DNA from: Ascidiella aspersa
Lineage: Eukaryota
Assembly (NCBI GenBank): GCA_963924565.1
Contig: OZ004614.1
Location: forward strand, 25,544,001-25,608,000
Direction: 5' to 3'
Length of the DNA: 64,000 nucleotides
Part shown: positions 1 through 64,000 of the stretch, in pieces
How the letters are laid out: the number at the start of each line of letters is the position of its first letter
Numbering within the stretch: the first letter of the stretch is position 1
The notes under the pieces: generated by a model
The model's database searches: none
Told to the model about the DNA's origin: nothing
Seen by the model: the letters and a program-made list of their open reading frames with translations, nothing else
Made by a program: the position numbers and the translations under genes

Positions 1-1206
1 ATACAGGCACAAGGTCGAAAGGATATTTCTGATATGGGAGGGTTTTTGAGGAAATATTGAAACTTTAAATCGCTTTGTTTTGCCTTGATTTGAATCCGCG
101 TCTTTGTTGCAAGAATCAACACGGGACTTTAAATTTGCGCACACGAATTATCGGCGCGGGTTTAAATAGAAAAAACGTGGCGGAATGTAAACCACACTAG
201 GCTTGTCCCAACTGAGCTGTGTCAATTTGAGTTGTGGTGCAAAGTGCTCTTTGTAGCTTTAATATGCTGCAAACATAAGTTAGACAAGTGTTAACATTTT
301 GTCGCTCCAACCCGAATACGTAAATGTATAAGCGTAAGTATGTATAACAGTTAGCGACCCAACTTTCTCTTTGTAGGCAAACAAAACATAAGATATTAGC
401 AACAAGTTCGAACTTAATTAATACGAGTTTTGTCTTTTGTATTTTTTTTTCGCAAATTTCTCAAATATTGGAGAATTTTTTGCTCAGAACCACTTATTGA
501 TACAAGCAATGTCTTCGTATTTTTACACCAGTTTACCAATTTTGAATTAAATATTGTTTTCTAGAACCAATCTCAACAAATGATGAACTTGGTAACTTTT
601 GCAGCAGGCGACCCACCAAATCAACCGACAACCGATTATGAGTAAACTAATGGAGTGAGCAACACTGTGTAAGACGCTGCAGTGTTTGTTGTGCGTTTTA
701 AGGTCTCTACCCCGCATGATCTAAAGGATCCATCAGTTAAATGTTCGCGAAACATTATTAGTGATGTACTTTCTTTAGGGTGAACTACGTTTGTTCCAAA
801 TTGTCAGTTGTTAGTCTTTTTACCATTTCAAAGGATTTCGGAAATCAACAATTGTTTAAAAAGAGCATTTCGAATTAAGTTTTCAGCAGAAAACTGACAT
901 TGTTGTTGAAGTATTCTGTGTTTATATAAATACAAATATCTAAAAATGCCGAATAAATATTACAATTTAACAACTATCCATGGAAAAAACTAGACCGCCT
1001 GAAATATTGATTAGTTAGATGTTGTCCTTTCAATCATGCTAATCCAAGATTCGTCTTGTAAACGTATTTTTTCATTTACGAAGTACGATACAATAAACAA
1101 ACAATCATCACAAAACCAAAGCAGTTAAAAATTGTGGATTTTTGTCAACTGCTTACAACCTAAACCGTATAATGTAACGACTAAGGGCAAATAGCATGCA
1201 ACTTAC

Positions 1207-1232
1207 CACTTAATCGGTGAGCTTGTTTTCAT
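1207..1232 (-). CDS. Candidate alternative first coding exon of the Shroom-like gene (MKTSSPIK + 2 nt)
   Basis: AAAAATG start context, in-frame TAG upstream, TTTCTAG acceptor 19 nt before the ATG, and a consensus TG|GTAAGT donor in phase 2, the same phase as the PDZ exon donor. Very short, so it could be chance. Confidence 0.4.
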
Positions 1233-2689
1233 TTTTACACACTAAATGTTCCTAGAAACTCACATGATAGCTTTTGACCTGGTAAGCCAAACAGAACAAC
1301 AGATAAAATACGTTTTTCGGGGGTCGACTATCAAGCTGTACACAACTTAACCGTGCTGATAGCACTCGTGTGTGTTTTGCAATGACAGCTTAAATATTAA
1401 CAAAGTAATGAAAGAGTTCCGGAGTGGTAAATTACATATAAAGCCCAACTGCTCTGAAACCAGTCAACATATTTCACATTGGTTATTTAACACAATAACC
1501 ACTCTTTTAGACAAAACCGTTTTTTTTTAATGTATTCCAAACAAATATTTCAACTACACCAACTATCAAGTAAGACAAAACTCTATTTTGAAAAGTTACT
1601 TAACGCAATTATTTTAACTATGCCAGCTCTTAAGTAAGACAAAACTATTTCATTTAAATGTATTTAACACACATCTTTTAATTGAACCAAACCTTTTAGT
1701 TTTAAATTAAAAACAGAAATCCGTTCATGAGAGTTTTTGTCTGTTAATAAAAGGCGTTGTCAGTTTTTGCAGACTCTTTCAACTTAGCTATACTAAAATA
1801 CAACCGGTGCCTAAACATTTGCTGCTAATAGCAAACAGCCTTAGTCAGTATGAAAATGCCAACAGTAGGACTACTATGAGTTGCATTGTCGGGTTGTCAT
1901 AAGTTTAGAAGAGGCGTGATACCAAACACAACACCACGCAACTGGCTACTGCAGCTATAGTTTCCTCTAAAAATAACAAACAGAACAAGCTTGGTATGCA
2001 CATGGAAGTCACATTTTGTTCTGATTCAGTTGTTTTTATCTGTGAACACTTCAATTATGAAATTTCGACTTGAAAAAGCTTAAAACACACTTAACTGCAT
2101 CACCATTGCCCGACATACGATTTGATGTGGTTCATTGGTTTATTAAATCAGTTAATATTTTACGGTTCTAATATTGAAACCTTTACGGTAAATTTACATT
2201 AATCCACTAGATTCAGTTACTCAACTCTTTGAATTACATGATAGTTCAAATCACAATTATCTCTGAATAAATCCAAGCAATAAAAAACTCGGATGCTTGA
2301 CTGTACAGTGTGCAGTGTACATTCAATTAAAATGCCCAGCCCACAAAGTTTTAACGAAGTTACGAGCGCGAAAGCAATTCAGACTGAAGAGTTTTCACTG
2401 GTGTGCATTCAAAACAAGCAGAAGCATCATTCTTTGTCTACTTTCGTTAACACTGTCTACATTAATTCACTGACAACATTCCAAATGGCACAGTTCCACG
2501 CATTCCAAAGGCCTGAGAGCAACGAACAAGTGCTTTACTGCGCACTTGGGATTCGAAAACAACGCTTCAGCAAATTGCTAATGATAACAGGTCGCCACTG
2601 CACAGCTGAATTGCACTCCTGGAATACCTTTGCTTAATTATTCATTGCTTGACGTAAGCGGAGAGTGTAGTTTTGCCAACAGCGCACAA

Positions 2690-3180
2690 CTCAGGTTAAA
2701 GCCACGCCAAGTCAGCAATTGCAATGTTTGACAAATGAACCCGATTGACCCTCTCCACCTGTCCTGTGCGCGCGAGGTTTATAACAAAATAAAATAAATG
2801 TGTTTTTATTTTGCAAACACAGGGTACACTGGATACGTAGACCAACGTAAGTATTATATTTTTTTAAAGCAAAAAGAAAAGCAAAAGTTCGATCAACGTC
2901 TGCAAAATTCCAATATCCACAGTTTTTATTATTATTGATTTAGCGACGATTAGGTGGCAGCCTTACTACTGAAGAAAACATTTTGTCACCATATACAACG
3001 AGATACAAACGTTTTTTTAGAAACAACACAACCCGGGTTAAAAACACGCCTAGTCAGCAATTGCAATGTTTGACTGGCGCACTTCGACAAATGAACCCGA
3101 CTGACCAATACACCTGTCGTTTGCGTGTAAGCAAAGGGTAGCATAACAAAATACATTATTTTTAGCGCAAATACCGGATA
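2690..3180. repeat. Local direct duplication of about 130 bp (2690-2830 and 3035-3180)
   Basis: GGTTAAA..ACGCC.AGTCAGCAATTGCAATGTTTGAC..AAATGAACCCGA.TGACC..CACCTGTC occurs in both places. Confidence 0.75.
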
Positions 3181-4637
3181 TTCCGGATAGCAGCTCTTAG
3201 ACTGCGCCATGTCTGATGAAATCACTGATGATCTTATCGCACTAAAAATAAAGAACGTTGGAATAATTTAGAGCATAATGGAAGGAGGTCAATATCAGAT
3301 AATAGAGCAAAGGTAACGTGAAGGTTTATAATAATTAAACGAAAAAGTATTTAAAAAGTTTAAATTGCAGTGGTTGATGCGTAGACCAACTGAAACATTA
3401 TTGCAAAACAAAGAAACAAAATTGGAAGTTCAAACTAATGGAAAATTGAGTCCAATCTTTATAGTTATTGAAACTACCGATCTAAAATATTTTTATTATT
3501 ACTCATAGTAACACAAGACAAATGTGTGGTTGATGTATAAGTTACTATGAGTTAACTGTGAAAAATGTGAAAATGTCGGTCCTATAACTCTTATAGTTTC
3601 GGAGAGCTTAACAGAGAAAGCTGCTATCTTTCTATGACAGTCAGTAGCACTATTAACAAGCGTTGCAAATTAGTCAATTTTAAATGGTCAAAGTTGAGTC
3701 ATTTGTGAAATAACTTAAGTCCAAGTCATCAGTTGAAGTCCCAGTCAAGTCATAATTAGAGTAAGTCAACTTTAAGTCAAGTCCTTGCTATTCAAAAATG
3801 TTAAATTAGTCCAATTAAGAGCAACACCCCAACTAAAAAAAAACACAACCAAAACGCAACATGCAAAATGGTTAATATGCAAAAATTAGGATGATAAAAC
3901 CAACTTTTGAAAAATAGATGCTTAATGAAATTACCTTATTTCAACCAAAGTCATTTGTCCGAAACACTAAAGTCACTAATTCAACCAAGATACCAGGTTG
4001 CACACTGGTAAAACTTTACGTTCTGAAAAACCTGCTCACAAGGTAGCACTAGAGAAAACTACTGATCTAGTTACCACACACCGCCACTATAATCATCACC
4101 CGACACACTGTTGTTGATTGGGGTAATTCAAACCTGATCCATGAAGCGAAAAGCACAATTCCTACTCGCCACCAAACAGCATTGTGTTCACAGACCCTAA
4201 ACAAGTGACACACACGCTCTATCGAAAATTAAAGGCCTATTGGGTAAAAAGGGCAAAATTAGGGGCATGGCACGGTTGTCATCATGGCGATTTCTTGTAT
4301 ATTGTTAACAATAAGTGTATTTAAAAATGCATACATTTTTTTATGCAAAACGGGAATTTAAAATGTAATAAGGTATTTAATATGTTTAAAGAGGTTGATA
4401 ATAATGCAAACATGAGAGTATTTAAAAATGCAAAACATATATGGTTTTAAAGTGTGAAAAGTATTATAAAATGTACACATGTACCTTGTCGTGACACAAC
4501 CAGTACTTAAATTTCTCTAATCCCCTTCACGAAATTGCTTAACTCCTGGTTTCATAAGTAGGCCTTGCTTATTATTGTCACAATCCTTCTATTGAAGCAA
4601 CCTACATTGTGGTGTCTTGTATATTGATAGACGAACC

Positions 4638-4688
4638 ACACACACGCATACACAAGCACACACACACACATATACATACACACGCACA
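4638..4688. repeat. Imperfect (CA)n microsatellite
   Basis: cacacacacgcatacacaagcacacacacacacatatacatacacacgcac. Confidence 0.85.
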
Positions 4689-7317
4689 TGGGCAATCGAG
4701 TTTCTAGAGTTGCCAAACTCTTCCTGGCCTTTTATTTTAGACGCAGAGGAAGTTGAGTGCGACGTCACAATGCCTACGCTGTGACATCATAATAAAGTGC
4801 AAACTGGAATTCTATAGATGTTCTGTGCTTGTGCATTTGTATCTTAATGCATCACATTTCAACTTTCGAAGCTCTTACATTCGCAGCAATTAGACCAAAC
4901 ATTCGCAGCAATCGTTTATGCCAACGAATAAAATCGTTTACGCAAAAAAACAACATAAAAAGCATGTTATTTTTTCACCAAGACTAGGAATGTGCAACAA
5001 TATACTTTGTAACAGTAAATAAAATAAACCACGCAATAGCAGATTTAAAATATCAAGAGGTCATTTTCGTTGTCATCACATTTAAAACAGCAAATATTTT
5101 TTTTAACAACTTCACAGCAAATCTCACACGTAAAAGTCACACATTAAACGTCTATATCTACTCCAGTTTGAGAAATTATCACCAAAGTTTGAGGAACAGA
5201 TGCGAAAAAGCTAAAAATAAATTTTTACACCAAATTTAAATTTCATTCGAGCAGACCGACAAGTTAAACAGCTTAAGCATCCCTTGTGCGTAGTTATAAT
5301 TCTTAACATTTCAGACTCAAAACAAAATGTAGAAATAGTTGCAATATCTAAGTAAGTAACATTCTAAACGTTTTAAAAAACTATTTTTTTTTATTTTCAA
5401 TTGCAGAAATATTTTTGGATTTTTCTGAAATACCGGACATATAAGAAAATAAGGGCAATTTTAATAAACTAGTCCTTCTTACTGTATGTTGGTCGAAAAA
5501 CTTTTCCCAATCACACACTAATATAAACAAAGAGGGGTTACAGTTTAGTTCAAAATTGGGTTAAAAACTCTATTCTAGTCTGTGCTGAAAGAAGGCTAGT
5601 GTCAACAATAGGAAGCATCAAAGACCCAAATCGCCAGGAAATCATTTGTTAACGTTGCGAGGTCCGACACAACAATAGAACAACATCAAGTGAATCGATG
5701 TTGTCCATTGTTACTGGACATCAAAGAGAGGCGAAGGCGAAATGTAAAGCTGTCACAAGAAGGATGCTATTAGCTCACGAATAGAGGAATTGAATTTTTT
5801 TCCGAAATATGGACAATTCTGTGGTTATTGTGTAGCTTAATTTAAAGTACAATATTCGTGAATTACCAAATGGGGTATGGCTTGCAGTCGCCAGTCTCTC
5901 CAGGGTGATATTCAACACATGGTCATTTTGGTATTTTCAAAACGCTAAGTTAATACTGATGTTTTTTAATAATATGAATTAATGTTTTATTTATTGTTGG
6001 GTTTTACTAGTGACGTCATTATTTCGTGACATCACAATTTTCGTGCTCGCACAGCGCACCATCGCGAGTGTAACTTTCCAAAAGTCGTCCACGGCGAGAA
6101 ACCATACAGACTGTGGTCAAACATTAGCTTTAGTCCGCGGGGAAATATCACCATTATGTTCTAAATTTACCGCAACTTGCCAACCTTTTGTGCAGCGGAC
6201 TGTGTTTGGCTGCGAAGGTGTGATTTGACAGAAAACGTTTGGCCAAAGTCGTCCCGAGTTTTGTTTGACTTAGGATTGCGCACACGAATGACGTAACACA
6301 TTCTGGTGGTTTTGGAAGGCTGCGACTGCTGGCGCTACGAGGACAGCTAAATATAGCTGGTTTTATTGCGACTAGCTGTTGCTATGTGAAAACAACATAG
6401 ACATAACTCGCCCTACCAAATCCTACACCAATGGGATAAGTTTCCTAGCAATATTACGTACTGAACCCCCTGGCAATTTGGTAATGATTTCCGTTCTCTT
6501 GCAATAAAAATATCTTGAAACGGAAAAGCGTTGCTTCGTTTACTAGAAAGAAGCTCTTCCGGTACTTAATTATTTTATCCGACGGTTAGGCCAACTATAT
6601 AGGATGCCTTCATCATTGGTAGTCGAATAAAACAAATAAGTAGTGAAAGAGCTTCTTTTTAGTATACTATGCCTGTGCCTGGTAGCAACATCACAGCTAA
6701 GTTTATTAATATCGATAACTTGCTTCAAAACGACAAAAACTATTCATTAGTCAACCTAAATGGGCAGCATAGAAATAATTAGTTTATCATGGTTAACAAT
6801 AGCTAAAAATTACAATTTTAAGTGTGCTTGGTTTTGGGGGCCTTCATGGAGTAGGCTTAATGTATAGCATCACACTCGCAAACAGATAGATTAATATACA
6901 CGAAAAATTACCTTTTTCAGCAGAAAATTCGACTTTACTTGTTGCTGTAGTTACCTAAACGTTTAACCTTCTAACAGCATTAACTTAAAACCAAACTTGC
7001 CATATGCTTGATTTACGGATTCAGTATGAATTGAAAGGTCGCAGGGACTTTATACTTGTTCAACACATACACGAAATACTGCAAGTTAATCAATTACGAT
7101 ACGAAATCGCGACATTTGTTTAACGATGAGGTAATGTTTTCGTGTCCTTCAAATTCCATATCACCAATCGATTTCAGGCCTACTCCAAACCTATCACAAC
7201 TCGCATAAAGTGAGATTTTCTTTTGTGTATTGTGTTGTCGCTCAAATTAAGCAATTCTAAAGTTCATGGTTGTGAAAAATCAGAACAGATTTTGTTTAAC
7301 AAAAAAAGATAATTACA

Positions 7318-7460
7318 TAAACTGAAAATGATACAAGCTCGTATTGAAACGCCTATATCAAGATCAGTCGAATTACCCATCCTTTTTGGCTTTGCAATTC
7401 AATATCAAGCTACATTACAGATCCATGAAAAGTGTATCCAAGTTTATCTGAATGTATTTT
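7318..7460 (+). mobile_element. Penelope-like pseudo-LTR fragment with degenerate hammerhead motif
   Basis: CTGAAAA-T-GATAC-loop-GTATT-GAAA-CG-CC followed by CCTTTTTGGCTTTGCAATT..CAAGCTACATTACA. Related sequence lies at 14150-14295 (-) and 62600-62780 (-). Confidence 0.5.
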
Positions 7461-7981
7461 TAGATTTAGAAAAACAAATTTACCCAAAGACTTGTTTTTT
7501 ATATGTTCCAAGGTAATTAGTTCTCCTTAATTAACAGTATCTTTAAATAAAAATGGGTTGCCAAATTAATTTATCGGAAGTAATCAGAAACCATGCCAAT
7601 TTAGCAAAACTGACATCTTGTTAGGGTAAAAATACTTTACCCTTCCCTTTTTTTTCCAAACGAAAAACTGACCAATTTGAAAAAACGTCCAAAGCCATGG
7701 CATAATTGCATTCACCACGAGATCTAATGCTAATCGCGTCCATAAGGCGCACATTATTTCACCTCACACGACGTTTTTGTTCCATTAAACTTTCCTGGAC
7801 AAAACATCTGGATTTCAGCGAACAACTCGTGGGTAATAGAGCGGAACGGCCTCCTTGGGTTTATGGCGATTTTTGCTCCTTTTGCTTTAAATGCAACGAC
7901 CATGTTTATTCAACATAAAGATAACTTCCATGGGGTCACCCAAACAAAACCTTCAAAAACTTGGTCATAAGACGAACTTAC

Positions 7982-8058
7982 CCGGTGTAGAGGCTGTAAA
8001 TGACCTCGCTTGATCTGCGCATGCGCTGGTTCCTGGGTAGTGTGTAGTAGGTGGACAT
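7982..8058 (-). CDS. Candidate alternative first coding exon of the Shroom-like gene (MSTYYTLPRNQRMRRSSEVIYSLYT + GG)
   Basis: GC-rich open frame from ATG to a consensus GG|GTAAGT donor, 77 nt, phase 2. It carries the TLPR motif also found in the 16552-17270 exon. Confidence 0.55.
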
Positions 8059-11000
8059 TGTCGAGGTCACTTGTAAATTTAACCATCACAAGCACAACAG
8101 CGTTAAGTTAACACACGAACACTTCGTCTTTCGCTAAATGAACGCTTTAGTATTGTGGTATTCCGTCGATTTTTCAGCACCACTTTGACTTAAACTGAAC
8201 GCTAAAACCAAAAACCTAGTTTTTCTAAATTGTATTTTTTCTAGAAAATAGGAATGGCGGGTTAAACTTTCATATAACCCTTGTCAATTACATTTTATAA
8301 TTGATCACTTCAATATTGCGGTATATCCTCAATTTTCCAACAGAAGTTTGTCACGTAATTTTGCCTAAATACCATATAAAAGAAAATATAGGAAATGTAT
8401 CCTTTATCTTTCACCAATACTAACATAAGGTAACTGTTTAGACAGTTAAAAATGCAATAGCAGACAGATCATTTAAAAAACACCTAATCCTACTATTTAC
8501 CATTTCCTTTTCGAAATCCACAAAAACAACTTTAACAGAGCAACAATTAACCTGGCATAATTAATTTTTAGGCGGATTAGTTAACTTCTGCTACAAAACC
8601 AATTGGATAAAAAGCTAAAAGGAGCGCATCCAAAGCCACAAGTAACTCCATGCGAGCAAGACAAGTGAAACGCGAGCAAATGTGCGTCTTGTATAAAGTC
8701 CAAGCACTTCTACGGAATACATGACGCTGTATGGGCAAGAAAGCAATGAGAGAGATGCAAAGAGACATAAAATGGAGGCGGGAGCGGCGCGACAACAATA
8801 GGTGAGACGGATTGTAAAGTTTGCTCAACTTCGCGACTTGAGAAACTTGTTGCTGCTTTTTCGAGACGAAAGTAAATGTTTAACGTACTTTGTGATTCTA
8901 AAGCGATAGGACGGAGGCGTTAAGTCGGGTCTGAACATTAGGTTTGAATAGGATCGCCTTTGTAGGTGTGTGAATGTATTAGAGGTACACGATAATATTG
9001 GATCGGTGCCGATAACCGATACCTAATGGCAGTATCGGTACTCGTCCGATACTTTCGGCTGGTATCGGTGCCAATTAGGTACTGAGATAATTAAGTATTT
9101 TCAGCATGGGAGTATTTTCTAATGATAAAAAAAGAAAAAAAAATACTCCAATAAATAGACAAAAACAATTGTTGTTTAGGGGGCTTTATAACCTAGGAAC
9201 ATTATCTACATTCCGATTTTTTTTAATTTTGCCTTATTAACGATGGTAAATAATATCGTGTTTAATTATTGTCGGAATCAACTGGAATTAAATTAGTCCT
9301 TGCAATTCACGTAAACAAAAACGATTATAACTCGTTCAGTGCACAACAGACAACAGTATATTATTTAGAAAAAATAGACTTGGTTAAACTACCTGGGCAA
9401 CAATTTTTTTTTTTTTTTTTTTACTTTGGGCGAGTTGTTTTTTAAGCATTTACATTTCAAGCAATACTCAGAATTTTTAAAGTACAGATCAAAGTACAAC
9501 CCTAAGCCTTAGTTGTAATATAGTGTAGAATATACACCTTACACACATTAAACAGTAAAAACAAAATTGGTGACAATCGAGTCAAGCAGGCAGCACATTT
9601 TAAAAGCCAATTTCAAGACTTTTTAAATAAAATGTGCAAGTTTTCAAAGACACAAAATTGGGTCTATCAACAGGTTTCGAAATTATTCGAAAACAAAAAA
9701 CTGTAAAAATCATAGTCGGCAGAATAAAAAATGGTTTAAAATGTTGTTTTATACCAGGGCACTTTGAAAACACATAACCTAAGCTACACGTAAAATAAAT
9801 TATAAAACAACATTCACAGACTTTCTGGGAAAAACAATCAAAAACTTTAAAGATCCAAAGAATTTGTGGGGGCAACCTTGTAACATAAACTCAACTGCGA
9901 TCAACAGAAATCAAAAACTGAACTAGCATTTTAGCTCTTAATCTTTCTAAATACAAGCAACATGACTAGCAAATTCAATACGTTAACACAAGAGCGAATG
10001 GCGCGTCCTTACAGACTCGCTGTCTGGGGTTTTGTGTTGTTGTGGGTTAAAAGTAGATACAACGCTCGAACTAACTCAAATTGACCAGACACGCTACAAC
10101 TGGCCACAATAAGCCAGCATTATCCCAAAAATGTCGCAACAAATAGAGCGCGAAGGTAAGTGAGATTCGAAAGTTATTAAAGCTAATCATCGCGTCGATT
10201 TAAAACATTAACCGCGGGTTGGAAATGCGGAACAATCTGATTTATAAACATTGAAAGAGTTTATTCGCTCGGACACCACAGTAGTTCAAATCGACATATA
10301 ATCGCTAACGGATGCAAGCGTAAAAGAGCGATCCGGTCAAAAAGCCTCTCCTGAGCTAACAAGGTAATTTATATTGATTAATAAATAAATCATAGGAATA
10401 ATCGAAAGCTTAAAAAGTAAACTTAATATTAATAACACTTAAACTCAAACACATAAGGAAGAAGCTATTCAACCAGACACCAATAGTCACTTCCTGGCGA
10501 TTTACCCGGCTAACAAAGTATTTTTTAAAGCAATTTTCGAAAAAATTATTGAAATTATGCAAAACTCGATAATTCAAACCTTCACAAATGCTAGCTACTT
10601 TACTATGGGCTTTGATATTCTTACAAAGTAACATTGTAAATATCAATTATAAGATATCATAAAAAACACATACAGTTAGTCTTTCGCGATCTTTCCATGA
10701 TACACTAAAGAAAAGTCAAATTGGCCTAGTGAGAATAATAATAATAATACGTTAATGGGTCGCAACATAGGTTGACCGTCTGTTTGGACCCAAAATCACT
10801 CTACGTATTTTCCTAATAATCATCTTAGCCCGAGTAATGAGTGGCAAATACCGCTTGACAATTATATATAGTAGCACAATCCTTTATTGTAATTTTACCA
10901 ATCATATTCCCTACGTTTGATCGATGTAAGCGTCTTTGCTAGTTGTAAAAATAAGCGTCTTGTTATAAAGTTATGATGCCACCTTGGCATGACAGTTCTC

Positions 11001-11689
11001 TATATTTTCAATACATGAAAAATGTATGAAAAAAACTCTTTTTTTCAAATCGGGATTACTTTTACGACTATAAAGTGAACGTGTATGTATTGCAACAAGC
11101 CAACGATATCTTGTAACATGTGTTTGAGAGCGCATTGGCTAAAGGTTGTATAAAATGTGTAAGAGAGAACAAGAATATTAAATCCCATTATAGTAAAGTC
11201 CTTTAGGAAGATTGGAAGCGTTTTGTGAACGTTTTAAATAAATCTTAAGATCATGGCTGGAGGTTGTAGTTAGATGTAGAATGAATATCAAAGCTCATAC
11301 AGAAGTAGGCAGCATTTTGTTCCAATAATTCTTTATTTATCTTAAACTGAAATGTTGTTTTAAAGTTTTTAAACGTTCACAAAATGCTGATGCTTTCATA
11401 TTCATTCTACGTCTGACACAATTATCTCAATTATGCTGCCCAGTCTAACGGACTTAACCGCCCTTTATATAGCGTGACATTTTACCGCCACCTGTTAAAC
11501 ACGACGCCAACCAGTATGACGTCACAATAGGTAGGCTACGTATTAGGCGCCTAGTATTTGTGTTAGGGCGTTGGTCTTACAAAGTCCCATATTAATTGCA
11601 TAGCAACAAAAGGCGAAGCTGCGTAAATGGGCGTTTTGTGGGACGAACTACGACGAATGCGATGTAGCATTATGATGGTGCATCCTTAA

Positions 11690-11990
11690 GATATTCACCA
11701 AAGATAGAGTTCTCCAAATTAGGTCAATAATACATTCATGCCTCATCTAACACGTATTTAACACTAATCGTAGATTAAACTGAGTATAGAAGGGCGTATC
11801 TCCATGGAATACTTAAACCTATACTGATTCCTTAATTGTGTGACCCTTTTATTAATTTTATTATTATTTTGCTTTGTATATTATGTATGTTACTTTACTT
11901 ATAAGAACTGACGATGCCAGTATAGGCGAAATATATATTCCTTTTTAAAAAAATGTCTGATCCTGATTTTACTCTGGTTTTTAAACTTTG
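11690..11990 (+). mobile_element. Penelope-like element 3' remnant (decayed endonuclease end plus pseudo-LTR)
   Basis: A frameshifted peptide KLSIE/AYLHGILKPIL at about 11777-11827 resembles the GIY-YIG C-terminal motif of Penelope elements. It is followed by an AT-rich tract and a hammerhead motif. Confidence 0.5.
11905..11940 (+). ncRNA. Minimal type I hammerhead ribozyme motif
   Basis: GAA-CTGACGA-T-GCC-agtata-GGC-GAAA-TATA-TA-TTC. Intact CUGANGA and GAAA core, stem II GCC/GGC, stem I GAA/TTC, palindromic ATATAT stem III. Confidence 0.65.
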
Positions 11991-12665
11991 AGTTTTATTG
12001 TTTAAACTGAGTATGTGAGCTCGGTAGATTGGGAAATTTATCCAGGTCCACGGGTGATATTATAACGACATTTTCCACTAATTTTAATGGGTGAGTGTTG
12101 GCAGACGGTAATCTTTCAAAGTAATATAAACATATTTCTATTTTGTTTCTATTGCATATAGCAGAACTTGCAAACAATTTCGCATTTTGATAAAAAAAGT
12201 ATGACCAGGTAATTTAAACACAAGGTTGCCACACAATTATATAAAAAAAATTAAAGGCATTTAAAGACTTGCAGGTTAAAGACCTAAAATTAAACTGACC
12301 AATAATTATTTATTAATATAATTTAAAAACAAAACAGTATACAGTATAAATTCCGTGGTCAACTCAAAAAAAAGTTTTAGTTTTTTAAGGGCTCTTTTTC
12401 TAAATATATATTAAGTTGGACATAAAATAAATTTAAAGACTAATCAAAGACTTTTTGAAAAACGTAGGGTTTTTCAAAGAATGTTTAGCACGTAAATCAG
12501 TTCAAAGAATTATTTTAAAGAATCAAAGACTTTGTAGGAATACTGTGCTACTGCTAGGCCGAGGTAATAGAAACATGCAAAACTGGCAAGGGTATTAACA
12601 TTACGTTTGTGTTTTTTTCACTTTACAGCAGCATCACTGCAATTGCAGACCGGAAAAAAACTTAC

Positions 12666-12769
12666 TGGAAACCCCGGATAACAAACATTTCATCGCCGCG
12701 TGCTAAAGCGTCAAAAACACCAATAAAAAGTGTCAAATACAGACGAGCATACAGGAGTCGAAATGACAT
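12666..12769 (-). CDS. Candidate alternative first coding exon with hydrophobic N-terminus (MSFRLLYARLYLTLFIGVFDALARGDEMFVIRGF + CA)
   Basis: AAAATG start context, 104-nt open frame, CA|GTAAGT donor in phase 2. Confidence 0.35.
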
Positions 12770-14149
12770 TTTGCGAGCATTTCTATCGACACTAGTTATT
12801 GTGCACAGCGCTTGCTTTCCCCGGGAAACTTCACCTTTGGGTTTTCGTTGTTATTCCAGGGCAAATAACTGCCCGACTTGGCACAATAATTCGCCTTTGT
12901 TCGGGGAATTACGTCAGCCGATTGTCTGGAAATGCTTATGAAGGTTAAACACCCACTGTTAGGCCTGTATGGGTGAACAGGTAAAGTAAAGGGGACGAGT
13001 ATGTTTTGCGTAATGAGTATAGGACTATAGGTAGGTGTTGTTTAAACAAAACTTGAACTGAAGGTGGCATTTTTAACGTTTCGAATATATCTTTATTCCT
13101 TTTTTTAATAGTCTAATAGTCTTTTAAAATGCTTCCTATACTTCAGAATAGGTTTTGATATTCTTTCTAAGTCCAACTACAATCTTCAGCAAGAATATGC
13201 TTCGAAGTCTAATGAGCGAGCACAGTACTTAACTTTGGAAAAAAAACGAATTTGGGGCTTAAAACGGGGGCTTAAAACGGGGGCCTAAAACGACAAAAAT
13301 TTGGGGCCTAAAACGACAAATTATGCCAGTCTGCTCGACACTGTATACATTTTATATTTATTCATAATTCAGGTAAAACCTCTGACAATCACACTTAAAG
13401 CACATACAGGAATGACCTAAAAATTACCTTAAATAAAGCAAGCACGATGGTGACATAACATCGACATGCGAGGGCGACATACTTAGTGTGGTTTAACCAA
13501 CAAAAACGAGGTGTATAGGAATACAATAGAAGCAGTTTTTGAATGTACTTGAGCGTCTACAATGCCTGATGCGCCCACCCACGATTAATGTGGGGTTTCG
13601 CTGTGATGAGAGGGCGGTCCACCAGTTGGTACGTTTTGTGTGGCGCATAAGATTAATAAAGGGAACGAATATACTACATACTTCTCTAAGGTTGTGTAGC
13701 ACGGGACACACATCACAAATACCATACGAAGCTAGTTTCAGGAAATCGTAAATAGCTTGGGTAGACTATGCACGGATCTGTAAAGAAGCTTGAAAATGAG
13801 TGTTAGAGCCAATTAGTAGTAAAATGTGATTAACTTATTATGATGATTTTTTCGACCTAATTTCCTTTAACATTCATTTCTAAAAGGCATAAATTTGCAA
13901 CCACGGCTAGAACAATAAAACAGGCAAAATATCTCCAGTTACTGGAGCCCAACACAAATAAGTTGTTGCACATAAGGCGCCGTTAAATGTTCGAACTCCC
14001 AACGATAAACCAGCTTGTCAAAAGGTTGCTTGCGTCAAAATTAATGGCAGAGTTCCGCTCATAAAACACCACAAGTGTAATAAATTAAATACATACCAAG
14101 CTCAGGCCGAGAACTTGCATTTAAAGCAACTTTAACTTTAACTGAACTC

Positions 14150-14341
14150 ATTATATATTAGCTTATAATATGTGTAGTGCAAATAAGTGAATAAGCTTTG
14201 CACTTGATAATAAATTGCAAAGCCAAAAAGGTCGAGTAGATCGACATCATTTTTATTGAGACACGTACGAACTTGTATTATCTTCAGTAAATAACATTTT
14301 ACTCGATATATTTGGCTTGTCACACTAACTGAAGATGATAC
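14150..14341 (-). mobile_element. Penelope-like pseudo-LTR fragment, same family as the 7318 and 62.7 kb copies
   Basis: Minus strand reads CTGAAGATAATACAAGTTCGTA..GATGTCGATCTACTCGACCTTTTTGGCTTTGCAATTTA, with the GAAA deleted. A short inverted copy CTGAAGATGATACA is at about 14329-14342 (+). Confidence 0.45.
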
Positions 14342-15289
14342 AGGCCCTTATGATGCCCTTACTTTTCAAGACCACAAAATTTACTACATTGTTGGCCTGC
14401 AGTGCACACATATGGATTCTAAAGGTGCGAAATTCAGATGAACAAGATAAAAAACAAAATTAAAGTTGTATTGTACTACTTTCTCTAAACCCGCAAAGGG
14501 TTTTTAAAAGAATACCTAACAGCTAGTGGAAGAAACGGCTGAGGAGCCAAATTACCAAGAAACCACACACAAATGTAAAACGAGCATATATTGCCGATCT
14601 GTACACTATTGAAAATGCTGTCTGTATAAAACGATAGAAGTAACTTAAACTAACAAATAAAAGCTACACTTGTGTTAGCAAAACGTGAAAAAATATTTTA
14701 CTGTACGTCACAGCACTACAGCGCTAACTTGGGCTTCTGGGAAACAAACACTAGACAAAAACTGCAACTTTTTGATCGTAAATTAAGTCCAAAATTAAAA
14801 AAAACGATAAGAGTTTATTCTAATTGCTGCGTTTTCAAAGCTATACAAAATCTGCTTTCAGAGCTTCTTTTAACTTCAGCGTAAAGTTTGTTTTTGCTGA
14901 AAGTTCCTAATCCTAAAATAGTCGCCTCACCACGCCGATAAGCCCTTGAAAAAGCTCGTAATAATTAACAGCATCAAGCTCATACATAACGCTCAATTAC
15001 AAAGGGGAGTCGCCACCCAAAGCACGTGGCAATAGCAAGCAGACGATATCGATCAACACGAAATTACACCAAGTGTGGCGAAAGCTGGGCGACAGGTCTG
15101 TCCTTGGTTCGCCTGGGCGTAAACAAACAGAGGGAAGGACGGGCTCGAAGTGGTCCGACTCACGGGTGTCGTTAATTAACGACGCTGACACTGTAATGTG
15201 GGTGTCAGGGGCTTTCAACAGGGACTTGAAGTTTCGGTATGTTCGACTCTTTTGTCTCGGCTTTCTTAAGTTTGTGTCGCTAGGATCAA

Positions 15290-15800
15290 GAAAAATAAAT
15301 AAAACGACGAGTTTGAGGTTAAACTGAGGTTGTTGGCTGATTGGCCGTCGCGCCCAATTTTTGCTGATTTTTTTGCGCGTAAAAGACTAGTAGAGTTCAA
15401 CCGTATTTCTTTGTTTACATTTACTTGTAAAAGTATCAGTATGTGATTGTTTTGCCTGTAAACACCATTGATCGAGGTAATCGTATTTTTTGTTGTTTTT
15501 CTAATGAAGTGTTCGCGCTGGAAAGATTCAGAATAATGTGGGTGTGAGATGCTTTTCAACACGCGGCCTTGCGTTTTTGTATGCTCGGGAAAACATATAA
15601 AAAAAACGGGAAACATAAATAAAATAAAAAGTTCGAGGTTAAACTGAGGTTGTTAGCTGATTGGTCGTTGCGGCTAATTTTTGAGGATTTTTTTTAATGT
15701 AGTTTTTTCGTTTACAATTACATTTACATATAAGAGTATCAGAATGTGGTTGCTTTTAAAGCCTGTAAACATATTTGATAGAACTTAATCGTTTTTTTTT
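15290..15800. repeat. Local direct duplication of about 190 bp (15290-15490 and 15615-15800)
   Basis: AAATAAA..AGTT.GAGGTTAAACTGAGGTTGTT.GCTGATTGG and AGTATCAG.ATGTG.TTG..GCCTGTAAACA are each repeated. Confidence 0.8.
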
Positions 15801-15814
15801 CTTTTTTATAAATG

Positions 15815-15979
15815 TTTTTTTTACTCTTGTATGTAAGTACACCTAAAGCCATCGCACAGAAACCGAATCTGTCGATCAATGATGCAAGCAATGCAAACTA
15901 GAGAACAACAGGCCTGCGGTGAGGTTCGAACTCACGACCTCCGGTCATACTGTAGCTCTACCAACTGAGCTGCACAGAC
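15815..15979 (-). mobile_element. tRNA-derived SINE or tRNA pseudogene (head at 15911-15979)
   Basis: GTCTGTG-CA-GCTC-AGTTGGTA-GAGC...GTGAG-TTCGAAC-CTCAC-CGCAGGC. Acceptor, D and T stems pair and the A and B boxes are intact. Only 19 nt lie between the D and T stems, so there is no proper anticodon arm. An unrelated body and an A-rich tail follow. Confidence 0.7.
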
Positions 15980-16551
15980 TCGGAAAAACAAGCATACGCC
16001 AATGCTTTCTCAATCTATTAGTACAAGCAACTTCACATTGAAGGGGATCTACACCACTATATCATTATTGGGGGCTAGATTACAGTTGTTAACACACATG
16101 TATGTGCATTTTTCATTCTTATATGTAATTTCGAGCCAACAGCTTTGCAAAACAGTCAAACAACCGCAACACAGCAAACTGCTAAAAAATCCAAGGAAAC
16201 TACAGATTTTCTTTTCAGAGCTATATAGATAGTAGATTTTGCGTGAAATAGACTGGGTAACCTTTAAGAAGATTACAAATATTTCCCCTTATCTGAAGAA
16301 CCTCTAGCGACCAGCGCCATCTTTACAAAACGCCAAAGTAAAAGTCTATGCATAATGTACTATGTAGAAAAATGCTTTAGACAGATTGCGTCAAAATAGG
16401 AGAAACCACTTACAGGTTACCCTTCGGACAATTTCAATCAATTCATTTAATCTAAAACCCTAAAGAGTTGAAAAAATCATGCATTTTCTTATATAGAGAA
16501 ATGCGAAATTTTAGAATATTTTTATTTGGACCCTTGATTCAAATGAGTTAC

Positions 16552-17270
16552 CTTTCGTCAGATTTCAAATCGTCTTCTTCGTCGGAGAACCTCAAGTAAT
16601 CCTTAGCATCTCGCATCCCAGCAAACCTGGATTCAAAACACGGTACAGAACTCCCATTCCTAACCCTGGAAAGTCGGATCTTGACTCGCATATCGAGAAC
16701 AAACAGCTCATTATCCTCATTTTCCGGCGAATCCTCTTTATCACGACTTCTAGGAAGTGTACGCGACTTAAACTGTTTCTTAGATCCACTTGGCTCAACT
16801 TTCTGCTCCTCTAGGGGCCTTAGGGCGCCGGGTAAGGCCCCAGTTGTTCTTCTCAGGGGTGTAGGGGCCAGTGGGATGGGAGGGGAGCTGTAGGAACGGA
16901 GCCGGGGTCGCAACGGGGATTCCCCAGGCTCAAAGATCCGTCTTAGCTTTGCGAGGCGACTTTCTTTCGGTTCGCCGTTATCTGATTTCTTCAGCGGTAA
17001 AATACTTTTCTCTGAGCTTAGGCTTGACAAAGAGCGACCGCGCAGCAGTTTGGCCTTTATGCTGGCCAAGTTTGGGCTTCGTACGCCTATTCTGGGCCCG
17101 GTCGCCTGCTCCGGGGATCGAACCAGCAACCCTCGGTTCCGCGCGTCCACAAAGCTCGATGAGTTGGTGAGACGACGGCGCGAGCTAAAAATGGAGTTGC
17201 ACGTGTCCGCGGAACTGCGGAGATCCTCGCGGAAACGCTCTCGAGCGCCAGCTCGCGGTAAAGTGGCCAT
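16552..17270 (-). CDS. Large Ser/Arg/Pro-rich coding exon (239 aa + 2 nt), probable alternative PDZ-less first exon of the Shroom-like gene
   Basis: Longest ORF in the window and clearly GC-rich against its flanks. An in-frame TAG lies upstream at 17322-17324. The ORF's stop lies inside an AAAG|GTAACT donor in phase 2. Confidence 0.75.
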
Positions 17271-18169
17271 GGACTTCTTTGTGTCGGAATTTTTTTTGTT
17301 GTTTATTGTTGATACAACTCCCTATTGCTATGCAGATTTTTAAAATAAGTCAATCTCTTGGAGAAAATCAGAACAAAAAATTAAATTGAGCAGAATACAC
17401 TTTGATAAAAGAACATAACAAATGCCACAAAACAATATTAAATCCCCGCAAACATATAACATCTGTGTTTCTTCTCATATTATACACATGCTTGCATAGG
17501 AAGATGGCATGATGCAAGGCTCATGACACGGTATACGCTATGGGTAGAAACACAAGCGTCAGTTCTCAAAAAATATTTGATGGCCTATCTTACACAATAC
17601 ACATATTTGGCGTCTCTAACCTGTGACCACGATTTTCAACTATAACTGTAGAGTGCGTGAATGTATTTACATCCGGTATAACGATATAGAAGCTACAATT
17701 AATATGCTTTGAGTAACTTGACAAGATGGCCGAAACCATTTCAGCTGTCCCTGTGTCACTACTTTCTGGCTATCTTTTTCATAGTTATTTTTTTTAACCT
17801 TTCATTAAAAATCTCGTCGTTCCTGCTCACACTGCTTTTACAGTCACGTTAAAGCCACAATTATTGCGACCACAACAAATCGCAGCACAACAAAGCTATA
17901 GCTCGGCAGTCGAGATGCTTATTACAAATCAGGTATTACGTAAGGCTTTTGTCGTATAAGGGCCTGTCTTTGACGACCGAGGGATCGTAATTGACAAATA
18001 ATTAGTTTTATCTGATATTAGCACAAAATAGAAATAATTAAGATATTCTGCTTTACGAAGAAAGAAGGCGTACTTTCAGGGGTAACACTAAGCAAGAAAG
18101 TTGAAATAAGTTATCAATTTTGGTAAGTAACATTTTTATTACTTTCTTAATACCTCCAAAAACCCAACG

Positions 18170-18360
18170 ACTAACACGAAGCCCATATCAATTAGAAATG
18201 ACGTAATAAGAATAACAAAGCCCACACACAAGTAGGTATCATTTTGAACGTTCCGAATTACTCTTTGTTTTCAACATTGAAACGTTCAAATTGCTACCTA
18301 CTTCTGTATGGGCTTTAATATTTGTATTACGTCTTACTACAACCTCCTGCTATTAGGCTC
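18170..18360. repeat. Dispersed palindromic repeat family (AAAGCCCATACAGAAGTAGGTAGCATTTTGAACGTT / GGCTGGAGGTTGTAGTTAGACGTAG)
   Basis: Hairpin here between 18217-18252 and 18281-18316. Related copies at about 10520-10650, 11180-11420, 13020-13200, 20655-20790, 35095-35190, 39030-39210, 60570-60870 and 63720-64000. Confidence 0.8.
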
Positions 18361-21300
18361 CAAAATTAAAAATAAGTTTTGCTAGTTTAAGTAATAAAAA
18401 CGACTAGAAAATCCGAAATTTATGTTGGGCTCATGATTTTGCAGACATTTAAATTCAGGTGGCTTTAGGTTAGTTACTAGTTAAAAAGCAAACAAACTTT
18501 AAAAATTCCATTAAAAAATTAGATTTTATCAAATGAAACCAAAACTAGATGTTTTAAAGCACGAGCAACGTCATAAAATTTTTAGAGTCAACGTTATTGC
18601 TTTTAAGATGACGAAATGTCATCAACGTGCTACACAAACTATTACCAACAAATTACTAGAATGCCGAAACTCGCATCACGATTAGCCTTGATTAATTTTC
18701 GCATTGTTCGGGTTAAGGCAATTTGTTTAGTGTTTTGGTTTTACGTCGATAAACAACGCACACGCACACGCGTAATAAGCACAAGCCTAAAGACCAAAAA
18801 CAGCAATTACAGACAACAGGGCTAGGCACGCCCGGTATTGGCCAATCCGAAAATGATGTCATGGATTTGATCTGAGTGTAGCCACATATAGGAAAAGCGG
18901 AATGTAGTGAGCTACATTTGGAAGTATTGGCTTCTTTAGGAAAAACACAAATGACACAAATGAAGCGCTATTTTACAATGGAAGAGATTGGTCGTAAAGC
19001 TGCAATCAATTTCGCTTTTATAATGCGCCATAACAAAAAAACATTAGCCCAGATAGGAAAAGTCACATTGGAATTGATCTAGGGGTGTTCAAGTTTTAAA
19101 GTTAAAAAGACCATTTTCTTACCCAGCAGCAGAGTTTTAAAATACAATAACGACCACTTTTCATCAGTTTCTGATCAAGATATGAAAAAAACAGTTTTAC
19201 CAACGTAAATACAACAGTTACGTCATCGACAATTAACTAAGCTTTTAAGTTATAACTGGTTTAAACATTTATCCATTTGTATGTCTTCGCACATTTGGAG
19301 AAAACAGGTAAATCCAGAACGCGTACAGCAATCAGTGAGGCTACTTTCATTAAAAATCGACCTCCAAGACAATATTTTATCTGTTATCGTCAATAAACAG
19401 ATTAACAACACTTTGCAAAGCCAAGGCTGTCAAACCCCAAATAAGGTCAATAAAAGTTACCTGAAAATACCCAAATGCTAATTAAAATACTGAAGCTGGT
19501 TTAGATCATCTTATCAAAGAAGCGTCCTTACATTAAAATAACCGCCTACTTTCACGTATCTGCCAGGTAAGCCTTTAATTAACAACGTCTGTAAGCTACC
19601 AGGAATCACAGCGCCAATTGAAATGGAAAGACATGCTTGTATAGGAAGATGGCATGCTGCAAGGCTCATGACCCGGTATATGCTGTGTGTAGAAGCACAA
19701 GCGTCAGCGCTAATTAGCACCACACATGCGTATTTCTCAGCCTACGCACTTCCTAAAAAAACAATGCCAACTCGATACATCACCTTTCAATCACATACCG
19801 ATAACCGATATTTTAGACAAAAGGTATCGCGACTCGATCTTATAACTATGACGTCATTACTAAGCCTAAAACAAAATGAATCAACTAGATTTTAAAGATA
19901 GTTTTCCAGGTTATTTGCCAAAATTCGCTTTAACGTGAAGAAGTTTCATTCCAATCAGTTGTTAACCTTTTATTTTTTGATGTATTTACCTTTAACGGTA
20001 TATGCTGTGTGTGGAAAAACACCCGTCAGCGCTAATTAGCACAACACACTTTCAACCTACGCGCTTCCTACTTTAAATGACCGTATGACGGTCGTGGCAC
20101 ATGCCAGGGCGGTTTTGTAAAGGGGGTCGCGTTTTGCAGGGGTAAAAACGGGTGTACTCTCTATATCTGCAACTGCTTTCTTTTCTTGGCCTTACTTCTA
20201 TAACAGACGCTTAAAAATATAGATGTTTTATAGGTTTCAACTTGTTTACCAGCTACTGATGCTTTACCCCCTTTTTGCATATTTTTTTCGTGCCATTGAA
20301 ACCGAATATATATACTACATTTATAGGTCAACGAAATAAAAAAGGCCTTTATCTAAAGGGACTATATAAGCTGGGCAAAAACTCTAAAAACACAATGACA
20401 ACTAAGCAGAATTTGTAAATGTTGGCTGATTTGCAAAATTGTGTCTTGTGGTATAATTTGTCACTACACGTTTTTTGTTGGTATGCTGCGTATTTATAAA
20501 CGCGCCTGTCGCGACTTTTCAGTCACATGCTTGAACTCATTTCGCTGCATTGCGACTGTCAATGGTTCGCCTTGAAAACATGTATTACAGCGTTATTTCA
20601 TGTCCATTGTAAACTTGAAAAAAAGTACACAAACTTGTAAATTTTGGAGCTAATGACTGGCGGTCGTAGTAAAATGTAGTAAGAATATCAAAGTCCATGC
20701 AGAAGTAGATATCATTTTAAAAGTTTCGAATATGCCTATTCAAAATGATACCTACTTCTATATGGGCTTTGATATTCTTACAAAGTTATAAAATGTTTTG
20801 ATAAAACAACCGCATACCGCATTAAAATCGCTGTTGTATTGTTATTAAAAATAAGGAACCATCATTGTATGAGAGCGTATCGCCTATCTGCATAATGTTT
20901 GTATTTAAGTGAGCGTTAAAAGCTCAGAGTGCTATTCACATTTGAATACGGTGATGTACCTAATCTTATTGTAAACCACCAATGACTGGTTACCGTTAGA
21001 CAAAATAGAAATGAAAATACAACTCGGTATGACTTTATAAACATTCTAACATGCCCACAAATGTGCATATTATGGTTGACCTTAATAAGCTTTCATATTC
21101 TCAACACTGTCCTTGGATTTTTTTTAAATGAAAAACTTTACAATATTGTTCTAAACAAAGTGCTAAAACATTCAGAGAACGGGGTTTCTTGGAACTGTCT
21201 ACCAGAATAGCAAAAGAATCACATTCGAAAAAATTGACCTTCTTTTAAGAGAACTAATGGTTTGAAATTCTTAGTAATACTGGTAAAGTTGTTACGGTCA

Positions 21301-21705
21301 TATCGTATAATATCTCTCTGTTAACAAACCGACTCGTCGATTGGAAGCATATTTGTCAAGTAAACTGCATACCTGTAACTTTTTTCGCTTAAGGTAGACT
21401 GAATGTGACACAATACATGCCTCAACAACAACTCAAAACGCAATAACATTCGACATGATTGACATGCCCCCAAAAATAGGCTATGCTATGTGTTAGATTT
21501 AGTGCTTAAAACTGCTATGTGTTAGATTTAGTGCTTAAAACTCATTTTAAACGCTAACCAGTCCACAGGGCTATTCCGAAATTGTGTGCACACAAAAAGG
21601 CACAAATAACAACTGCAGCGTAGTTAAATTCGTCAGTCGATCACCAAGGTCCGGTCTGATTTAATTATGGACAGCAGCCATACGGAAGTTAAGTAGTAAG
21701 CTCAC

Positions 21706-21773
21706 GCACACCGAGGACGGCTATAGAGTGGTCTGGTGACTGTACGCAAGCCATTCAGGTGCAGGTTCGCCAT
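21706..21773 (-). CDS. Weak candidate alternative first coding exon (MANLHLNGLRTVTRPLYSRPRC + GC)
   Basis: GC-rich island, 68-nt open frame, GC|GTGAGC donor in phase 2. CCAAT (about 21827-21835) and GGGCGG (about 21909-21914) lie upstream. Confidence 0.3.
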
Positions 21774-22964
21774 GCAGGCATACCGCTACACAGGAGATGA
21801 ATTGCTTTGACGGGGAGGGCTTGTATTGGCCAATACGGAAGCTGTGGGCAGACGGCGAAGGCCTTAAACGGTAAATTGCTTGCCAAGCTAGTTAGGAAAC
21901 AATTGCATAGGGCGGAGTGGGGATTCGATTTAAAAGTTGCACACGCTAGTTAATAGTTTCGTGGCTGGTTTAATTGAGTTTACCTCTATTTTTTGCCAGG
22001 CCTTTATTTTTTTGTTTCGTAGATTTTTCGATTTTTAGCAGCCTAATTTTTTTAGGTTTCTGGCATATTCAAAGTTAGGCATTTTATGAGATAAAAATAA
22101 AAATATATTTTGTCTAAACTGCCATTATCAGCCTTTCGAAAAATATAAAACAAATTCAAACATAAAAACTGGTTGGTAACAATCCAGTAAAAAAGTGAAA
22201 ATTGCAGCAGAACTAAAAGCAACATCAATGGGAATGAGTAAATTTGATAAAATTCAAAATAAAATAAAAAAGTCAACACGCGAAAAGCTAGAAGACGATT
22301 GTGATTTAAATCGTCCTAACTCGACTTGGAATATACATTTTACACGTGCTATAGTTTTCGCAACAACCGCGCATAACCTCAAATTACCCAGCACCTGTGG
22401 CCAATTTATTTTTTAGGGTGGGGCGTGGGTCATATGGGGGCAACAAAGGTAGATTGGATTCGGTGAATTAACCCTATAGAATCGGTAATCCACAAATTGA
22501 GGTGTGGAGCAATGAAGTGCTTCAAACAAAGCTGAAGGGAAATTGGTGTTCTCTCTTTTTATTGGCAGAACCACAACAATGTCAATATATTTTATTTATT
22601 TAGGTCAGTGATTGCTAACCTATATTAACCGCGTAAAACCTGATTCTTAAAGAAGCTGTTTGTCCCAAACGTATGTTACTTATGTTAGACAAAAAAAATC
22701 GCGATCTGATCAGATACTAATAAGTCTAATGACGCCAATACTAAGCTCAAACTAAGTAGAATAAATTAAAACGTTCAAATACTTTTTGGTTATTAGGCAC
22801 AAAATTCGCTTTAGCGTGAATACGTTTAAATAAACATCAGTTGTTAATCTACTATAATAATTTGATGAATTACATTTTAAGGTAGAGATTGCTGCATTAG
22901 GTGACAAGTCATGGTTCAAATATTTACATTAATTTAGTATAGGATCAGCACTGATACAACCCTA

Positions 22965-23310
22965 GTATCGGACGAGTACCGATATTACCACTTGGTATTG
23001 GGTAATGGGTATCGTCTCCGATCCGATATTATCGGACGTGTACCGATACTACCACTTAGCATCGTGTATCGGCTCCGATATTATCGGACGAGTACCGATA
23101 CTACCACTTAGCATCGTGTATCGGCTCCGATATTATCGGACAAGTACCGATACTACCACTTGGCATCGTGTATCGGCTCCGATCCTTTATTATCGGACGA
23201 GTACCAGTTCTACCACTTGGCATCGGGTATCGGCTCCGATCCGATATTATCGGACGAGTACCAGTTCTACCACTTGGAATCGGGTATCGGCTCCGATCCG
23301 ATATTATCAA
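22965..23310. repeat. Tandem array of 41-47 bp units derived from a hAT-MITE subterminal repeat
   Basis: About six copies of TATCGGACGAGTACCGATACTACCACTT(A/G)GCATCG(T/G)GTATCGGCTCCGAT. The same motif occurs at 8990-9075, 31705-31800 and inside the MITE at 63016-63439. Confidence 0.9.
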
Positions 23311-24396
23311 CATCCATACTTATGTCTATGAAATTTAAAAAACAACTAAATAAAAATTGCTTCCAGCGTTTAGACAAATATTTTGTATTACCAACTGGAT
23401 TAATGTGACAAACGTATCTACATATTATTACACTTGTGCTACATATATTTACACTTGTCTTTTTAAAAACCTTAGCTTGCGATAACTGACAGCAGCATTT
23501 TTGCAAATTCCAAGCGTCCAAAATCCTGAAAAAGTTTCGAAACGACCTGTTCAATGACGTCACAATGCAATGCATCGTTCAAATTTCGGGATGTCCAACG
23601 CACGTTTCTGCACGAATCGAAACGCGGCGGTCACGAAACGCCATTGTGACGCGATAATGGCTTAGGAAAGAAAAAAACACCAAGGACAATTTAAAGTCAA
23701 AAAGTGGCGTAAATGTCATGTACCTCAAAATGACCTTTGCATTGAACAATTCATTGACGGACAAACACTGTATCTTTTTTAGCAAAACCAAAACAAAATC
23801 GTGAAACCGAATTTGCTTCACGAGGCAACATATCAGTAATTAGAAATCGATCTTTGGTGCATCTAAAGACGTTTCTAAGGCGAACATAACGTCCGTATAC
23901 GTAAACTCATACGCAGGTTTCCATTCCTACCATACACGGCACACGTTTTAGCTACCAATGCATGCACTTTTGTCGTAAACTGCATACGAAGTTACGTGCA
24001 TATACTTGTACGTATAGTCTGTAAACTATCAAATTTGAAAAACACTTCCTGACTTCACAATAACATCCGGCTTTAGAAGTTGTATATACCTACAAGTCTA
24101 TACGTAGACAGGTTACACATGTAAACGCTTTACACAGATCATTAAATACAAAAAAAAGCTTCTTTATATATAAATACCCAAACTAAATAATTTTTACACT
24201 TGTGTATTACTCGCCCTTCTAAAAGCCGTATTGTCTAACTGTACAACACACATCGATCACATCGATAATACTTCGGGTGCCTTCGGCAAGGCTTAACGAG
24301 CTTACACAGACGTAAGCAGACTGCGGTAAATGCCAACTTTCCACCTTTGCTCGCTGCATCATCAGTCACAACCCTTGCCTTGAGTCTTTCGTTAAA

Positions 24397-24655
24397 TCGT
24401 GACAGTTTCGGTAATCGTGACAGTTTCAGTGATCGTGACATTTTCAGTGATCGTGCCAGTTTCGGGAATAGTTACAGACAGTTATTGGAATCGTAACACT
24501 TTCAGTAATGGAGACAGTTTATAGTAATCGTTACAGATTAAGTGATCGCAAAAGTTTCAGTGATCGTGACAGTTTTAGTGATCGCACAAGTTTCAGTGAT
24601 CGTGACAGTTTCAGTGATCGTGACAGTTTCAGTGACCGTGACAGTTTCAGTGATC
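24397..24655. repeat. 18-bp minisatellite (CAGTTTCAGTGATCGTGA)n
   Basis: About 14 imperfect units. It explains the spurious SFSDRD-repeat ORF. Confidence 0.9.
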
Positions 24656-25129
24656 CAGACAAAGAAAGGAATACTCAAGCCATAGACAAGACACTTTAAC
24701 GAGAAAATGTAAGGGTTTGGCTAAACTTAGTGCATCCAAACCTTATTTGGCTGACATCACCCCATAAACGAATCAAGAGCAGTTTGCGACAACCTTACTA
24801 GCATTTTCGCTCAGTGGTTAACTGTGATGTCACAATGTAAAAAAAAATATGCAAAAATATGCACGTTTTTGATATATTGTACTATAATGAAACACAAAAA
24901 AAGTTTCAAGATTGTCACCAATAGACCAAAAACTTGAAATTAAAAGGAAATTGAAATATCTCGCGGCACCTCTCAAGAGTCATCAGATGACTTTCTACAA
25001 GGTAACAAAATCTTGCTTCAACTAGTTCTACGATTTCCAGGCATACAGAAGAATCTTTAAAAACTTCGCAGCTTTTTTAGATGTATTTTCGCGCAATGAG
25101 TTAAAAAAGGCGGAAAAAGAAAGAAAGAA

Positions 25130-25530
25130 AAAAACGACATCAAAAAAGATACGCCATTTCTTGGTATGCTTATCCAAGCTTTGGCTTCGTTACTTGCAAC
25201 GTAAGGACGTGTTCATAAAGATCTTTAATATCGGTAACCTCGTTTTCATTTTCGCATCTATAGATATAAAATCGAGTACATAAGAGCACACAGTTTACCA
25301 GTTCGTTTTTTAAACGCGGTCCACTGACACCAAACAGTAGGTCAGCTGGTAAAAATGTAACATTTATGCGAAGTCAAACGGTAAACATCGTTACAGAATG
25401 AGTAAATAACGGGGCAAGATAGGAACATATGCTGCAAAATCTCGGGCGAGTTGTTACAAAAACAAGATTCACACGAATAACACGATTCTAGGATTTCAAA
25501 GACATATAATTGCACGTTTGTCATTATGCT
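25130..25530 (-). mobile_element. 3' end of an L1/Tx1-type non-LTR retrotransposon ORF2 (decayed)
   Basis: Translation CFCNNSPEILQHMFLSCPVIYSFCNDV resembles the zf-RVT CxxC..H..C motif. It continues as DLLFGV..ELVNCVLLCTRFYIYRC and ..KLDKHTKKWRIFF, typical of a Tx1/L1 C-terminus, with frameshifts. Confidence 0.75.
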
Positions 25531-26673
25531 TCTCTTTATAAGTTTTGTTGTTGTTGTTGTTTTTTTATTCACCAAACTAATAGAGAGTAAGAAAAAGTAA
25601 ATAAAGTAGGTAAAGGGTTGTGGCTCGATTCTTTCTTGGCCAACTAGGGTCCACCACGGAGGTAGGGTCCGAGTTAAAACTGCGCAGTCCTCTGACAACC
25701 TATCTCCACTAGGGAGCAGGTGCCGCTATAGACGAACGCTAAAGCTTTTACGCGAAAAGATGTTTTTTTCGCACGTTACACTATTAGGCTAACGTCCTAA
25801 TGACACCTAGCGGAAATATGTGATTGCAGCAAAAATATTTTTTATGTTGTTCCTGAAAAACTTTTGTTACTCGCTGATGGTGTCACGACAAAAGGTTTTC
25901 TTCCGTCATAAGAATGCCACCTGATTGTCATTGTATCAATAAAACTATATTTAGAAAAAACGTTATTGGCCACCAACCACGATAAAAGGTTAAGTGCCAT
26001 GTCGACGTTCTAGGAGACGCATCTTTTGTTTACATACTTACATAGAATATGGTGTGTGTTATGTTAAAGCAGGTAGATTTGAACAGGAATTTTTGTTTGT
26101 TTTTTGTGTTGAAAGTGTGTAGTTTGAACTGCCGAAAAACTTATCAAAGAAAGTTTCTCAAAAAATAACAAAAATAAACAAGATATGTACCGAAAATAAA
26201 TTTTCGGCCCATATAAATATTGACACAAAATCGCAGGTTCATCAACATTCTAATAATGTTGATGACATAGGTTTTATGTAGAAGAATGTCTCTTACATCA
26301 TTGGAAAGGTTTTGGTTCTGCCAATCAGAATAAATATACTTTCCTTGGACTTTTCAATGGCAATTCTTACAAGCAAGTCCTAATACAAAGTATTTTGATT
26401 ACTTAAATTGAAGGATTTCAATCCCAATTCCCCGAGTAAGGAATTTTTAAGGCATTCAATCGAAGAACTATTAACTCATAGCTACTACAAAGATCCTATT
26501 TTGTTTCCCTTTTAACAAACAAAGTATAATTTTTTTTTGTCTAAAATCGGAATTGAGAACACAGTAAAAATTGGAACACAGTAAAAATTCCAAAGCCCAT
26601 ATGTAGGAGAAGAACGGTAGCATTTTACATGAATCTCTTAATGCATTCTGAACATCATTGAGTTGCAACTAAC

Positions 26674-29600
26674 CTTTCTACTTCCAGTTGTAGAGTGTGT
26701 CCGGACTGTTTGACGAACTGAATGGCTTCAGTGCGAAGACCACTGAGCTGAACGTGGTTTATTCCGTACACAACATCACCAATGAACAACCCACCACTCT
26801 CTGCTTTGCCACCTTTTTCAAGCTGGAGAATAATGAAAACATTGAAATGCTGGGTTTAAACCAGTGGTTCTCAAAGTAGGGCCTGGTAAAATGTTGATGG
26901 GGCATGCATGTTATTAAGTGATGTAGCGACACTTTTAGAGGCGTTATGTTTGCCTTTTTCCTATTTTTCTTGTGCCTTTTTATATCCGGTTCTAGTGTGT
27001 TCTTTTTGATTCGGCGCACCTGGAATAAAGACTTACCCTCGCCTTATTAAAAACCAAAAGTAGTTAAATAACTTGGCAACAGACAAAAAAATAGACTGGA
27101 TCTCTTAAATCTTATTAATAAAAAATAGAATTCAAGGATCACAAACAATATACCAAGTGAGCAAATAAACTACTCACTATCAAACAATTTAACTGCAATG
27201 TAAATGTCATAAAAGTAGGAACAATGATTTGTACAACTTTATAATGGAATGATTTTTACCATCGAAAGTAAATGCTTTTGGAAAGGAATAAAAATAGATA
27301 AAACTATTGCAGGTAAATTTAAACAATCAAACATACATGTGAAATTTGGCTTACACATTTAGTTTTCCTAATATGGTTAAAGTGCTGTGGATTTTAACAC
27401 ACAATATGTGATGCCGATAATCACAAATTTTTTTAAAACATCAAGAAAAAACAAAACTTTGTTTAAGATATTTAAGTTGTGCATATTCAAATATGCTACA
27501 AGCAGCACGATTTAATCATTCACAAGGCATAAATTTTGCAATATTTATATACAATACTACAATATCCTACTAGATGGGATCACCAACATTTAAATCCAAT
27601 CAAAATGTAAAAGAGTGCCTTAGGCATAAGACTCATTTCAACAGACATCAACATTCTTTGCTGTGCCAGCCAGTGTTAATACCTTCAATGTCTGGCATGG
27701 TTTGTGTAACATCAAACAGACGTTTCCAATATAATTTACTTAAGAGTTGGTGCTTTTATTGCAAGTGCATTTAAATATCCTTTTGAACTATGGATATTGA
27801 ACTATTTAGTAAAAATATTTCCAAAAGTCAATGCTATAGTTTACAACTCACTTCATAACAGGTATCACAAATAATTTTGTTGAAAAAAATTGTTTTTTGA
27901 TGCAAAATCAAATTAAATAAACTATTGGACAGTTCCCAAAACACTAATTGTTATTTTGTAACCATTAGCATTAAGGCAATGCATTTTTAAACTGTAAAAG
28001 GCTGTTAACTGTAATCTAAAACGAATATAATAATTGTTCACATTTTTACCTTTAACAGAAAGCTTTAAATCCAACACACATAAAAATATTTAAATACAGT
28101 AAAACTATGTTGCTCAAGAAAAACAAATTTTGAAGAACTAAAAAGTTTATAAATATATGCTTATTATAGTTATCCAGAAACCAACTTTTGTTCTGGGTTT
28201 GTATATTATTCACTACATTGTTATTTCCTGATATATATATATAGGAAGCTATCATAGTCATATTCAAACTCTAAGCAGGAAACAATTCAGTTTGAATAAG
28301 CAATCTCAAAGAAAAGGCTTTAACAGCAATACTCACTGGTTTAAAGCAACCTTTTAAAATACCACACTGCTTTATTTTTACAGCGAAGCTATTTCCAACA
28401 ACTAGTAGTACCAAGTATGATTAATCTTACATACCTATATATAATATATAAAACAACAGTCTCTTAGTCTCTTAAAATGTTTTAGCAGCGACCAAAGCTC
28501 AACCTTTACATGTAAAACCTAATAGAGCAAACCATATAGAAATGTATTTTCAGTAACATTTAGTGTTATTCAATTTCTTACAACTGTCCTAATAATTGTT
28601 ATTATTGTCACAAATATTCCAGGTATTCATCACTATGTTTTTTGGTAGTAGTGAAGCTGCATTCTTTATTTTCTAAAGGGCATTAATATATATGTTACTT
28701 GGCGATACAATCAAATAGAGATTGTATTGCATTTTAAGTGTACATGTGTGGACTTATTAAGAGCTTTTAAAACCTGGTAAGCTAATAGGGATTAGTGGTT
28801 AGCCCTTTTAGAAGCAGACCAAAGTGTAACAAGAGAAAATACCAGGTTATATAAGACAAGCAATGCTCTACACTGCTTTTGTGTATACAACGAAATACCA
28901 AATTTATATCTTTTCTAAAACTAAAAACTCTGACTAAATTGTAGTATTGAAAATAGATAGGTAAATAGAAACACCTCTCACAAAAAATGCACATATTTTC
29001 TAGCAATAACAAGTTCATTTGTGTATTCATTACATTGTAATGGTGTATTTACATTTAGTTATATCAACAAATTATTTTTTTATTCTGAATTGTTAAATTA
29101 CAAAACGTTTAAATTGTTGTATTATTTATGCAAAACATTAACAATGACTCTTTATAAAACACAAACTTACAATTTTTACAAACCATATTTGGCCAAAATA
29201 AAATTTATACATATAAGTTTGTTTTTTAATGTTTCTACTATTACAAAACTTTTTTTAAGTGCAACATGTGTTGTAAAAAAATATATATTTGGCAAAATAA
29301 ACAGAAACACAAATGCCAGAAAAAGAGCAGTTTTTTTGCTGCAATAAAAAAATATATGTCTGGATTTTATTAACTGCAGAAATTTGACATCAATTTTTTT
29401 GTAAATTGCTTTTATGGACCCAACAATCGCAGAGGCTTTAATATATCCCCACTAAATCAATTAAAAGTTTCTTTAAACACTGTTTACCAAACATAGGGGA
29501 ACCAAACTTGTAATATTTTTACTTAGAATTAATAATAAAAATATTTTACAATAGTTAGCAGAAAAGTAATGAAAAACATTTTATATTTCTGTGATTTTTT

Positions 29601-29875
29601 GGTAAATAAGTATTTAATGGTGATTTAGAAAAGTATAGACAACACAAATCTTCTTAAAAAACAAAACACAAACCTTCTTTGGGGCTTTTATGAATTGTTG
29701 CAAAGTTTAATCCAGTGTTCAAATAATTTCACACATTAATTACACCAAAGCATGCAAGTAGAAATACCTTTGAAACCACAAGTGGCTTGTTGTTTTCTTT
29801 TCCACCTTTGATAGAAAAACCCCAAGGTCTTCCACCTTCCAGCCGAACTTCAATTCTTTCGCGTCTTGAACTCAT
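26674..29875 (-). CDS. SHROOM: Shroom-family protein, N-terminal PDZ domain; coding exons 29768-29875 and 26674-26822; gene continues left of the window
   Basis: Spliced peptide MSSRRERIEVRLEGGRPWGFSIKGGKENNKPLVVSK|LEKGGKAESGGLFIGDVVYGINHVQLSGLRTEAIQFVKQSGHTLQLEVE(R) matches the Shroom2/3/4 PDZ pattern (GGxPWGF..KGG..PLV..K; LSGxRxEAIxxVKxSxxTLxLxVxR). GT-AG sites are canonical and an in-frame stop precedes the ATG. ASD domains are not in the window. Confidence 0.82.
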
Positions 29876-30109
29876 TGCAGACCTCTCAAATTAGTTGGAC
29901 GAGCATTGAATAAATAGAAATGCAACAGCTTGAATAGAAACTTGCTCAAATACGATTATTGAGCAACACACAATAATTCATTGTTAGAAATAAGCTGGAA
30001 ATATAACAATCAGTATTTTTTTTTAAAGTTTGCATTATTAGTGCCTTCCCGCCAAAGATCTTCGGCTGAAATACTTCCAGTGACATTATTTGACACAAAC
30101 TTTGTTTAG

Positions 30110-30495
30110 TTCGGGCTGGCTCTGGTCTAGAATTTTAACACAGCATTTAAACAATTATTACATCAACAAATTTATAATGTCCCACCTAATCTAAATGCTA
30201 ACCCGCACCCCAACCCAAATAATGTGCGTTGTGGTAGGATTCTTAGACAAGCGACTTTCTCCATATTACACTTAGCATTTCTGGTGTATACAAAAAATAC
30301 GATTTCGGTGACAATTTAAAAATCTACCACAGTTTTGCCTGAGCTTTTATTTCGCTCACAATATTTGAATTAGTTAACATATGGTTTAATTATTATTATT
30401 ATATTTATTTTCCCAAATTTCTTACTTGCATCCTCGGTTTTGACAACTCGTTTCGTTACTGTAAAAAATTGGTAGGATTCTAGACTACCGCCTTA
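30110..30495. mobile_element. MITE-like family with GGCGCTGGTCTAGAATCCTACCAC-type ends (degenerate copy)
   Basis: CTGGTCTAGAAT..CTAACCCGCACCCCAACCCAAATAATGTGCGTTGTGGTAGGATTC and GGTAGGATTCTAGACTACCGCC. The same family sits in both foldback arms (46207-46643 and about 54860-55260). Confidence 0.6.
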
Positions 30496-33400
30496 ATTTC
30501 AGTCATATTCTTTAAAAGCTACGGCCGTTTAATAATCTTTAAATTTTAAAAACATTTAAATTTCAAGAATTCGTAACTTTTAGAAATCTTCGGCAAAAGT
30601 TTAACATAAAACATACAGCTTTACAACTTAAATGATTAAATAAGTATATTTGCTGAGCTAAAGCGCAATAAGTCGGCTAAATCATATCGTATTTCTGTAA
30701 TTAAATACCTTACAACCATGGAAGCAATCAATTTAATACAGAGGAGAAAAAACTTAAATGTTTGTAATATTGCATGAAACGTCGAAGAGGCAATCTAACA
30801 ATTTAATTTTAAACTCGAATAAAACTCCAATTTTTTAACAATCTCCGTCTAAAAACAGGTGTATATAAAAAAAATAATTTAAACACGGTTTTAAATTAAT
30901 TTTTTATGTTTTTTAGGATGAATTTTGACAGTTTTACATGTTGTTATTAATTATCGGTGCGTTACAAGTTACACGGGGGATTTGACGTAGTTGTATTTTT
31001 TAAGTGTTTAGATCAGCGGTTCCGCTTGATCGATGATTGTCATGCTTGGTTGAACACTGGATTACGTACTTGTGAGCGCCGAAAAGTGAAAATGTTGCGC
31101 AATTCTTGTCGGGTTTACTTACAAACACAGCTTTGCACAAATATGCAACAAAAAATCTTAGTTTAAAAGCATTCAACGAAATGGCGGGATAGCCTTGTTA
31201 AAGGAGAACATGGCCTGGTAAAAAAAAACTTTTTTTTTCAGCAAATCTTTAACCGGAACGCCATACCGGACCGTTTCGGGTTACTTTTACCACTGCTTAA
31301 AAATTTAACACCCTTATAAATGAAATTAGGAATTTCCAATCATTTACATTTTATTCCGATACCGATGTTCGATATTTTAGACAAAAATTATCGCGATTCA
31401 ATCCGACATATAATGACGTAATTCCTATGCTTAGCAAAATAGATGAAATTGAAACGTTGAAAGGTAATTGCTTTTTCGGGTTATTTAGGCAAACGTTATC
31501 GCAATTGGTAAACTCGTCTGATTATGAAGAATAACTCTACTAAAAAATAACAGAAACGCGAAATATAGTGAGCTAATATTTTTGCACAAATTGAGATAAA
31601 TAACCAAATTTTGCTTAATGACAAGCTACCTCCAGATGTTAACCAATTACTTTTTGATAAATTTACATTTTGAAAGCCTTAACTTATTTATCTTCCTATA
31701 ACAATTCGGTATCGGATCGGCACCGATACCACCCTAGTATCGGACGATTGCCGATACTACTACTTGGTATCGGGTATCGGCTTTGGTCAGATATTATCGT
31801 ACAAATGCAATCAGCGTAAATTTTATATAAAAGCACACTTTTCAAAGCAAACGTGTAGGTAGCTGTAGTTAACTAGACTTAACGCTTTTATGTGCAAGCG
31901 CCCGTGAAAGTTGCTTTGTGTTGTCAAACGAAATAAAGGCAACTACGCAAGCGCTTTTCAAACCAAGGGAGTTAAACAAAACCGGTTATCCTTCTCCTAA
32001 GAACAGATTAAACATTTCTAGGTGTCGCCCCTTTCACGGAATGAACCGCAATTTTCCGAAACATTTCCGCAAATCCGCAACAAAAGTTGTTGATAAATAT
32101 AATTTACGTAGCATGAATTACGGCAATAAACCGAAATTATTATCGTTTTTTAAAGCTTTTGGTGGCCCGCGCAACGTTATAATGCGGCCCGAAATTTAAT
32201 ATCATTTTTCGGCTTATTACTACGGTTTTGAACAAGCGCGGACCATGGGTCACGTGGCCACTGGCCATGTCCGACAAACTGTATTTTTTTTCCTAGTTCA
32301 ATCGAATTTGTGTTTCTAGTATGTATTAGCCCAATGCTTTTCATCCTTTAACATTTCCATCCGCACTTTTTTATTGCAAAAAATTTCCATCCGCACGGAA
32401 CAAGCATAGTAAGTTCGCACACTTTAGCTTGATTTGTGAAATAACAATGAAAGGGTCGGTGTATTCAAACCGTGTGCCTAAGCCTTGACCAATATAACAT
32501 AGATAGCTTAATCTGCAATGAACCTCTACGCGAGACCATATTACTGTGAATGTAACGGGTGCCAAAGCTTATTTAATTACTCTATTACACCTACTAAAAA
32601 CTAATAACATGTACCATTTTCATCCGCACATTCATCCGCACAGCGTTTGTCATCCGCATTACATTTTGTTTTCATCCGCACAAGTGCGTACCATCCCACG
32701 GGTTGAAAACCTCTGTATTAGCCAATTAAAATAAACGTATTAGAAGAAAGGCGTCGTGATTCTCATTGCAAACTACGGCCCGCAAAGCAATTTAATTCGC
32801 CCCGCGGCTCATTCTCAATAAAACTATTTTAGGCAAATATGAACCGTAACATTTTCTATTGATTTCAGAATATTTTATTGAATACATTACTCTTGTAAAG
32901 CATCCTCAACTATTCCCATACTTTTGAAAAAATAAAAAAAATCTCGTATCCAACATCTCTTCAAGTTTTGCATTTTTTCTGTTTGATACACACCGATTTG
33001 CAGTAACAGTTTTTTTGATATTTTGTCCAATTGTTTTCCTTCTCTCTCGTTTAACGTGAAGAATCAAATCAAACGGGCTCAAACAACTCTGGGATGAACA
33101 GTGTCTATGCAGGGTTGAGAACAATAGTGGATTGCGACTATATGAAGACCAAATAAAATATAAGAAATTAAAGCACCCAAAAGCAATTTCTATTTGGCTA
33201 ATACGCCAAAATTTGCTTCAGTGTTGAGAAGTTGAATTACTTTACGTTGTTAACCTATTATTTTTTTTTAAATTAACCAGAAATCGCTGGGTTGGATTAC
33301 AAATCATAGCTGAAGTATCTATATTATGTTCACCTTTTCAAAATGTTTCAGGCTTTTTTTGTGTCGTTTACGAGCTATGTATTCTTTTTGGTTACAATTT

Positions 33401-33583
33401 TCCGGTCACATATTGTCCTATAGTCGTTTGCTTTTAAAAGCAAAAACCGGTCGTTAAAATAAAACAAAAATACAAGGTAAGTTATTAAACATTATTTCGA
33501 AATTACTTATTGGAAGTTGCTAAGCTTAATCCATGATATCTTGGCATGTTACAAAACAACAATATTCGGTAATGTATAAAATG

Positions 33584-33925
33584 CAGTGCTGTAAACAAGT
33601 CATTTTTGAAAGAACTTGAGCCCAAATCAAGTCGTTTTTAATAAATAACAAGTCAAGTCAAAATTAGAGAAAATCATTTTCAAGTTAAGTCCGTGTCATA
33701 AAAGTTAAACTTTAAATTTTGGCAATCTATTCCGATTTTGAGCAGTAACTCAACTAAAAAATAACGAAACATATAGCAAACAAATTGTTTTATATGCAAA
33801 ATTTAAGATAAATAACCCAATTTTATAATAAAAAATGCCTAATAAAAACACTTCATTTCAACCCAAGTCATTTGTCCAAAAGTGTTAAGTAATTGAAAAC
33901 AGTGACTCAAGTCATTACAACACTG
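33584..33925. mobile_element. hAT-like MITE with AAGTCAAGTC-rich subterminal repeats
   Basis: Ends CAGTGCTGTAA ... TTACAACACTG, no clear TSD. Related copies at about 3660-4000, 38200-38640 (with a 31-bp tandem expansion at 38525-38640), 42620-43230 and 59175-59250. Confidence 0.65.
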
Positions 33926-35444
33926 TTTCAAATCTGAGCATTAGCTTGTTTTTTTTTAGTTTCATGCAATAACCCACTCTACTGCAGCTTACAAAGGATC
34001 ATATAAACAGCTTTTCAGAATACTTTCAGTTTGATTTTCAATTGACCAAAAGAGATAAAAATTGACAAGAAGAAACTAAGATAATAAAAAATGAGTCATT
34101 GTAGGTTTTTAAAAAGTTAGTAGAAAAGGATTAAATGTAAAATATTTTGCTCGTTTTAAATAATGCGAGGAACAAATGGTAACCAATTGTATTTTTTTAG
34201 GAGCACCTTAGAAACGTCAAAGTCAGTTGGAACATAACAGCGGAACGTTACACAGATTTAAAGACATTTTGGAAAGTTTAAAGACATTTAGGAAAGCAGG
34301 TGAATGTCTAGCTGCTGCACATCAGCATTCAACATCGGGCAAAATACACAACTGAATTTTCAAAGTAAGTACTCAGCAAACATTACGCTCGGCAAAGAAG
34401 CAAGATTAGACTTTGCACTTTGAAACTTCGACAGGGATTCTACTTTCTAGGAAGACGTTATCAGCGCTTTGAAACAAAACCGCGTTACATGCAATAAATT
34501 CTCAGGAACGAATTATCAATGGCAGGGAGAAGTTAACCTTCACCTTCAAGACTGCTTCTATACTTTGCAATGTGGTTTCGTGTTATTTTTGCGCATTTTA
34601 GGTAAGGCACGCAAAGGTTTAAACTTATAGCCAGAAAGCAAGCTTTTTCTTTTCAGAAAACGCCATAGTAAGATTTTCATGTAGTTAGTAATTTCGGATA
34701 CGCACAAATGTTTATGAAAAAAATAGTCGCCTATTTAAAGCCAATTATTAGATTAATAAAATCAAATAAACAACCAACGATAACATGAAACTCTGTTTAT
34801 AGACATTTTTAAATCTTAAAAATTATTAATATTTGAACCAAAAGCCTTTGAAGAATGTTTTAGACGCGAAATGTTTTTGAAGAAATAAATCTCTTAGCAT
34901 TGCGCAGTTAAAGGCTGCTACACAATTTACGGAAACGATGCACAGTTTTTTAAATGCTGACTGCAAGAACTTATTACTACAGTGTCACGTCTGCCATATT
35001 TGTGTTAAAATACAACACAAAACACAATGTTTAAAAGCAAAACATTCTAAAAGGGGGCAAATATTAAAAGTAAGAAGCTGAAACTTTAGATTGGGCATAT
35101 TGAACAACAAGGGGTTGTAGTTAGACGTAGAATGAATATCAAAGCCCATACAGAATATCATTTTGAACGCTTCGAGTAACTCTTTATTCAATTTTCAACA
35201 TAGAGAGAAGGCACTGATAGTAAGTGTATATATACCGCTGAAGGAAACGAGAGATACACTATCTCAACCGGGTTGAGCGGTGTACAAGCTTTGATATTCA
35301 CCCTACGTTTAACTAACCCAAATAATAGCGATGGTCTTCGTAACAATCAAATTCATTTTATCTAGTTTCTATTGAAGTTTAATAATCAGGCGCCCAATTG
35401 GACCGAAAATCCCTAACTGGATACAAATAGGGCCACTTAAGCCG

Positions 35445-38400
35445 TTACATTTTAACCACGGTGGGAGCAATCATCTTCGGTTGGTCGTAATACTCGCAGT
35501 CGGGAGGAGGCTGATTGTGGATCACAGTGGTCGAGATATGCTTCTCAGTAAAACCAGCTTCCAGCAGTTCCTTCACCTGCGTTTCCTAAAAACACGAGAC
35601 AACGACTTTCAAACGACCTTCACAACACGTGGCGGTCTCGTTAGGACCCGGCTTGAACAAATACTAGATTTAGCTGGCTTTCATTCGAACTTTGGATTTG
35701 AATCAAAGGTTTACAATGCACATATGCAAACATGGCTAGTGACAAGAGACGCTATGGTATGTTAAACAAAGGAAATTGTATAAAAATACTCCTTTAATTA
35801 GTTCAACTTATCGGAAACACAAAGATTATGATACTTATTCTTTAAAACACGGTTAGTGGCAAGTGACGCAATGGTATGTTACATTTTCTGAGACACTGAA
35901 TGTACAGCAACGCAAAAAGACAGCCCCAAAGTGGTCAATCAATTGTCATTAAATCGTCAAACCACTTCATTTCATTTTGCAAAGTCCACCTGGATTGTAA
36001 TTTTTAATTACTAATGTTAATCAATACATACAAAAAATGCCCTTTTAGTGTAAATAAGTTAATAACTGCAGTTCGATGTTGCATGATGGGGCAAATTGTA
36101 TTTTAAACTGCTAAATGTTAAACGACAGCAAATGTGTATCTTCCCAAATATTAGACTATGTTCGTTTCAACTTTGGATTTGAAGCAAAGGTTAACAATGC
36201 ACGTAAGCAAACATGGCTAGTTGCAAGTAACACCATGGTATGTTAAACAAAGGAAACTGTATAAAAAGACTCCTTTAATTAGTGAAATTTACCGGAAACA
36301 CAAAGATTATGATACTTATTCTTTAAAGCACGGCTAGTGACAAGAGACGCTACGGTATGTTAAACAATGAAAAATATAGGGCAAAACGACTGATTCGTTT
36401 AGTTTAATGGAAATACAAAGACTTTGATACAAAGCAAGTTATTTGTTAGTAATAGATCACTTGCTTTGCTTAAAACAAAGCACGGTTAGGGGGTTTCAGC
36501 AAAATATAAATTTCCATATTTTAAAAGTTAATTGCTGTTATCAATGTGAGTTAATAAAATAAACATTTTTCAAAATGAAAATCACACTTTCCTAATATAT
36601 TTAAGAAGCTTTATATACAGAAAACTGAAAAACTCTGATTAAAAAAGTTAAAAAAAAAATAGGCATTTTACCTGAAACATTTTCCCAATGTCAGTGTATT
36701 TGTTTTTCATGAGGTCACCCCATGAAGTTAGATTGCAGTAGGTCAGCACTCCACCGGGCTTTAGCAATCGATGTGCGTGCTTCTTTATAAACTTAAACTG
36801 ATGGGTATGCCATTCATCTTCGGACAATGGATAAGTGTCGTACAGAATGCCTGAAAAAAATCCATTGAAAATGTCTGCTTGTGTGTAATATTATACAAAA
36901 CATTTATATACTAGACAAGCTTGTTAGCTGCAAACATTCAACAGCATCTAGTTGTTTTTATTTCAGTCAACTTAAATCAACTTCTTATGTACATCTAGGA
37001 TACCAATTTGCTTTTCACAAAATAAAATAGAAACAAAACAAATTCTGACAAATTGCAAGACTTAAGATGACAAAACAAAATTTTTTAAAACAGAACTTTT
37101 TTTTGGGGGGGGGGGAGTTTTAAAGTAATATTTTTAGGGTTTTTTATTAGCAAGACCAAGTTAAGTTCACTTCTTACTAATAACAAATTTACTTGCCTTA
37201 TACAATATAAAATAAATATTAAACATTCTGTGGTTAATACTTAATAAAGGGCTTAGCATCACAGATTTTAAGGCCCAATATGGTAAGCTGACATTCTTTG
37301 AATTAAATTCCATTTAGTTTGTTTGTTTTACACTAAAAACTCACCACTGAAATGTCCACTTGGAAGACAATCAACAACATCTTCCCACATTCCTTTCAGA
37401 GGAACAACCTGGAAGTATTTGCAACTTTAATCAAGGTCGTTTAATTACTTTAATTCAGTAAAAATACAACAAGTTCAAGTTAACTTTAATTTGGGGATAT
37501 TTATATAAAAATAAAACAAATTTCATCACGTTTTTTTTGTGACAGGGAGAATACTGATGGAAAATGACCTAAAACAAAATGATACTGGCTTTTATGCCCT
37601 AAAGTAAATTCCTTTTCATACGGTGAGGTTGTTTTTCAGTCAAAAAATAACTAGGACATTTCTAAATGTAAAACCCATCAACTATCAAATTCACTTAATT
37701 CTATACCCCAGGGTGAATGGGTTTACCGGAACATAAAACAGTTTTTAAGTTTAGTATTATTTCGCCTTATTTTAAGATTTAACTAATGATGTTATATGTT
37801 TTCGGTGAAAACAGATAAATATAATATAATTTACATCAAAATGACACTAGCTTTTAGTCTCAAACAAATCATTATTACGTTGTGAGGTTGTTTTTCAGCC
37901 CAGGTTTGCAGGCGATCGAACACTCCATCGTTGCACTCAATGATCCAATGGTCTTTAATGTTGGCTTCCTGCATTTTGGTGGCTGCAATTGCCATCCCAA
38001 ATCCAATTTCCAAAACATGACCACCTTTTTAAATACAAAACAATAGATTAATGGGGTTAATGAGCATAATCATTTTATTTAATTCTTCATTATGGCTCGG
38101 TTTGGCAAGAAAATATTAAGGAATGGAATAAATTTAATCTTAACAGGCAATAAGATATTAGATTCTTGAAAACTGAAATACAGAAAACTAAACAAATTTA
38201 TTTTAGAAGCTTTATAATAATTTACCTGAGCAGTAACTTTTTTTAAATGACTTGACTTTGACTTGAATCACATTACTTGGGTTAAAAATAAGTGTTTTCA
38301 TTTACCAATATTTTATAAAATTAAGTTATCTCTCATAAGTTTTGCACTTGAAACAGTTAGATGGTTATAATATGATGTTTTTTCATTTTTTTCAAAAAAA

Positions 38401-38898
38401 CAGTCAGTTGAACAATTGCCTATATAATAAAATCAATTTTAGTTTATTGATTTATTTAGATATTGGTGATTTGGCTTGGAGATGGCTTCTAATAATTACC
38501 TGACTGAGACTTGTCTTGGGTAACTGATGACTTAAGTTATTTCACAAATGGCTTGACTTGGACTTAAGTTATTTCACAAATGACTTGACTTGGACTTAAG
38601 TTATTTAACAAATGACTTGACTTGGACTTAAGTTATTTCAAAATTATTCTTTACGACACTGGTAGACACATATTGAACTTAATATATTTCATGGGTTTAT
38701 AGATAGCATTAACTAACCTTTGCTTGATGCAATAGAAGCCAAAAGATGCATGTAGGGTGTTTCCCATCTCTCCATAACCGGCTTTCCCATAATTTTCAAA
38801 TGGGTGTCGGTTTGGTCGTAATTGGCATTTGCATCGGTCCATTTCGGTTTGCAATTTTCACCGGCATCAAAAATCGGCTTTGCTTCAACTGTGCTCAT
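35445..38898 (-). CDS. GAMT: Guanidinoacetate N-methyltransferase, 236 aa; exons 38718-38898, 37879-38024, 37345-37408, 36672-36850, 35445-35585
   Basis: Spliced translation contains [71 protein letters not shown] and ETQV..LLEAGF. All introns are GT-AG. Exon lengths 181+146+64+179+141 = 711 nt. Confidence 0.97.
35685..36370. repeat. Direct duplication of about 190 bp in the last GAMT intron
   Basis: AACTTTGGATTTGAA.CAAAGGTT.ACAATGCA..GGAAACACAAAGATTATGATACTTATTCTTTAAA at 35687-35850 and 36169-36330. Confidence 0.85.
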
Positions 38899-41877
38899 TT
38901 TTGAATTTGTTCTTACCTAGGTTAAAAAACAGCAGAATTGAATTTTTTATCAACAGAATAATAAAATAGACATTTATAGCACTCTATCAATGTTGTTCGT
39001 AAAAAGTAAGCACCTTTTGAAAATACCAAAACGGAAGATATAAATATCAAAGCCCATACAATATTGGTAGCATTTTGTGAAAGTTTTGAATAAATGTTTT
39101 TCAGCTGTTAAAAATGAATCAAAAAATTGTAAAACGTTTAAAAATGCTATCTATAATGAATAGGCTTTAGTTTTCCTTTAAAGTTTAACTACAACTTCCA
39201 GCCATTATGCTCTAAACTTTATATCTGTTAAACTGCATATGACCAACAGACGGAAATTGGATGATTACCAAAGATTGCATAACGACCACACTTTACACGA
39301 TAACTGCAATGCAACGAAATTCAAAGAGACGAATGTTAGCATACAAACGAGCGTTCTAAGAATTGCAATCAGAAGAAGTCTTACCGGGAAAGCGCGTAAA
39401 GAGCAGGCCATGCGACTGACAACGCCGTGAAACTTGAACAGAGGAGGAATCTTGCAAAGCATGGCGGTTTCAAGTTGCCAATTAATCCCTACGCTAGGAA
39501 TTCACAAGATTTTTAACTGAAGCTATTTTCGCAAATTAGAATAAGTAAGTTTAATATTAGGGTGGAAAATAAAGACCTTTTAACTTGCTACTCCTAGAAT
39601 AAATCGCGAGTCTACAAATACAAGGCAGACAACCTGCGAACTGCAATCATTTATGAAAAAGTAAACACACAGCAACACAAACAAACTCACGCACGGCGTC
39701 AAAATATCCTAAACAGCAGAAATGGTCAAACATTAATGTTAGAAATTGAATCTAGATTAGGGATTTTCAACCTTTTTACGTCAATAGCTCTAAATATCAT
39801 GCTAAAGCCCCGGGTAAGCTAAAACCAAATAATAAAGGGACGGTAGTCTATTTTATTGAACGTGCAAGAAAAATAGTGTTTAAGTTCGTACATGTAGGAT
39901 TGTAGGCAAAGAGATTATTTAAGCCTTGTTGAAATCTCTTTGATCTAAGTTGCCATATTTCAAAACGCTAAATCTCAAAACGTGGCGTAATTTTTACATT
40001 AAAAGACGGAAAATACTCGCGTCCGACGGGAAAAATGCTTTTGTATATAGTTTAAGTTGTCCAACTTTTCATTTTCATTTACGAGGGTACGATGAGACGC
40101 ACGGCGCATTCTGGGTAATTCGGTTTCAACAAAACTGGTGAGGTGTTTAAGCTCATTTAGAATAAAATTAAACTCGTATAACAAGGGGGTCAAATCAGAT
40201 TCATTTCATGCAATATAATAGCGTTATGATATACAGTACTCACTTTGATTGACAGAACTTCGCTCCAACAAGACTCCGGTATTTCAGATAAACGTAACAC
40301 GTCTAGCTTAAGACTCAGAAAATGTAAAGTGTGTAGTTTAGTTGGGGTTGCGTTTGTGGTACTAACCTATTCGACAGGAAATCAGAAACGAGGAAGGATA
40401 GGGATTGATAATAAAGAGAAAGGATGCGAAAAGGGAGCGAAGCGGGAGCGAGCAGGAAAACCGCGAGGAAAAAAGTCCATGCAAAAATAGACGCACGAAC
40501 GCGCGCAGAATTTAAAAACTAGGCTTGACAGATTACAGGAAGCTTCGCTTAAAACCGCTAATACAATAACTCAAAACAGTGCTGAACCGATTCAACCATA
40601 TGCATTTTCAAAAACTTAACGAATAATTATAAACTTAACAAATAAGTTCGCCAGCTGAACGCTACACTGGCAAATGATGTTCAGCTGCAATTCCATATTT
40701 GGTAAAGAAAACTGTATAATATTGCTTCTTTAGGTTTGCTATACTTAAAAACGAAAAACATGCTGATTAAACGTTTCTAACTAAACTGCCTTAAATAGAA
40801 CACGCAATAACGCAAAAACTCTTTTCAAAGGCGATTACAAAATGGTTATAAAGCAATAACTCTAGCTCAGTGGTTCTCAACCTTTTATGCTTCGTGGCCC
40901 CCTTTAAAAGGCTCCTAACGCTCGTGGCCCCCTGCTTATAAACATACCTCAATTGTAGCCTATTGTATTTACCGTGTTTTCACGTTTTACTTCTCCATGT
41001 TATAAAACAAATACAGCCATTATTCAACGAATAAATGCATTTACTTTCTAAAAATTAACAAATAGGCCTAAGTCATTTTAATTTAAATTAACTTAGTTAT
41101 TCATTACAAAGCTTGTTTGCCGACCCCACCGAGGTTTTATATATTTGGCTCTGCCCGTTTTGTACTGCGGCAAGCGATGCCATGCACTGCATTCGTCAAG
41201 ATGATTTTGTTGATTTTTGTTTTATTAATGCGTTACTATTAGCCTACTGGACAAATAAGCTGTGCATAACCTCTCCGAATGTTGGCCTAAAATTCACCTT
41301 GAGTAACCCTGTAGCGTACTTAATGCGTTTTACTACGAAATGTTTCTTTTGTAACAGAAAGTATAATGCGAAATCGTTGCACCTTGCATTACACGCCAGT
41401 TGCTTGCCCAACAGCATTTGTTGGACACTTAATGATTGGGCAATGGTTACGGAAAAATATAGTCTTTAGTCATAATACAAACCTAAGTATAACGAACTGC
41501 GTGGTGTTCCAAAGGTTACTTTTATGACGTCACATTTATCTAACGCTGTGACGTCACATTATGACGCAATTTTGCGACGTCATCTGTGAAAAAAAATTCT
41601 ATGCCCCCTCCAAGCAATAATTCTAAATCTGCGCCTGTTGTAGAATTAAACTCTTATGCAACACAGACAGTTTTTTTGCTGCAATCTTTTTTTATTCGGT
41701 TCTAGTTGAGGTGAACGTGAAATTGCGACCAAACGACAAACAACATTGAACCCGCCACCACCTTTCACTCCTGCTAAAGGTCATAGGTCACTCACACGGA
41801 CTATAGGTCATCACAAGAAACTTCTAAACCACCAGGACTGGCTTGAGAGCCAGACCCGCTACCGACTAGCACCGCGT

Positions 41878-44521
41878 TTAAATGTAAGTGTTGAGCATCG
41901 TGATGAACATATCCTTGGCGAAGACGCTACGGTTCATTCCGGAGGCAAAATCAGCAAGAAGCTTGTTAACCAACTTGACTGTAAGGTCTCGTATGTTTGA
42001 GACAGCGTACTGGACTTTGTCGATGTTTTTCTGCTGTTCAGCGTTCTTCTCGGCCATTTGATCGAGAAGAGCTTTCTGTGCGTCGTTTGCAACTCTAGCG
42101 GCATTCAACGCTGCGTCTTGGGCTTGATTTTTAGCTGAACTGCTCGCCAAAGCTGCGTCCTGCCTTTTATCACTGGCAGCTGACTTGGTAAGACTGGAAT
42201 CTTGGGCTGCGTTGACCAATTTCACAGCATCAAGTTGCGACTCTTGGATGCTGTTCTTGTCCAAGATGCTGGTGATCTGACCGCGTTGTTGGTTGTTTGT
42301 GTTCTCCAGTGCTCCCATGCGAGAGTCCTGCTTGCTGTTATGGCTCCTGATGGATCCGATAACTGCATCCTGGTCGTTGTTCTTGCTCTCAGCGGACTTT
42401 ACCATCTTCCTGATTTGATCCAACATCTCTTCAAGCTCCTTGTTCTCCTTGTAGAGATCCAGGACATCTCTGTAGAGCTTGGAGTTGATTGCAGCTTGCG
42501 CCTGTGTATGTGGTGGGGAGTTAGGATTTGCTCACTTATAAACACTTATTTAATTGCCTTGCTGAACCTCAACACGACATGAATCATTATTGTAATGAAT
42601 TGAGTCAATAAAATGAAATAACCTGACTTGACCGAAGTCTTTGGAGCAGAATGATTTTAATTGATCAGACTTTGGGACAAATGAGTTCATTTTTATTTTA
42701 GAAAACGACATAAGTCAAGTCACGTCATTGAAAAACAGTGACTTTAGTGCACTTAATTCAAGGCCTTGTTTTAAATCATTTCAACACCGGCATAGATAAG
42801 AATGACGCAGGCCACTTAAATGACTAACCCAATAGCTAATTAGGGCGAAGTAACAGGATTCGTTTGGGTAAAATGACTTGACTTGGATTAAGTCCTTCGA
42901 ATAAATGACTTGAGTTGAAATGAAGTGTTATCATTAAGCATTTGTTCATAAAATTGAGTTAATTATCTCAGGTTTTGTACATAAAACAACTTGCTTGCTA
43001 TGTGTTACGTTTTTTGTTGTTTTCACGTTTATTGCTCACAATCGGATGAGTTTACCAATTAGTTCAACGTTAAACTTTGATGACAAGGACTTGAGTTGGA
43101 GTTGACTTGCTCCAACTAAGACTTGACTTGTTATTTTTTTAAAAGCCTTGACTTGAACTCATATTCTTTTAAAAATGACTTTTTTTGCAAAAAACTTGAC
43201 TCGGACTTCGATCATTTCAAAATGGCAACACGGCAAGTTTTTGTGCGAATATTTGAAGAGGCGTTTTTTTTTTCTTTGTTAGAAACAATATCGCCCATTT
43301 TTTGTAAATATTTTTCTTAATTAATAATAAGATGTTGATTATCTCTGTCCCACCAGGTTTTATAATGTAACGTTAATGTATTAAAATCGGTCAACTCGTT
43401 TATCGTTTTTATTTAATTTAAAACAATTTTGCTCTTTGTAATGCAAAAACCACGAGTATGCTAGTCAATAAAAATGCCTTGTTTGCCAATAAAAGTAGAA
43501 AAACATCTAGATAACTTCAAACTTACCGACAACTACCCAAACAGCGAGGCGTATTCAGGGGGTTGCAGCTTAAGCATTAAGTTGATTTATGGCCAAACCG
43601 CATGTAAAACAAAAGGCCAAACCGCATGTAAAAAAAAAGGCCAACCGCATGTAAAAACAATTTATTATCTCTGCCCCACAAGGTTTTATAATGTAATGGG
43701 CGGTACTTTTGGTGTTAAAGCTAACAGGACTCGAAAGCCGGATAAAATTATTTAAAATCAATGTCTAAAATTTTACAAAATCTTAAATGCATAGCAACCC
43801 TCCGTAGTGTTGCGTGTATTTATTTTTTATTTCTATGAAAACGATGTATTTTAATTTGATCGCATCTTTTTTGCCTTCATTTAATTCCACTAGTACAGAT
43901 TTCTCAGCCGTAGCTACGGACCGTACTACAAATCTGGCCTAAAGAAAGCAACGAGCATTTTACCTTCATAAGAGCTTCCATCTTGTCGTTTGAGGACTTG
44001 AAATTGTTGACGATGTTGTAAGTGAAGCAGACTTTGGTGCCGATGGCAGCCAGGTAGCTGTTGAGGGACCTGATCCTCTCATCTCTGTAAGAGAACCATC
44101 TGCTTACGTCTCTCTTGTACCCGTCGAACGTACTGCAGCGCTACGGATTAATTATTTGTTAAAAAAAGGGATGAGTTTGAGATAGAGATAAATAGGTTCA
44201 GACTTGAATTTCAAGTTTTCAAACAAAACACTGGAAAAGAAGTAGGCTGCAAAGCCAACGCTACTTAAAAAAGCATGCTGGGCATGTGCATATTTGCAAA
44301 GTAGCCTATGCTACCGACCTATGCTAAGAGACAGTAATATAACTGGTAAAAAATACTTCTATAAACGCAACTAATGATTTAAGGCAAAAATGTAATTGTA
44401 AAGATAGCAATTTAACAAAACCAATAGATTTAAAATAAGACCTTACCAAAAGGTATGCATTGGTTTCAGGTATTGCCATGCAGGCCACCAGGAAAAGAGT
44501 TACAACAGAAAAAAACTTCAT
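41878..44521 (-). CDS. Secreted coiled-coil repeat protein, paralogue A (291 aa); exons 44447-44521, 43964-44140, 41878-42501
   Basis: Signal-peptide-like MKFFSVVTLFLVACMAIPETNA, GT-AG introns in frame, nine 14-aa NxxQD repeats, AATAAA at 41691-41696, probable 5'UTR donor CAG|GTAAGT near 45233. Colinear with the gene at 59092. Confidence 0.88.
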
Positions 44522-45538
44522 TGCTCTGAGCTATTGGTTTTCTGCAGAAAATCAAAGTAAATAAAGTGAATGTATAGTTAAAATATTTTTTTGTAAAAGG
44601 CTGCCATTGTTTTCTAGATTTTCCTGGAATACAAAAACTTATAACAAACTAGAAAAATGAAACTCAAAGTATGTAAGCTTTACATAACGCACGGAAGAAC
44701 TAAATATAGCTAAGGTGTTTAATCCAAAAACAAAACACAATAAACAACTAGTTTATATTTGCACATTTTTAGCACACCACCCAGTAGATTTTTATATTAC
44801 GTAAATAAAACCAATTTGCAGCGCTAGAGCCGTTTTATAGACAATCACGTACAGATCAACAGAGAGAAATGCAACGCTTTTAAAAAAGGATAAATTGTTA
44901 GATAAAAATGACGGATACAGCTTAAACAAATTGCTTCATAGCTAATTAAGGCACAGTAACATGGTTATAATAATAGAACCTACACATTTATAATATCATA
45001 TAAACACGTTTTAATTTCACCCTAATAATAAAATAATTGATATCGGTTGGGGCGAATGCCCTTTTTGTCCAAAATATCGTTTATCGGAACAAAATATCGG
45101 TCTTCCCTCTCTACTCATTCCTAACCTTCTCGCTTTAACACTAAGCACTCGTTTGTAAAAACCCGCGAACACTGATGATTTTATGTGGGCCTTATGCTGC
45201 TGTTAGCCCCTGCTTGTTTTTCCGTAGAACTTACCTGGTGTCACAAACACATGCTCGAAATTGCTTGTGCAATGTGCGTAATGCCAACACTGCACTATCT
45301 GTTTGTTCAGCGCATGCGCATATATCGTCATTAGCGCTGCCACTTTAGACGCGGAAGCTTGGCTTAATCCTAGTATGACGCATTTTGACACTTTGCAATG
45401 CAAACTTATTAGCGGGGGTGGCATTAGGTTATGACTGTTCAATCCTGTGCAATGAAACTCGTACGTTCAAACAATCCATCAATCCTTCGTGTGTTGGAAG
45501 AAACATTGTTTTTACCAATATCATCATTATGTTGCATG

Positions 45539-45700
45539 CAGGCGCGGATTTAAGGTTTTGGTTTGTGGGGGGGATTTTTTTAGCGTGACATCACAAAGTT
45601 ACATCAAAACGTGACGTCATATAGTTACGTCAAAACATGACGTCACAAAGTTGCGCCAAAACGTGACGTCACAAAATTTAATACAAAAGATACAAATAGG
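45539..45700. mobile_element. MITE-like end (CAGGCGCGGATT) carrying three TGACGTCA palindromes
   Basis: TGACGTCA at 45612, 45638 and 45664. An inverted relative lies at about 41500-41638, with fragments at 55790 and 59550-59622. Confidence 0.55.
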
Positions 45701-48700
45701 ATATAGATTCGCCACCCGATTCGATTTGTTTTCAACGCTTGTAGCGTTCGTATTAGGATAATTCGGGGCTTTGAAGCGTCTGTGTTAGAACATGTGTTAG
45801 AAATTAGACGCTTTAAGCGGACCGTATAAGAACAGGATGCAGGCGAACAGCGAATGCGCAGACTAATCATGCATAACGAAACGTTGCCAAGCGATGCAGA
45901 GTATAGATTTTTTTATCTTGTACAGTTTTGGATATTAGAAATGCAGAAATGTTTATAGCTGTACCAAGTTAATGCGATGTTTATAATTTCACCCAGCAAA
46001 TAGAAGGTTAAAAGCTTTTATTGTTGCTAAAGCCTACCTTATTAGCGAACATTATTTGGGTTAGGGTGCGGGTTTGGGTATAAGTCAAGCAATACTATTA
46101 ATAATAATACTTGAACCACCCCTACCCCAGCCTGGAAAGTATAACAGAACACGCGGGTACAATGCCGAAAAAAATCGGGTGACTAGGTGCAACAAAGTTA
46201 AAAAAGGGCGCTGGTCTAGAATCCTACCACATTATTAAATCAACGCACAATATTAGGGTTAGGGGCGGCGAGAGTTAGTGTTTGGGTGTGGGTTGATGAA
46301 GTATTATTATATTCATTTTTAACCCTAACCAAAATAATGTGCATTGTGGTAGGACTTAAGACCAGCACGAAAAAAGTGAATCTCTGGTCTGCTTTCGAAT
46401 TTCCAGACTTCCACGTTTTGATTTTCTCATGCACTCCGTATTGCATACATTGCACTTTAAACATATAAATAGGGTGCACAAACGTTTGACATGTTTAGGG
46501 TGCAGTTCAGATTTTTTTCTGGGTGCACTTGCCATACTTTCCACAGTGCCCCCACCCGAACAGTAACCAACACCCTGTCCCAAATATTGTAGCTTGCTGT
46601 AATAATTGTTTCAACGCTGTGGTAGGATTAAAGACCAGCGCCAATACTTTTATTGTTGCTAAAGCTGCTGTTTCTGGCTATTGACTTTCATTCCAAGGTT
46701 TTATTAGTTAAAAGACAATATTATTTACATTTACAATGCTAAAAAATATTAGTTGTAGCTAATTTACCTCATTATACTAAACTTAGTTAGCAAAATATAT
46801 GCCAAGAAATATTAAATTAGATAAGATGACCTTTGTTTTCCAACTTATTTTCTAAAATTTGGTCACCATTATAATGTAAAGTAAGTCCTAGGTAGTATAC
46901 ATGTTTGAAATATTATAATATTGAAACAAATTTAACTTTAACAATTGGCTATTTTCATGGTGCATATTGCATCTAGTTTGCATTCTGTGGCAGATGCATA
47001 CCAAATATTTTTAAAGCAATTTGTGAGCACACCTCAATAAATAAATTGCACATTTCAGAAAAGGTTGTGTTGCAGTAGGATTTCAAACTTCAGTTATGCC
47101 GAAATATGTCCTCACATCTGGAAATTTGGTGATGTACGTCAGATATCTGTGCATCGCACATTCTTTGAACCACATTTTAATGTAAATTTTTAATTTGTGG
47201 CATATAAATCTTAAGGTCCGAAAATATGTTACTTCCTTCTGTTCATGGTGGCCTGAAGGCATACAACCAAACTAATAAAAACTCATGAATATTATTAGTT
47301 GTAAAAGTGTTGTAGTGATCTCAAGTTGATAAAAAATAGCTGCTGCATAAGGTTGCGAAGTTGTAGGAAATAGTGCCCGATAAATTTAAATTTCATGTGT
47401 CACTACCTTAATTGACCTTACTTTTTACCATTTTTGCATTCTTAACTTTTTCCATTAAGGTCATATACAAGGCATGATTTTTAATAAAATGGTGAACTTA
47501 GTTGTTTATTATCTATAAACTGCTTTAAGTTTAATATCACAGAATTTAATTAAATATTATCATGCCTGGCCAAATTAATTTATATTTTTGTTTTTCATTA
47601 TTAAAAATGTTTTTATTTCCCGAAATACCATTTTATATAATTCCTAGATGTAATATTTCAGTCAACCCCAAAAATTAGGGATTTTGTAAGGTTAAAGTGC
47701 AAGTAAAAAGATGTCTCTGAAAGTGTTAAGTAACCTTTAAATCATTGGAAAAGCTCTCTGCATCAAGTCTACACCCATTTGACAAAGAAACAGCTTCAGT
47801 TTCCATCCCCAACAAACCTTTGTGCGCGGAAGTTAGAGAAAAGGTAATTTCCATTTTGTGTGTTGTGCATTCCAAAACATTAATGTTTACCAGCACTTCC
47901 CAACCTGTTGCCAATGGTTTCCAGGTACCAAATTCGAAAATGTTTTTTGAATAATCTTTAATAACGACTTGGCTAATTTAGTCCACAGTTATTAAAATGT
48001 GTAACCAATATACAAGGCCTATTTAATAAAAACATGCAAGTAGTGCAGGAGAAATATATGTATATCTAACATTTTTAGTATTGTCTAGTGTCGACAAGGG
48101 AGTGCAATCATCTAACAAGGAGAAACAACTAGCGATGAACTCGTGGTGCCTATGTGCAAAAAATCATACAGTGATGAAGAAAAGGACAAACATTTAAATG
48201 TGTAATTATTCTATACCGGTGGTTACTGTATATTTACCCCCCATCATTTCACACAATCGTTCGTGTTTGCCGCTTAAATCTCCACATGGTAAAATAAACA
48301 GATTTGGAAAATCATAAATGGCCCATTGATTTGAGTTATAGTTCCTAACAGGCCGTTTAAAATACCCGGAATGCGATAGTTTATTGAACGATTTTGTGGA
48401 CTACGTATGCTACATTTATTACGCACAACATTGTGCAATTTTGGAAAAACATATAAATAGTTTCCTGCTTTAGTACACTCTGATTATGTTTTTGTGCCTT
48501 GTTTTTAGCTATTAGTGCTTTAAATGTGAGTTTAATAAAATAAAAAACAACGGTTATGTGTTCCAGTGTTGGTTGACTACAAAAACTAAGTCCACTTACA
48601 AATAACAGTATTTTTGTTAGCTGATTTTACGCATTTTGCGTTTCGTCGTTAGTATTAAAAAAAGAGGCCGAACAGTGTATTAAAATAAATAATTTTATTA

Positions 48701-50122
48701 ATTACTACATTCAAATTATGTCCGTGTTGGGTCGTTCCTTGTTCTACAATTGACGATTAAAAATCAAGCAATATATCCACCGCACAACGCAGTAAATCAA
48801 AACGTGAATTGAGCACACATTTTTGTAGTGGTTTATCGTGATATTTATTGATTCGATCTATATTTGCCCCTATGATTTCGTTGTATCTGGTAGGACTCCA
48901 ATTGTCCAGCCACAAGATCGAAATATATATTTCGGAATAAAACAAAAATCGGACTAGGACCTAATACTCGTAATAATAACGTATAAACGGAATATGTCCT
49001 ACGTATAAACGGAATATTTCCGGAATAAGACTTAACTTGCATGAAAGAACCAAGCCTATACAAAATTTGCCGCCCGTAGGTACATCACAAACCCTTCTAA
49101 TAATTTCAACTCTAAAAACAATTTTCTAGCCCTAAACAGGGCCTAAAATCGATGCCAAAACAGCGGAGCCTTAACGGCGCCGTTCCATCTAGGGTGCCCA
49201 AGCGTCGACACCAAAACAACCGATGGCCCTGATCGTCCCATACACTCTCCTTACAGTTTCAGACGTTATTTTGGCGTAACGCCCTGTTTCGATGAATTAA
49301 GGACTTTCCGGCGGGTATGTGTCTTATTTAGGCGGTTTAGATCTTATTCTGTCGTGGGTATTAGGCCTACTGCGTATTTGGCTTTATTATGTCGTTGGTT
49401 TTGCTTTGTAGTTATTATTGTATGTTCCCATCTGATTCCGATACAATCGTGTTTATACTCTTAATAGCTTACGTTACAACATGTTGGTCATCTCGGACAA
49501 ACTTTCGACGTCAACCTGGTTTTAAAATGGCCATATTTCTGAAAAAATCCATCTCTTAAGGATTTAATACTGTTAGCACTGCTGTATTGAGGCATTGTTT
49601 TAACTACGTGTGACGAAACCAAACTAAACAATTATGGTTTGTTCAATGAGAACATGTTATTGACTTGCGTCTAAAAATATTGTTGTTCGCAATATTTGTC
49701 AAAAGGTAAAAAGCTTAGTATTAATGCACATTTCAACATACTAAACCATGCCTATTAAAGATTTTCATCCTGGCAGCTGCACAGCCGACAATTATCTGCG
49801 AGAGCCTGTGGCTGTTTTAATTCTCATCTACACGTCTTGAGTATAGCAGTACCCAAAGTGTACTTCGGTTAAAAATGAGTAACTTTTACATTTGTAGAAG
49901 ATATAAACACAATGATACTTGTGCAAAAACTGTGTGTTTACATTTCGTACTTATCCGTAATTTTAATTTTGCGCTGACTGTTGCAAAGCTGACTTTCACA
50001 CGGTTCTACCTTTTAAATGCCTTTGATTCGCGCTACGTACAGAAGAGTTTTTCAAATTGGAAAATTAAAACTAACACATTTGTGGCAGACATATAAACTG
50101 AGATGTTTGGTTAAACAACAGT

Positions 50123-51370
50123 AAAAATGCTTCTGTACTAAGCGCACATCATAAGCATTTGTAATGCACAATTCTGTGCGAAAAGTTAGCTTTGCGACCT
50201 TTAACGCGCAGTCAAATTACTGCCAAACGAAAAGAGTTAAACGAACAGTTGTTTTACGAAACATCTCAGTTTATGCGTCTTTTACAAATGTGTAATTTTT
50301 AATTTTCCAACTTGAAAAATGCTTCTGTACTAAGCGCGCTTCATAAGCATTTATAGTGCACTTTATGTGCGAAAAGTCAGCTTTGCGACCTTTAACGCGC
50401 AATCAAATTACTGCCAAACGAAAAGAGTTAAACGAACAGTTGTTTTACCAAACATCTCATTTGATATGTCTCCCACAAATGTGTAAGTTTTGATATTCCA
50501 ACTTGAAAAATTCTCCTGTACTAAGCGCTCATCATAAACATTTATAATGCACTACTATGTGCGAAAAGTCAGCTTTGCGACCTTCAACGCGCAATCAAAT
50601 TACTGCCAAACGAAAAGAGTTAAACGAACAGTTGTTTTACGAATAATCTCAGTTTATACGTCTTTTACAAATGTGTAATTTTTAATTTTCCAACTTGAAA
50701 AATGCTTCTGTACCAAGCGCGCTTCACAAGCATTTATAACGCACGACCCTGTGCGAAAAGTCAGCTTTGCGAACTTTAACGCGCAATCAAATTACTGCCA
50801 AACGAAAAGAGTTAAACGAACACTTGTTTTACCTAACATCTCATTTGATATGTCTCCCACAAATGTGTAAGTTGTGATATTCCAACTTGAAAAATTCTCC
50901 TGTACTAAGCGCGCATCATAAGCATTTATAATGCACTACTATGTGCGAAAAGTCAGCTTTGCGACCTTCAACGCGCAATAAAATTACTGCCAAACGAAAA
51001 GAGTTAAACGAACAGTTGTTTTACGAAACATCTCAGTTTATATGGATTTTACAAATGTGTAATTTTTAATTTTCCAACTTGAAAAATGCTTCTGTACTAA
51101 GCACGCTTCATAAGCATTTATAAGGCACGACCCTGTGCGAAAAGTCAGCCTAGTGAACTTTAACGCACAGTCAAATTACTGTCAAACGAAAAGAGTTAAA
51201 CGAACTGTTGTTTTACCAAACATCTCAGTTTATATTTCTCCCACAAATGTGTTAGTTTTAATTTTCCAACTTGAAAAACTTTTCTGTACTTAGCGGGGAT
51301 CAAAGGCATTTAAAAGGTTCAACCGTGGGAAAGTTAGCTTTGCAACAGTCAGCGCAAAATTAAAATTGCG
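50123..51370 (+). repeat. 192-bp tandem satellite, about 6.5 copies, alternating A/B variants
   Basis: TG(C/T)CAAACGAAAAGAGTTAAACGAA recurs at 50221, 50412, 50604, 50796, 50988 and 51180. Confidence 0.95.
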
Positions 51371-54300
51371 GACAAGGTACGAAATGAAAACAAACAGTTT
51401 TCGCACAAGAATCATTGTGTTTATATCTTCTACAATTGTAAAAGTTACTCATTTTTAACCGAAGTACACTTTGGGTACTGGTATACTCAAGACGTGTACA
51501 TGAGAATTAAAACAGCCACAGGCTCTCGCAGACAATTGTCGGCTGTGCAGCTGCCAGGATGAAAATCTTTAATAGGCATGGTTCAGTATGTTGAAATGTG
51601 CATTAATACTAAGCTTTTTAACTTTTGACAAATATTGCGAATAACTTTTAGACGCAAGTCAAAAATATGTTCTCGTTGAACAAACCATAATTGTTTAGTT
51701 TGGTTTCGTCACACGTAGTTAAAACAATGCCTCAATACAGCAGTGCTAACAGTATTAAAACCTTAAGAGATGGATTTTTTCAGACATATGGCCATTTTAA
51801 AACCAGGTTGACGTCGGAAGTTTGTCCGAGATGACCAACATGTTGTAACGTAAGCTATTAAAAATATAAACACGATTGTATCCATCGCTAGCAGTCATTA
51901 CACCTTGGCACCATTTAAGACAGTTTTATAGGAATCAGATGGGAACATACAGTAATAACAACAAAGCAAAAATACAAAAGCTACAATACCATAGTTAGAA
52001 GACCAACGACATAATAAAGCCAAATACGCAATAGGCCTAATTCCCACGACAGAATAAGATCTAAATAAATTCAATAAAACAAGCGTTTGATGGCCAAAAT
52101 AACGTCTGAAACTGTAAGGAGAGGGTATGGGACGAACAGGGACCATCGGCTGTTTTGGTATCGACGCTTGGGCACCCTAGATAGAACGGCGCCGTTAAGG
52201 CTCCGCTGTTTTGGCATCGATTTTAGGCCCTGTTTAGGGTTAGGAAATTGTTTTCAGAGTTGAAATTATTAGAAGGGTTTGTGATGTACCTACGGGCGGG
52301 GTTAGGTGAAATTTTGTGTAGGCTTGGTTCTTGCAAGTTAAGTCTTATTCCGACGTATTTAGGACATATTCTGTTTGTACGCTATTATTACGAGTATTAG
52401 GTCCTAGTCTGATTTTTGTTTTATTCCGAAATATATATTTCGATCTTGTGGCTAGACAATTGGAGTCCTACCAGATACAACGAAACCATAGGGGCAAATA
52501 TAGATCGAATCAATAAATATCACGATAAACCACTACAAAAATGTGTGCTCAATTCACGTTTTGATTTACTGCGTTGTGCGGTGGATATATTGCTTGATTT
52601 TTAATCGTCAATTGTAGAACAAGGAACGACCCAACACGGGACATAATTTTGAATGTAGTAATTAATAAAATTATTTATTTTAATACACTGTTCGGCCTCT
52701 TTTTTTAATACTAAGGATAAAACGCAAAATGCGTAAAAATCAGCTAACAAAAATACTGTTATTTGTAAGTGGACTTAGTTTTTGTAGTCAACCAACACTG
52801 GAACACATAACCGTTGTTTTTTATTTTATTAAACTCACATTTGAAGCACTAATAGCTAAAAACAAGGCACAAAAACATAATCAGAGTGTAGTAAAGCAGG
52901 AAACTATTTATATGTTTTTCCAAAATTGCACAATGTGGTGCGTAATAAATGTAGCATACGTAGTCCATAAAATCTTTCAATAAACTATCGCATTCCGGGT
53001 ATTTTAAACGGCCTGTTAGGAACTATACTCAATCAATGGGCCATTTTGGATATGATTTTCCAAATCTGTTTATTTTACCATGTGCAGTTTTAAGCGGCGA
53101 TCACGAACGATTGTGTAAAATGATGCGGGGTAACTATACAGTAACCACCGGTCTAGAATAATTACACATTTAAATGTTTGTCCTTTTCTTCATCACTGTA
53201 TGATTTTTTGCACATAGGCACCACGAGTTCATCGCTAGTTGTTTCTCCTTGTTAGATGATTGCACTCCCTTGTCGACACTAGACAATACTAAAAATGTTA
53301 GATATACATATATTTCTCCTGCACTACTTGCATGTTTTTATTAAATAGGCCTTGTATATTGGTTACACATTTTAATAACTGTGGACTAAATTAGCCAAGT
53401 CGTTATTAAAGATTATTCAAAAAACATTTTCGAATTTGGTACCTGGAAACCATTGGCAACAGGTTGGGAAGTGCTGGTAAACATTAATGTTTTGGAATGC
53501 ACAACACACAAAATGGAAATTACCTTTTCTCTAACTTCCGCGCACAAAGGTTTGTTGGGGATGGAAACTGAAGCTGTTTCTTTGTCAATTGGGTGTAGAC
53601 TTGATGCAGAGAGCTTTTCCAATGATTTAAAGGTTACTTAACACTTTCAGAGACATCTTTTTACTTGCACTTTCACCTTACAAAGTCCTTAATTTTGGGG
53701 GTTGACTGAAATATTACATCTAGGAATTATATAAAATGCTAAAAATATTTTTAATAATGAAAAACAAAAATATAAATTAATTTGGCCAGGCATGATAATA
53801 TTTAATTAAATTCTGTAATATTAAACTTAAAGCAGCTTATAGATAATAAACAACTTAAGTTCATGACTTGTATATGAATGGAAAAAGTTAAGAATGCAAA
53901 AATGTTAAAAAGTAAGGTCAATTAAGGTAGTGAAACATGAAATTTAAATTTATTGGGCACTATTCGCTACAACTTCGCAACCTTATGCAGCAGCTATTTT
54001 TTATCAACTTGAGATCACTACAACACTTTTACAGCTAATATTATTCATGAGTTTTTATTAGTTTGGTTGTATGCCTTTAAACCACCATGAACAGAAGGAA
54101 GTAACATATTTTCGGACCTTAAGATTTTTATGCCACAAATTTGAAATTTACACAAAAATGTGATTCAAAGAATGTGCGATGCACAGATTTCTGAGACACA
54201 TCACCAACTTTCCAGATGTGCAGACATATTTTGGCATAACTGAAGTTTGAAATCCTACTGCAACACAGCCTTTTCTGAAGTGTGCAATTTAGTTATTGAG

Positions 54301-54560
54301 GTGTACACACATTGCTTTAAAAATATTTGGTATGCATCTGCCACAGAATGCAAACTAGATGCAATATGCACCATAACAATAGCCAATTGGAAGTTAAATT
54401 TAACACCAAAATATTGGCTTCAATTTATAATATTTGAAACATGTATACTACCTAGGACTTACTTTACATTATAATGGTGACCAAATTTTAGAAAATAAGT
54501 TGCAAAACAAAGGTCTTCTTATCTAATTTAATATTCCTTGGCATATATTTTGCTAACTAA

Positions 54561-54734
54561 TCTTTGTATATGGCCGTTGTATATCATTTTGACCTGATAA
54601 AGCACGGCTGTGCGAAAGCTTGTCGAGAATCGATCTTGTCGAGAATCAATTTGACCTGATGAAGCACGGTTGTGCGAAAGCTTGTCGAGAATCAAATACA
54701 ATTTGTCTTTATACAGTGCCACCTGATTCCTGTA
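54561..54734 (+). mobile_element. 174-bp retro-insertion with tandem hammerhead motifs, flanked by a 12-bp duplication
   Basis: Absent from the mirrored left arm (single site near 46783-46794). TTTGCTAACTAA is duplicated at 54549-54560 and 54735-54746. Confidence 0.8.
54587..54689 (+). ncRNA. Two tandem minimal type I hammerhead ribozyme motifs
   Basis: Copy 2 (54650-54689) reads TTTGAC-CTGATGA-A-GCAC-ggtt-GTGC-GAAA-GC-TT-GTCGAG. Copy 1 (54587-54628) has the same design but the core is CTGATAA. Confidence 0.75.
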
Positions 54735-57700
54735 TTTGCTAACTAAGTTTATTATAATGAAGTAAATTAGCTACAACTAATATTTTCTTGCATTGTAAAT
54801 GTAAATAATATTGTCTATAGCCAGAAACAGCATTATTAGCTTTAGCAACAATAAAAGTATTGGCGCTGGACTGTTTGGGTGGGGGCCACTGTGGAAAGTA
54901 TGGCAAGTGCACTGTTAAAGTGTTGATAAACACGTAACATGCACCCAGAAAAAAATCTAAACTGCACCCTAAACATATCAAACGTTTGTGCACCCTCTTT
55001 ATATGTTTATAGTGCAATGTATGCAATACGGAGTGCATGAGAAAATCATAACGTGGAAGTCTGAAAATTTGAAAGCAGACCAGAGATTCACTTTTTTCGT
55101 GCTGGTCTTAAGTCCTACCACAACGCACATTATTTTGGTTAGGGTTAAAAATAAATATTAAAAATACTTGACCCACCCACACCCAAACACTAACTCTCGC
55201 CGCCCCTAACCCTAATATTGTGCGTTGATTTAAAATGTGGTAGGATTCTAGACCAGCGCCCTTTTTTACCTTTGTTGCACCTAGTCACCCGATTTTTTTC
55301 GGCATTGTACCCGCGTGTTCTGTTATACTTTCCAGGCTGGGGTAAGGGTGGTTGAAGTATTATTAGTAATTAGTATTGCTTAACCCATATCCAAACCCGC
55401 ACCCTAACCCAAATAATGTTCGCTAATAAGGTAGGCTTTAGCAACAATAAAAGCTTTTAACCTTCTATTTGCTGGGTAAAATTATAAACATCGCATTAAC
55501 TTGGTACAGCTATAAACATTTCTGCATTTCTAATATCCAAAACTGTACAAGATAAAAAATTCTGTAGTCTGCATCGCTTGGCAACGTTTCGTTATGCATG
55601 ATTAGTCTGCGCATTCGCTGTTCGCCTGTATCCTGTTCTTATACGGTCCGCTTGAAGCGTCTAATTTCTAACACATGTTCTAACACAGACGCTTCAAAGC
55701 CTCGAATTATCCTAATACGAACGCTACAAGCGTTGAAAACAAATCGAATCGGGTGGATTCGCAAAAAGCGAAAACGCCTTTGCAGGATGCAGGCGCGGAT
55801 TGAGAACTTTTCCTTCCGGGAGCGGATGCAAGGATTAGATGCACTATGTTTTGATGTCAATGACTTGACTTGGACTTAAGATATTTTACAAAATTGATTG
55901 AAATTGGCCTAGGCTCAACGTAATGAGTGGAAATGATATTGAGTGGATAAGGAGGTTTGCTATAGAACGAGTTAAGACGCAAAACAAATTCCGAAATGGG
56001 CTTCGGCTGTAGGTTATTATAAGGCACACAATGTAAACAAGAATTTATTTATTGCTGTGTTTAAAAAAAATTTAATTCGTTTTTGGGTGTATTTCAAAGG
56101 AAAATTTAATCGTTTTAGGGTGAATTTTAAAGGAAATTTAAATTCGTTTTAATTAGCTTTTAGGGTTTATTTAGTCGTTTCAAACTTACACTGGACGTTT
56201 TTTTTTAAAGAAACATTTGGCACAAACACAGCGTTGTTGTTACAAAACAGCGCCCCTAATCACCTTGGGCCACTTGCATAAGCGCACTTAACACCAACGA
56301 GAATTTCGCACCTGAAAAAACATGACTCTTGAACGGAAGCACTCTTAGAGGGATCAGTCTTTGCGAAAACATTCTGCGGGAAATTGAGCCTCGAAATCCC
56401 GCGCACTCGACTACAGGACCAGGGGTTCATTGACGCACGCTCGGTACTTAGCAGTAGCAACAAGTTTATGCGGAGAAAATCCGTTTGGATACGGGCGATT
56501 TGTTTGTTTTTTGGTTGCATGACAACTTTGAAAACGAACTGGTGTTTTCTTTAACCCAGCGTGCGCAGAAAGATACGGTCTGTCAATAATCAAATTTTAA
56601 GCAAATATTTTTGCAATATTTAAAAATAATTTTGCTGACCACTATTTCAGCTTTGTCAGGCGTTTTATGTAAGAATTTGCAAAACGTTTGAAAAATAACA
56701 TTTGATACAACCATGAAAAAATGATGAAAAAACAACAAATAAAATAGTATTTTTTTATTTGCTAAAAAAATCTGTATAAATTGCATTAAGTCACACGTTT
56801 TTGACTATGAATTAAGTTGCTCTAGATTTGTTGTTTTTATATTTTATTGATTTTAAAAATCTTTTTCCTCTTTTTTGTATCAATTTTGTTTTCTTTTAAT
56901 ATTACTAGTCATATTAAAATTTAAGCGACAAAATAAAAATGAGCTAAAATCAGACGTCTGAGTCGGCAAACACTTCGTCCAACTTTAACTGGTGTAAATC
57001 CGCCCTTCTGTAAATATGTTAAAACTTCAACAGTCCTAAACATTTCACTTGGCTAAAATCACCGAAACATAAAAAGTTAAAAACGCCTCATAACAGTGAA
57101 ATTTGATGTTCAGTGAAAAACATTCAAGAAAAGGGAGGTTTGTATAAGACCCGGAAGAGCTCTACGTCACTGGGCTGTTGTTTCAAGTGGATTGCACAAG
57201 AGTGTGATTGCAAACCCGGGGATTATCGCTTGTAACAACAGCTTAACGTTAGTTAGGGCTAGTTTTAAATTGGCCGGCTCTATTTAATGTTGTGTTGTGC
57301 CGATATCGGATATATTGGACAAAAAATATGGCAAAGCGATACAATACTAAAATATTACTATGCACAAAAATAAAATTGAAAGCTTCAAAGCCTTTTTTCA
57401 GGGTGTTCTTTGCTTTACTGTTAAGAGTTTGAACCCACTTTTTTTGATCAATTTAACTGGTTTGTTTTGTTATTTTGTATTCTGGGATACAGAAATGTAA
57501 TGTTGTACCGATGAAGCGTTGGAGTTCACTTAAAATAAAAATTCCTATCTTTAAAAGAATATTTTCGACTGAAAAGTAAACGTTATGATTTTGGCTCAAG
57601 AATATAGTCATTAGATATGACAATTTCGGAAAATGGCGACATATTTTTGTCAAATTACATCCGATTTTTAAAAGTTGAACGGTTAGTTTTTAGTTTTTCG

Positions 57701-59091
57701 TTGCAATTTCTTAAATGAAACACAACAATTTATAAGCTTTTTTGTAGGACAGTCAAGTTTTACATTTAAATCTCTTCGTATAGGGTTTGGGTAAAAAACA
57801 GAACAGAAAAACTTATATTTTAGTTTTATTTAAAGGATTATTTTCTTAATAAAGATGAAGTATACAGTTGAAATGTTGGATGCAATTCAAAACCAAAGTT
57901 TGATATTTTTAAAGCCACACTACAGTTTTTATTGCATAGTTATTTATATATACTTAGGGTTTTTAAAGCTAAAAAAAAATTTGATTAAATTCTTAATTAT
58001 ACGACAATTTATTAAGGCTTATTACAGTTTTCATTGAATTGTTATTTATATTTCTTCTTAATCGTAATCGCGATGTTCAGGCCTAAGAGTTATCCGGCAC
58101 TTTATGAAAACAGTTTAGTGGCCCCTGCTATAGGCCTACAAATGCGGCCTTCGGGTAAAAACATGTTTACCACGGGAGAAAAGGTTCCGATACTGCACGA
58201 GTTACTGAAGTGGATTTGCGAGAACAACGTTCAACTCACGAGAGAGATTAAATCGGCTCGAAATGCATCGGAACACGCATGTTTTCGTTGTGCTTGCACG
58301 CTTATGTTTGCATGTAGAACGCGGCGTTGGCATAACTTCGTGCGTATGTTCAGTGCTTTGTGCGTAAGTTGATTTGCTAAGTACCTGATGAGTTTTTACA
58401 GCGCCAAAAAACAAGGCTCTTCAAACTGCATAGAACGTGATTAAAGCCATGCGGCCAAACCAATTTGTCACTGTAAAGTTCTGAGTTACCTGACTACAAT
58501 CGAGTGGTAGCGCTTATTTAAACGGTCGGTATTGACACCTGTACTTAGTCTGCTTGCCAAAGGGCTGAAAGTTGCTAAGAAATTTGATTCAGAGTTTAAT
58601 TTATTTTTAGAGACCTTATTTCAAACTCGGCCTTTAGCTATTCAAAGAAAAAAAAACGAATGAAAAGTCTAAAGATACATTAAAACAAAGGTTCGGCCTA
58701 AAAAACGTAAATCAGAACCTCTTTCGTTTTTAACAGGCTTAAACTCAACTAATTAAATATTTGTTGGGGCCCTTTAAGGCTTAAAAAAATAAAATCTTGT
58801 TGTTAGGCTATAGTCTTGCTCTGTTGATTTTTGAAGTGTGAAGTAAACGCAAATAATCATTTTGAAACTGTGCTTAAACTGTGCAAGTACATCAGGTTTT
58901 CTTTTAAAGCTTTTTAAATTAAAAACATACATTTTAAATGAAAAATACAAATATTTAAAATAGGCTATACCTTGATATATATCTTTCTTATTTGAGTAAT
59001 TTGCAGAATTGTGTGTCGGAAATGCAATTTTTTAAATGTTCTTAAACACCTCCTTGATTTTTCACAGAAAGCATAGAAATAAAGCGTTAAA

Positions 59092-62000
59092 ATGAAGTTT
59101 GTTTCGATTGCGTTGTTCGTTTTCGCCGCTTCGGCCATTCTCCCCCAAAGCAGCGCATACCTTGTGGTAAGTTACAATGTTGTAATGACTAAAGGCTTGA
59201 CTCAAGTCACTGTTTATAAATAATCTGACTTGATTTGAGTCGTTTTGGCTTTATACTTTTTCATAAACGGACTGATAGGAATTGACGATCGCGGACTGAA
59301 TATGTGTTTATTATCTATAGGACCAGTGGTTCTGAACCAGGGTTTGATAGAACCCCTGGGGTTCGTCGAGAACTTTCTTTGAAACATAAATGCTGTTATT
59401 TAAAGTTAAATTTGAATCTACTTTGTGTTCCAAGGCGTCAAGTAACTCTGTTAAATTGAAAGTTTGACCAATCAAACTATTTGATTAAGTCCAGTTTCAG
59501 TATTAGCGCACGGGTTGGCTACAGAACAACAGGTGTTTTAAGACGAAATGTTTTATGACGTCATGTTTGAGTCATCCATGACAACTTTCATGCCCCCTCG
59601 AATAAAAAATCCTGGATCCGGCCAATTTGATGACAAACACGAAAAAAGAAATACTAAACGAAAATTAGGGGTTCGGCGAAAGCTTGCAGAATGACTTGGG
59701 GGTTCGACAGGTTGTCCAAGGTTAAGAACCACTGCTCTAGACAATCTTTAAACTAAGGAAATGTAAATAACTATGCAACAAAATGTAATGCGTCTTGATG
59801 AATTGCGGTTCAATTTAGAACATAATCAAAATTTGGAATTTTTCTTTAAACAACGTTTCAAATATAATTTATTTTAATTAAGGAAATATTGCTGGTAGAA
59901 TTAACTCAGTGGGCCGAACTTTTTAAACCGCATAAACTTACATAAAACTACATAAAAGTAAAAAAAAACGAAAAAATAGTACTATCCACTAAACTATTAC
60001 TAATAATGACTGCTCTGAAAATATATGAAAAAGAGTGAGTTTTGCGAAACTTTAACTATTGAAATAGTGGGAAAAACATGAGGCTGTGGTTTGATGATCC
60101 CATCCTATTAGCAAGATTTTTTAATCCGCAGCGTTGCAGTACCTTCGATCGTTACAAGAGCGACGTGAGCCGTTGGTTCAGCTACAGAGACCAGAGAATC
60201 AGCTCCGCCTACAACTACGCAGTGGCCATCAACAGGAAAGCATGCGCCGTCTACTCCATGGTCAAGACCTTTGACGATACCACCAAGAAAATGGAGAGCT
60301 ACATGACTGCACAGTCGAGGACTAACCAGCAACTTCAGGGTAGGTTGTCTCACCTGTAGGAAATAAGGAAAGGGCTTGTTGGACGCCATTTTTTATTCAT
60401 CCAGCGACAATGGCCCAGGTTTTAGGAAAATGCCACGAAAGGCTTTTTATATTTATGTTTTCTAAAAAAATGGTTGTTTGTAATCTTTTAAACCTGAAGG
60501 TAATAATAATAAAAATGATAATAAAAAAATACAAATATTTCAAAAATGAAATCAAAAAACGAATATCAAAGCCTGAAAAATAGGTAGCCTATTTTCAACG
60601 TTTTAAATACCGGTAGTTATTTATTAAAAAAAAATACTACTTGTGTATGGGCTTTGATATTTGTTGTACGTCTAACTACAGTCGTAAATCATTATATTAA
60701 CACATATTAAAACATTCACAAAATGCTGCCTGCTTCTGCATGGGTTTGATATCGATTCTACTTCTAACTACAACCTCCAGCCATTATCTTAAGATTTATT
60801 CGAAACGTTCAACAAGCTACCTACTTCTGTATGGGCTTATTTATTCAACGTCTAACTCCACCCCTTAGCTATTCGGCTCCATAATAAAAAACAAACCTTT
60901 CTTTTTCCTTCCAGGTCAAATGAGCGATCTTAAGAACAAGAACTCAGCTCTTAGACGCGAAATGGAATCGCTCCAGTCCAAGGTCCGATCCATTGAGAAG
61001 AAGAACGGCGAGCAAGATGGAGCTTTGAGCAGTTTGAAGAGCCACAATTCAAGGCAGGATTCCCGCATGGGAAGCATAGAAGCTGTCAATAGAGACCAGA
61101 ACGCACAGATCAGCAAGGCTAATGACCACAACGCTAGACAGGACGGAAGCATTAGGGATTTGCAGGTGTGTGGATTGTATAGGTAAAAAGAAAAATTTTC
61201 TTACATGGAAAATGAATTGTTTTCTAAACAAAACCATGGAGATTTTTTATTCTTAAAACTTAATCTGTTTTCTTGCCGGAACGATTAAAATTTTTTACCG
61301 AAGCCATGAATTTTTTGCTTATCAGAACCTTGGAGATTTTTTTGTTACCAAATGTATAATTTTTTTCTTGACAGAACGATGACAATTTTTTTACGAAAAA
61401 CATGAATCCCGCACAAAAATTTTCGCTTTCATATCTGAACCATGAAATTTTCCTAAAGGATCCATTAAGATTGTTTTATTGAATAGCCTTACCGTTCTAC
61501 AGTTTTTAGTTTTACAGTTATTCGGTCCCTAATGAAAAAAAAATGACGCTGTCGTTATGACTTATTTACCAGGCGGTCAACACCAGACAAGACGGCAGCA
61601 TTAGCGAGTTGAACCAGAAGAACTCTGCCCAGGATTCTTCCATCGCAGCAATAAACACCAAGAACGGACAACAGGATCAGGAGATAGCTTCCATCAAGTA
61701 AGTCTTCAATCCAACCAGGAAATTATTATTTTTATTTTTTTTTTTTGAGTCTGTAGGTAATTTATGCCTTTGGGCAGTTAAAATAAGCGATAATTAAGCA
61801 CGTTAGAATTCCAATTTGCTTATTGTCTGCATAAAAATACCACTTTTTGCTTTTTCTAACGAACATTTTACGACCAAGATAAAAAATTTATCTTTCTAAA
61901 AAAAATAATAAAAAAATGAACAAAAATCTACATAAAAACGACTTTTGCTTATTTCAATCAATATTTAATGACTAAAAAGATCTTCCTTTATCCAGGGACG

Positions 62001-62899
62001 TTAACAACAAACAGCATGAGAGGATCGAGTCCCTTGCATCCAGCAACGCAGAACAAGATAAGAAGATCAACTCTCTCCTGGAAACTGTTCAGAACATCGC
62101 TGAAATCACCACCAAGCTCGTGAAGGAATTGCTTCTCGAGTTCAGTAAGAAGGTTAACAAGTGCGTGTTCAGCAACGACATGTTCTCCTGTATGTTGGCT
62201 CCTGTCCCAAGGCCGGCCTACACCTTCACACAAAGCAGTAGCCTTGGTGAGTTTGACAGAAATAATATGATGTAGCTTGAAAATGAATCTCAAAGTCAAA
62301 CAGGTCGAGTAAATCGGCATTTTCTTGATAAAGGCCGGCCTACACTTTCACACGAAGCAGTAGTGAGAATGGCAGTGATACCACGTTGGAGTATGACATT
62401 TGTAAATACTGAAGTTGTTTTGCAAAAGAATTCCCGAAGAATTCGGGCAGTTTTCGGTTAAAGTACATTTGGGTTTAATATTTAGAAAAACTATTGTTGT
62501 CCTTTAGCTTCGAATAGTATAAGATTGGAAACTTGTATAAGCTTGGAAACCTTACATTTTGAAATAAATACGAGTTAATTAGGCTATCTGCCAAGATCTT
62601 TTTGCTATTAGCTTTGAATGCTTCTAATAAGTTAAAAATTGTAAACGATTTATTTGTGTACACTATGTACGGATTTGTAATGTAGCTTGGTAATAAACTG
62701 CAAAGCCAAAAAGAGTAAATCAACACCATCCTGATTAAGACGTTTCGATTCGAACTTCTATCATGATCAGTCAATGTTACTTGTTGATGTCGATCTACTC
62801 AACCTCTTCGGTGTTGATTTTCATTTCAGTTGCTAAGTCTGTTGAACCTTGCATTTTATTTCAGATGCCGCTAAGATCTTGGCCGAAGTTGCCGAATAA
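59092..62899 (+). CDS. Secreted coiled-coil repeat protein, paralogue B (about 314 aa); exons 59092-59166, 60132-60339, 60915-61165, 61573-61697, 61996-62246, 62865-62899
   Basis: Signal-peptide-like MKFVSIALFVFAASAILPQSSA, phase-compatible GT-AG introns (0,1,0,2,1), RCSTFD.YK.DVSRWFSYRD shared with paralogue A, and nine NxxQD repeats. The last exon is the least certain. Confidence 0.88.
59324..59734. mobile_element. hAT/Charlie-like MITE in intron 1 of paralogue B
   Basis: TIRs CAGTGGTTCTGAACC ... GGTTAAGAACCACTG. The right flank CTCTAGAC fits the Charlie NTCTAGAN target and the left flank is degenerate. A similar end occurs at 40868. Confidence 0.8.
62600..62815 (-). mobile_element. Penelope-like pseudo-LTR with hammerhead motif (62734-62775, core mutated)
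   Basis: Minus strand reads ATTGA-CTGATCA-T-GAT-loop-ATC-GAAA-CG-TC-TTAAT. An inverted piece GATGTCGATCTACTC lies adjacent at 62786 (+). Confidence 0.6.
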
Positions 62900-63015
62900 T
62901 CGACTTCGCCAGCCCTCAAAAGCGAAACGTGATTTCCTCGTCCGTTTTAATAGTTTTATTGATGTTGGTTCTTAGAAAAGCAACGAAGCTATCGTTGTTT
63001 AGCGTGGGTCTTTAG

Positions 63016-63439
63016 TAGGGATGTCCAATAATATCGGATCAAAGCCGATACCCGATACCAAGTGGTAGTATCGGTACTCGTACGATACTAAGGTGCTATC
63101 AGTGCCGATTAAATTCCCAGTTGATACAAGTTTTTAAGCATAATTTGGGGTTCACTGCAGCTTTAAAAGTAAACTCTTAACAGTTAGTGTGATTAACAAA
63201 CTTGTAAAGGCTAAATCACATTTATAATTAACCTGGAAAACATTATAATGCATTGGTTAACAATTACAATTACCAGAGGAGCTGTTCTTGATTTATATTA
63301 TAATGCATATTTTAACTGTATCATTTTTTTATTTGATTTGATTTGAATAATGACGTCAGTTGGTATCGGATCAAACGGCCGATACTTTTACTCAAAATAT
63401 CGGGTATCGAATTAAATTGCAAAGTATCGGACATCCCTA
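63016..63439. mobile_element. hAT-superfamily MITE
   Basis: TIRs TAGGGATGTCC ... GGACATCCCTA (Ac-like). The 8-bp flanks GTCTTTAG and GTCTGTAG match at 7 of 8 positions. GTATCGG/CCGATAC subterminal repeats are present. Confidence 0.88.
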
Positions 63440-64000
63440 GTCTGTAGTTTTTGTTTTCTGTCCCTTGTTTTTCGTTCAATGAAGTCGCTTTTTCGCTTTG
63501 CACGCCACACGTTTCACTCTCAGGCAACCCTTATCACATGTTTCGCCGAATACATGAAAAAATAAACGAGAATAGAAGTTTGGTGATGGCGCAGCTGTAA
63601 TCTTTACTCTGTGTTAGGTGAAAGCGTGACCAAAGTCCATTAGAAATGTACATTTCTTCCTGGGCTGTATTGTACTAGTTACCTTCCTTTACATCGACAG
63701 ATCTTTCTACCTAGCATAATTGTTGGAGGTTCTAGTAGAAACATCGAAGTCACTACAGAAGTAGGTAGCATTTTGTAAAAGTTTTCAATAAATCTTAAGA
63801 TAATGGCTGGAGGTTGTAGTTAGACGTAACATAAAATAAAGCCCATACATAACTAGGTAACACTTTGAACGTTTCAAATAAATCTTAAAGATGATTATCA
63901 ACGCCCATACATAGGTGCGTATCATTTTGTGAATGTGTTTGTGTAAATCTGTAGATAATGGCTGAAGGTTGCAGTTAAAGAATATTCCTGAACATTCCCA

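What the first reader, a model, noticed from the sequence alone, without database searches (positions are those of the whole stretch)
1207..29875. Shroom-like gene with a cassette of alternative N-termini that all end in intron phase 2
Seen: the PDZ exon ends AG|GT in phase 2. Downstream on the same strand lie ATG-initiated frames that also end at phase-2 donors: 21706-21773 (GC|), 16552-17270 (AG|), 12666-12769 (CA|), 7982-8058 (GG|) and 1207-1232 (TG|). Three of these have consensus GTAAGT donors. Known: vertebrate Shroom3 has PDZ-containing and PDZ-less isoforms. Inference: up to six promoters splice onto one common exon left of the window, in a variable-first-exon arrangement. The short candidates could individually be chance. 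Prediction: the common exon cannot begin with A if the TG| exon is real.
Basis: partly seen in the sequence, partly recalled or inferred. Interest (0 to 1): 0.72.

Follow-up and report, generated by a model that had tools for sequence, protein, structure and literature searches.

The report
Sea-squirt Shroom with alternative N-termini
This is the 5' end of a sea-squirt Shroom gene (a cell-shape regulator) whose large second intron holds a 239-residue coding exon with its own start codon, conserved in a second sea squirt, that likely replaces the PDZ domain with a predicted actin-filament-binding segment, much as internal start sites give PDZ-less SHROOM3 in humans; the four shorter proposed first exons are unproven.

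Summary
All five ATG frames and their phase-2 donors are in the sequence as described. The PDZ exons belong to an ascidian Shroom: 80-86% identical to Phallusia 'Shroom2-like', 58-80% to Ciona Shroom with ASD1 and ASD2.

One candidate is a real coding exon. The 239-codon frame 17270-16552 has an orthologue 9.4 kb behind PDZ exon 2 in a second ascidian (L001). It starts at the same Met, is 40% identical over 160 columns, shows mostly third-position changes, and both copies keep a match to the published actin-filament motif VxxLxxxFE.

The short candidates have only modest statistical support; 21706 has no counterpart in L001. No junction to a common exon was seen, and the RNA run had no reads over most of the long exon.

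The run instead joins PDZ exon 2 to an unlisted exon at 25257 (7 reads). It lies in a likely retrotransposon remnant and stops after 113 residues, giving a PDZ-only product.

Internal starts giving PDZ-less Shroom are known (human SHROOM3, mouse ShroomS, one Ciona RefSeq isoform). This is a new member of that kind: two coding starts well supported, six not shown.

The parts
29768..29875 (-). Shroom PDZ coding exon 1 (36 codons, phase-0 donor)
   Evidence: 86% identical to P0002 and 80% to Ciona Shroom P0036; best PDB hit Shroom4 PDZ, E=3e-7; orthologue L001:5033-5140
26674..26822 (-). Shroom PDZ exon 2 (149 nt, phase 0 in, phase 2 out)
   Evidence: Pfam PDZ E=5e-6; 80% to P0002; 149 nt and phase 2 also in L001; donor used by 7 RNA reads
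25173..25257 (-). Exon not in the finding: acceptor at 25257, 27 codons, then TAA; gives a 113-residue PDZ-only product. Its 3' end is not mapped (about 25050 if depth is even)
   Evidence: Joint 25257-26674, CT..AC, 7 reads from 6 start places; translation; length
25140..25725 (-). Likely frameshifted 3' remnant of a non-LTR retrotransposon that supplies the 25257 acceptor
   Evidence: Pfam zf-RVT E=0.0054, 17.8 bits, below the curated cut-off of 27.5; Atlas 0.93 to unnamed eukaryotic clusters; no match in L001; the likeness to LINE ORF2 C-termini is recalled
21706..21773 (-). Candidate first exon, 22 codons, GTGAGC donor; weak
   Evidence: GC 57%, reached by 1.7% of equal windows; out-of-frame ATG 8 nt upstream; no counterpart in L001:8400-17850
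16552..17270 (-). Conserved alternative first coding exon, 239 codons plus 2 nt, donor AAG|GTAACT
   Evidence: Orthologue L001:17851-18396, 64 of 160 identical, E=3e-14; identity 66/65/29% at codon positions 1/2/3; 9404 and 9451 nt behind PDZ exon 2
16929..16955 (-). Match to the short actin-filament-binding motif V/L/I-x-x-L-x-x-x-F-E (residues 106-114)
   Evidence: Same motif at the aligned place in L001:18130-18156; shuffle frequency 1.5% and 0.6%; predicted helix 102-113 in a low-confidence model; motif from PMC13364712
17357..17374 (-). Acceptor-like AG with a pyrimidine tract 86 nt upstream of the ATG; possible trans-splice or leader-exon acceptor
   Evidence: A similar site lies 61 nt upstream of the ATG in L001; such sites are common, so this is a lead
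12666..12769 (-). Candidate first exon, 34 codons, GTAAGT donor; uncertain
   Evidence: A at -3; GC 42%, not unusual; hydrophobic peptide and out-of-frame ATG 11 nt upstream; beyond the end of L001
7982..8058 (-). Candidate first exon, 25 codons, GTAAGT donor; the best of the short ones
   Evidence: A at -3; GC 55%, reached by 2.6% of equal windows; an upstream ATG at 8086 reads open to the same donor in phase 0; no RNA depth
1207..1232 (-). Candidate first exon, 8 codons, G|GTAAGT donor; too short to judge
   Evidence: A at -3; GC ordinary; outside the stretch on which reads were laid

Best explanation
This is the 5' end of an ascidian Shroom gene with two coding starts, the PDZ exons and a conserved 239-codon exon in intron 2, which likely splices onto the shared Shroom exons left of the window and would replace the PDZ domain with a disordered, Arg/Ser-rich segment carrying a predicted actin-filament-binding helix.

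Shown: the exon is coding, starts at its own Met and is conserved in position. Inferred: it has its own promoter (or trans-splice acceptor), and its phase-2 donor joins the exon that normally follows PDZ exon 2. The extra motif would add one actin anchor to those in the shared body, and so change where Shroom recruits Rho-kinase and myosin II.

One or two of the short exons (7982 first) may be further starts. Separately, PDZ-promoter transcripts can be captured by a likely retrotransposon-derived acceptor at 25257, giving a PDZ-only product.
For: Gene identity; PMC1481537 reports a PDZ plus ASD2 Shroom in Ciona.

Conserved exon: it is the best blastn match between L001 and the window outside the two PDZ exons (E=0.007; all other rows 0.08 or above) and it aligns in frame by tblastx. 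Met aligns with Met, with an in-frame stop 17 codons upstream in the window and 6 in L001. Local score 188 against a shuffle maximum of 79 in 1000. 42 of 64 identical residues use a different codon. The donor phase equals that of PDZ exon 2.

Precedent: Ciona RefSeq isoform X6 (P0040) has 29 unique N-terminal residues and no PDZ. Human SHROOM3 TSS2/3 give exons 3-11 without the PDZ (PMC10722951).

Motif; PMC13364712. CpG observed/expected is 0.29 and 0.35 in intron 1 against 1.03 and 0.88 in intron 2 in the two species, which fits an unmethylated regulatory intron (inferred).
Against: No junction from 16552 was seen. The RNA run had zero depth in bin 16756-17409, where about 36 reads would be expected at the depth of PDZ exon 2, so the form is absent or rare in that library. 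L001 ends before the donor, so its phase there is unknown.

None of the 8 Ciona, 1 C. savignyi and 1 Phallusia proteins in hand carries this N-terminus. The Ciona alternative start joins one segment later, skipping about 100 post-PDZ residues.

The actin motif is a pattern match only. I noticed it by eye before finding the paper, and P1 is Leu, an accepted substitution for Val.
Confidence: 0.75

Rival explanations
1. One reading: six promoters, each with a coding first exon, splice onto one common exon.
For: 3 of 5 GTAAGT sites close phase-2 frames with A at -3, against 0 of 28 controls. 21706 and 7982 are GC-rich. Bins holding 21706 and 12666 have traces of gene-strand reads (144 and 65 bases), which cannot be placed on the exons.
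Against: 21706 has no counterpart in L001. Three of the four short candidates have an out-of-frame upstream ATG within 28 nt. Without the Kozak filter the simulation gives P=0.057. No junction from these donors is among the 15 of 37 joints shown.
Confidence: 0.12
2. The 239-codon exon is the first exon of a separate same-strand gene nested in Shroom intron 2.
For: No junction to Shroom was seen. The peptide has no similarity to any Shroom in hand, no Pfam hit and no Atlas hit above 0.85.
Against: Its donor phase matches PDZ exon 2. L001 and the window share no other alignable coding segment in intron 2 over the stretch compared. An actin-type motif suits a Shroom N-terminus.
Confidence: 0.1
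3. There are fewer promoters than exons: the long exon, and perhaps 21706, is entered through a 3' acceptor, by spliced-leader trans-splicing or from a non-coding leader exon. It is then a first coding exon but not the transcription start.
For: Acceptor-like sites lie 86 nt (window) and 61 nt (L001) before the ATG, and 12 nt before the 21706 ATG. About half of Ciona genes are trans-spliced (PMC4691747).
Against: Such sites are frequent in T-rich DNA. Splicing PDZ exon 2 onto the 17356 site stops after two codons, so it is not an internal coding exon. This rival changes the promoter count, not the proteins.
Confidence: 0.3
4. In this species the PDZ promoter mostly makes a PDZ-only transcript through the exon at 25257, so ASD-containing Shroom comes mainly from the internal starts.
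For: 7 junction reads to 25257, against 5-7 expected in total across the donor at the exon's depth. All depth in bin 24604-25257 is gene-strand.
Against: One library, about 6% of it read. Reads leaving to exons outside the laid stretch appear only as loose ends, of which 6 of 317 were shown. The estimate assumes even depth. Ciona has a full-length PDZ+ASD1+ASD2 model (P0036).
Confidence: 0.25

Closest known systems
Human SHROOM3 alternative transcription starts (TSS1 long with PDZ; TSS2/TSS3 short, exons 3-11) and mouse Shroom3a/3b (ShroomL/ShroomS)
   Same: [quoted passage not shown]
   Different: The human short form is shorter than the long form (1808 against 1986 residues). Here the internal start would add 239 new residues with an actin-type motif. 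The human SHROOM3 motifs lie at 781-789 and 1054-1062, in the shared body.
Ciona intestinalis Shroom (XP_078494982.1; RefSeq Shroom3 isoforms X1-X6)
   Same: Orthologous PDZ; isoform X6 has a unique short N-terminus and lacks the PDZ.
   Different: X6 joins after the roughly 100-residue post-PDZ segment, whereas the window's candidates lie before it. The X6 peptide is not similar to any candidate (shuffle p 0.27-0.78).
Plectin variable first exons
   Same: Several first exons with short coding parts splice onto a common exon (a dozen in plectin; PMC8468861 passages).
   Different: Shown experimentally for plectin; here only two starts are well supported. The candidates are unrelated to each other, unlike the duplicated variable exons of protocadherin or UGT1 clusters (PMC1885805, search listing only).
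[quoted passage not shown]
   Same: L-x-x-L-x-x-x-F-E in a disordered setting, conserved in both ascidians.
   Different: Binding is untested here. The motif sits in an isoform-specific exon.

Membership tests
Shroom family | N-terminal PDZ of Shroom type | tested here: met
   Exon 1 best PDB hit Shroom4 PDZ. Exon 2 alone does not single out Shroom4 (E=0.27). The 80-86% identical P0002 hits Shroom4 at 8e-16, next 2.8e-12. Ciona P0036 with this PDZ has ASD1 and ASD2.
Shroom family | C-terminal ASD2 (the family's common denominator, PMC1481537) | not testable with these tools
   Not in the window; no genome held. Present in the Ciona orthologue.
Shroom family | ASD1 actin-binding region | not testable with these tools
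   Outside the window; present in the Ciona orthologue.
Variable-first-exon arrangement | Several coding first exons ending in the same phase | tested here: met
   5 of 5 candidates and PDZ exon 2 end in phase 2. Coding status is shown only for the PDZ exons and 16552-17270.
Variable-first-exon arrangement | All splice to one common acceptor | tested here: inconclusive
   Only 26674 to 25257 was seen; 15 of 37 joints and 6 of 317 loose ends were shown; 1207 was not in the laid stretch.
Variable-first-exon arrangement | A separate promoter for each first exon | not testable with these tools
   No start clusters were reported in the run (table 6); CAGE or 5' RACE is needed.
SFM actin-binding motif | Hydrophobic P1, Leu P4, Phe P8, Glu P9 | tested here: met
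   in both species.
SFM actin-binding motif | Helix within a disordered region | tested here: inconclusive
   Helix 102-113 predicted, but mean pLDDT is 48.8 from a single sequence.
SFM actin-binding motif | Micromolar F-actin binding that depends on P1/P8 | not testable with these tools
   Needs co-sedimentation or cell imaging.
PDLIM/ZASP or syntrophin PDZ proteins (considered) | PDZ closer to these than to Shroom | tested here: not met
   Shroom4 ranks first for exon 1 and for P0002; the Ciona orthologue shows ASD domains and no LIM hit.
Non-LTR retrotransposon remnant (25140-25725) | zf-RVT / ORF2 C-terminal region | tested here: inconclusive
   E=0.0054, below the curated cut-off; the nearest named Atlas cluster is zf-RVT at 0.76.

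The most novel reading that the evidence does not exclude
Ascidian Shroom has a promoter-selected N-terminal switch with four or more settings: PDZ, a conserved 239-residue segment with its own actin-filament-binding helix, and short peptides. These would target one Rho-kinase-recruiting core to different actin structures by tissue or stage, while a retrotransposon-derived exon turns the PDZ promoter's output into a PDZ-only product.
Probability: 0.2. Interest if true: 0.6.

Novelty: new member of a known kind. Interest (0 to 1): 0.38.

Why it matters
Shroom drives apical constriction, and ascidians are a tractable chordate model for neural tube closure. A conserved isoform that swaps the PDZ for an actin-anchoring segment gives a direct test of how the N-terminus sets Shroom's location, by promoter-reporter electroporation and point mutation of one motif. 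It also means gene models of ascidian Shroom are probably incomplete, and that probes or guides against the PDZ exons would miss the PDZ-less forms. Alternative promoters in Shroom are already well known, so the surprise is moderate. In Ciona only about 4.5% (115 of 2581) of genes with mapped starts had two or more promoters (PMC4691747).

Tried and rejected
No genome is held for the window, so the next exons could not be read.

Word-based homologue searches with the long exon and PDZ exon 2 were blank. This is weak evidence: one search also missed P0002, which is 80% identical and in the collection. A metagenome scan with the long exon found nothing, although L001 holds an orthologue. The PDZ exon 2 scan found 1 locus among 591 stretches and stopped at 49 of 64 parts. 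The last 1078 nt of the L001 contig could not be obtained.

Exact look-ups of 5 translations found none. The Atlas gave nothing above 0.85 for the long exon. No RNA holder was listed; X3 was offered by species label.

Earlier-finding look-ups gave nothing relevant.

A search for an internal phase-2 exon like the post-PDZ segments of Phallusia or Ciona found no convincing match in 1-26674 (best local score 38, in a tandem repeat). So the idea that exon 3 lies in the window was dropped, though a very diverged copy could be missed. The long exon as exon 3 was rejected: it has no similarity to those segments, and its conserved Met has an upstream in-frame stop.

Paper searches: shroom+alternative promoter+isoform+PDZ gave 0; shroom+tunicate+isoform 0; shroom+alternative first exon 2, one read and about human SHROOM3; shroom+Ciona 26, 20 listed, none on isoforms by title. 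The supplements of PMC4691747 had no 'shroom' in 5 files; file 1 was not searched and genes may be listed by KH id only. Most subscription papers are not in the library.
Full report
OBSERVATION. The minus strand carries a two-exon PDZ domain at 29875-29768 (phase 0) and 26822-26674 (phase 2). All five downstream ATG frames are open and end in phase 2 as described. Three donors are GTAAGT, one GTGAGC and one GTAACT. The 239-codon frame is far beyond chance: 0 of 300 local Markov simulations reached it. The short frames are only modestly enriched. 3 of 5 GTAAGT sites close a phase-2 ATG frame of at least 8 codons, against 1 of 28 controls, or 9 of 84 over all phases. The simulation gives P=0.057, or 0.003 with A at -3 (which skipped 800 nt per stretch). 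The length limit was chosen after the fact.

GENE IDENTITY. A search of 1.84 billion representative proteins with exon 2 returned 34 hits. The ten with 49-80% identity include Phallusia mammillata 'Shroom2-like' (P0002, 80%), a Clavelina protein and Ciona savignyi H2ZIS8; the other seven are unnamed. P0002's best PDB match is the Shroom4 PDZ (8e-16). The C. savignyi protein led to Ciona intestinalis XP_078494982.1 (P0036), with PDZ, ASD1 and ASD2, 80% and 58% identical to the two window exons. The window is therefore most likely an ascidian Shroom 5' end. Exon 2 alone does not discriminate among PDZ domains, and ASD1/ASD2 could not be checked in this genome. Nothing like the post-PDZ sequence of the relatives is in the window, so intron 2 probably runs past the left edge (over 26.6 kb).

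THE LONG EXON IS REAL. A metagenome scan gave one locus, L001, from another ascidian. Its PDZ exon 2 has the same length and phase as the window's. Outside the two PDZ exons the best blastn match to the window is the start of the long exon (E=0.007), which also aligns in frame by tblastx. The L001 frame begins 9451 nt after PDZ exon 2 (window: 9404) on the same strand, Met on Met, and stays open for 182 codons to the end of the locus. Identity is 64 of 160 columns, E=3e-14. Over 127 aligned codons, identity is 66/65/29% at positions 1/2/3, and 42 of 64 identical residues changed codon: the pattern of purifying selection on protein. In-frame stops lie 17 and 6 codons upstream, so it is a first coding exon. 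The donor is not covered in L001. In both species intron 1 is CpG-depleted (0.29, 0.35) and intron 2 is not (1.03, 0.88). I read this, from recalled knowledge of mosaic methylation in ascidians, as an unmethylated regulatory intron.

THE SHORT EXONS. L001 covers the interval where a 21706 orthologue would lie and shows none (115 phase-2 ATG frames compared, best score 22); short peptides can diverge, so this counts against it without excluding it. 12666, 7982 and 1207 lie beyond L001. 7982 has the best signals (GTAAGT, A at -3, GC in the top 2.6%), but an upstream ATG reads to the same donor in phase 0. 12666 encodes a hydrophobic peptide with an out-of-frame ATG 11 nt upstream. 1207 is too short to judge. 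My rough odds: 7982 0.55, 12666 0.4, 1207 0.35, 21706 0.25.

RNA. One raw RNA run of the same species label (about 6% read) was laid on 7600-27200; most of the 2848 laid reads were partial matches to repeats. One canonical intron appears among the 15 of 37 joints shown: 26674 to 25257, 7 reads from 6 start places, all in one orientation. That exon adds 27 codons and a stop, giving a 113-residue PDZ-only product. It lies in a likely retrotransposon remnant (zf-RVT E=0.0054, below cut-off) that L001 lacks. Seven reads is about what should cross the donor in total (5-7), so this may be the main fate of PDZ transcripts in that sample. Reads going to exons outside the stretch would be hidden among loose ends, of which 6 of 317 were shown. 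Whether the exon is terminal or a stop-containing cassette is open. Depth was zero over most of the long exon and over 7982, so those forms are absent or rare in this library. The bins with 21706 and 12666 held 144 and 65 bases that cannot be placed.

MECHANISM. The long exon is Arg/Ser-rich (34 each of 239) and predicted mostly disordered (pLDDT 48.8). Residues 106-114 match the actin-filament motif VxxLxxxFE of PMC13364712 with Leu at P1, a substitution its matrix accepts. The match is kept at the aligned place in L001 and arises in 1.5% and 0.6% of shuffles. Ciona Shroom has two looser matches in its shared body, and human SHROOM3 has motifs at 781 and 1054. The likely scheme: promoter choice selects either the PDZ or a segment with an extra actin anchor, in front of the same ASD1/ASD2 core that recruits Rho-kinase. 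Drosophila offers a parallel: ShroomB keeps SD2 but lacks the actin-binding part (PMC7875558 passage). Splicing to the core, the promoter and actin binding are all inferred.

COMPARISON. Human SHROOM3 has three starts; two give exons 3-11 without the PDZ (PMC10722951). One review calls it among the best-characterised alternative starts (PMC12790856). Ciona RefSeq isoform X6 has 29 unique N-terminal residues, but joins about 100 residues later than the window's candidates would; the other five numbered isoforms (X1-X5) start inside the PDZ. The arrangement is thus a new member of a known kind. The long exon was in none of the proteins I retrieved, and four paper searches found no description of ascidian Shroom isoforms; the library lacks most subscription journals.

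PAPERS SEEN. PMC1481537: whole text. PMC13364712: abstract, passages, section 11 and supplement rows (file 1 not readable). PMC10722951, PMC7875558, PMC3839891, PMC4691747, PMC12790856, PMC8468861: passages; for PMC4691747 also a blank search of 5 supplement files, one not searched. PMC1885805: search listing. Prokop 2018 and Bolinger 2010: not read, known only through these reviews.

VERDICT. Observation partly confirmed; interpretation partly supported. Two coding starts are well supported, one unlisted PDZ-only exon is shown by reads, and a six-way cassette is not shown. Interest 0.38.

Noticed in passing
window 41881-44521 (-) and 59092-62197 (+): Two divergently oriented paralogous multi-exon genes, 38-43% identical in three segments, with signal-peptide-like N-termini and coiled-coil-like bodies; no Pfam hit above cut-off for the two exons tested.
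   Followed up: partly
window 45712-55756: A 10-kb inverted repeat (arms 90-96% identical) with a 192-bp tandem array (6.2 copies, 50123-51312) at its centre, between the two paralogues; possibly a foldback-type element.
   Followed up: no
window 15911-15979 (-): The only Rfam match in the window: tRNA model, 35.1 bits. Its bin has divergent reads in both orientations, so it is probably a tRNA-derived repeat.
   Followed up: no
window 17264, 16760 and 8043 (-): The tetrapeptide TLPR occurs three times on the minus strand, each time in the reading frame of a candidate exon (two in the long exon, one in 7982); once on the plus strand. Noticed by eye first, so not a fair test; L001 has TPPR at the first site.
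   Followed up: partly
P0002 (Phallusia), C-terminus: The 221-residue protein ends just where Ciona isoform X6 joins the common sequence; it may be a partial record or a short PDZ-containing form.
   Followed up: no
window 23009-23308 and 24396-24655: Tandem arrays (period 52-57, about 5 copies; period 18, 14 copies) in intron 2; the first has dispersed copies near 9000, 31750 and 63050.
   Followed up: no

Follow-up and report, generated by a model that had tools for sequence, protein, structure and literature searches.

Two intact genes with open reading frames, A and B, lie head-to-head in the 64,000-nucleotide stretch of Ascidiella aspersa DNA analyzed here (the window), where the original prediction had placed a divergent pair, and all seven of their introns have GT-AG ends. 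Gene A, on the minus strand, encodes 291 amino acids. Its exon 1 (44447..44521) carries the start codon, the predicted signal peptide (residues 1 to 22), and the first three mature residues; exon 2 (43964..44140) encodes a conserved segment near the N-terminus that contains Cys27 and Cys63 and within which the heptad register begins; and exon 3 (41878..42501) encodes heptads with Asn at a and Leu at d, nine 14-residue units (residues 125 to 250; 42381-42004, minus strand), the tail helix, and the stop codon. Gene B, on the plus strand, encodes 314 amino acids. The start codon and predicted signal peptide occupy exon 1 (59092..59166), and the same conserved segment, again with Cys27 and Cys63, occupies exon 2 (60132..60339). 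Exon 3 (60915..61165; residue 125 at 61004) takes in the heptads ahead of the array and roughly its first four units, exon 4 (61573..61697) the three middle units, and exon 5 (61996..62246) the final units and a tail with Cys276 and Cys285. An exon 6 of 11 codons plus stop (62865..62899) is plausible but exists as a model only; without it, read-through of the preceding donor reaches a stop after nine codons. The genes share a phase-0 intron after codon 25, whereas their other intron positions differ, and mutually similar splice-acceptor-like sites lie 20 and 24 bases ahead of their start codons. Their GC3 values (0.62 and 0.66) contrast with a GC content of 0.35 for the window. The locus was found at single-copy depth in two other contig data sets, one of which may be the assembly's own source, and three contig pieces cover gene B exons 2 to 5 without gaps.

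The start codons of A and B are separated by a 10,043-bp foldback element with long inverted arms (45713..55755), a central tandem array of 6.2 copies of a 192-bp unit (50123-51312), and a flanking 7-bp direct repeat. An origin of the gene pair from this palindrome was rejected, as the arms are 90 to 96% identical and do not contain the genes, versus 53% nucleotide identity between the two coding sequences. The element is separate from, and younger than, the pair, and its subtraction leaves a gap of ∼4.5 kb.

Both products are likely secreted, as judged from their predicted signal peptides. The N-termini are hydrophobic (top 12-mer hydropathy of 2.9 in A and 2.7 in B), so that hydropathy supports the anticipated signal peptides, and a membrane anchor was rejected because neither protein has, further along, any 19-residue stretch with a hydropathy above 1.0. 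The N-terminal "head" anticipated for both proteins is real as a conserved segment with Cys27 and Cys63, but it follows the same register as the repeats and, by this criterion and the helix prediction for its counterpart in P0001, is not a separate domain. In the tail, the Cys276 and Cys285 pair (C-x8-C) of gene B is common to the homologue P0001, described below, and both residues are missing from A; presence or absence together is the pattern expected of a disulfide. The C-terminus of A is predicted to be helical and stops 6 residues after the final Met in the region of the tail motif. The mature chains are both basic (pI ∼9), which rules out acidic Ca2+-storage or mineral-matrix proteins.

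Each protein contains nine colinear 14-residue units at residues 125 to 250. Self-identity at lag 14 was 0.28 in A (z 7.3) and 0.34 in B (z 10.7), a score matched by none of 1,000 shuffles of either sequence; among lags 2 to 30, only lag 28 otherwise exceeded z 2.1. Tandem Repeats Finder detected no DNA-level array in any exon of A or B, and both Asn codons and both Gln codons are in use, which places the repeat at the protein level. Codon use, exon scan, and shuffles together ruled out a DNA tandem repeat or a chance frame. Asn is present in 17 of the 18 units, and Gln, as well as Ile, Leu, or Met four residues after it, in all 18, whereas Asp occupies its position in 12 and is replaced by Arg, Lys, Gln, Glu, Asn, or His in the other 6. 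Complete Asn-Gln layers therefore number eight of nine in A and nine of nine in B (17/18), and the Asn-Gln-Asp triad is found in 11/18. The original prediction of N, Q, and D at fixed positions accordingly holds for the first two and loosens for the third, and that of a strict NxxQDxx(I/L) string does not stand, since the whole string occurs in only 9 of the 18 units (3 in A and 6 in B).

A single heptad register continues unbroken between about residues 34 and 265, a span ∼34 nm long. With N125 at a, Ile, Leu, Val, Met, or Phe fills 36 (A) and 37 (B) of the 66 core positions between residues 34 and 264; the next best of the seven offsets reaches 26 and 25 and reuses one of the same columns. 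This register puts Asn at a, Gln at d, and Asp at e, the placement of an NxxQD site, and over residues 125 to 250 such heptads alternate with hydrophobic ones, making 50 to 56% of the core positions of these 18 heptads polar. The gene A array is degenerate, with Asp at e in five of nine units, one Asn-to-Asp change, and Ser or Ala at d in three of nine hydrophobic heptads. A single-sequence AlphaFold2 prediction for its exon 3 came out entirely helical (model residues 2-100, 110-188, and 193-206; mean pLDDT 77.9, pTM 0.30), with a break at residues ∼185-193, where pLDDT is below 50. The oligomer signatures in the sequence are mixed. Heptads with Asn at a and Leu at d, found at residues 90 and 104 of both chains, and those with Ile at a and Leu at d, which make up four of the nine hydrophobic heptads of gene B, are dimer-type signatures; Ile/Ile or Met/Ile heptads, three of the nine, favor trimers, as do the Val-rich a and d positions of the homologue P0001.

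A and B align over 287 residues without a gap at 40% identity, so that the expectation of equal repeat number despite heavy substitution was borne out. Nei-Gojobori estimates over codons 23 to 287 gave a dN of 0.61, a dS of 1.79, and a dN/dS of ∼0.3, a rough value because dS is near saturation. On these substitution patterns, A and B are paralogues of ancient divergence under purifying selection. The two chains share Asn at a in eight of nine units, Gln at d in all nine, and Asp at e in five, but agree at merely 18 of the 81 noncore positions; Asn and Gln are selectively conserved between them. Their identical length and register might reflect an obligate A-plus-B heterotrimer, in which both are kept so as to level the Asn/Gln layers. 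The absence of indels despite the high dS and differing introns, the head-to-head arrangement across ∼4.5 kb of nonelement DNA, and the similar acceptor-like sites before the start codons all fit. Indels would be penalized in homotrimers too, however, and units at matching positions resemble each other hardly more than those at different positions do (4.8 versus 3.9 identities per 14), which leaves the heterotrimer doubtful, although compatible with the explanation that we favor below.

For gene B, expression was assessed in 7.8 million records of RNA run X3, ∼6% of its total and from an unstated tissue. Bins 59910-60457 and 61006-62101, which cover exons 2 and 4 and parts of exons 3 and 5, had zero depth, and no gene B splice joint appeared among the 15 of 108 joint rows listed. 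No RNA run was among the sequencing runs listed as containing the locus. Against the co-regulation originally suggested for the pair stand this zero coverage and the foldback element now between the start codons, and the suggested matrix, tunic, adhesive, or defense role is likewise conjectural. This silence, together with a 10-kb insertion between the promoters, would suit a pair of relics, and a repeat region disordered in life would recall designed polar-core segments, which stay unfolded unless adaptors flank them on both sides (PMC13580157). Open frames, canonical introns, the elevated GC3, dN/dS, and the hydrophobic heptad at every second position speak against such readings; we consider both improbable.

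The only homologue found for A and B is P0001, MetaClust record UPI000224A9F1, retrieved with an E value of 8e-4 among 1.84 billion by a profile built solely from the exon-2 sequences of A and B. The tail was not part of this query, so its match to P0001 is independent: the score against the gene B tail was 49, reached by 0 of 5,000 shuffles, as opposed to 15 of 5,000 for the A tail. All three proteins have the signal peptide, the Cys motif near the N-terminus, and the tail motif in the same order and register; as in A and B, a Cys is the fifth predicted mature residue of P0001, and its tail carries C-x8-C. The counterpart of the N-terminal segment is predicted to be helical with low confidence, as is the P0001 structure as a whole (mean pLDDT 51.9). 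P0001 measures ∼115 amino acids after discounting an exact 58-residue duplication, which is probably a gene-model or assembly artifact. Unlike A and B, it has a short stalk, with no NxxQD and mostly Val at a and d, a trimer-type pattern, and counts ∼11 heptads between its first Cys and the tail. The notion of fixed-length rods thus fails beyond the paralogue pair, to which the equal length of A and B pertains; the family does not require the array, which is likely a later expansion within it, judging from this one short form. Further homologues did not emerge: 0 of 28 candidates passed when the exon-2 profile was run on longer proteins, the only one of 626 to pass with a profile including P0001 was P0001 itself, and a word-indexed search with gene A exon 3 passed 0 of 559.

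Searches against known families and structures were equally unproductive. Pfam scans of the five coding exons gave no match above the cut-off, with generic coiled-coil families below it (PF25443, E 0.025; PF11559, E 3e-5), and showed no FBG, C-type lectin, SRCR, vWA, or collagen domain; no C-terminal membrane anchor of trimeric autotransporter adhesins (TAAs) was among the matches for the tail-bearing exons. The best phmmer hit in the PDB was unrelated (E 0.2), Foldseek found nothing in the PDB, and VIA-align wide matched only generic long helices to the monomer long-helix model (best Z 7.2, in many tied rows). In the ESM Atlas, gene A exon 3 reached a best feature score of 0.84, under the useful level, and P0001 had no usable feature match, its top structure row being an unnamed viral cluster (TM 0.55/0.34). 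PHROGs had no match for gene A exon 3 and weak ones otherwise (best E 2e-4, for P0001), and tblastn against phage records found none. Pattern scans of contigs confirmed 0/41 and 0/121 matches in metagenomes, 0/20 in prokaryote genomes, and 0/27 in viral contigs; these collections are mostly microbial and hence say little on the range of the family in animals. No published description was found in a literature search that covered subscription and older work thinly. A, B, and P0001 define an undescribed family of likely secreted animal proteins with short and long forms, consistent with the original failure to recognize a named one. Acquisition of the stalk from a phage fiber or bacterial adhesin would explain a motif known from phages (PMC13580157) and from TAA stalks (PMC2373917). 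Yet neither this origin nor erosion from a known animal family agrees with the searches, in which no relative turned up among phage records, viral and prokaryotic contigs, the PDB, PHROGs (at meaningful scores), or Pfam (above cut-off), and P0001, a frame without the array, fits local expansion of one 14-mer; both origins are very improbable.

The polar layers were originally likened to those of TAA stalks and phage fibers, and NxxQD is indeed a core motif of both, listed (daTAA) for trimeric TAA stalks (PMC2373917) and described in the P22 needle gp26 (PMC13580157). In gp26 (PDB 3C9I) and the variant GCN4-NQD-hep3, a central Ca2+ is coordinated octahedrally by six oxygens of Asn at a and Gln at d, while Asp at e contacts the Gln nitrogens and is no direct ligand (PMC13580157). 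Crystals of the GCN4 variant contained a trimer with Ca2+ and, without Ca2+, no coiled coil, and none of the three GCN4-NxxQD peptides adopted a structure in solution at concentrations up to 150 μM, with or without Ca2+ (PMC13580157). Ca2+ coordination by NxxQD, absent from the original prediction, is by this analogy the main mechanistic lead.

Two alternatives dispense with the metal. Secreted two-stranded, leucine-zipper-like coils, with Asn at a setting register and partner choice and Gln at d reaching solvent, would accommodate the dimer-type heptads at residues 90 and 104 and in gene B, whereas its Ile/Ile or Met/Ile heptads and the Val-rich stalk of P0001 point to trimers. Dimeric bZIP zippers typically carry Asn at a, but polar residues account for 5% of d positions there (PMC13580157), as opposed to Gln in 18 of 18 units here, and the Asn-Gln-Asp triad is known from trimers (PMC13580157; PMC2373917); dimers are thus unlikely. 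Trimers holding water or monovalent ions in layers that set register at marginal stability, with no role for Ca2+, appear more unlikely still. Chloride, sodium, and water do occupy polar layers of other trimers (PMC13580157), and Asp at e is replaced in 6 of 18 units; however, both structures of the motif considered here contain Ca2+ (PMC13580157), and the direct ligands Asn and Gln are the residues kept, Asp being none.

Recurrence of the Ca2+-binding phage needle motif eight to nine times makes three-stranded fibers with an axial row of Ca2+ likely. By analogy with gp26 and GCN4-NQD-hep3, three parallel chains would present six Asn/Gln side-chain oxygens to each ion, with Asp at e holding the Gln amide in place. 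Every layer pair would take one Ca2+, up to eight per rod in A and nine in B, at ∼2.1-nm spacing. Built-in folding adaptors could be provided by the hydrophobic heptads together with the two ends, which are better conserved, and Ca2+ met along the secretory pathway or extracellularly would stiffen or complete the zipper. Cys27 and the outward-facing Cys63 would then join rods into an extracellular fiber or mesh. We give about even chances to A and B forming parallel trimeric rods of ∼34 nm with axial Ca2+ at the Asn/Gln layers and a structural role outside the cell, this role being the step with the least support. The fuller scenario is more tentative: a calcium-zipped fiber that arose by expansion of one 14-residue unit in a small secreted coiled-coil protein, with eight to nine core ions ∼2 nm apart, loaded after secretion and needed to fold or stiffen the trimer, and with A/B heterotrimers and a Cys-linked mesh as possibilities.

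How polar coiled-coil cores can be was the question of a 2026 study (PMC13580157), in which core-register NxxQD proved rare and disfavored (Asn at a in 5,423 of 139,429 natural coiled-coil NxxQD cases, 3.89%, with mostly poor models), the natural maximum of polar core positions was 57%, and no construct folded in solution was obtained. A core motif kept eight to nine times under purifying selection, at 50 to 56% polarity, offers natural test cases and templates, including for the design of Ca2+-switchable rods, and the coexistence of short (P0001) and long (A/B) forms makes the contribution of the ion-binding array directly testable. If the fuller scenario is right, A and B present, naturally and in series, a motif that designers failed to fold in solution.

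Fibrinogen, angiopoietin, matrilin, collectin, and scavenger-receptor stalks combine a signal peptide, Cys beside a coiled coil, and globular or collagen domains. A and B share the first two features and probable oligomerization, but their rod is nearly the whole protein, with no globular or collagen domain found. Like the TAA stalks of Saa, Lferr_2308, and BMI_I1862 (PMC13580157), they would form an extended coiled coil outside the cell in which roughly half of the core is polar, and, as in Lferr_2308, their doubly polar heptads are nonconsecutive and flanked by Ile/Leu layers. Unlike TAAs, whose defining feature is the C-terminal membrane anchor domain (PMC2373917), they lack a beta-barrel anchor as well as head and neck domains, use eukaryotic secretion, carry Asn at a rather than the usual d, and are capped at both ends by short conserved Cys-bearing segments. 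The NxxQD sites of gp26 (PDB 2POH/3C9I) and GCN4-NQD-hep3 (PDB 30LG) match A and B in Asn at a, Gln at d, Asp at e, and hydrophobic flanking layers. Ca2+ and the trimer are demonstrated in those structures and proposed by analogy for A and B, which, unlike gp26, are products of spliced animal genes with signal peptides and have no detectable sequence relationship to it. Whereas a single site is described in gp26 and GCN4-NQD-hep3, A and B carry eight to nine per chain at a fixed 14-residue period.

Gene A lies on the minus strand, with 3 exons encoding 291 aa, and gene B on the plus strand, with 6 exons encoding 314 aa. Both have open frames, and all seven of their introns are GT-AG; exon 6 of gene B is putative and comes from the gene model alone. 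The intron after codon 25 is common to both genes, and all other intron positions differ. Their products align without gaps up to residue 287 with 115 identities, which fall in the signal (7/22), residues 23-64 (28/42), residues 65-124 (19/60), the repeats (43/126), and the tail (18/37). Comparison of the two genes gave dN 0.61 and dS 1.79, i.e., a rough ratio of ∼0.3. GC3 is 0.62 and 0.66, and the window is AT-rich (GC 0.35), intron-rich animal DNA. The original prediction of a signal peptide in both proteins is supported by predictive features: a hydrophobic N-terminal stretch is followed by small residues at −3 and −1 ahead of Tyr23, as in the rule for signal-peptide cleavage, and neither protein has a membrane-like segment downstream. 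Similar pyrimidine-rich, acceptor-like sites ending in CAG lie 20 bases before the start codon of A (44542-44555, minus strand) and 24 bases before that of B (59054-59067, plus strand), and are candidates for marking an unseen noncoding first exon or a trans-splice site. The gene B locus is not an assembly artefact because, outside repeats, 30/30 bins of 55800-64000 are covered at single-copy depth in two contig data sets, one of which may be the assembly's own source. The intron that follows gene B exon 5 contains, at 62330-62366, a short, imperfect copy of that exon's 3′ end. RNA sequencing run X3 (one sample, tissue not given; 7.8 million records, ∼6% of the run) was compared with the gene B region only. 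Nearly all placed reads (686/689) fit only in part, depth tracks genomic repeats, and in this one RNA sample it is zero in bins over exons 2 and 4 and parts of exons 3 and 5.

Residues 125-250 consist of nine colinear 14-residue units in each protein, as anticipated, and lag-14 self-identity exceeded that of 1000/1000 shuffles in both (z scores of 7.3 and 10.7). The strictness originally ascribed to the NxxQDxx(I/L) repeat holds for N (17/18), Q (18/18), and the eighth position (I/L/M in 18/18), but less so for D (12/18); the complete string occurs in 9 of the 18 units. The 3-4-3-4 spacing resolves each unit into two heptads, one with N, Q, and D at positions a, d, and e, and one with hydrophobic a and d. 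This register, the best among seven offsets, is unbroken from about residue 34 to 265, and at a helix rise of 0.148 nm per residue it predicts a rod ∼34 nm long (2.1 nm per unit). Because one register spans the whole region, the supposed distinct head is most simply read as the rod's opening heptads. For A exon 3, the predicted single-chain model is helical throughout; the helix breaks where A is most degenerate, and the tail forms a short helix of its own. Polar residues occupy 20/36 core positions of the repeat region in A and 18/36 in B. A and B are identical at the a-position N in 8/9 units, the d-position Q in 9/9, and the e-position D in 5/9, versus 18/81 non-core positions. This retention, together with mixed synonymous codons at the N/Q positions, shows that the polar core itself is under selection.

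Searching 1.84 billion proteins with a profile built from exon 2 of both genes retrieved one match, the unnamed singleton P0001 (MetaClust UPI000224A9F1; E = 8e-4). Weak alone, this kinship was confirmed by sequence outside the query, namely a predicted signal peptide, a Cys as fifth mature residue, and a tail whose match to B was reached by 0/5000 shuffles (the match to A is weaker, 15/5000). Residues 10-67 and 68-125 of P0001 are an exact 58-residue duplication that includes part of the signal peptide and is probably a gene-model or assembly artefact. Without it, P0001 has ∼115 aa and ∼11 heptads; Val predominates at a and d in the second half, and NxxQD is absent. Given this short stalk, the expectation of fixed-length rods fails; the family consists of conserved ends framing a variable-length stalk, in which the N/Q array probably expanded later, with the direction read from one sequence. 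A tail C-x8-C pair kept in B and P0001, with both residues replaced in A, suggests a disulfide. All other sequence and structure searches, in mostly microbial collections, were empty or generic; the family stays unrecognised, without a characterised relative there, and A and B were rejected as members of the tested animal stalk families and as relatives of gp26, the phage P22 tail needle with an NxxQD Ca2+ site. No description of the family was found in the literature, where coverage of subscription and older papers was thin.

The A and B start codons lie 14.6 kb apart, 10,043 bp of which is a foldback element (45713-55755) with inverted arms of ∼4.4 kb (90-96% identical) and a central 192-bp tandem array of 6.2 copies, in two subtypes with a 384-bp higher period. 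It ends in CAC...GTG, is flanked by a 7-bp direct repeat, and had no Pfam match in the six ORFs tested. Its CA...TG ends, long arms, and 7-bp duplication resemble those of P-superfamily foldback elements, e.g., Galileo. Being much younger than the gene pair, it was rejected as the pair's creator; the distance minus the element is ∼4.5 kb. Gene A has a guanidinoacetate N-methyltransferase (GAMT) gene (35448-38916, minus strand) ∼3 kb downstream in the same orientation; one of its exons matches PDB GAMT (E = 9e-34), and others, recognised by eye, we take to be GAMT exons as well. A PDZ-domain exon (26658-26855, minus strand), presumably Shroom-like, and a low-complexity open frame of 257 codons without a Pfam match (16551-17321, minus strand) are possibly exons of one large gene, and a weak tRNA match (15911-15979, minus strand; 35.1 bits) is possibly a tRNA-derived repeat.

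By analogy, there is a good chance that the A and B chains form a parallel trimer and, given a trimer, a slightly better one that Ca2+ occupies the N/Q layers. The predicted secretion-type N terminus would export the rods, the alternating polar N/Q and hydrophobic heptads would assemble a three-stranded parallel rod in which the hydrophobic heptads and conserved ends serve as adaptors, and Ca2+, millimolar in the secretory pathway and, if the habitat is marine, in the surrounding seawater, would load the N/Q sites. Against this stand dimer-type patterns upstream of the repeats and in B's hydrophobic heptads, the zero RNA depth over gene B exons in run X3, and, in A, loss of the e-position D in 4/9 units and small residues at d in 3/9 hydrophobic heptads. 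Cys27 occupies an a position near the N terminus and Cys63 an outward b position; since they would lie ∼5 nm apart along the helix, inter-chain or inter-rod bonds seem more likely than an intra-chain one. Our best guess is a structural role outside the cell. Both chains are basic (pI ∼9), unlike acidic mineral-matrix proteins. PMC2373917 lists NxxQD among the core motifs of trimeric autotransporter adhesin stalks, in line with the precedent originally invoked for N/Q layers, and names a membrane anchor as the defining feature of that family, on which ground A and B were rejected as members. PMC13580157, on polar coiled-coil cores including NxxQD, gives no list of individual proteins with N at a, and NxxQD arrays may be among them. 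A and B likely work like the NxxQD site of gp26 repeated in series.

What the first reader, a model, noticed from the sequence alone, without database searches (positions are those of the whole stretch)
45706..55762. 10-kb almost fully palindromic transposon with ~4.4-kb inverted arms and a 7-bp target duplication
Seen: 45713-50122 mirrors 51204-55755, the mirror stops sharply at CACCCGATTCG.. / ..CGAATCGGGTG, and GATTCGC is directly repeated just outside both ends (5-bp ATTCG if the ends are drawn one base wider). No transposase ORF is visible. Known: CA..TG ends, a 7-bp TSD and long TIRs with internal tandem repeats describe Galileo-type foldback elements of the P superfamily, whose TIRs are usually far shorter. 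Inference: a giant non-autonomous foldback that moved as one unit into the shared upstream region of two divergent paralogues, and a likely cruciform or rearrangement hotspot.
Basis: partly seen in the sequence, partly recalled or inferred. Interest (0 to 1): 0.85.

Follow-up and report, generated by a model that had tools for sequence, protein, structure and literature searches.

The report
Giant 10-kb foldback DNA transposon
This is a real, non-coding 10-kb "foldback" jumping gene with 4.4-kb mirror-image arms, one of about a dozen such giant copies in this (probably sea-squirt) genome; it is an ordinary kind of element in an unusually large format, and the enzyme that moves it was not found.

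Summary
Window 45713-50122 mirrors 51204-55755 (96% identity), around a 192-bp tandem array. The ends are CACCCGATTCG../..CGAATCGGGTG and GATTCGC is duplicated outside both. It is not a local accident or an assembly artefact. The 25-base terminus occurs 86 times in the 308-Mb genome (control 0). Of 17 end pairs, 13 have perfect 7-bp duplications, all of different sequence. About 13 copies are giant (8.7-11.4 kb); others run down to a 57-bp mini-element. The window copy and a chromosome-7 copy share the same unequal arm pair (tree support 100/99), so the palindrome was copied whole. No coding remnant exists in it. The "Galileo/P superfamily" label is not shown. The genome has intact P-type transposases, but the two families examined have different ends and one makes 8-bp duplications. 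None of 51 P-type hits lies near a family terminus. P remains the best guess (about 45%), from the 7-bp duplication and CA..TG ends. The cruciform or rearrangement idea is untested: the centre has a 122-nt unpaired loop. No empty site exists in the assembly, and read data were unavailable.

The parts
45706..45712 (.). left copy of the 7-bp target-site duplication GATTCGC
45713..50122 (+). left arm (type A, lacks the ~186-bp nested insert); the outermost 25 bases CACCCGATTCGATTTGTTTTCAACG are the conserved family terminus
50123..51312 (+). central 192-bp tandem array (6.2 units) that runs into the inner end of the right arm; the left arm ends in about 1.3 units of the same repeat in inverted orientation, so the symmetry centre is at 50122/50123
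51204..55755 (-). right arm (type B, carries the nested insert)
54559..54745 (-). nested small element that marks B-type arms: TTAGTTAGCAAA duplication, ~36-bp inverted ends, ~62-bp units with a CTGATGA..GAAA core; also present in the B arms of the chromosome-2 and chromosome-7 copies
   Evidence: (D3); no Rfam match
55756..55762 (.). right copy of the 7-bp target-site duplication GATTCGC
41893..44521 (-). left flanking gene (coiled-coil protein, no Pfam family), paralogue of the right flanking gene, head-to-head with it
59092..62197 (+). right flanking gene, diverged paralogue (39-55% aa identity per exon)

Best explanation
Window 45713-55755 is one copy of a multi-copy family of non-autonomous class II (terminal-inverted-repeat) transposons in foldback format. 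It has two 4.4-kb arms in inverted orientation that meet in a 192-bp tandem array, and no gene. It was inserted as a single 10-kb unit into the space between two head-to-head paralogous genes. The insertion was made by a transposase supplied in trans that makes cuts staggered by 7 bases (shown by the duplication). That enzyme recognises the outermost ~25-28 bases CACCCGATTCGATTTGTTTTCAACG, which is an inference from the strict conservation of the terminus and from a 57-bp mini-element made of the two termini alone. The arms are family-specific sequence, not a patchwork of other repeats. Two arm types (A and B) exist, and the window copy and a chromosome-7 copy carry the same A/B pair, so the whole palindrome is what gets copied. 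In another copy both arms are type B and 98-99% alike, which points to at least one arm-to-arm conversion. The transposase is unidentified. A P-superfamily enzyme of the Galileo/1360 kind is the most likely (about 45%), because that is the established superfamily with regular 7-bp duplications, CA..TG ends and foldback-like members, and because P-type transposases are abundant and intact in this genome. No link was demonstrated.
For: Structure and duplication. Family: the terminal 300 bp has at least 167 candidate matches, and all 40 scored ones start at CACCCGATTCG. The 25-base terminus has 86 hits against 0 for the control. Of 17 end pairs, 13 have perfect 7-bp duplications of different sequence (12 independent) and one more matches 6 of 7. 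Other giant copies have the same arm-array-arm layout. The mid-arm 691 bp is found only in about 29 places, paired + and - inside about 13 giant copies, and the 192-bp array sits at their centres. Moved as a unit: the arm tree groups window-left with C7-left at 100/99, and the B-arm insert is shared by window-right, C7-right and both C2 arms; the window copy (GATTCGC) and the C7 copy (CACGAGG) have different duplications. Non-autonomous: no ORF, no tblastn match to the genome's own P transposases with E below 0.1 in the four long copies, and no credible Pfam match. Not an artefact: the arms differ by 3.9% plus 13 indels, and the flanks are unique. Background for P: 7-bp duplications in Galileo and 1360, and duplication size set by the transposase (PMC3698922); long TIRs that grow by tandem repeats and by recruiting internal sequence, longest in non-coding two-TIR copies (PMC3573991); 51 P-type hits, with 800-aa intact frames carrying the full THAP9-like domain set.
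Against: No autonomous copy with these termini was found. None of the 51 PF21787 hits lies within 20 kb of any of the ~105 family or variant termini. P family A has ends CACTGATCTC.. and 8-bp duplications in 3 of 3 copies. The second P group has ends CAAAGAGAC... No terminal motif recurs in the arms or array above chance, and a THAP-like core is only weakly enriched in the first kilobase. No empty-site allele exists in the assembly. Read-level confirmation was not possible. Whether the 57-bp mini-element transposed as such or is a deletion made in place is unknown.
Confidence: 0.88

Rival explanations
1. The family is moved by a transposase that is not of the P type: a Mutator-like/Foldback-type enzyme (earlier scan notes report such elements in this genome), a hAT, or an undescribed superfamily. 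The Galileo resemblance would then be convergent.
For: No P-type gene is linked to the termini. Long foldback arms have arisen in several superfamilies (PMC3688188 highlights; PMC3169594). Earlier notes s1-790954 and s1-801569 report foldback-type MULEs in this genome (not tested here). The variant termini CACCCGGTTCG.. are mostly unpaired and could not be examined.
Against: MULE duplications are 8-11 bp (PMC6446971), whereas here they are exactly 7 bp in 13 of 13 perfect cases. Dada (6-7 bp) lacks TIRs and targets small-RNA genes (PMC3706591). The 5-bp (Transib-like) reading is rejected. From my own knowledge of the Repbase scheme, P is the only established superfamily with a regular 7-bp duplication at unspecific targets.
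Confidence: 0.4
2. The palindrome is a local product: an inverted duplication made by fork template switching at this locus, or an assembly artefact of fold-back chimeric long reads.
For: Large near-perfect palindromes are a known assembly and replication artefact. No read data could be examined.
Against: The same arm-array-arm structure recurs at about 13 loci on 8 chromosomes, each with its own 7-bp duplication. The arms differ by 3.9% and 13 indels, including a nested element in one arm only, whereas an artefact would give identical arms. The mirror ends exactly at the family terminus.
Confidence: 0.02
3. The 10-kb unit is a composite of two separate half-elements that landed head-to-head, not one mobile unit.
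For: Many family termini are unpaired (52 of 86), so one-ended fragments do exist.
Against: A single 7-bp duplication brackets the outer ends. The same A/B arm pair and the same array orientation occur in the chromosome-7 copy at another site.
Confidence: 0.02

Closest known systems
Galileo (P superfamily, Drosophila)
   Same: It has a 7-bp target duplication, ends beginning CA, and very long TIRs. The longest TIRs occur in non-coding two-TIR copies. Tandem-repeat number differs between the two arms. Some copies have non-matching 7-bp flanks (PMC3573991, PMC3698922).
   Different: Galileo TIRs run from about 300 bp to 1.2 kb, whereas here they are 4.4 kb. Galileo's P-type transposase is known, but none is linked here. 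Galileo has THAP sites repeated in the TIR tandem repeats (PMC3688188), and no recurring terminal motif is seen here. The host here is apparently an ascidian, not a fly.
Drosophila Foldback (FB) and other Mutator-like foldback elements (e.g. Tm1 of root-knot nematodes)
   Same: The arms are kilobase-scale inverted repeats that make up nearly the whole element. Most copies are non-coding and the palindromic architecture is the same (PMC3169594; my own knowledge for FB).
   Different: MULE-type duplications are 8-11 bp (PMC6446971), against 7 bp here. FB arms are built of short tandem repeats, whereas here the arms are unique sequence and repeats are confined to the centre.
BuT5, the MITE partner of a divergent P element
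   Same: It is a non-coding family with no resemblance to any known element. It could be classified only once an autonomous element sharing its ends and THAP site was found (PMC3698922). That is exactly the test still missing here.
   Different: BuT5 is about 1 kb with 3-bp TIRs and 8-9-bp duplications. This family is up to 11 kb with 4.4-kb TIRs and 7-bp duplications.
Tetris (foldback transposon of Drosophila virilis that seeded a satellite)
   Same: A foldback element whose internal tandem repeat also occurs as longer arrays elsewhere (PMC4079207). Here the 192-bp unit forms an array of at least 3.3 kb at C8:21.38 Mb, and 67-69% relatives form long arrays on C5, C4 and C9.
   Different: The direction of the relationship between element and satellite was not examined here.

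Membership tests
Non-autonomous foldback-type TIR (class II) transposon | Terminal inverted repeats with a sharply defined, conserved terminus | tested here: met
   All scored copies start at CACCCGATTCG. The terminus has 86 hits against 0 for the control.
Non-autonomous foldback-type TIR (class II) transposon | Target-site duplication of fixed length and different sequence at independent copies | tested here: met
   13 of 17 pairs have a perfect 7-bp duplication (12 independent sites), and one more matches 6 of 7.
Non-autonomous foldback-type TIR (class II) transposon | Arms make up nearly the whole element, with no coding capacity | tested here: met
   The arms cover 8.96 of 10.04 kb. There are no ORFs, no tblastn matches and no credible Pfam hits.
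Non-autonomous foldback-type TIR (class II) transposon | Empty-site allele or presence/absence polymorphism | not testable with these tools
   The haploid assembly has no empty site. No relatives of this genome are in the collection.
P superfamily (Galileo/1360 type) | 7-bp (or 8-bp) target duplication | tested here: met
   7 bp; criterion from PMC3698922.
P superfamily (Galileo/1360 type) | Autonomous relatives with the same termini that encode a THAP9-like/P transposase | tested here: not met
   None of the 51 PF21787 hits lies within 20 kb of a family terminus. P family A has CACTGATCTC ends and 8-bp duplications. The second group has CAAAGAGAC ends. The search was incomplete: other P lineages and the variant termini could not be fetched.
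P superfamily (Galileo/1360 type) | THAP-domain binding site near the end, repeated within the long TIR | tested here: inconclusive
   There is one TNNGGGNW core at +51. There are 8 in the first kilobase against 2.8 expected (p about 0.01 by a simple shuffle) and none in the array. No terminal 10-mer recurs above chance.
Mutator-like / Drosophila FB-type foldback | 8-11-bp target duplication | tested here: not met
   The duplication is 7 bp in all perfect cases; range from PMC6446971.
Dada | No TIRs; insertion into specific small-RNA genes | tested here: not met
   This family has 4.4-kb TIRs and 13 different target sequences; criteria from PMC3706591.
Transib-like (5-bp duplication, CAC ends) | 5-bp target duplication | tested here: not met
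   Widening the ends by one base works only at this locus. In other copies the adjacent bases are not complementary and the duplication is 7 bp.

The most novel reading that the evidence does not exclude
This is a Galileo-like lineage outside insects, in a chordate relative, with TIRs about 3.5 times longer than the record for the P superfamily. Its palindromes are renewed by arm-to-arm copying (template switching or conversion across the fold). One arm could then regenerate a full element. The B/B copy with 98-99% identical arms, and the 57-bp mini-foldback centred on the terminus's own small palindrome, would be footprints of that process.
Probability: 0.2. Interest if true: 0.55.

Novelty: new member of a known kind. 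Interest (0 to 1): 0.35.

Why it matters
It documents that a near-perfect 10-kb palindrome made of unique sequence can be mobilised intact and repeatedly. That is at the upper end of what is known for TIR transposons. It also gives a clean, well-bounded family: a defined 25-base terminus, a 7-bp duplication, and sizes from 57 bp to 11 kb. That makes it suitable for asking how long TIRs arise and how arms are homogenised. For genome annotation, it explains about 13 giant palindromes and dozens of fragments that could otherwise be read as assembly errors or inverted duplications. It does not open a new class of element.

Tried and rejected
1. A P-type remnant in the element: tblastn with the genome's own P transposases against the element and three long copies gave nothing with E below 0.1. 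A Pfam scan of the 10 longest open stretches gave nothing credible.
2. P family A as the mobiliser: rejected, because it has different ends and 8-bp duplications.
3. The second P group (L045): its ends are unlike the foldback's. Its duplication length could not be determined because the L045 copy lacks one and the far end of the C8 copy was not identifiable.
4. The 7.1-kb pair with CACCCGTTTCG ends (L057): it shares only 84 bp with the foldback, its inverted repeat runs outward past the motif, and its 292-aa ORF is a Penelope-like RT/GIY-YIG tail, not a transposase.
5. Copies sharing only the outer ~1 kb: their interiors are unrelated to each other, so they are truncations and not an ancestral coding interior.
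6. The 18.85-kb chromosome-7 copy: a giant foldback with nested insertions and no transposase.
7. Empty site: absent from the assembly.
8. A reciprocal recombination product for the chimeric chromosome-5 copy: not found.
9. Hammerhead or any other RNA family in the element: no Rfam match at E up to 0.1.
Full report
OBSERVATION. The structure is exactly as described. The repeat finder and a whole-window self-BLAST show that 45713-50122 is the reverse complement of 51204-55755. The blocks are 92-98% complementary and are interrupted by indels. The mirror stops sharply at both ends and does not extend into the flanks. The ends read CACCCGATTCG.. and ..CGAATCGGGTG, and GATTCGC lies directly outside both, at 45706-45712 and 55756-55762. 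The centre is a 192-bp tandem array at 50123-51312, 6.2 units. The left arm ends in about 1.3 units of the same repeat in inverted orientation. The symmetry centre is therefore at 50122/50123, and the right side simply carries about five more units. A global alignment gives 96.1% identity between the arms over 4,209 columns, with 13 indels of 10 bases or more.

IT IS A FAMILY, NOT A LOCAL ACCIDENT. The window is G000:C8:25544001-25608000 in a 308.6-Mb, 75-contig eukaryotic assembly. Earlier scan notes treat the organism as an ascidian; I did not test that. The terminal 300 bp has at least 167 candidate matches, and all 40 scored ones begin at exactly CACCCGATTCG. The 25-base terminus, allowing up to 2 mismatches, occurs 86 times (48 forward, 38 reverse) against 0 for the reversed control.

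Pairing each forward end with the next reverse end gives 17 elements. Thirteen have a perfect 7-bp flanking duplication. Twelve of these are independent sites, all with different sequences; the thirteenth is a segmental duplicate on chromosome 9. One more pair matches at 6 of 7 bases.

Sizes are 57 bp, 1.4, 2.0, 3.1, 3.2 and 5.7 kb, about ten copies of 8.7-11.4 kb, and one of 18.85 kb that carries nested insertions. The mid-arm 691 bp occurs only in about 29 places, paired + and - inside about 13 giant copies. The arms are therefore family-specific sequence, and the giant form is the family's main full-length form. The 192-bp array sits at the centre of each giant copy.

IT MOVED AS ONE UNIT. 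The arms fall into two types. The window's left arm groups with the left arm of the chromosome-7 copy (ultrafast bootstrap/SH-aLRT 100/99). The window's right arm is closest to the inner right arm of the chromosome-7 copy and to both arms of the chromosome-2 copy (97-98%); the tree leaves that grouping unresolved, so it rests on these identities and on the marker below. The second type (B) is marked by a ~186-bp nested element (window about 54559-54745) that is absent from type A. The window copy and the chromosome-7 copy thus carry the same unequal A/B pair in the same orientation relative to the array. They sit at different sites with different duplications, GATTCGC and CACGAGG. The palindrome was copied whole. 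This also means the 3.9% arm divergence largely predates this insertion and cannot be used to date it.

In the chromosome-2 copy both arms are type B. They group together (95/99) and are 98.3% alike, rising to 99.0% in the outer 2.8 kb. That indicates at least one arm-to-arm conversion event.

NOT AN ARTEFACT. Fold-back chimeric reads would give identical arms. Here the arms differ by 3.9%, by 13 indels and by a nested element in one arm only. The same layout recurs at independent loci, and the flanks are unique apart from a common minisatellite. I did not pursue that further.

NON-AUTONOMOUS. The element has no ORF of 150 aa or more. tblastn with this genome's own P-type transposases gives nothing with E below 0.1 in the element or in three other long copies. 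The ten longest open stretches have no credible Pfam match.

WHICH TRANSPOSASE? The genome does contain P-type (THAP9-like) transposases: 51 PF21787 hits, several with 800-aa open frames carrying the HTH, RNase H N and C, GTP-binding insertion and THAP9 C-terminal domains.

The dominant young family is 6-6.7 kb long, with copies 98-99% identical. It ends in CACTGATCTC.. and makes 8-bp duplications in 3 of 3 copies. A second group ends in CAAAGAGAC.., and its duplication length could not be determined. None of the 51 hits lies within 20 kb of any of the ~105 family or variant termini.

Other leads failed:
- A 7.1-kb pair with variant ends carries only a Penelope-like RT/GIY-YIG fragment.
- Copies that share only the outer ~1 kb are truncations with unrelated interiors.
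- No terminal motif recurs in the arms or array above chance. A THAP-like core is only weakly enriched in the first kilobase. Galileo's repeated THAP sites (PMC3688188) are therefore not reproduced.

COMPARISON WITH WHAT IS KNOWN. In the literature, the P superfamily comprises P (8-bp duplication), 1360 and Galileo (7-bp), and duplication size is a function of the transposase (PMC3698922). Galileo TIRs run from about 300 bp to 1.2 kb, the longest in the superfamily. They grow by tandem-repeat expansion and by recruiting internal sequence. They are longest in non-coding two-TIR copies. Chimeric copies have non-matching 7-bp flanks (PMC3573991). All of these have parallels here, including three pairs with non-matching flanks.

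Mutator-like elements make 8-11-bp duplications (PMC6446971). Dada makes 6-7 bp but lacks TIRs and targets small-RNA genes (PMC3706591). By elimination, a P-type enzyme is the best guess (about 45%), but the defining evidence is missing. That evidence would be an autonomous element with matching ends, as was needed to classify BuT5 (PMC3698922). The element works like Galileo; membership is unproven.

CRUCIFORM OR REARRANGEMENT HOTSPOT. This locus is intact. At the centre, the innermost 109 bp pair at 83% across a 122-nt loop. As single-stranded DNA the centre folds far better than shuffles do (z = -12.7). Hairpins on single-stranded templates are therefore plausible. Extrusion from duplex DNA, which favours perfect palindromes with short spacers (established knowledge), is less so.

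At the family level the following are compatible with instability but do not prove it:
- 52 of 86 termini are unpaired.
- Several copies lie in tandem or segmental duplications, for example C2:2.69-2.72 Mb, C4:13.74 Mb (five ends at 5,125-bp spacing) and C9:8.14/8.16 Mb.
- Three pairs have non-matching flanks.

A search for the reciprocal product of the chimeric chromosome-5 copy found nothing.

SURROUNDINGS. The element sits between two head-to-head, strongly diverged paralogues. Three collinear exon matches have 39-55% aa identity. The proteins are coiled-coil with no strong Pfam family. The gene duplication is much older than the insertion. The insertion lies 32 bp from a 13/26-bp TGACGTCA minisatellite that is itself a widespread repeat.

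VERDICT. This is a real, well-bounded, non-autonomous giant foldback transposon: a new member of a known kind, at the upper end of TIR length. The 'moved as one unit' inference is confirmed by independent evidence. The P/Galileo assignment and the hotspot idea remain open.

Noticed in passing
G000:C2:18673176-18673232 (L046:41-97): A 57-bp mini-foldback made only of the two family termini, with a perfect 7-bp duplication (TAAATGG). It is centred on the small palindrome AACGCT-TGK-AGCGTT that is already present in the normal terminus. It is either a minimal mobile unit or a hairpin-mediated deletion product.
   Followed up: partly
L039, L040, L041, L042, L043 (e.g. G000:C2:17164134-17170158): A young P-type (THAP9-like) transposon family, 6-6.7 kb, with copies 98-99% identical. 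It has ~300-bp imperfect TIRs, CACTGATCTC ends and 8-bp duplications. At least four loci have intact 800-aa frames with the full P-transposase domain set, so it is possibly still active.
   Followed up: partly
L045:3036-7861 (G000:C3:35961035-35965860): A second P-type element with perfect 544-bp TIRs, ends CAAAGAGAC, and no target duplication at this copy. Other copies carry that 300-bp end on one side only, so this copy looks rearranged.
   Followed up: partly
window 54559-54745 (right arm only): A nested small element with a TTAGTTAGCAAA duplication and ~36-bp inverted ends. It has two ~62-bp units here (three in the chromosome-2 copy), with a CTGATGA..GAAA hammerhead-like core on the minus strand. 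It is shared by the B arms of the chromosome-2 and chromosome-7 copies, so it entered an ancestral element and not this locus. Rfam finds no match at E up to 0.1.
   Followed up: partly
G000:C8:21383248-21386509; C7:14285215-14286931; C5:16.56-16.65 Mb; C4:20.91 Mb; C9:12.16 Mb: The foldback's 192-bp central unit also forms an array of at least 3.3 kb at C8:21.38 Mb, and an array on chromosome 7 with no family terminus nearby. Relatives at 67-69% identity form long satellite arrays on three chromosomes. This is a possible transposon-satellite link.
   Followed up: no
19 genome sites, e.g. G000:C1:36957740, C3:29778465, C6:10320879: The variant terminus CACCCGGTTCGATTTG occurs 16 times forward and 3 times reverse over 9 chromosomes (binomial p about 0.004), mostly without a partner end. 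The strand bias is unexplained and the sequence could not be fetched.
   Followed up: no
window 45584-45680: A 13/26-bp minisatellite built on TGACGTCA (a CRE-like palindrome), 32 bp left of the insertion site. Similar arrays have at least 344 candidate sites in the genome.
   Followed up: partly
window 41893-44521 (-) and 59092-62197 (+): Head-to-head pair of strongly diverged paralogous coiled-coil genes (39-55% aa identity per exon) with no strong Pfam family. This is an old inverted gene duplication into whose spacer the foldback later inserted.
   Followed up: partly
G000:C4:13742434-13762958: Five family termini on the minus strand at exactly 5,125-bp spacing, forming a tandem array that contains an element end. 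Similar tandem or segmental duplications that include an element end are at C2:2686937/2704238/2721514 and C4:3283800-3354507.
   Followed up: no
L057:2161-3036 (G000:C7:11301760-11302635): A Penelope-like retroelement fragment (RT C-terminus plus a GIY-YIG nuclease motif). It sits inside a structure whose inverted repeats share only 84 bp with the foldback terminus.
   Followed up: partly
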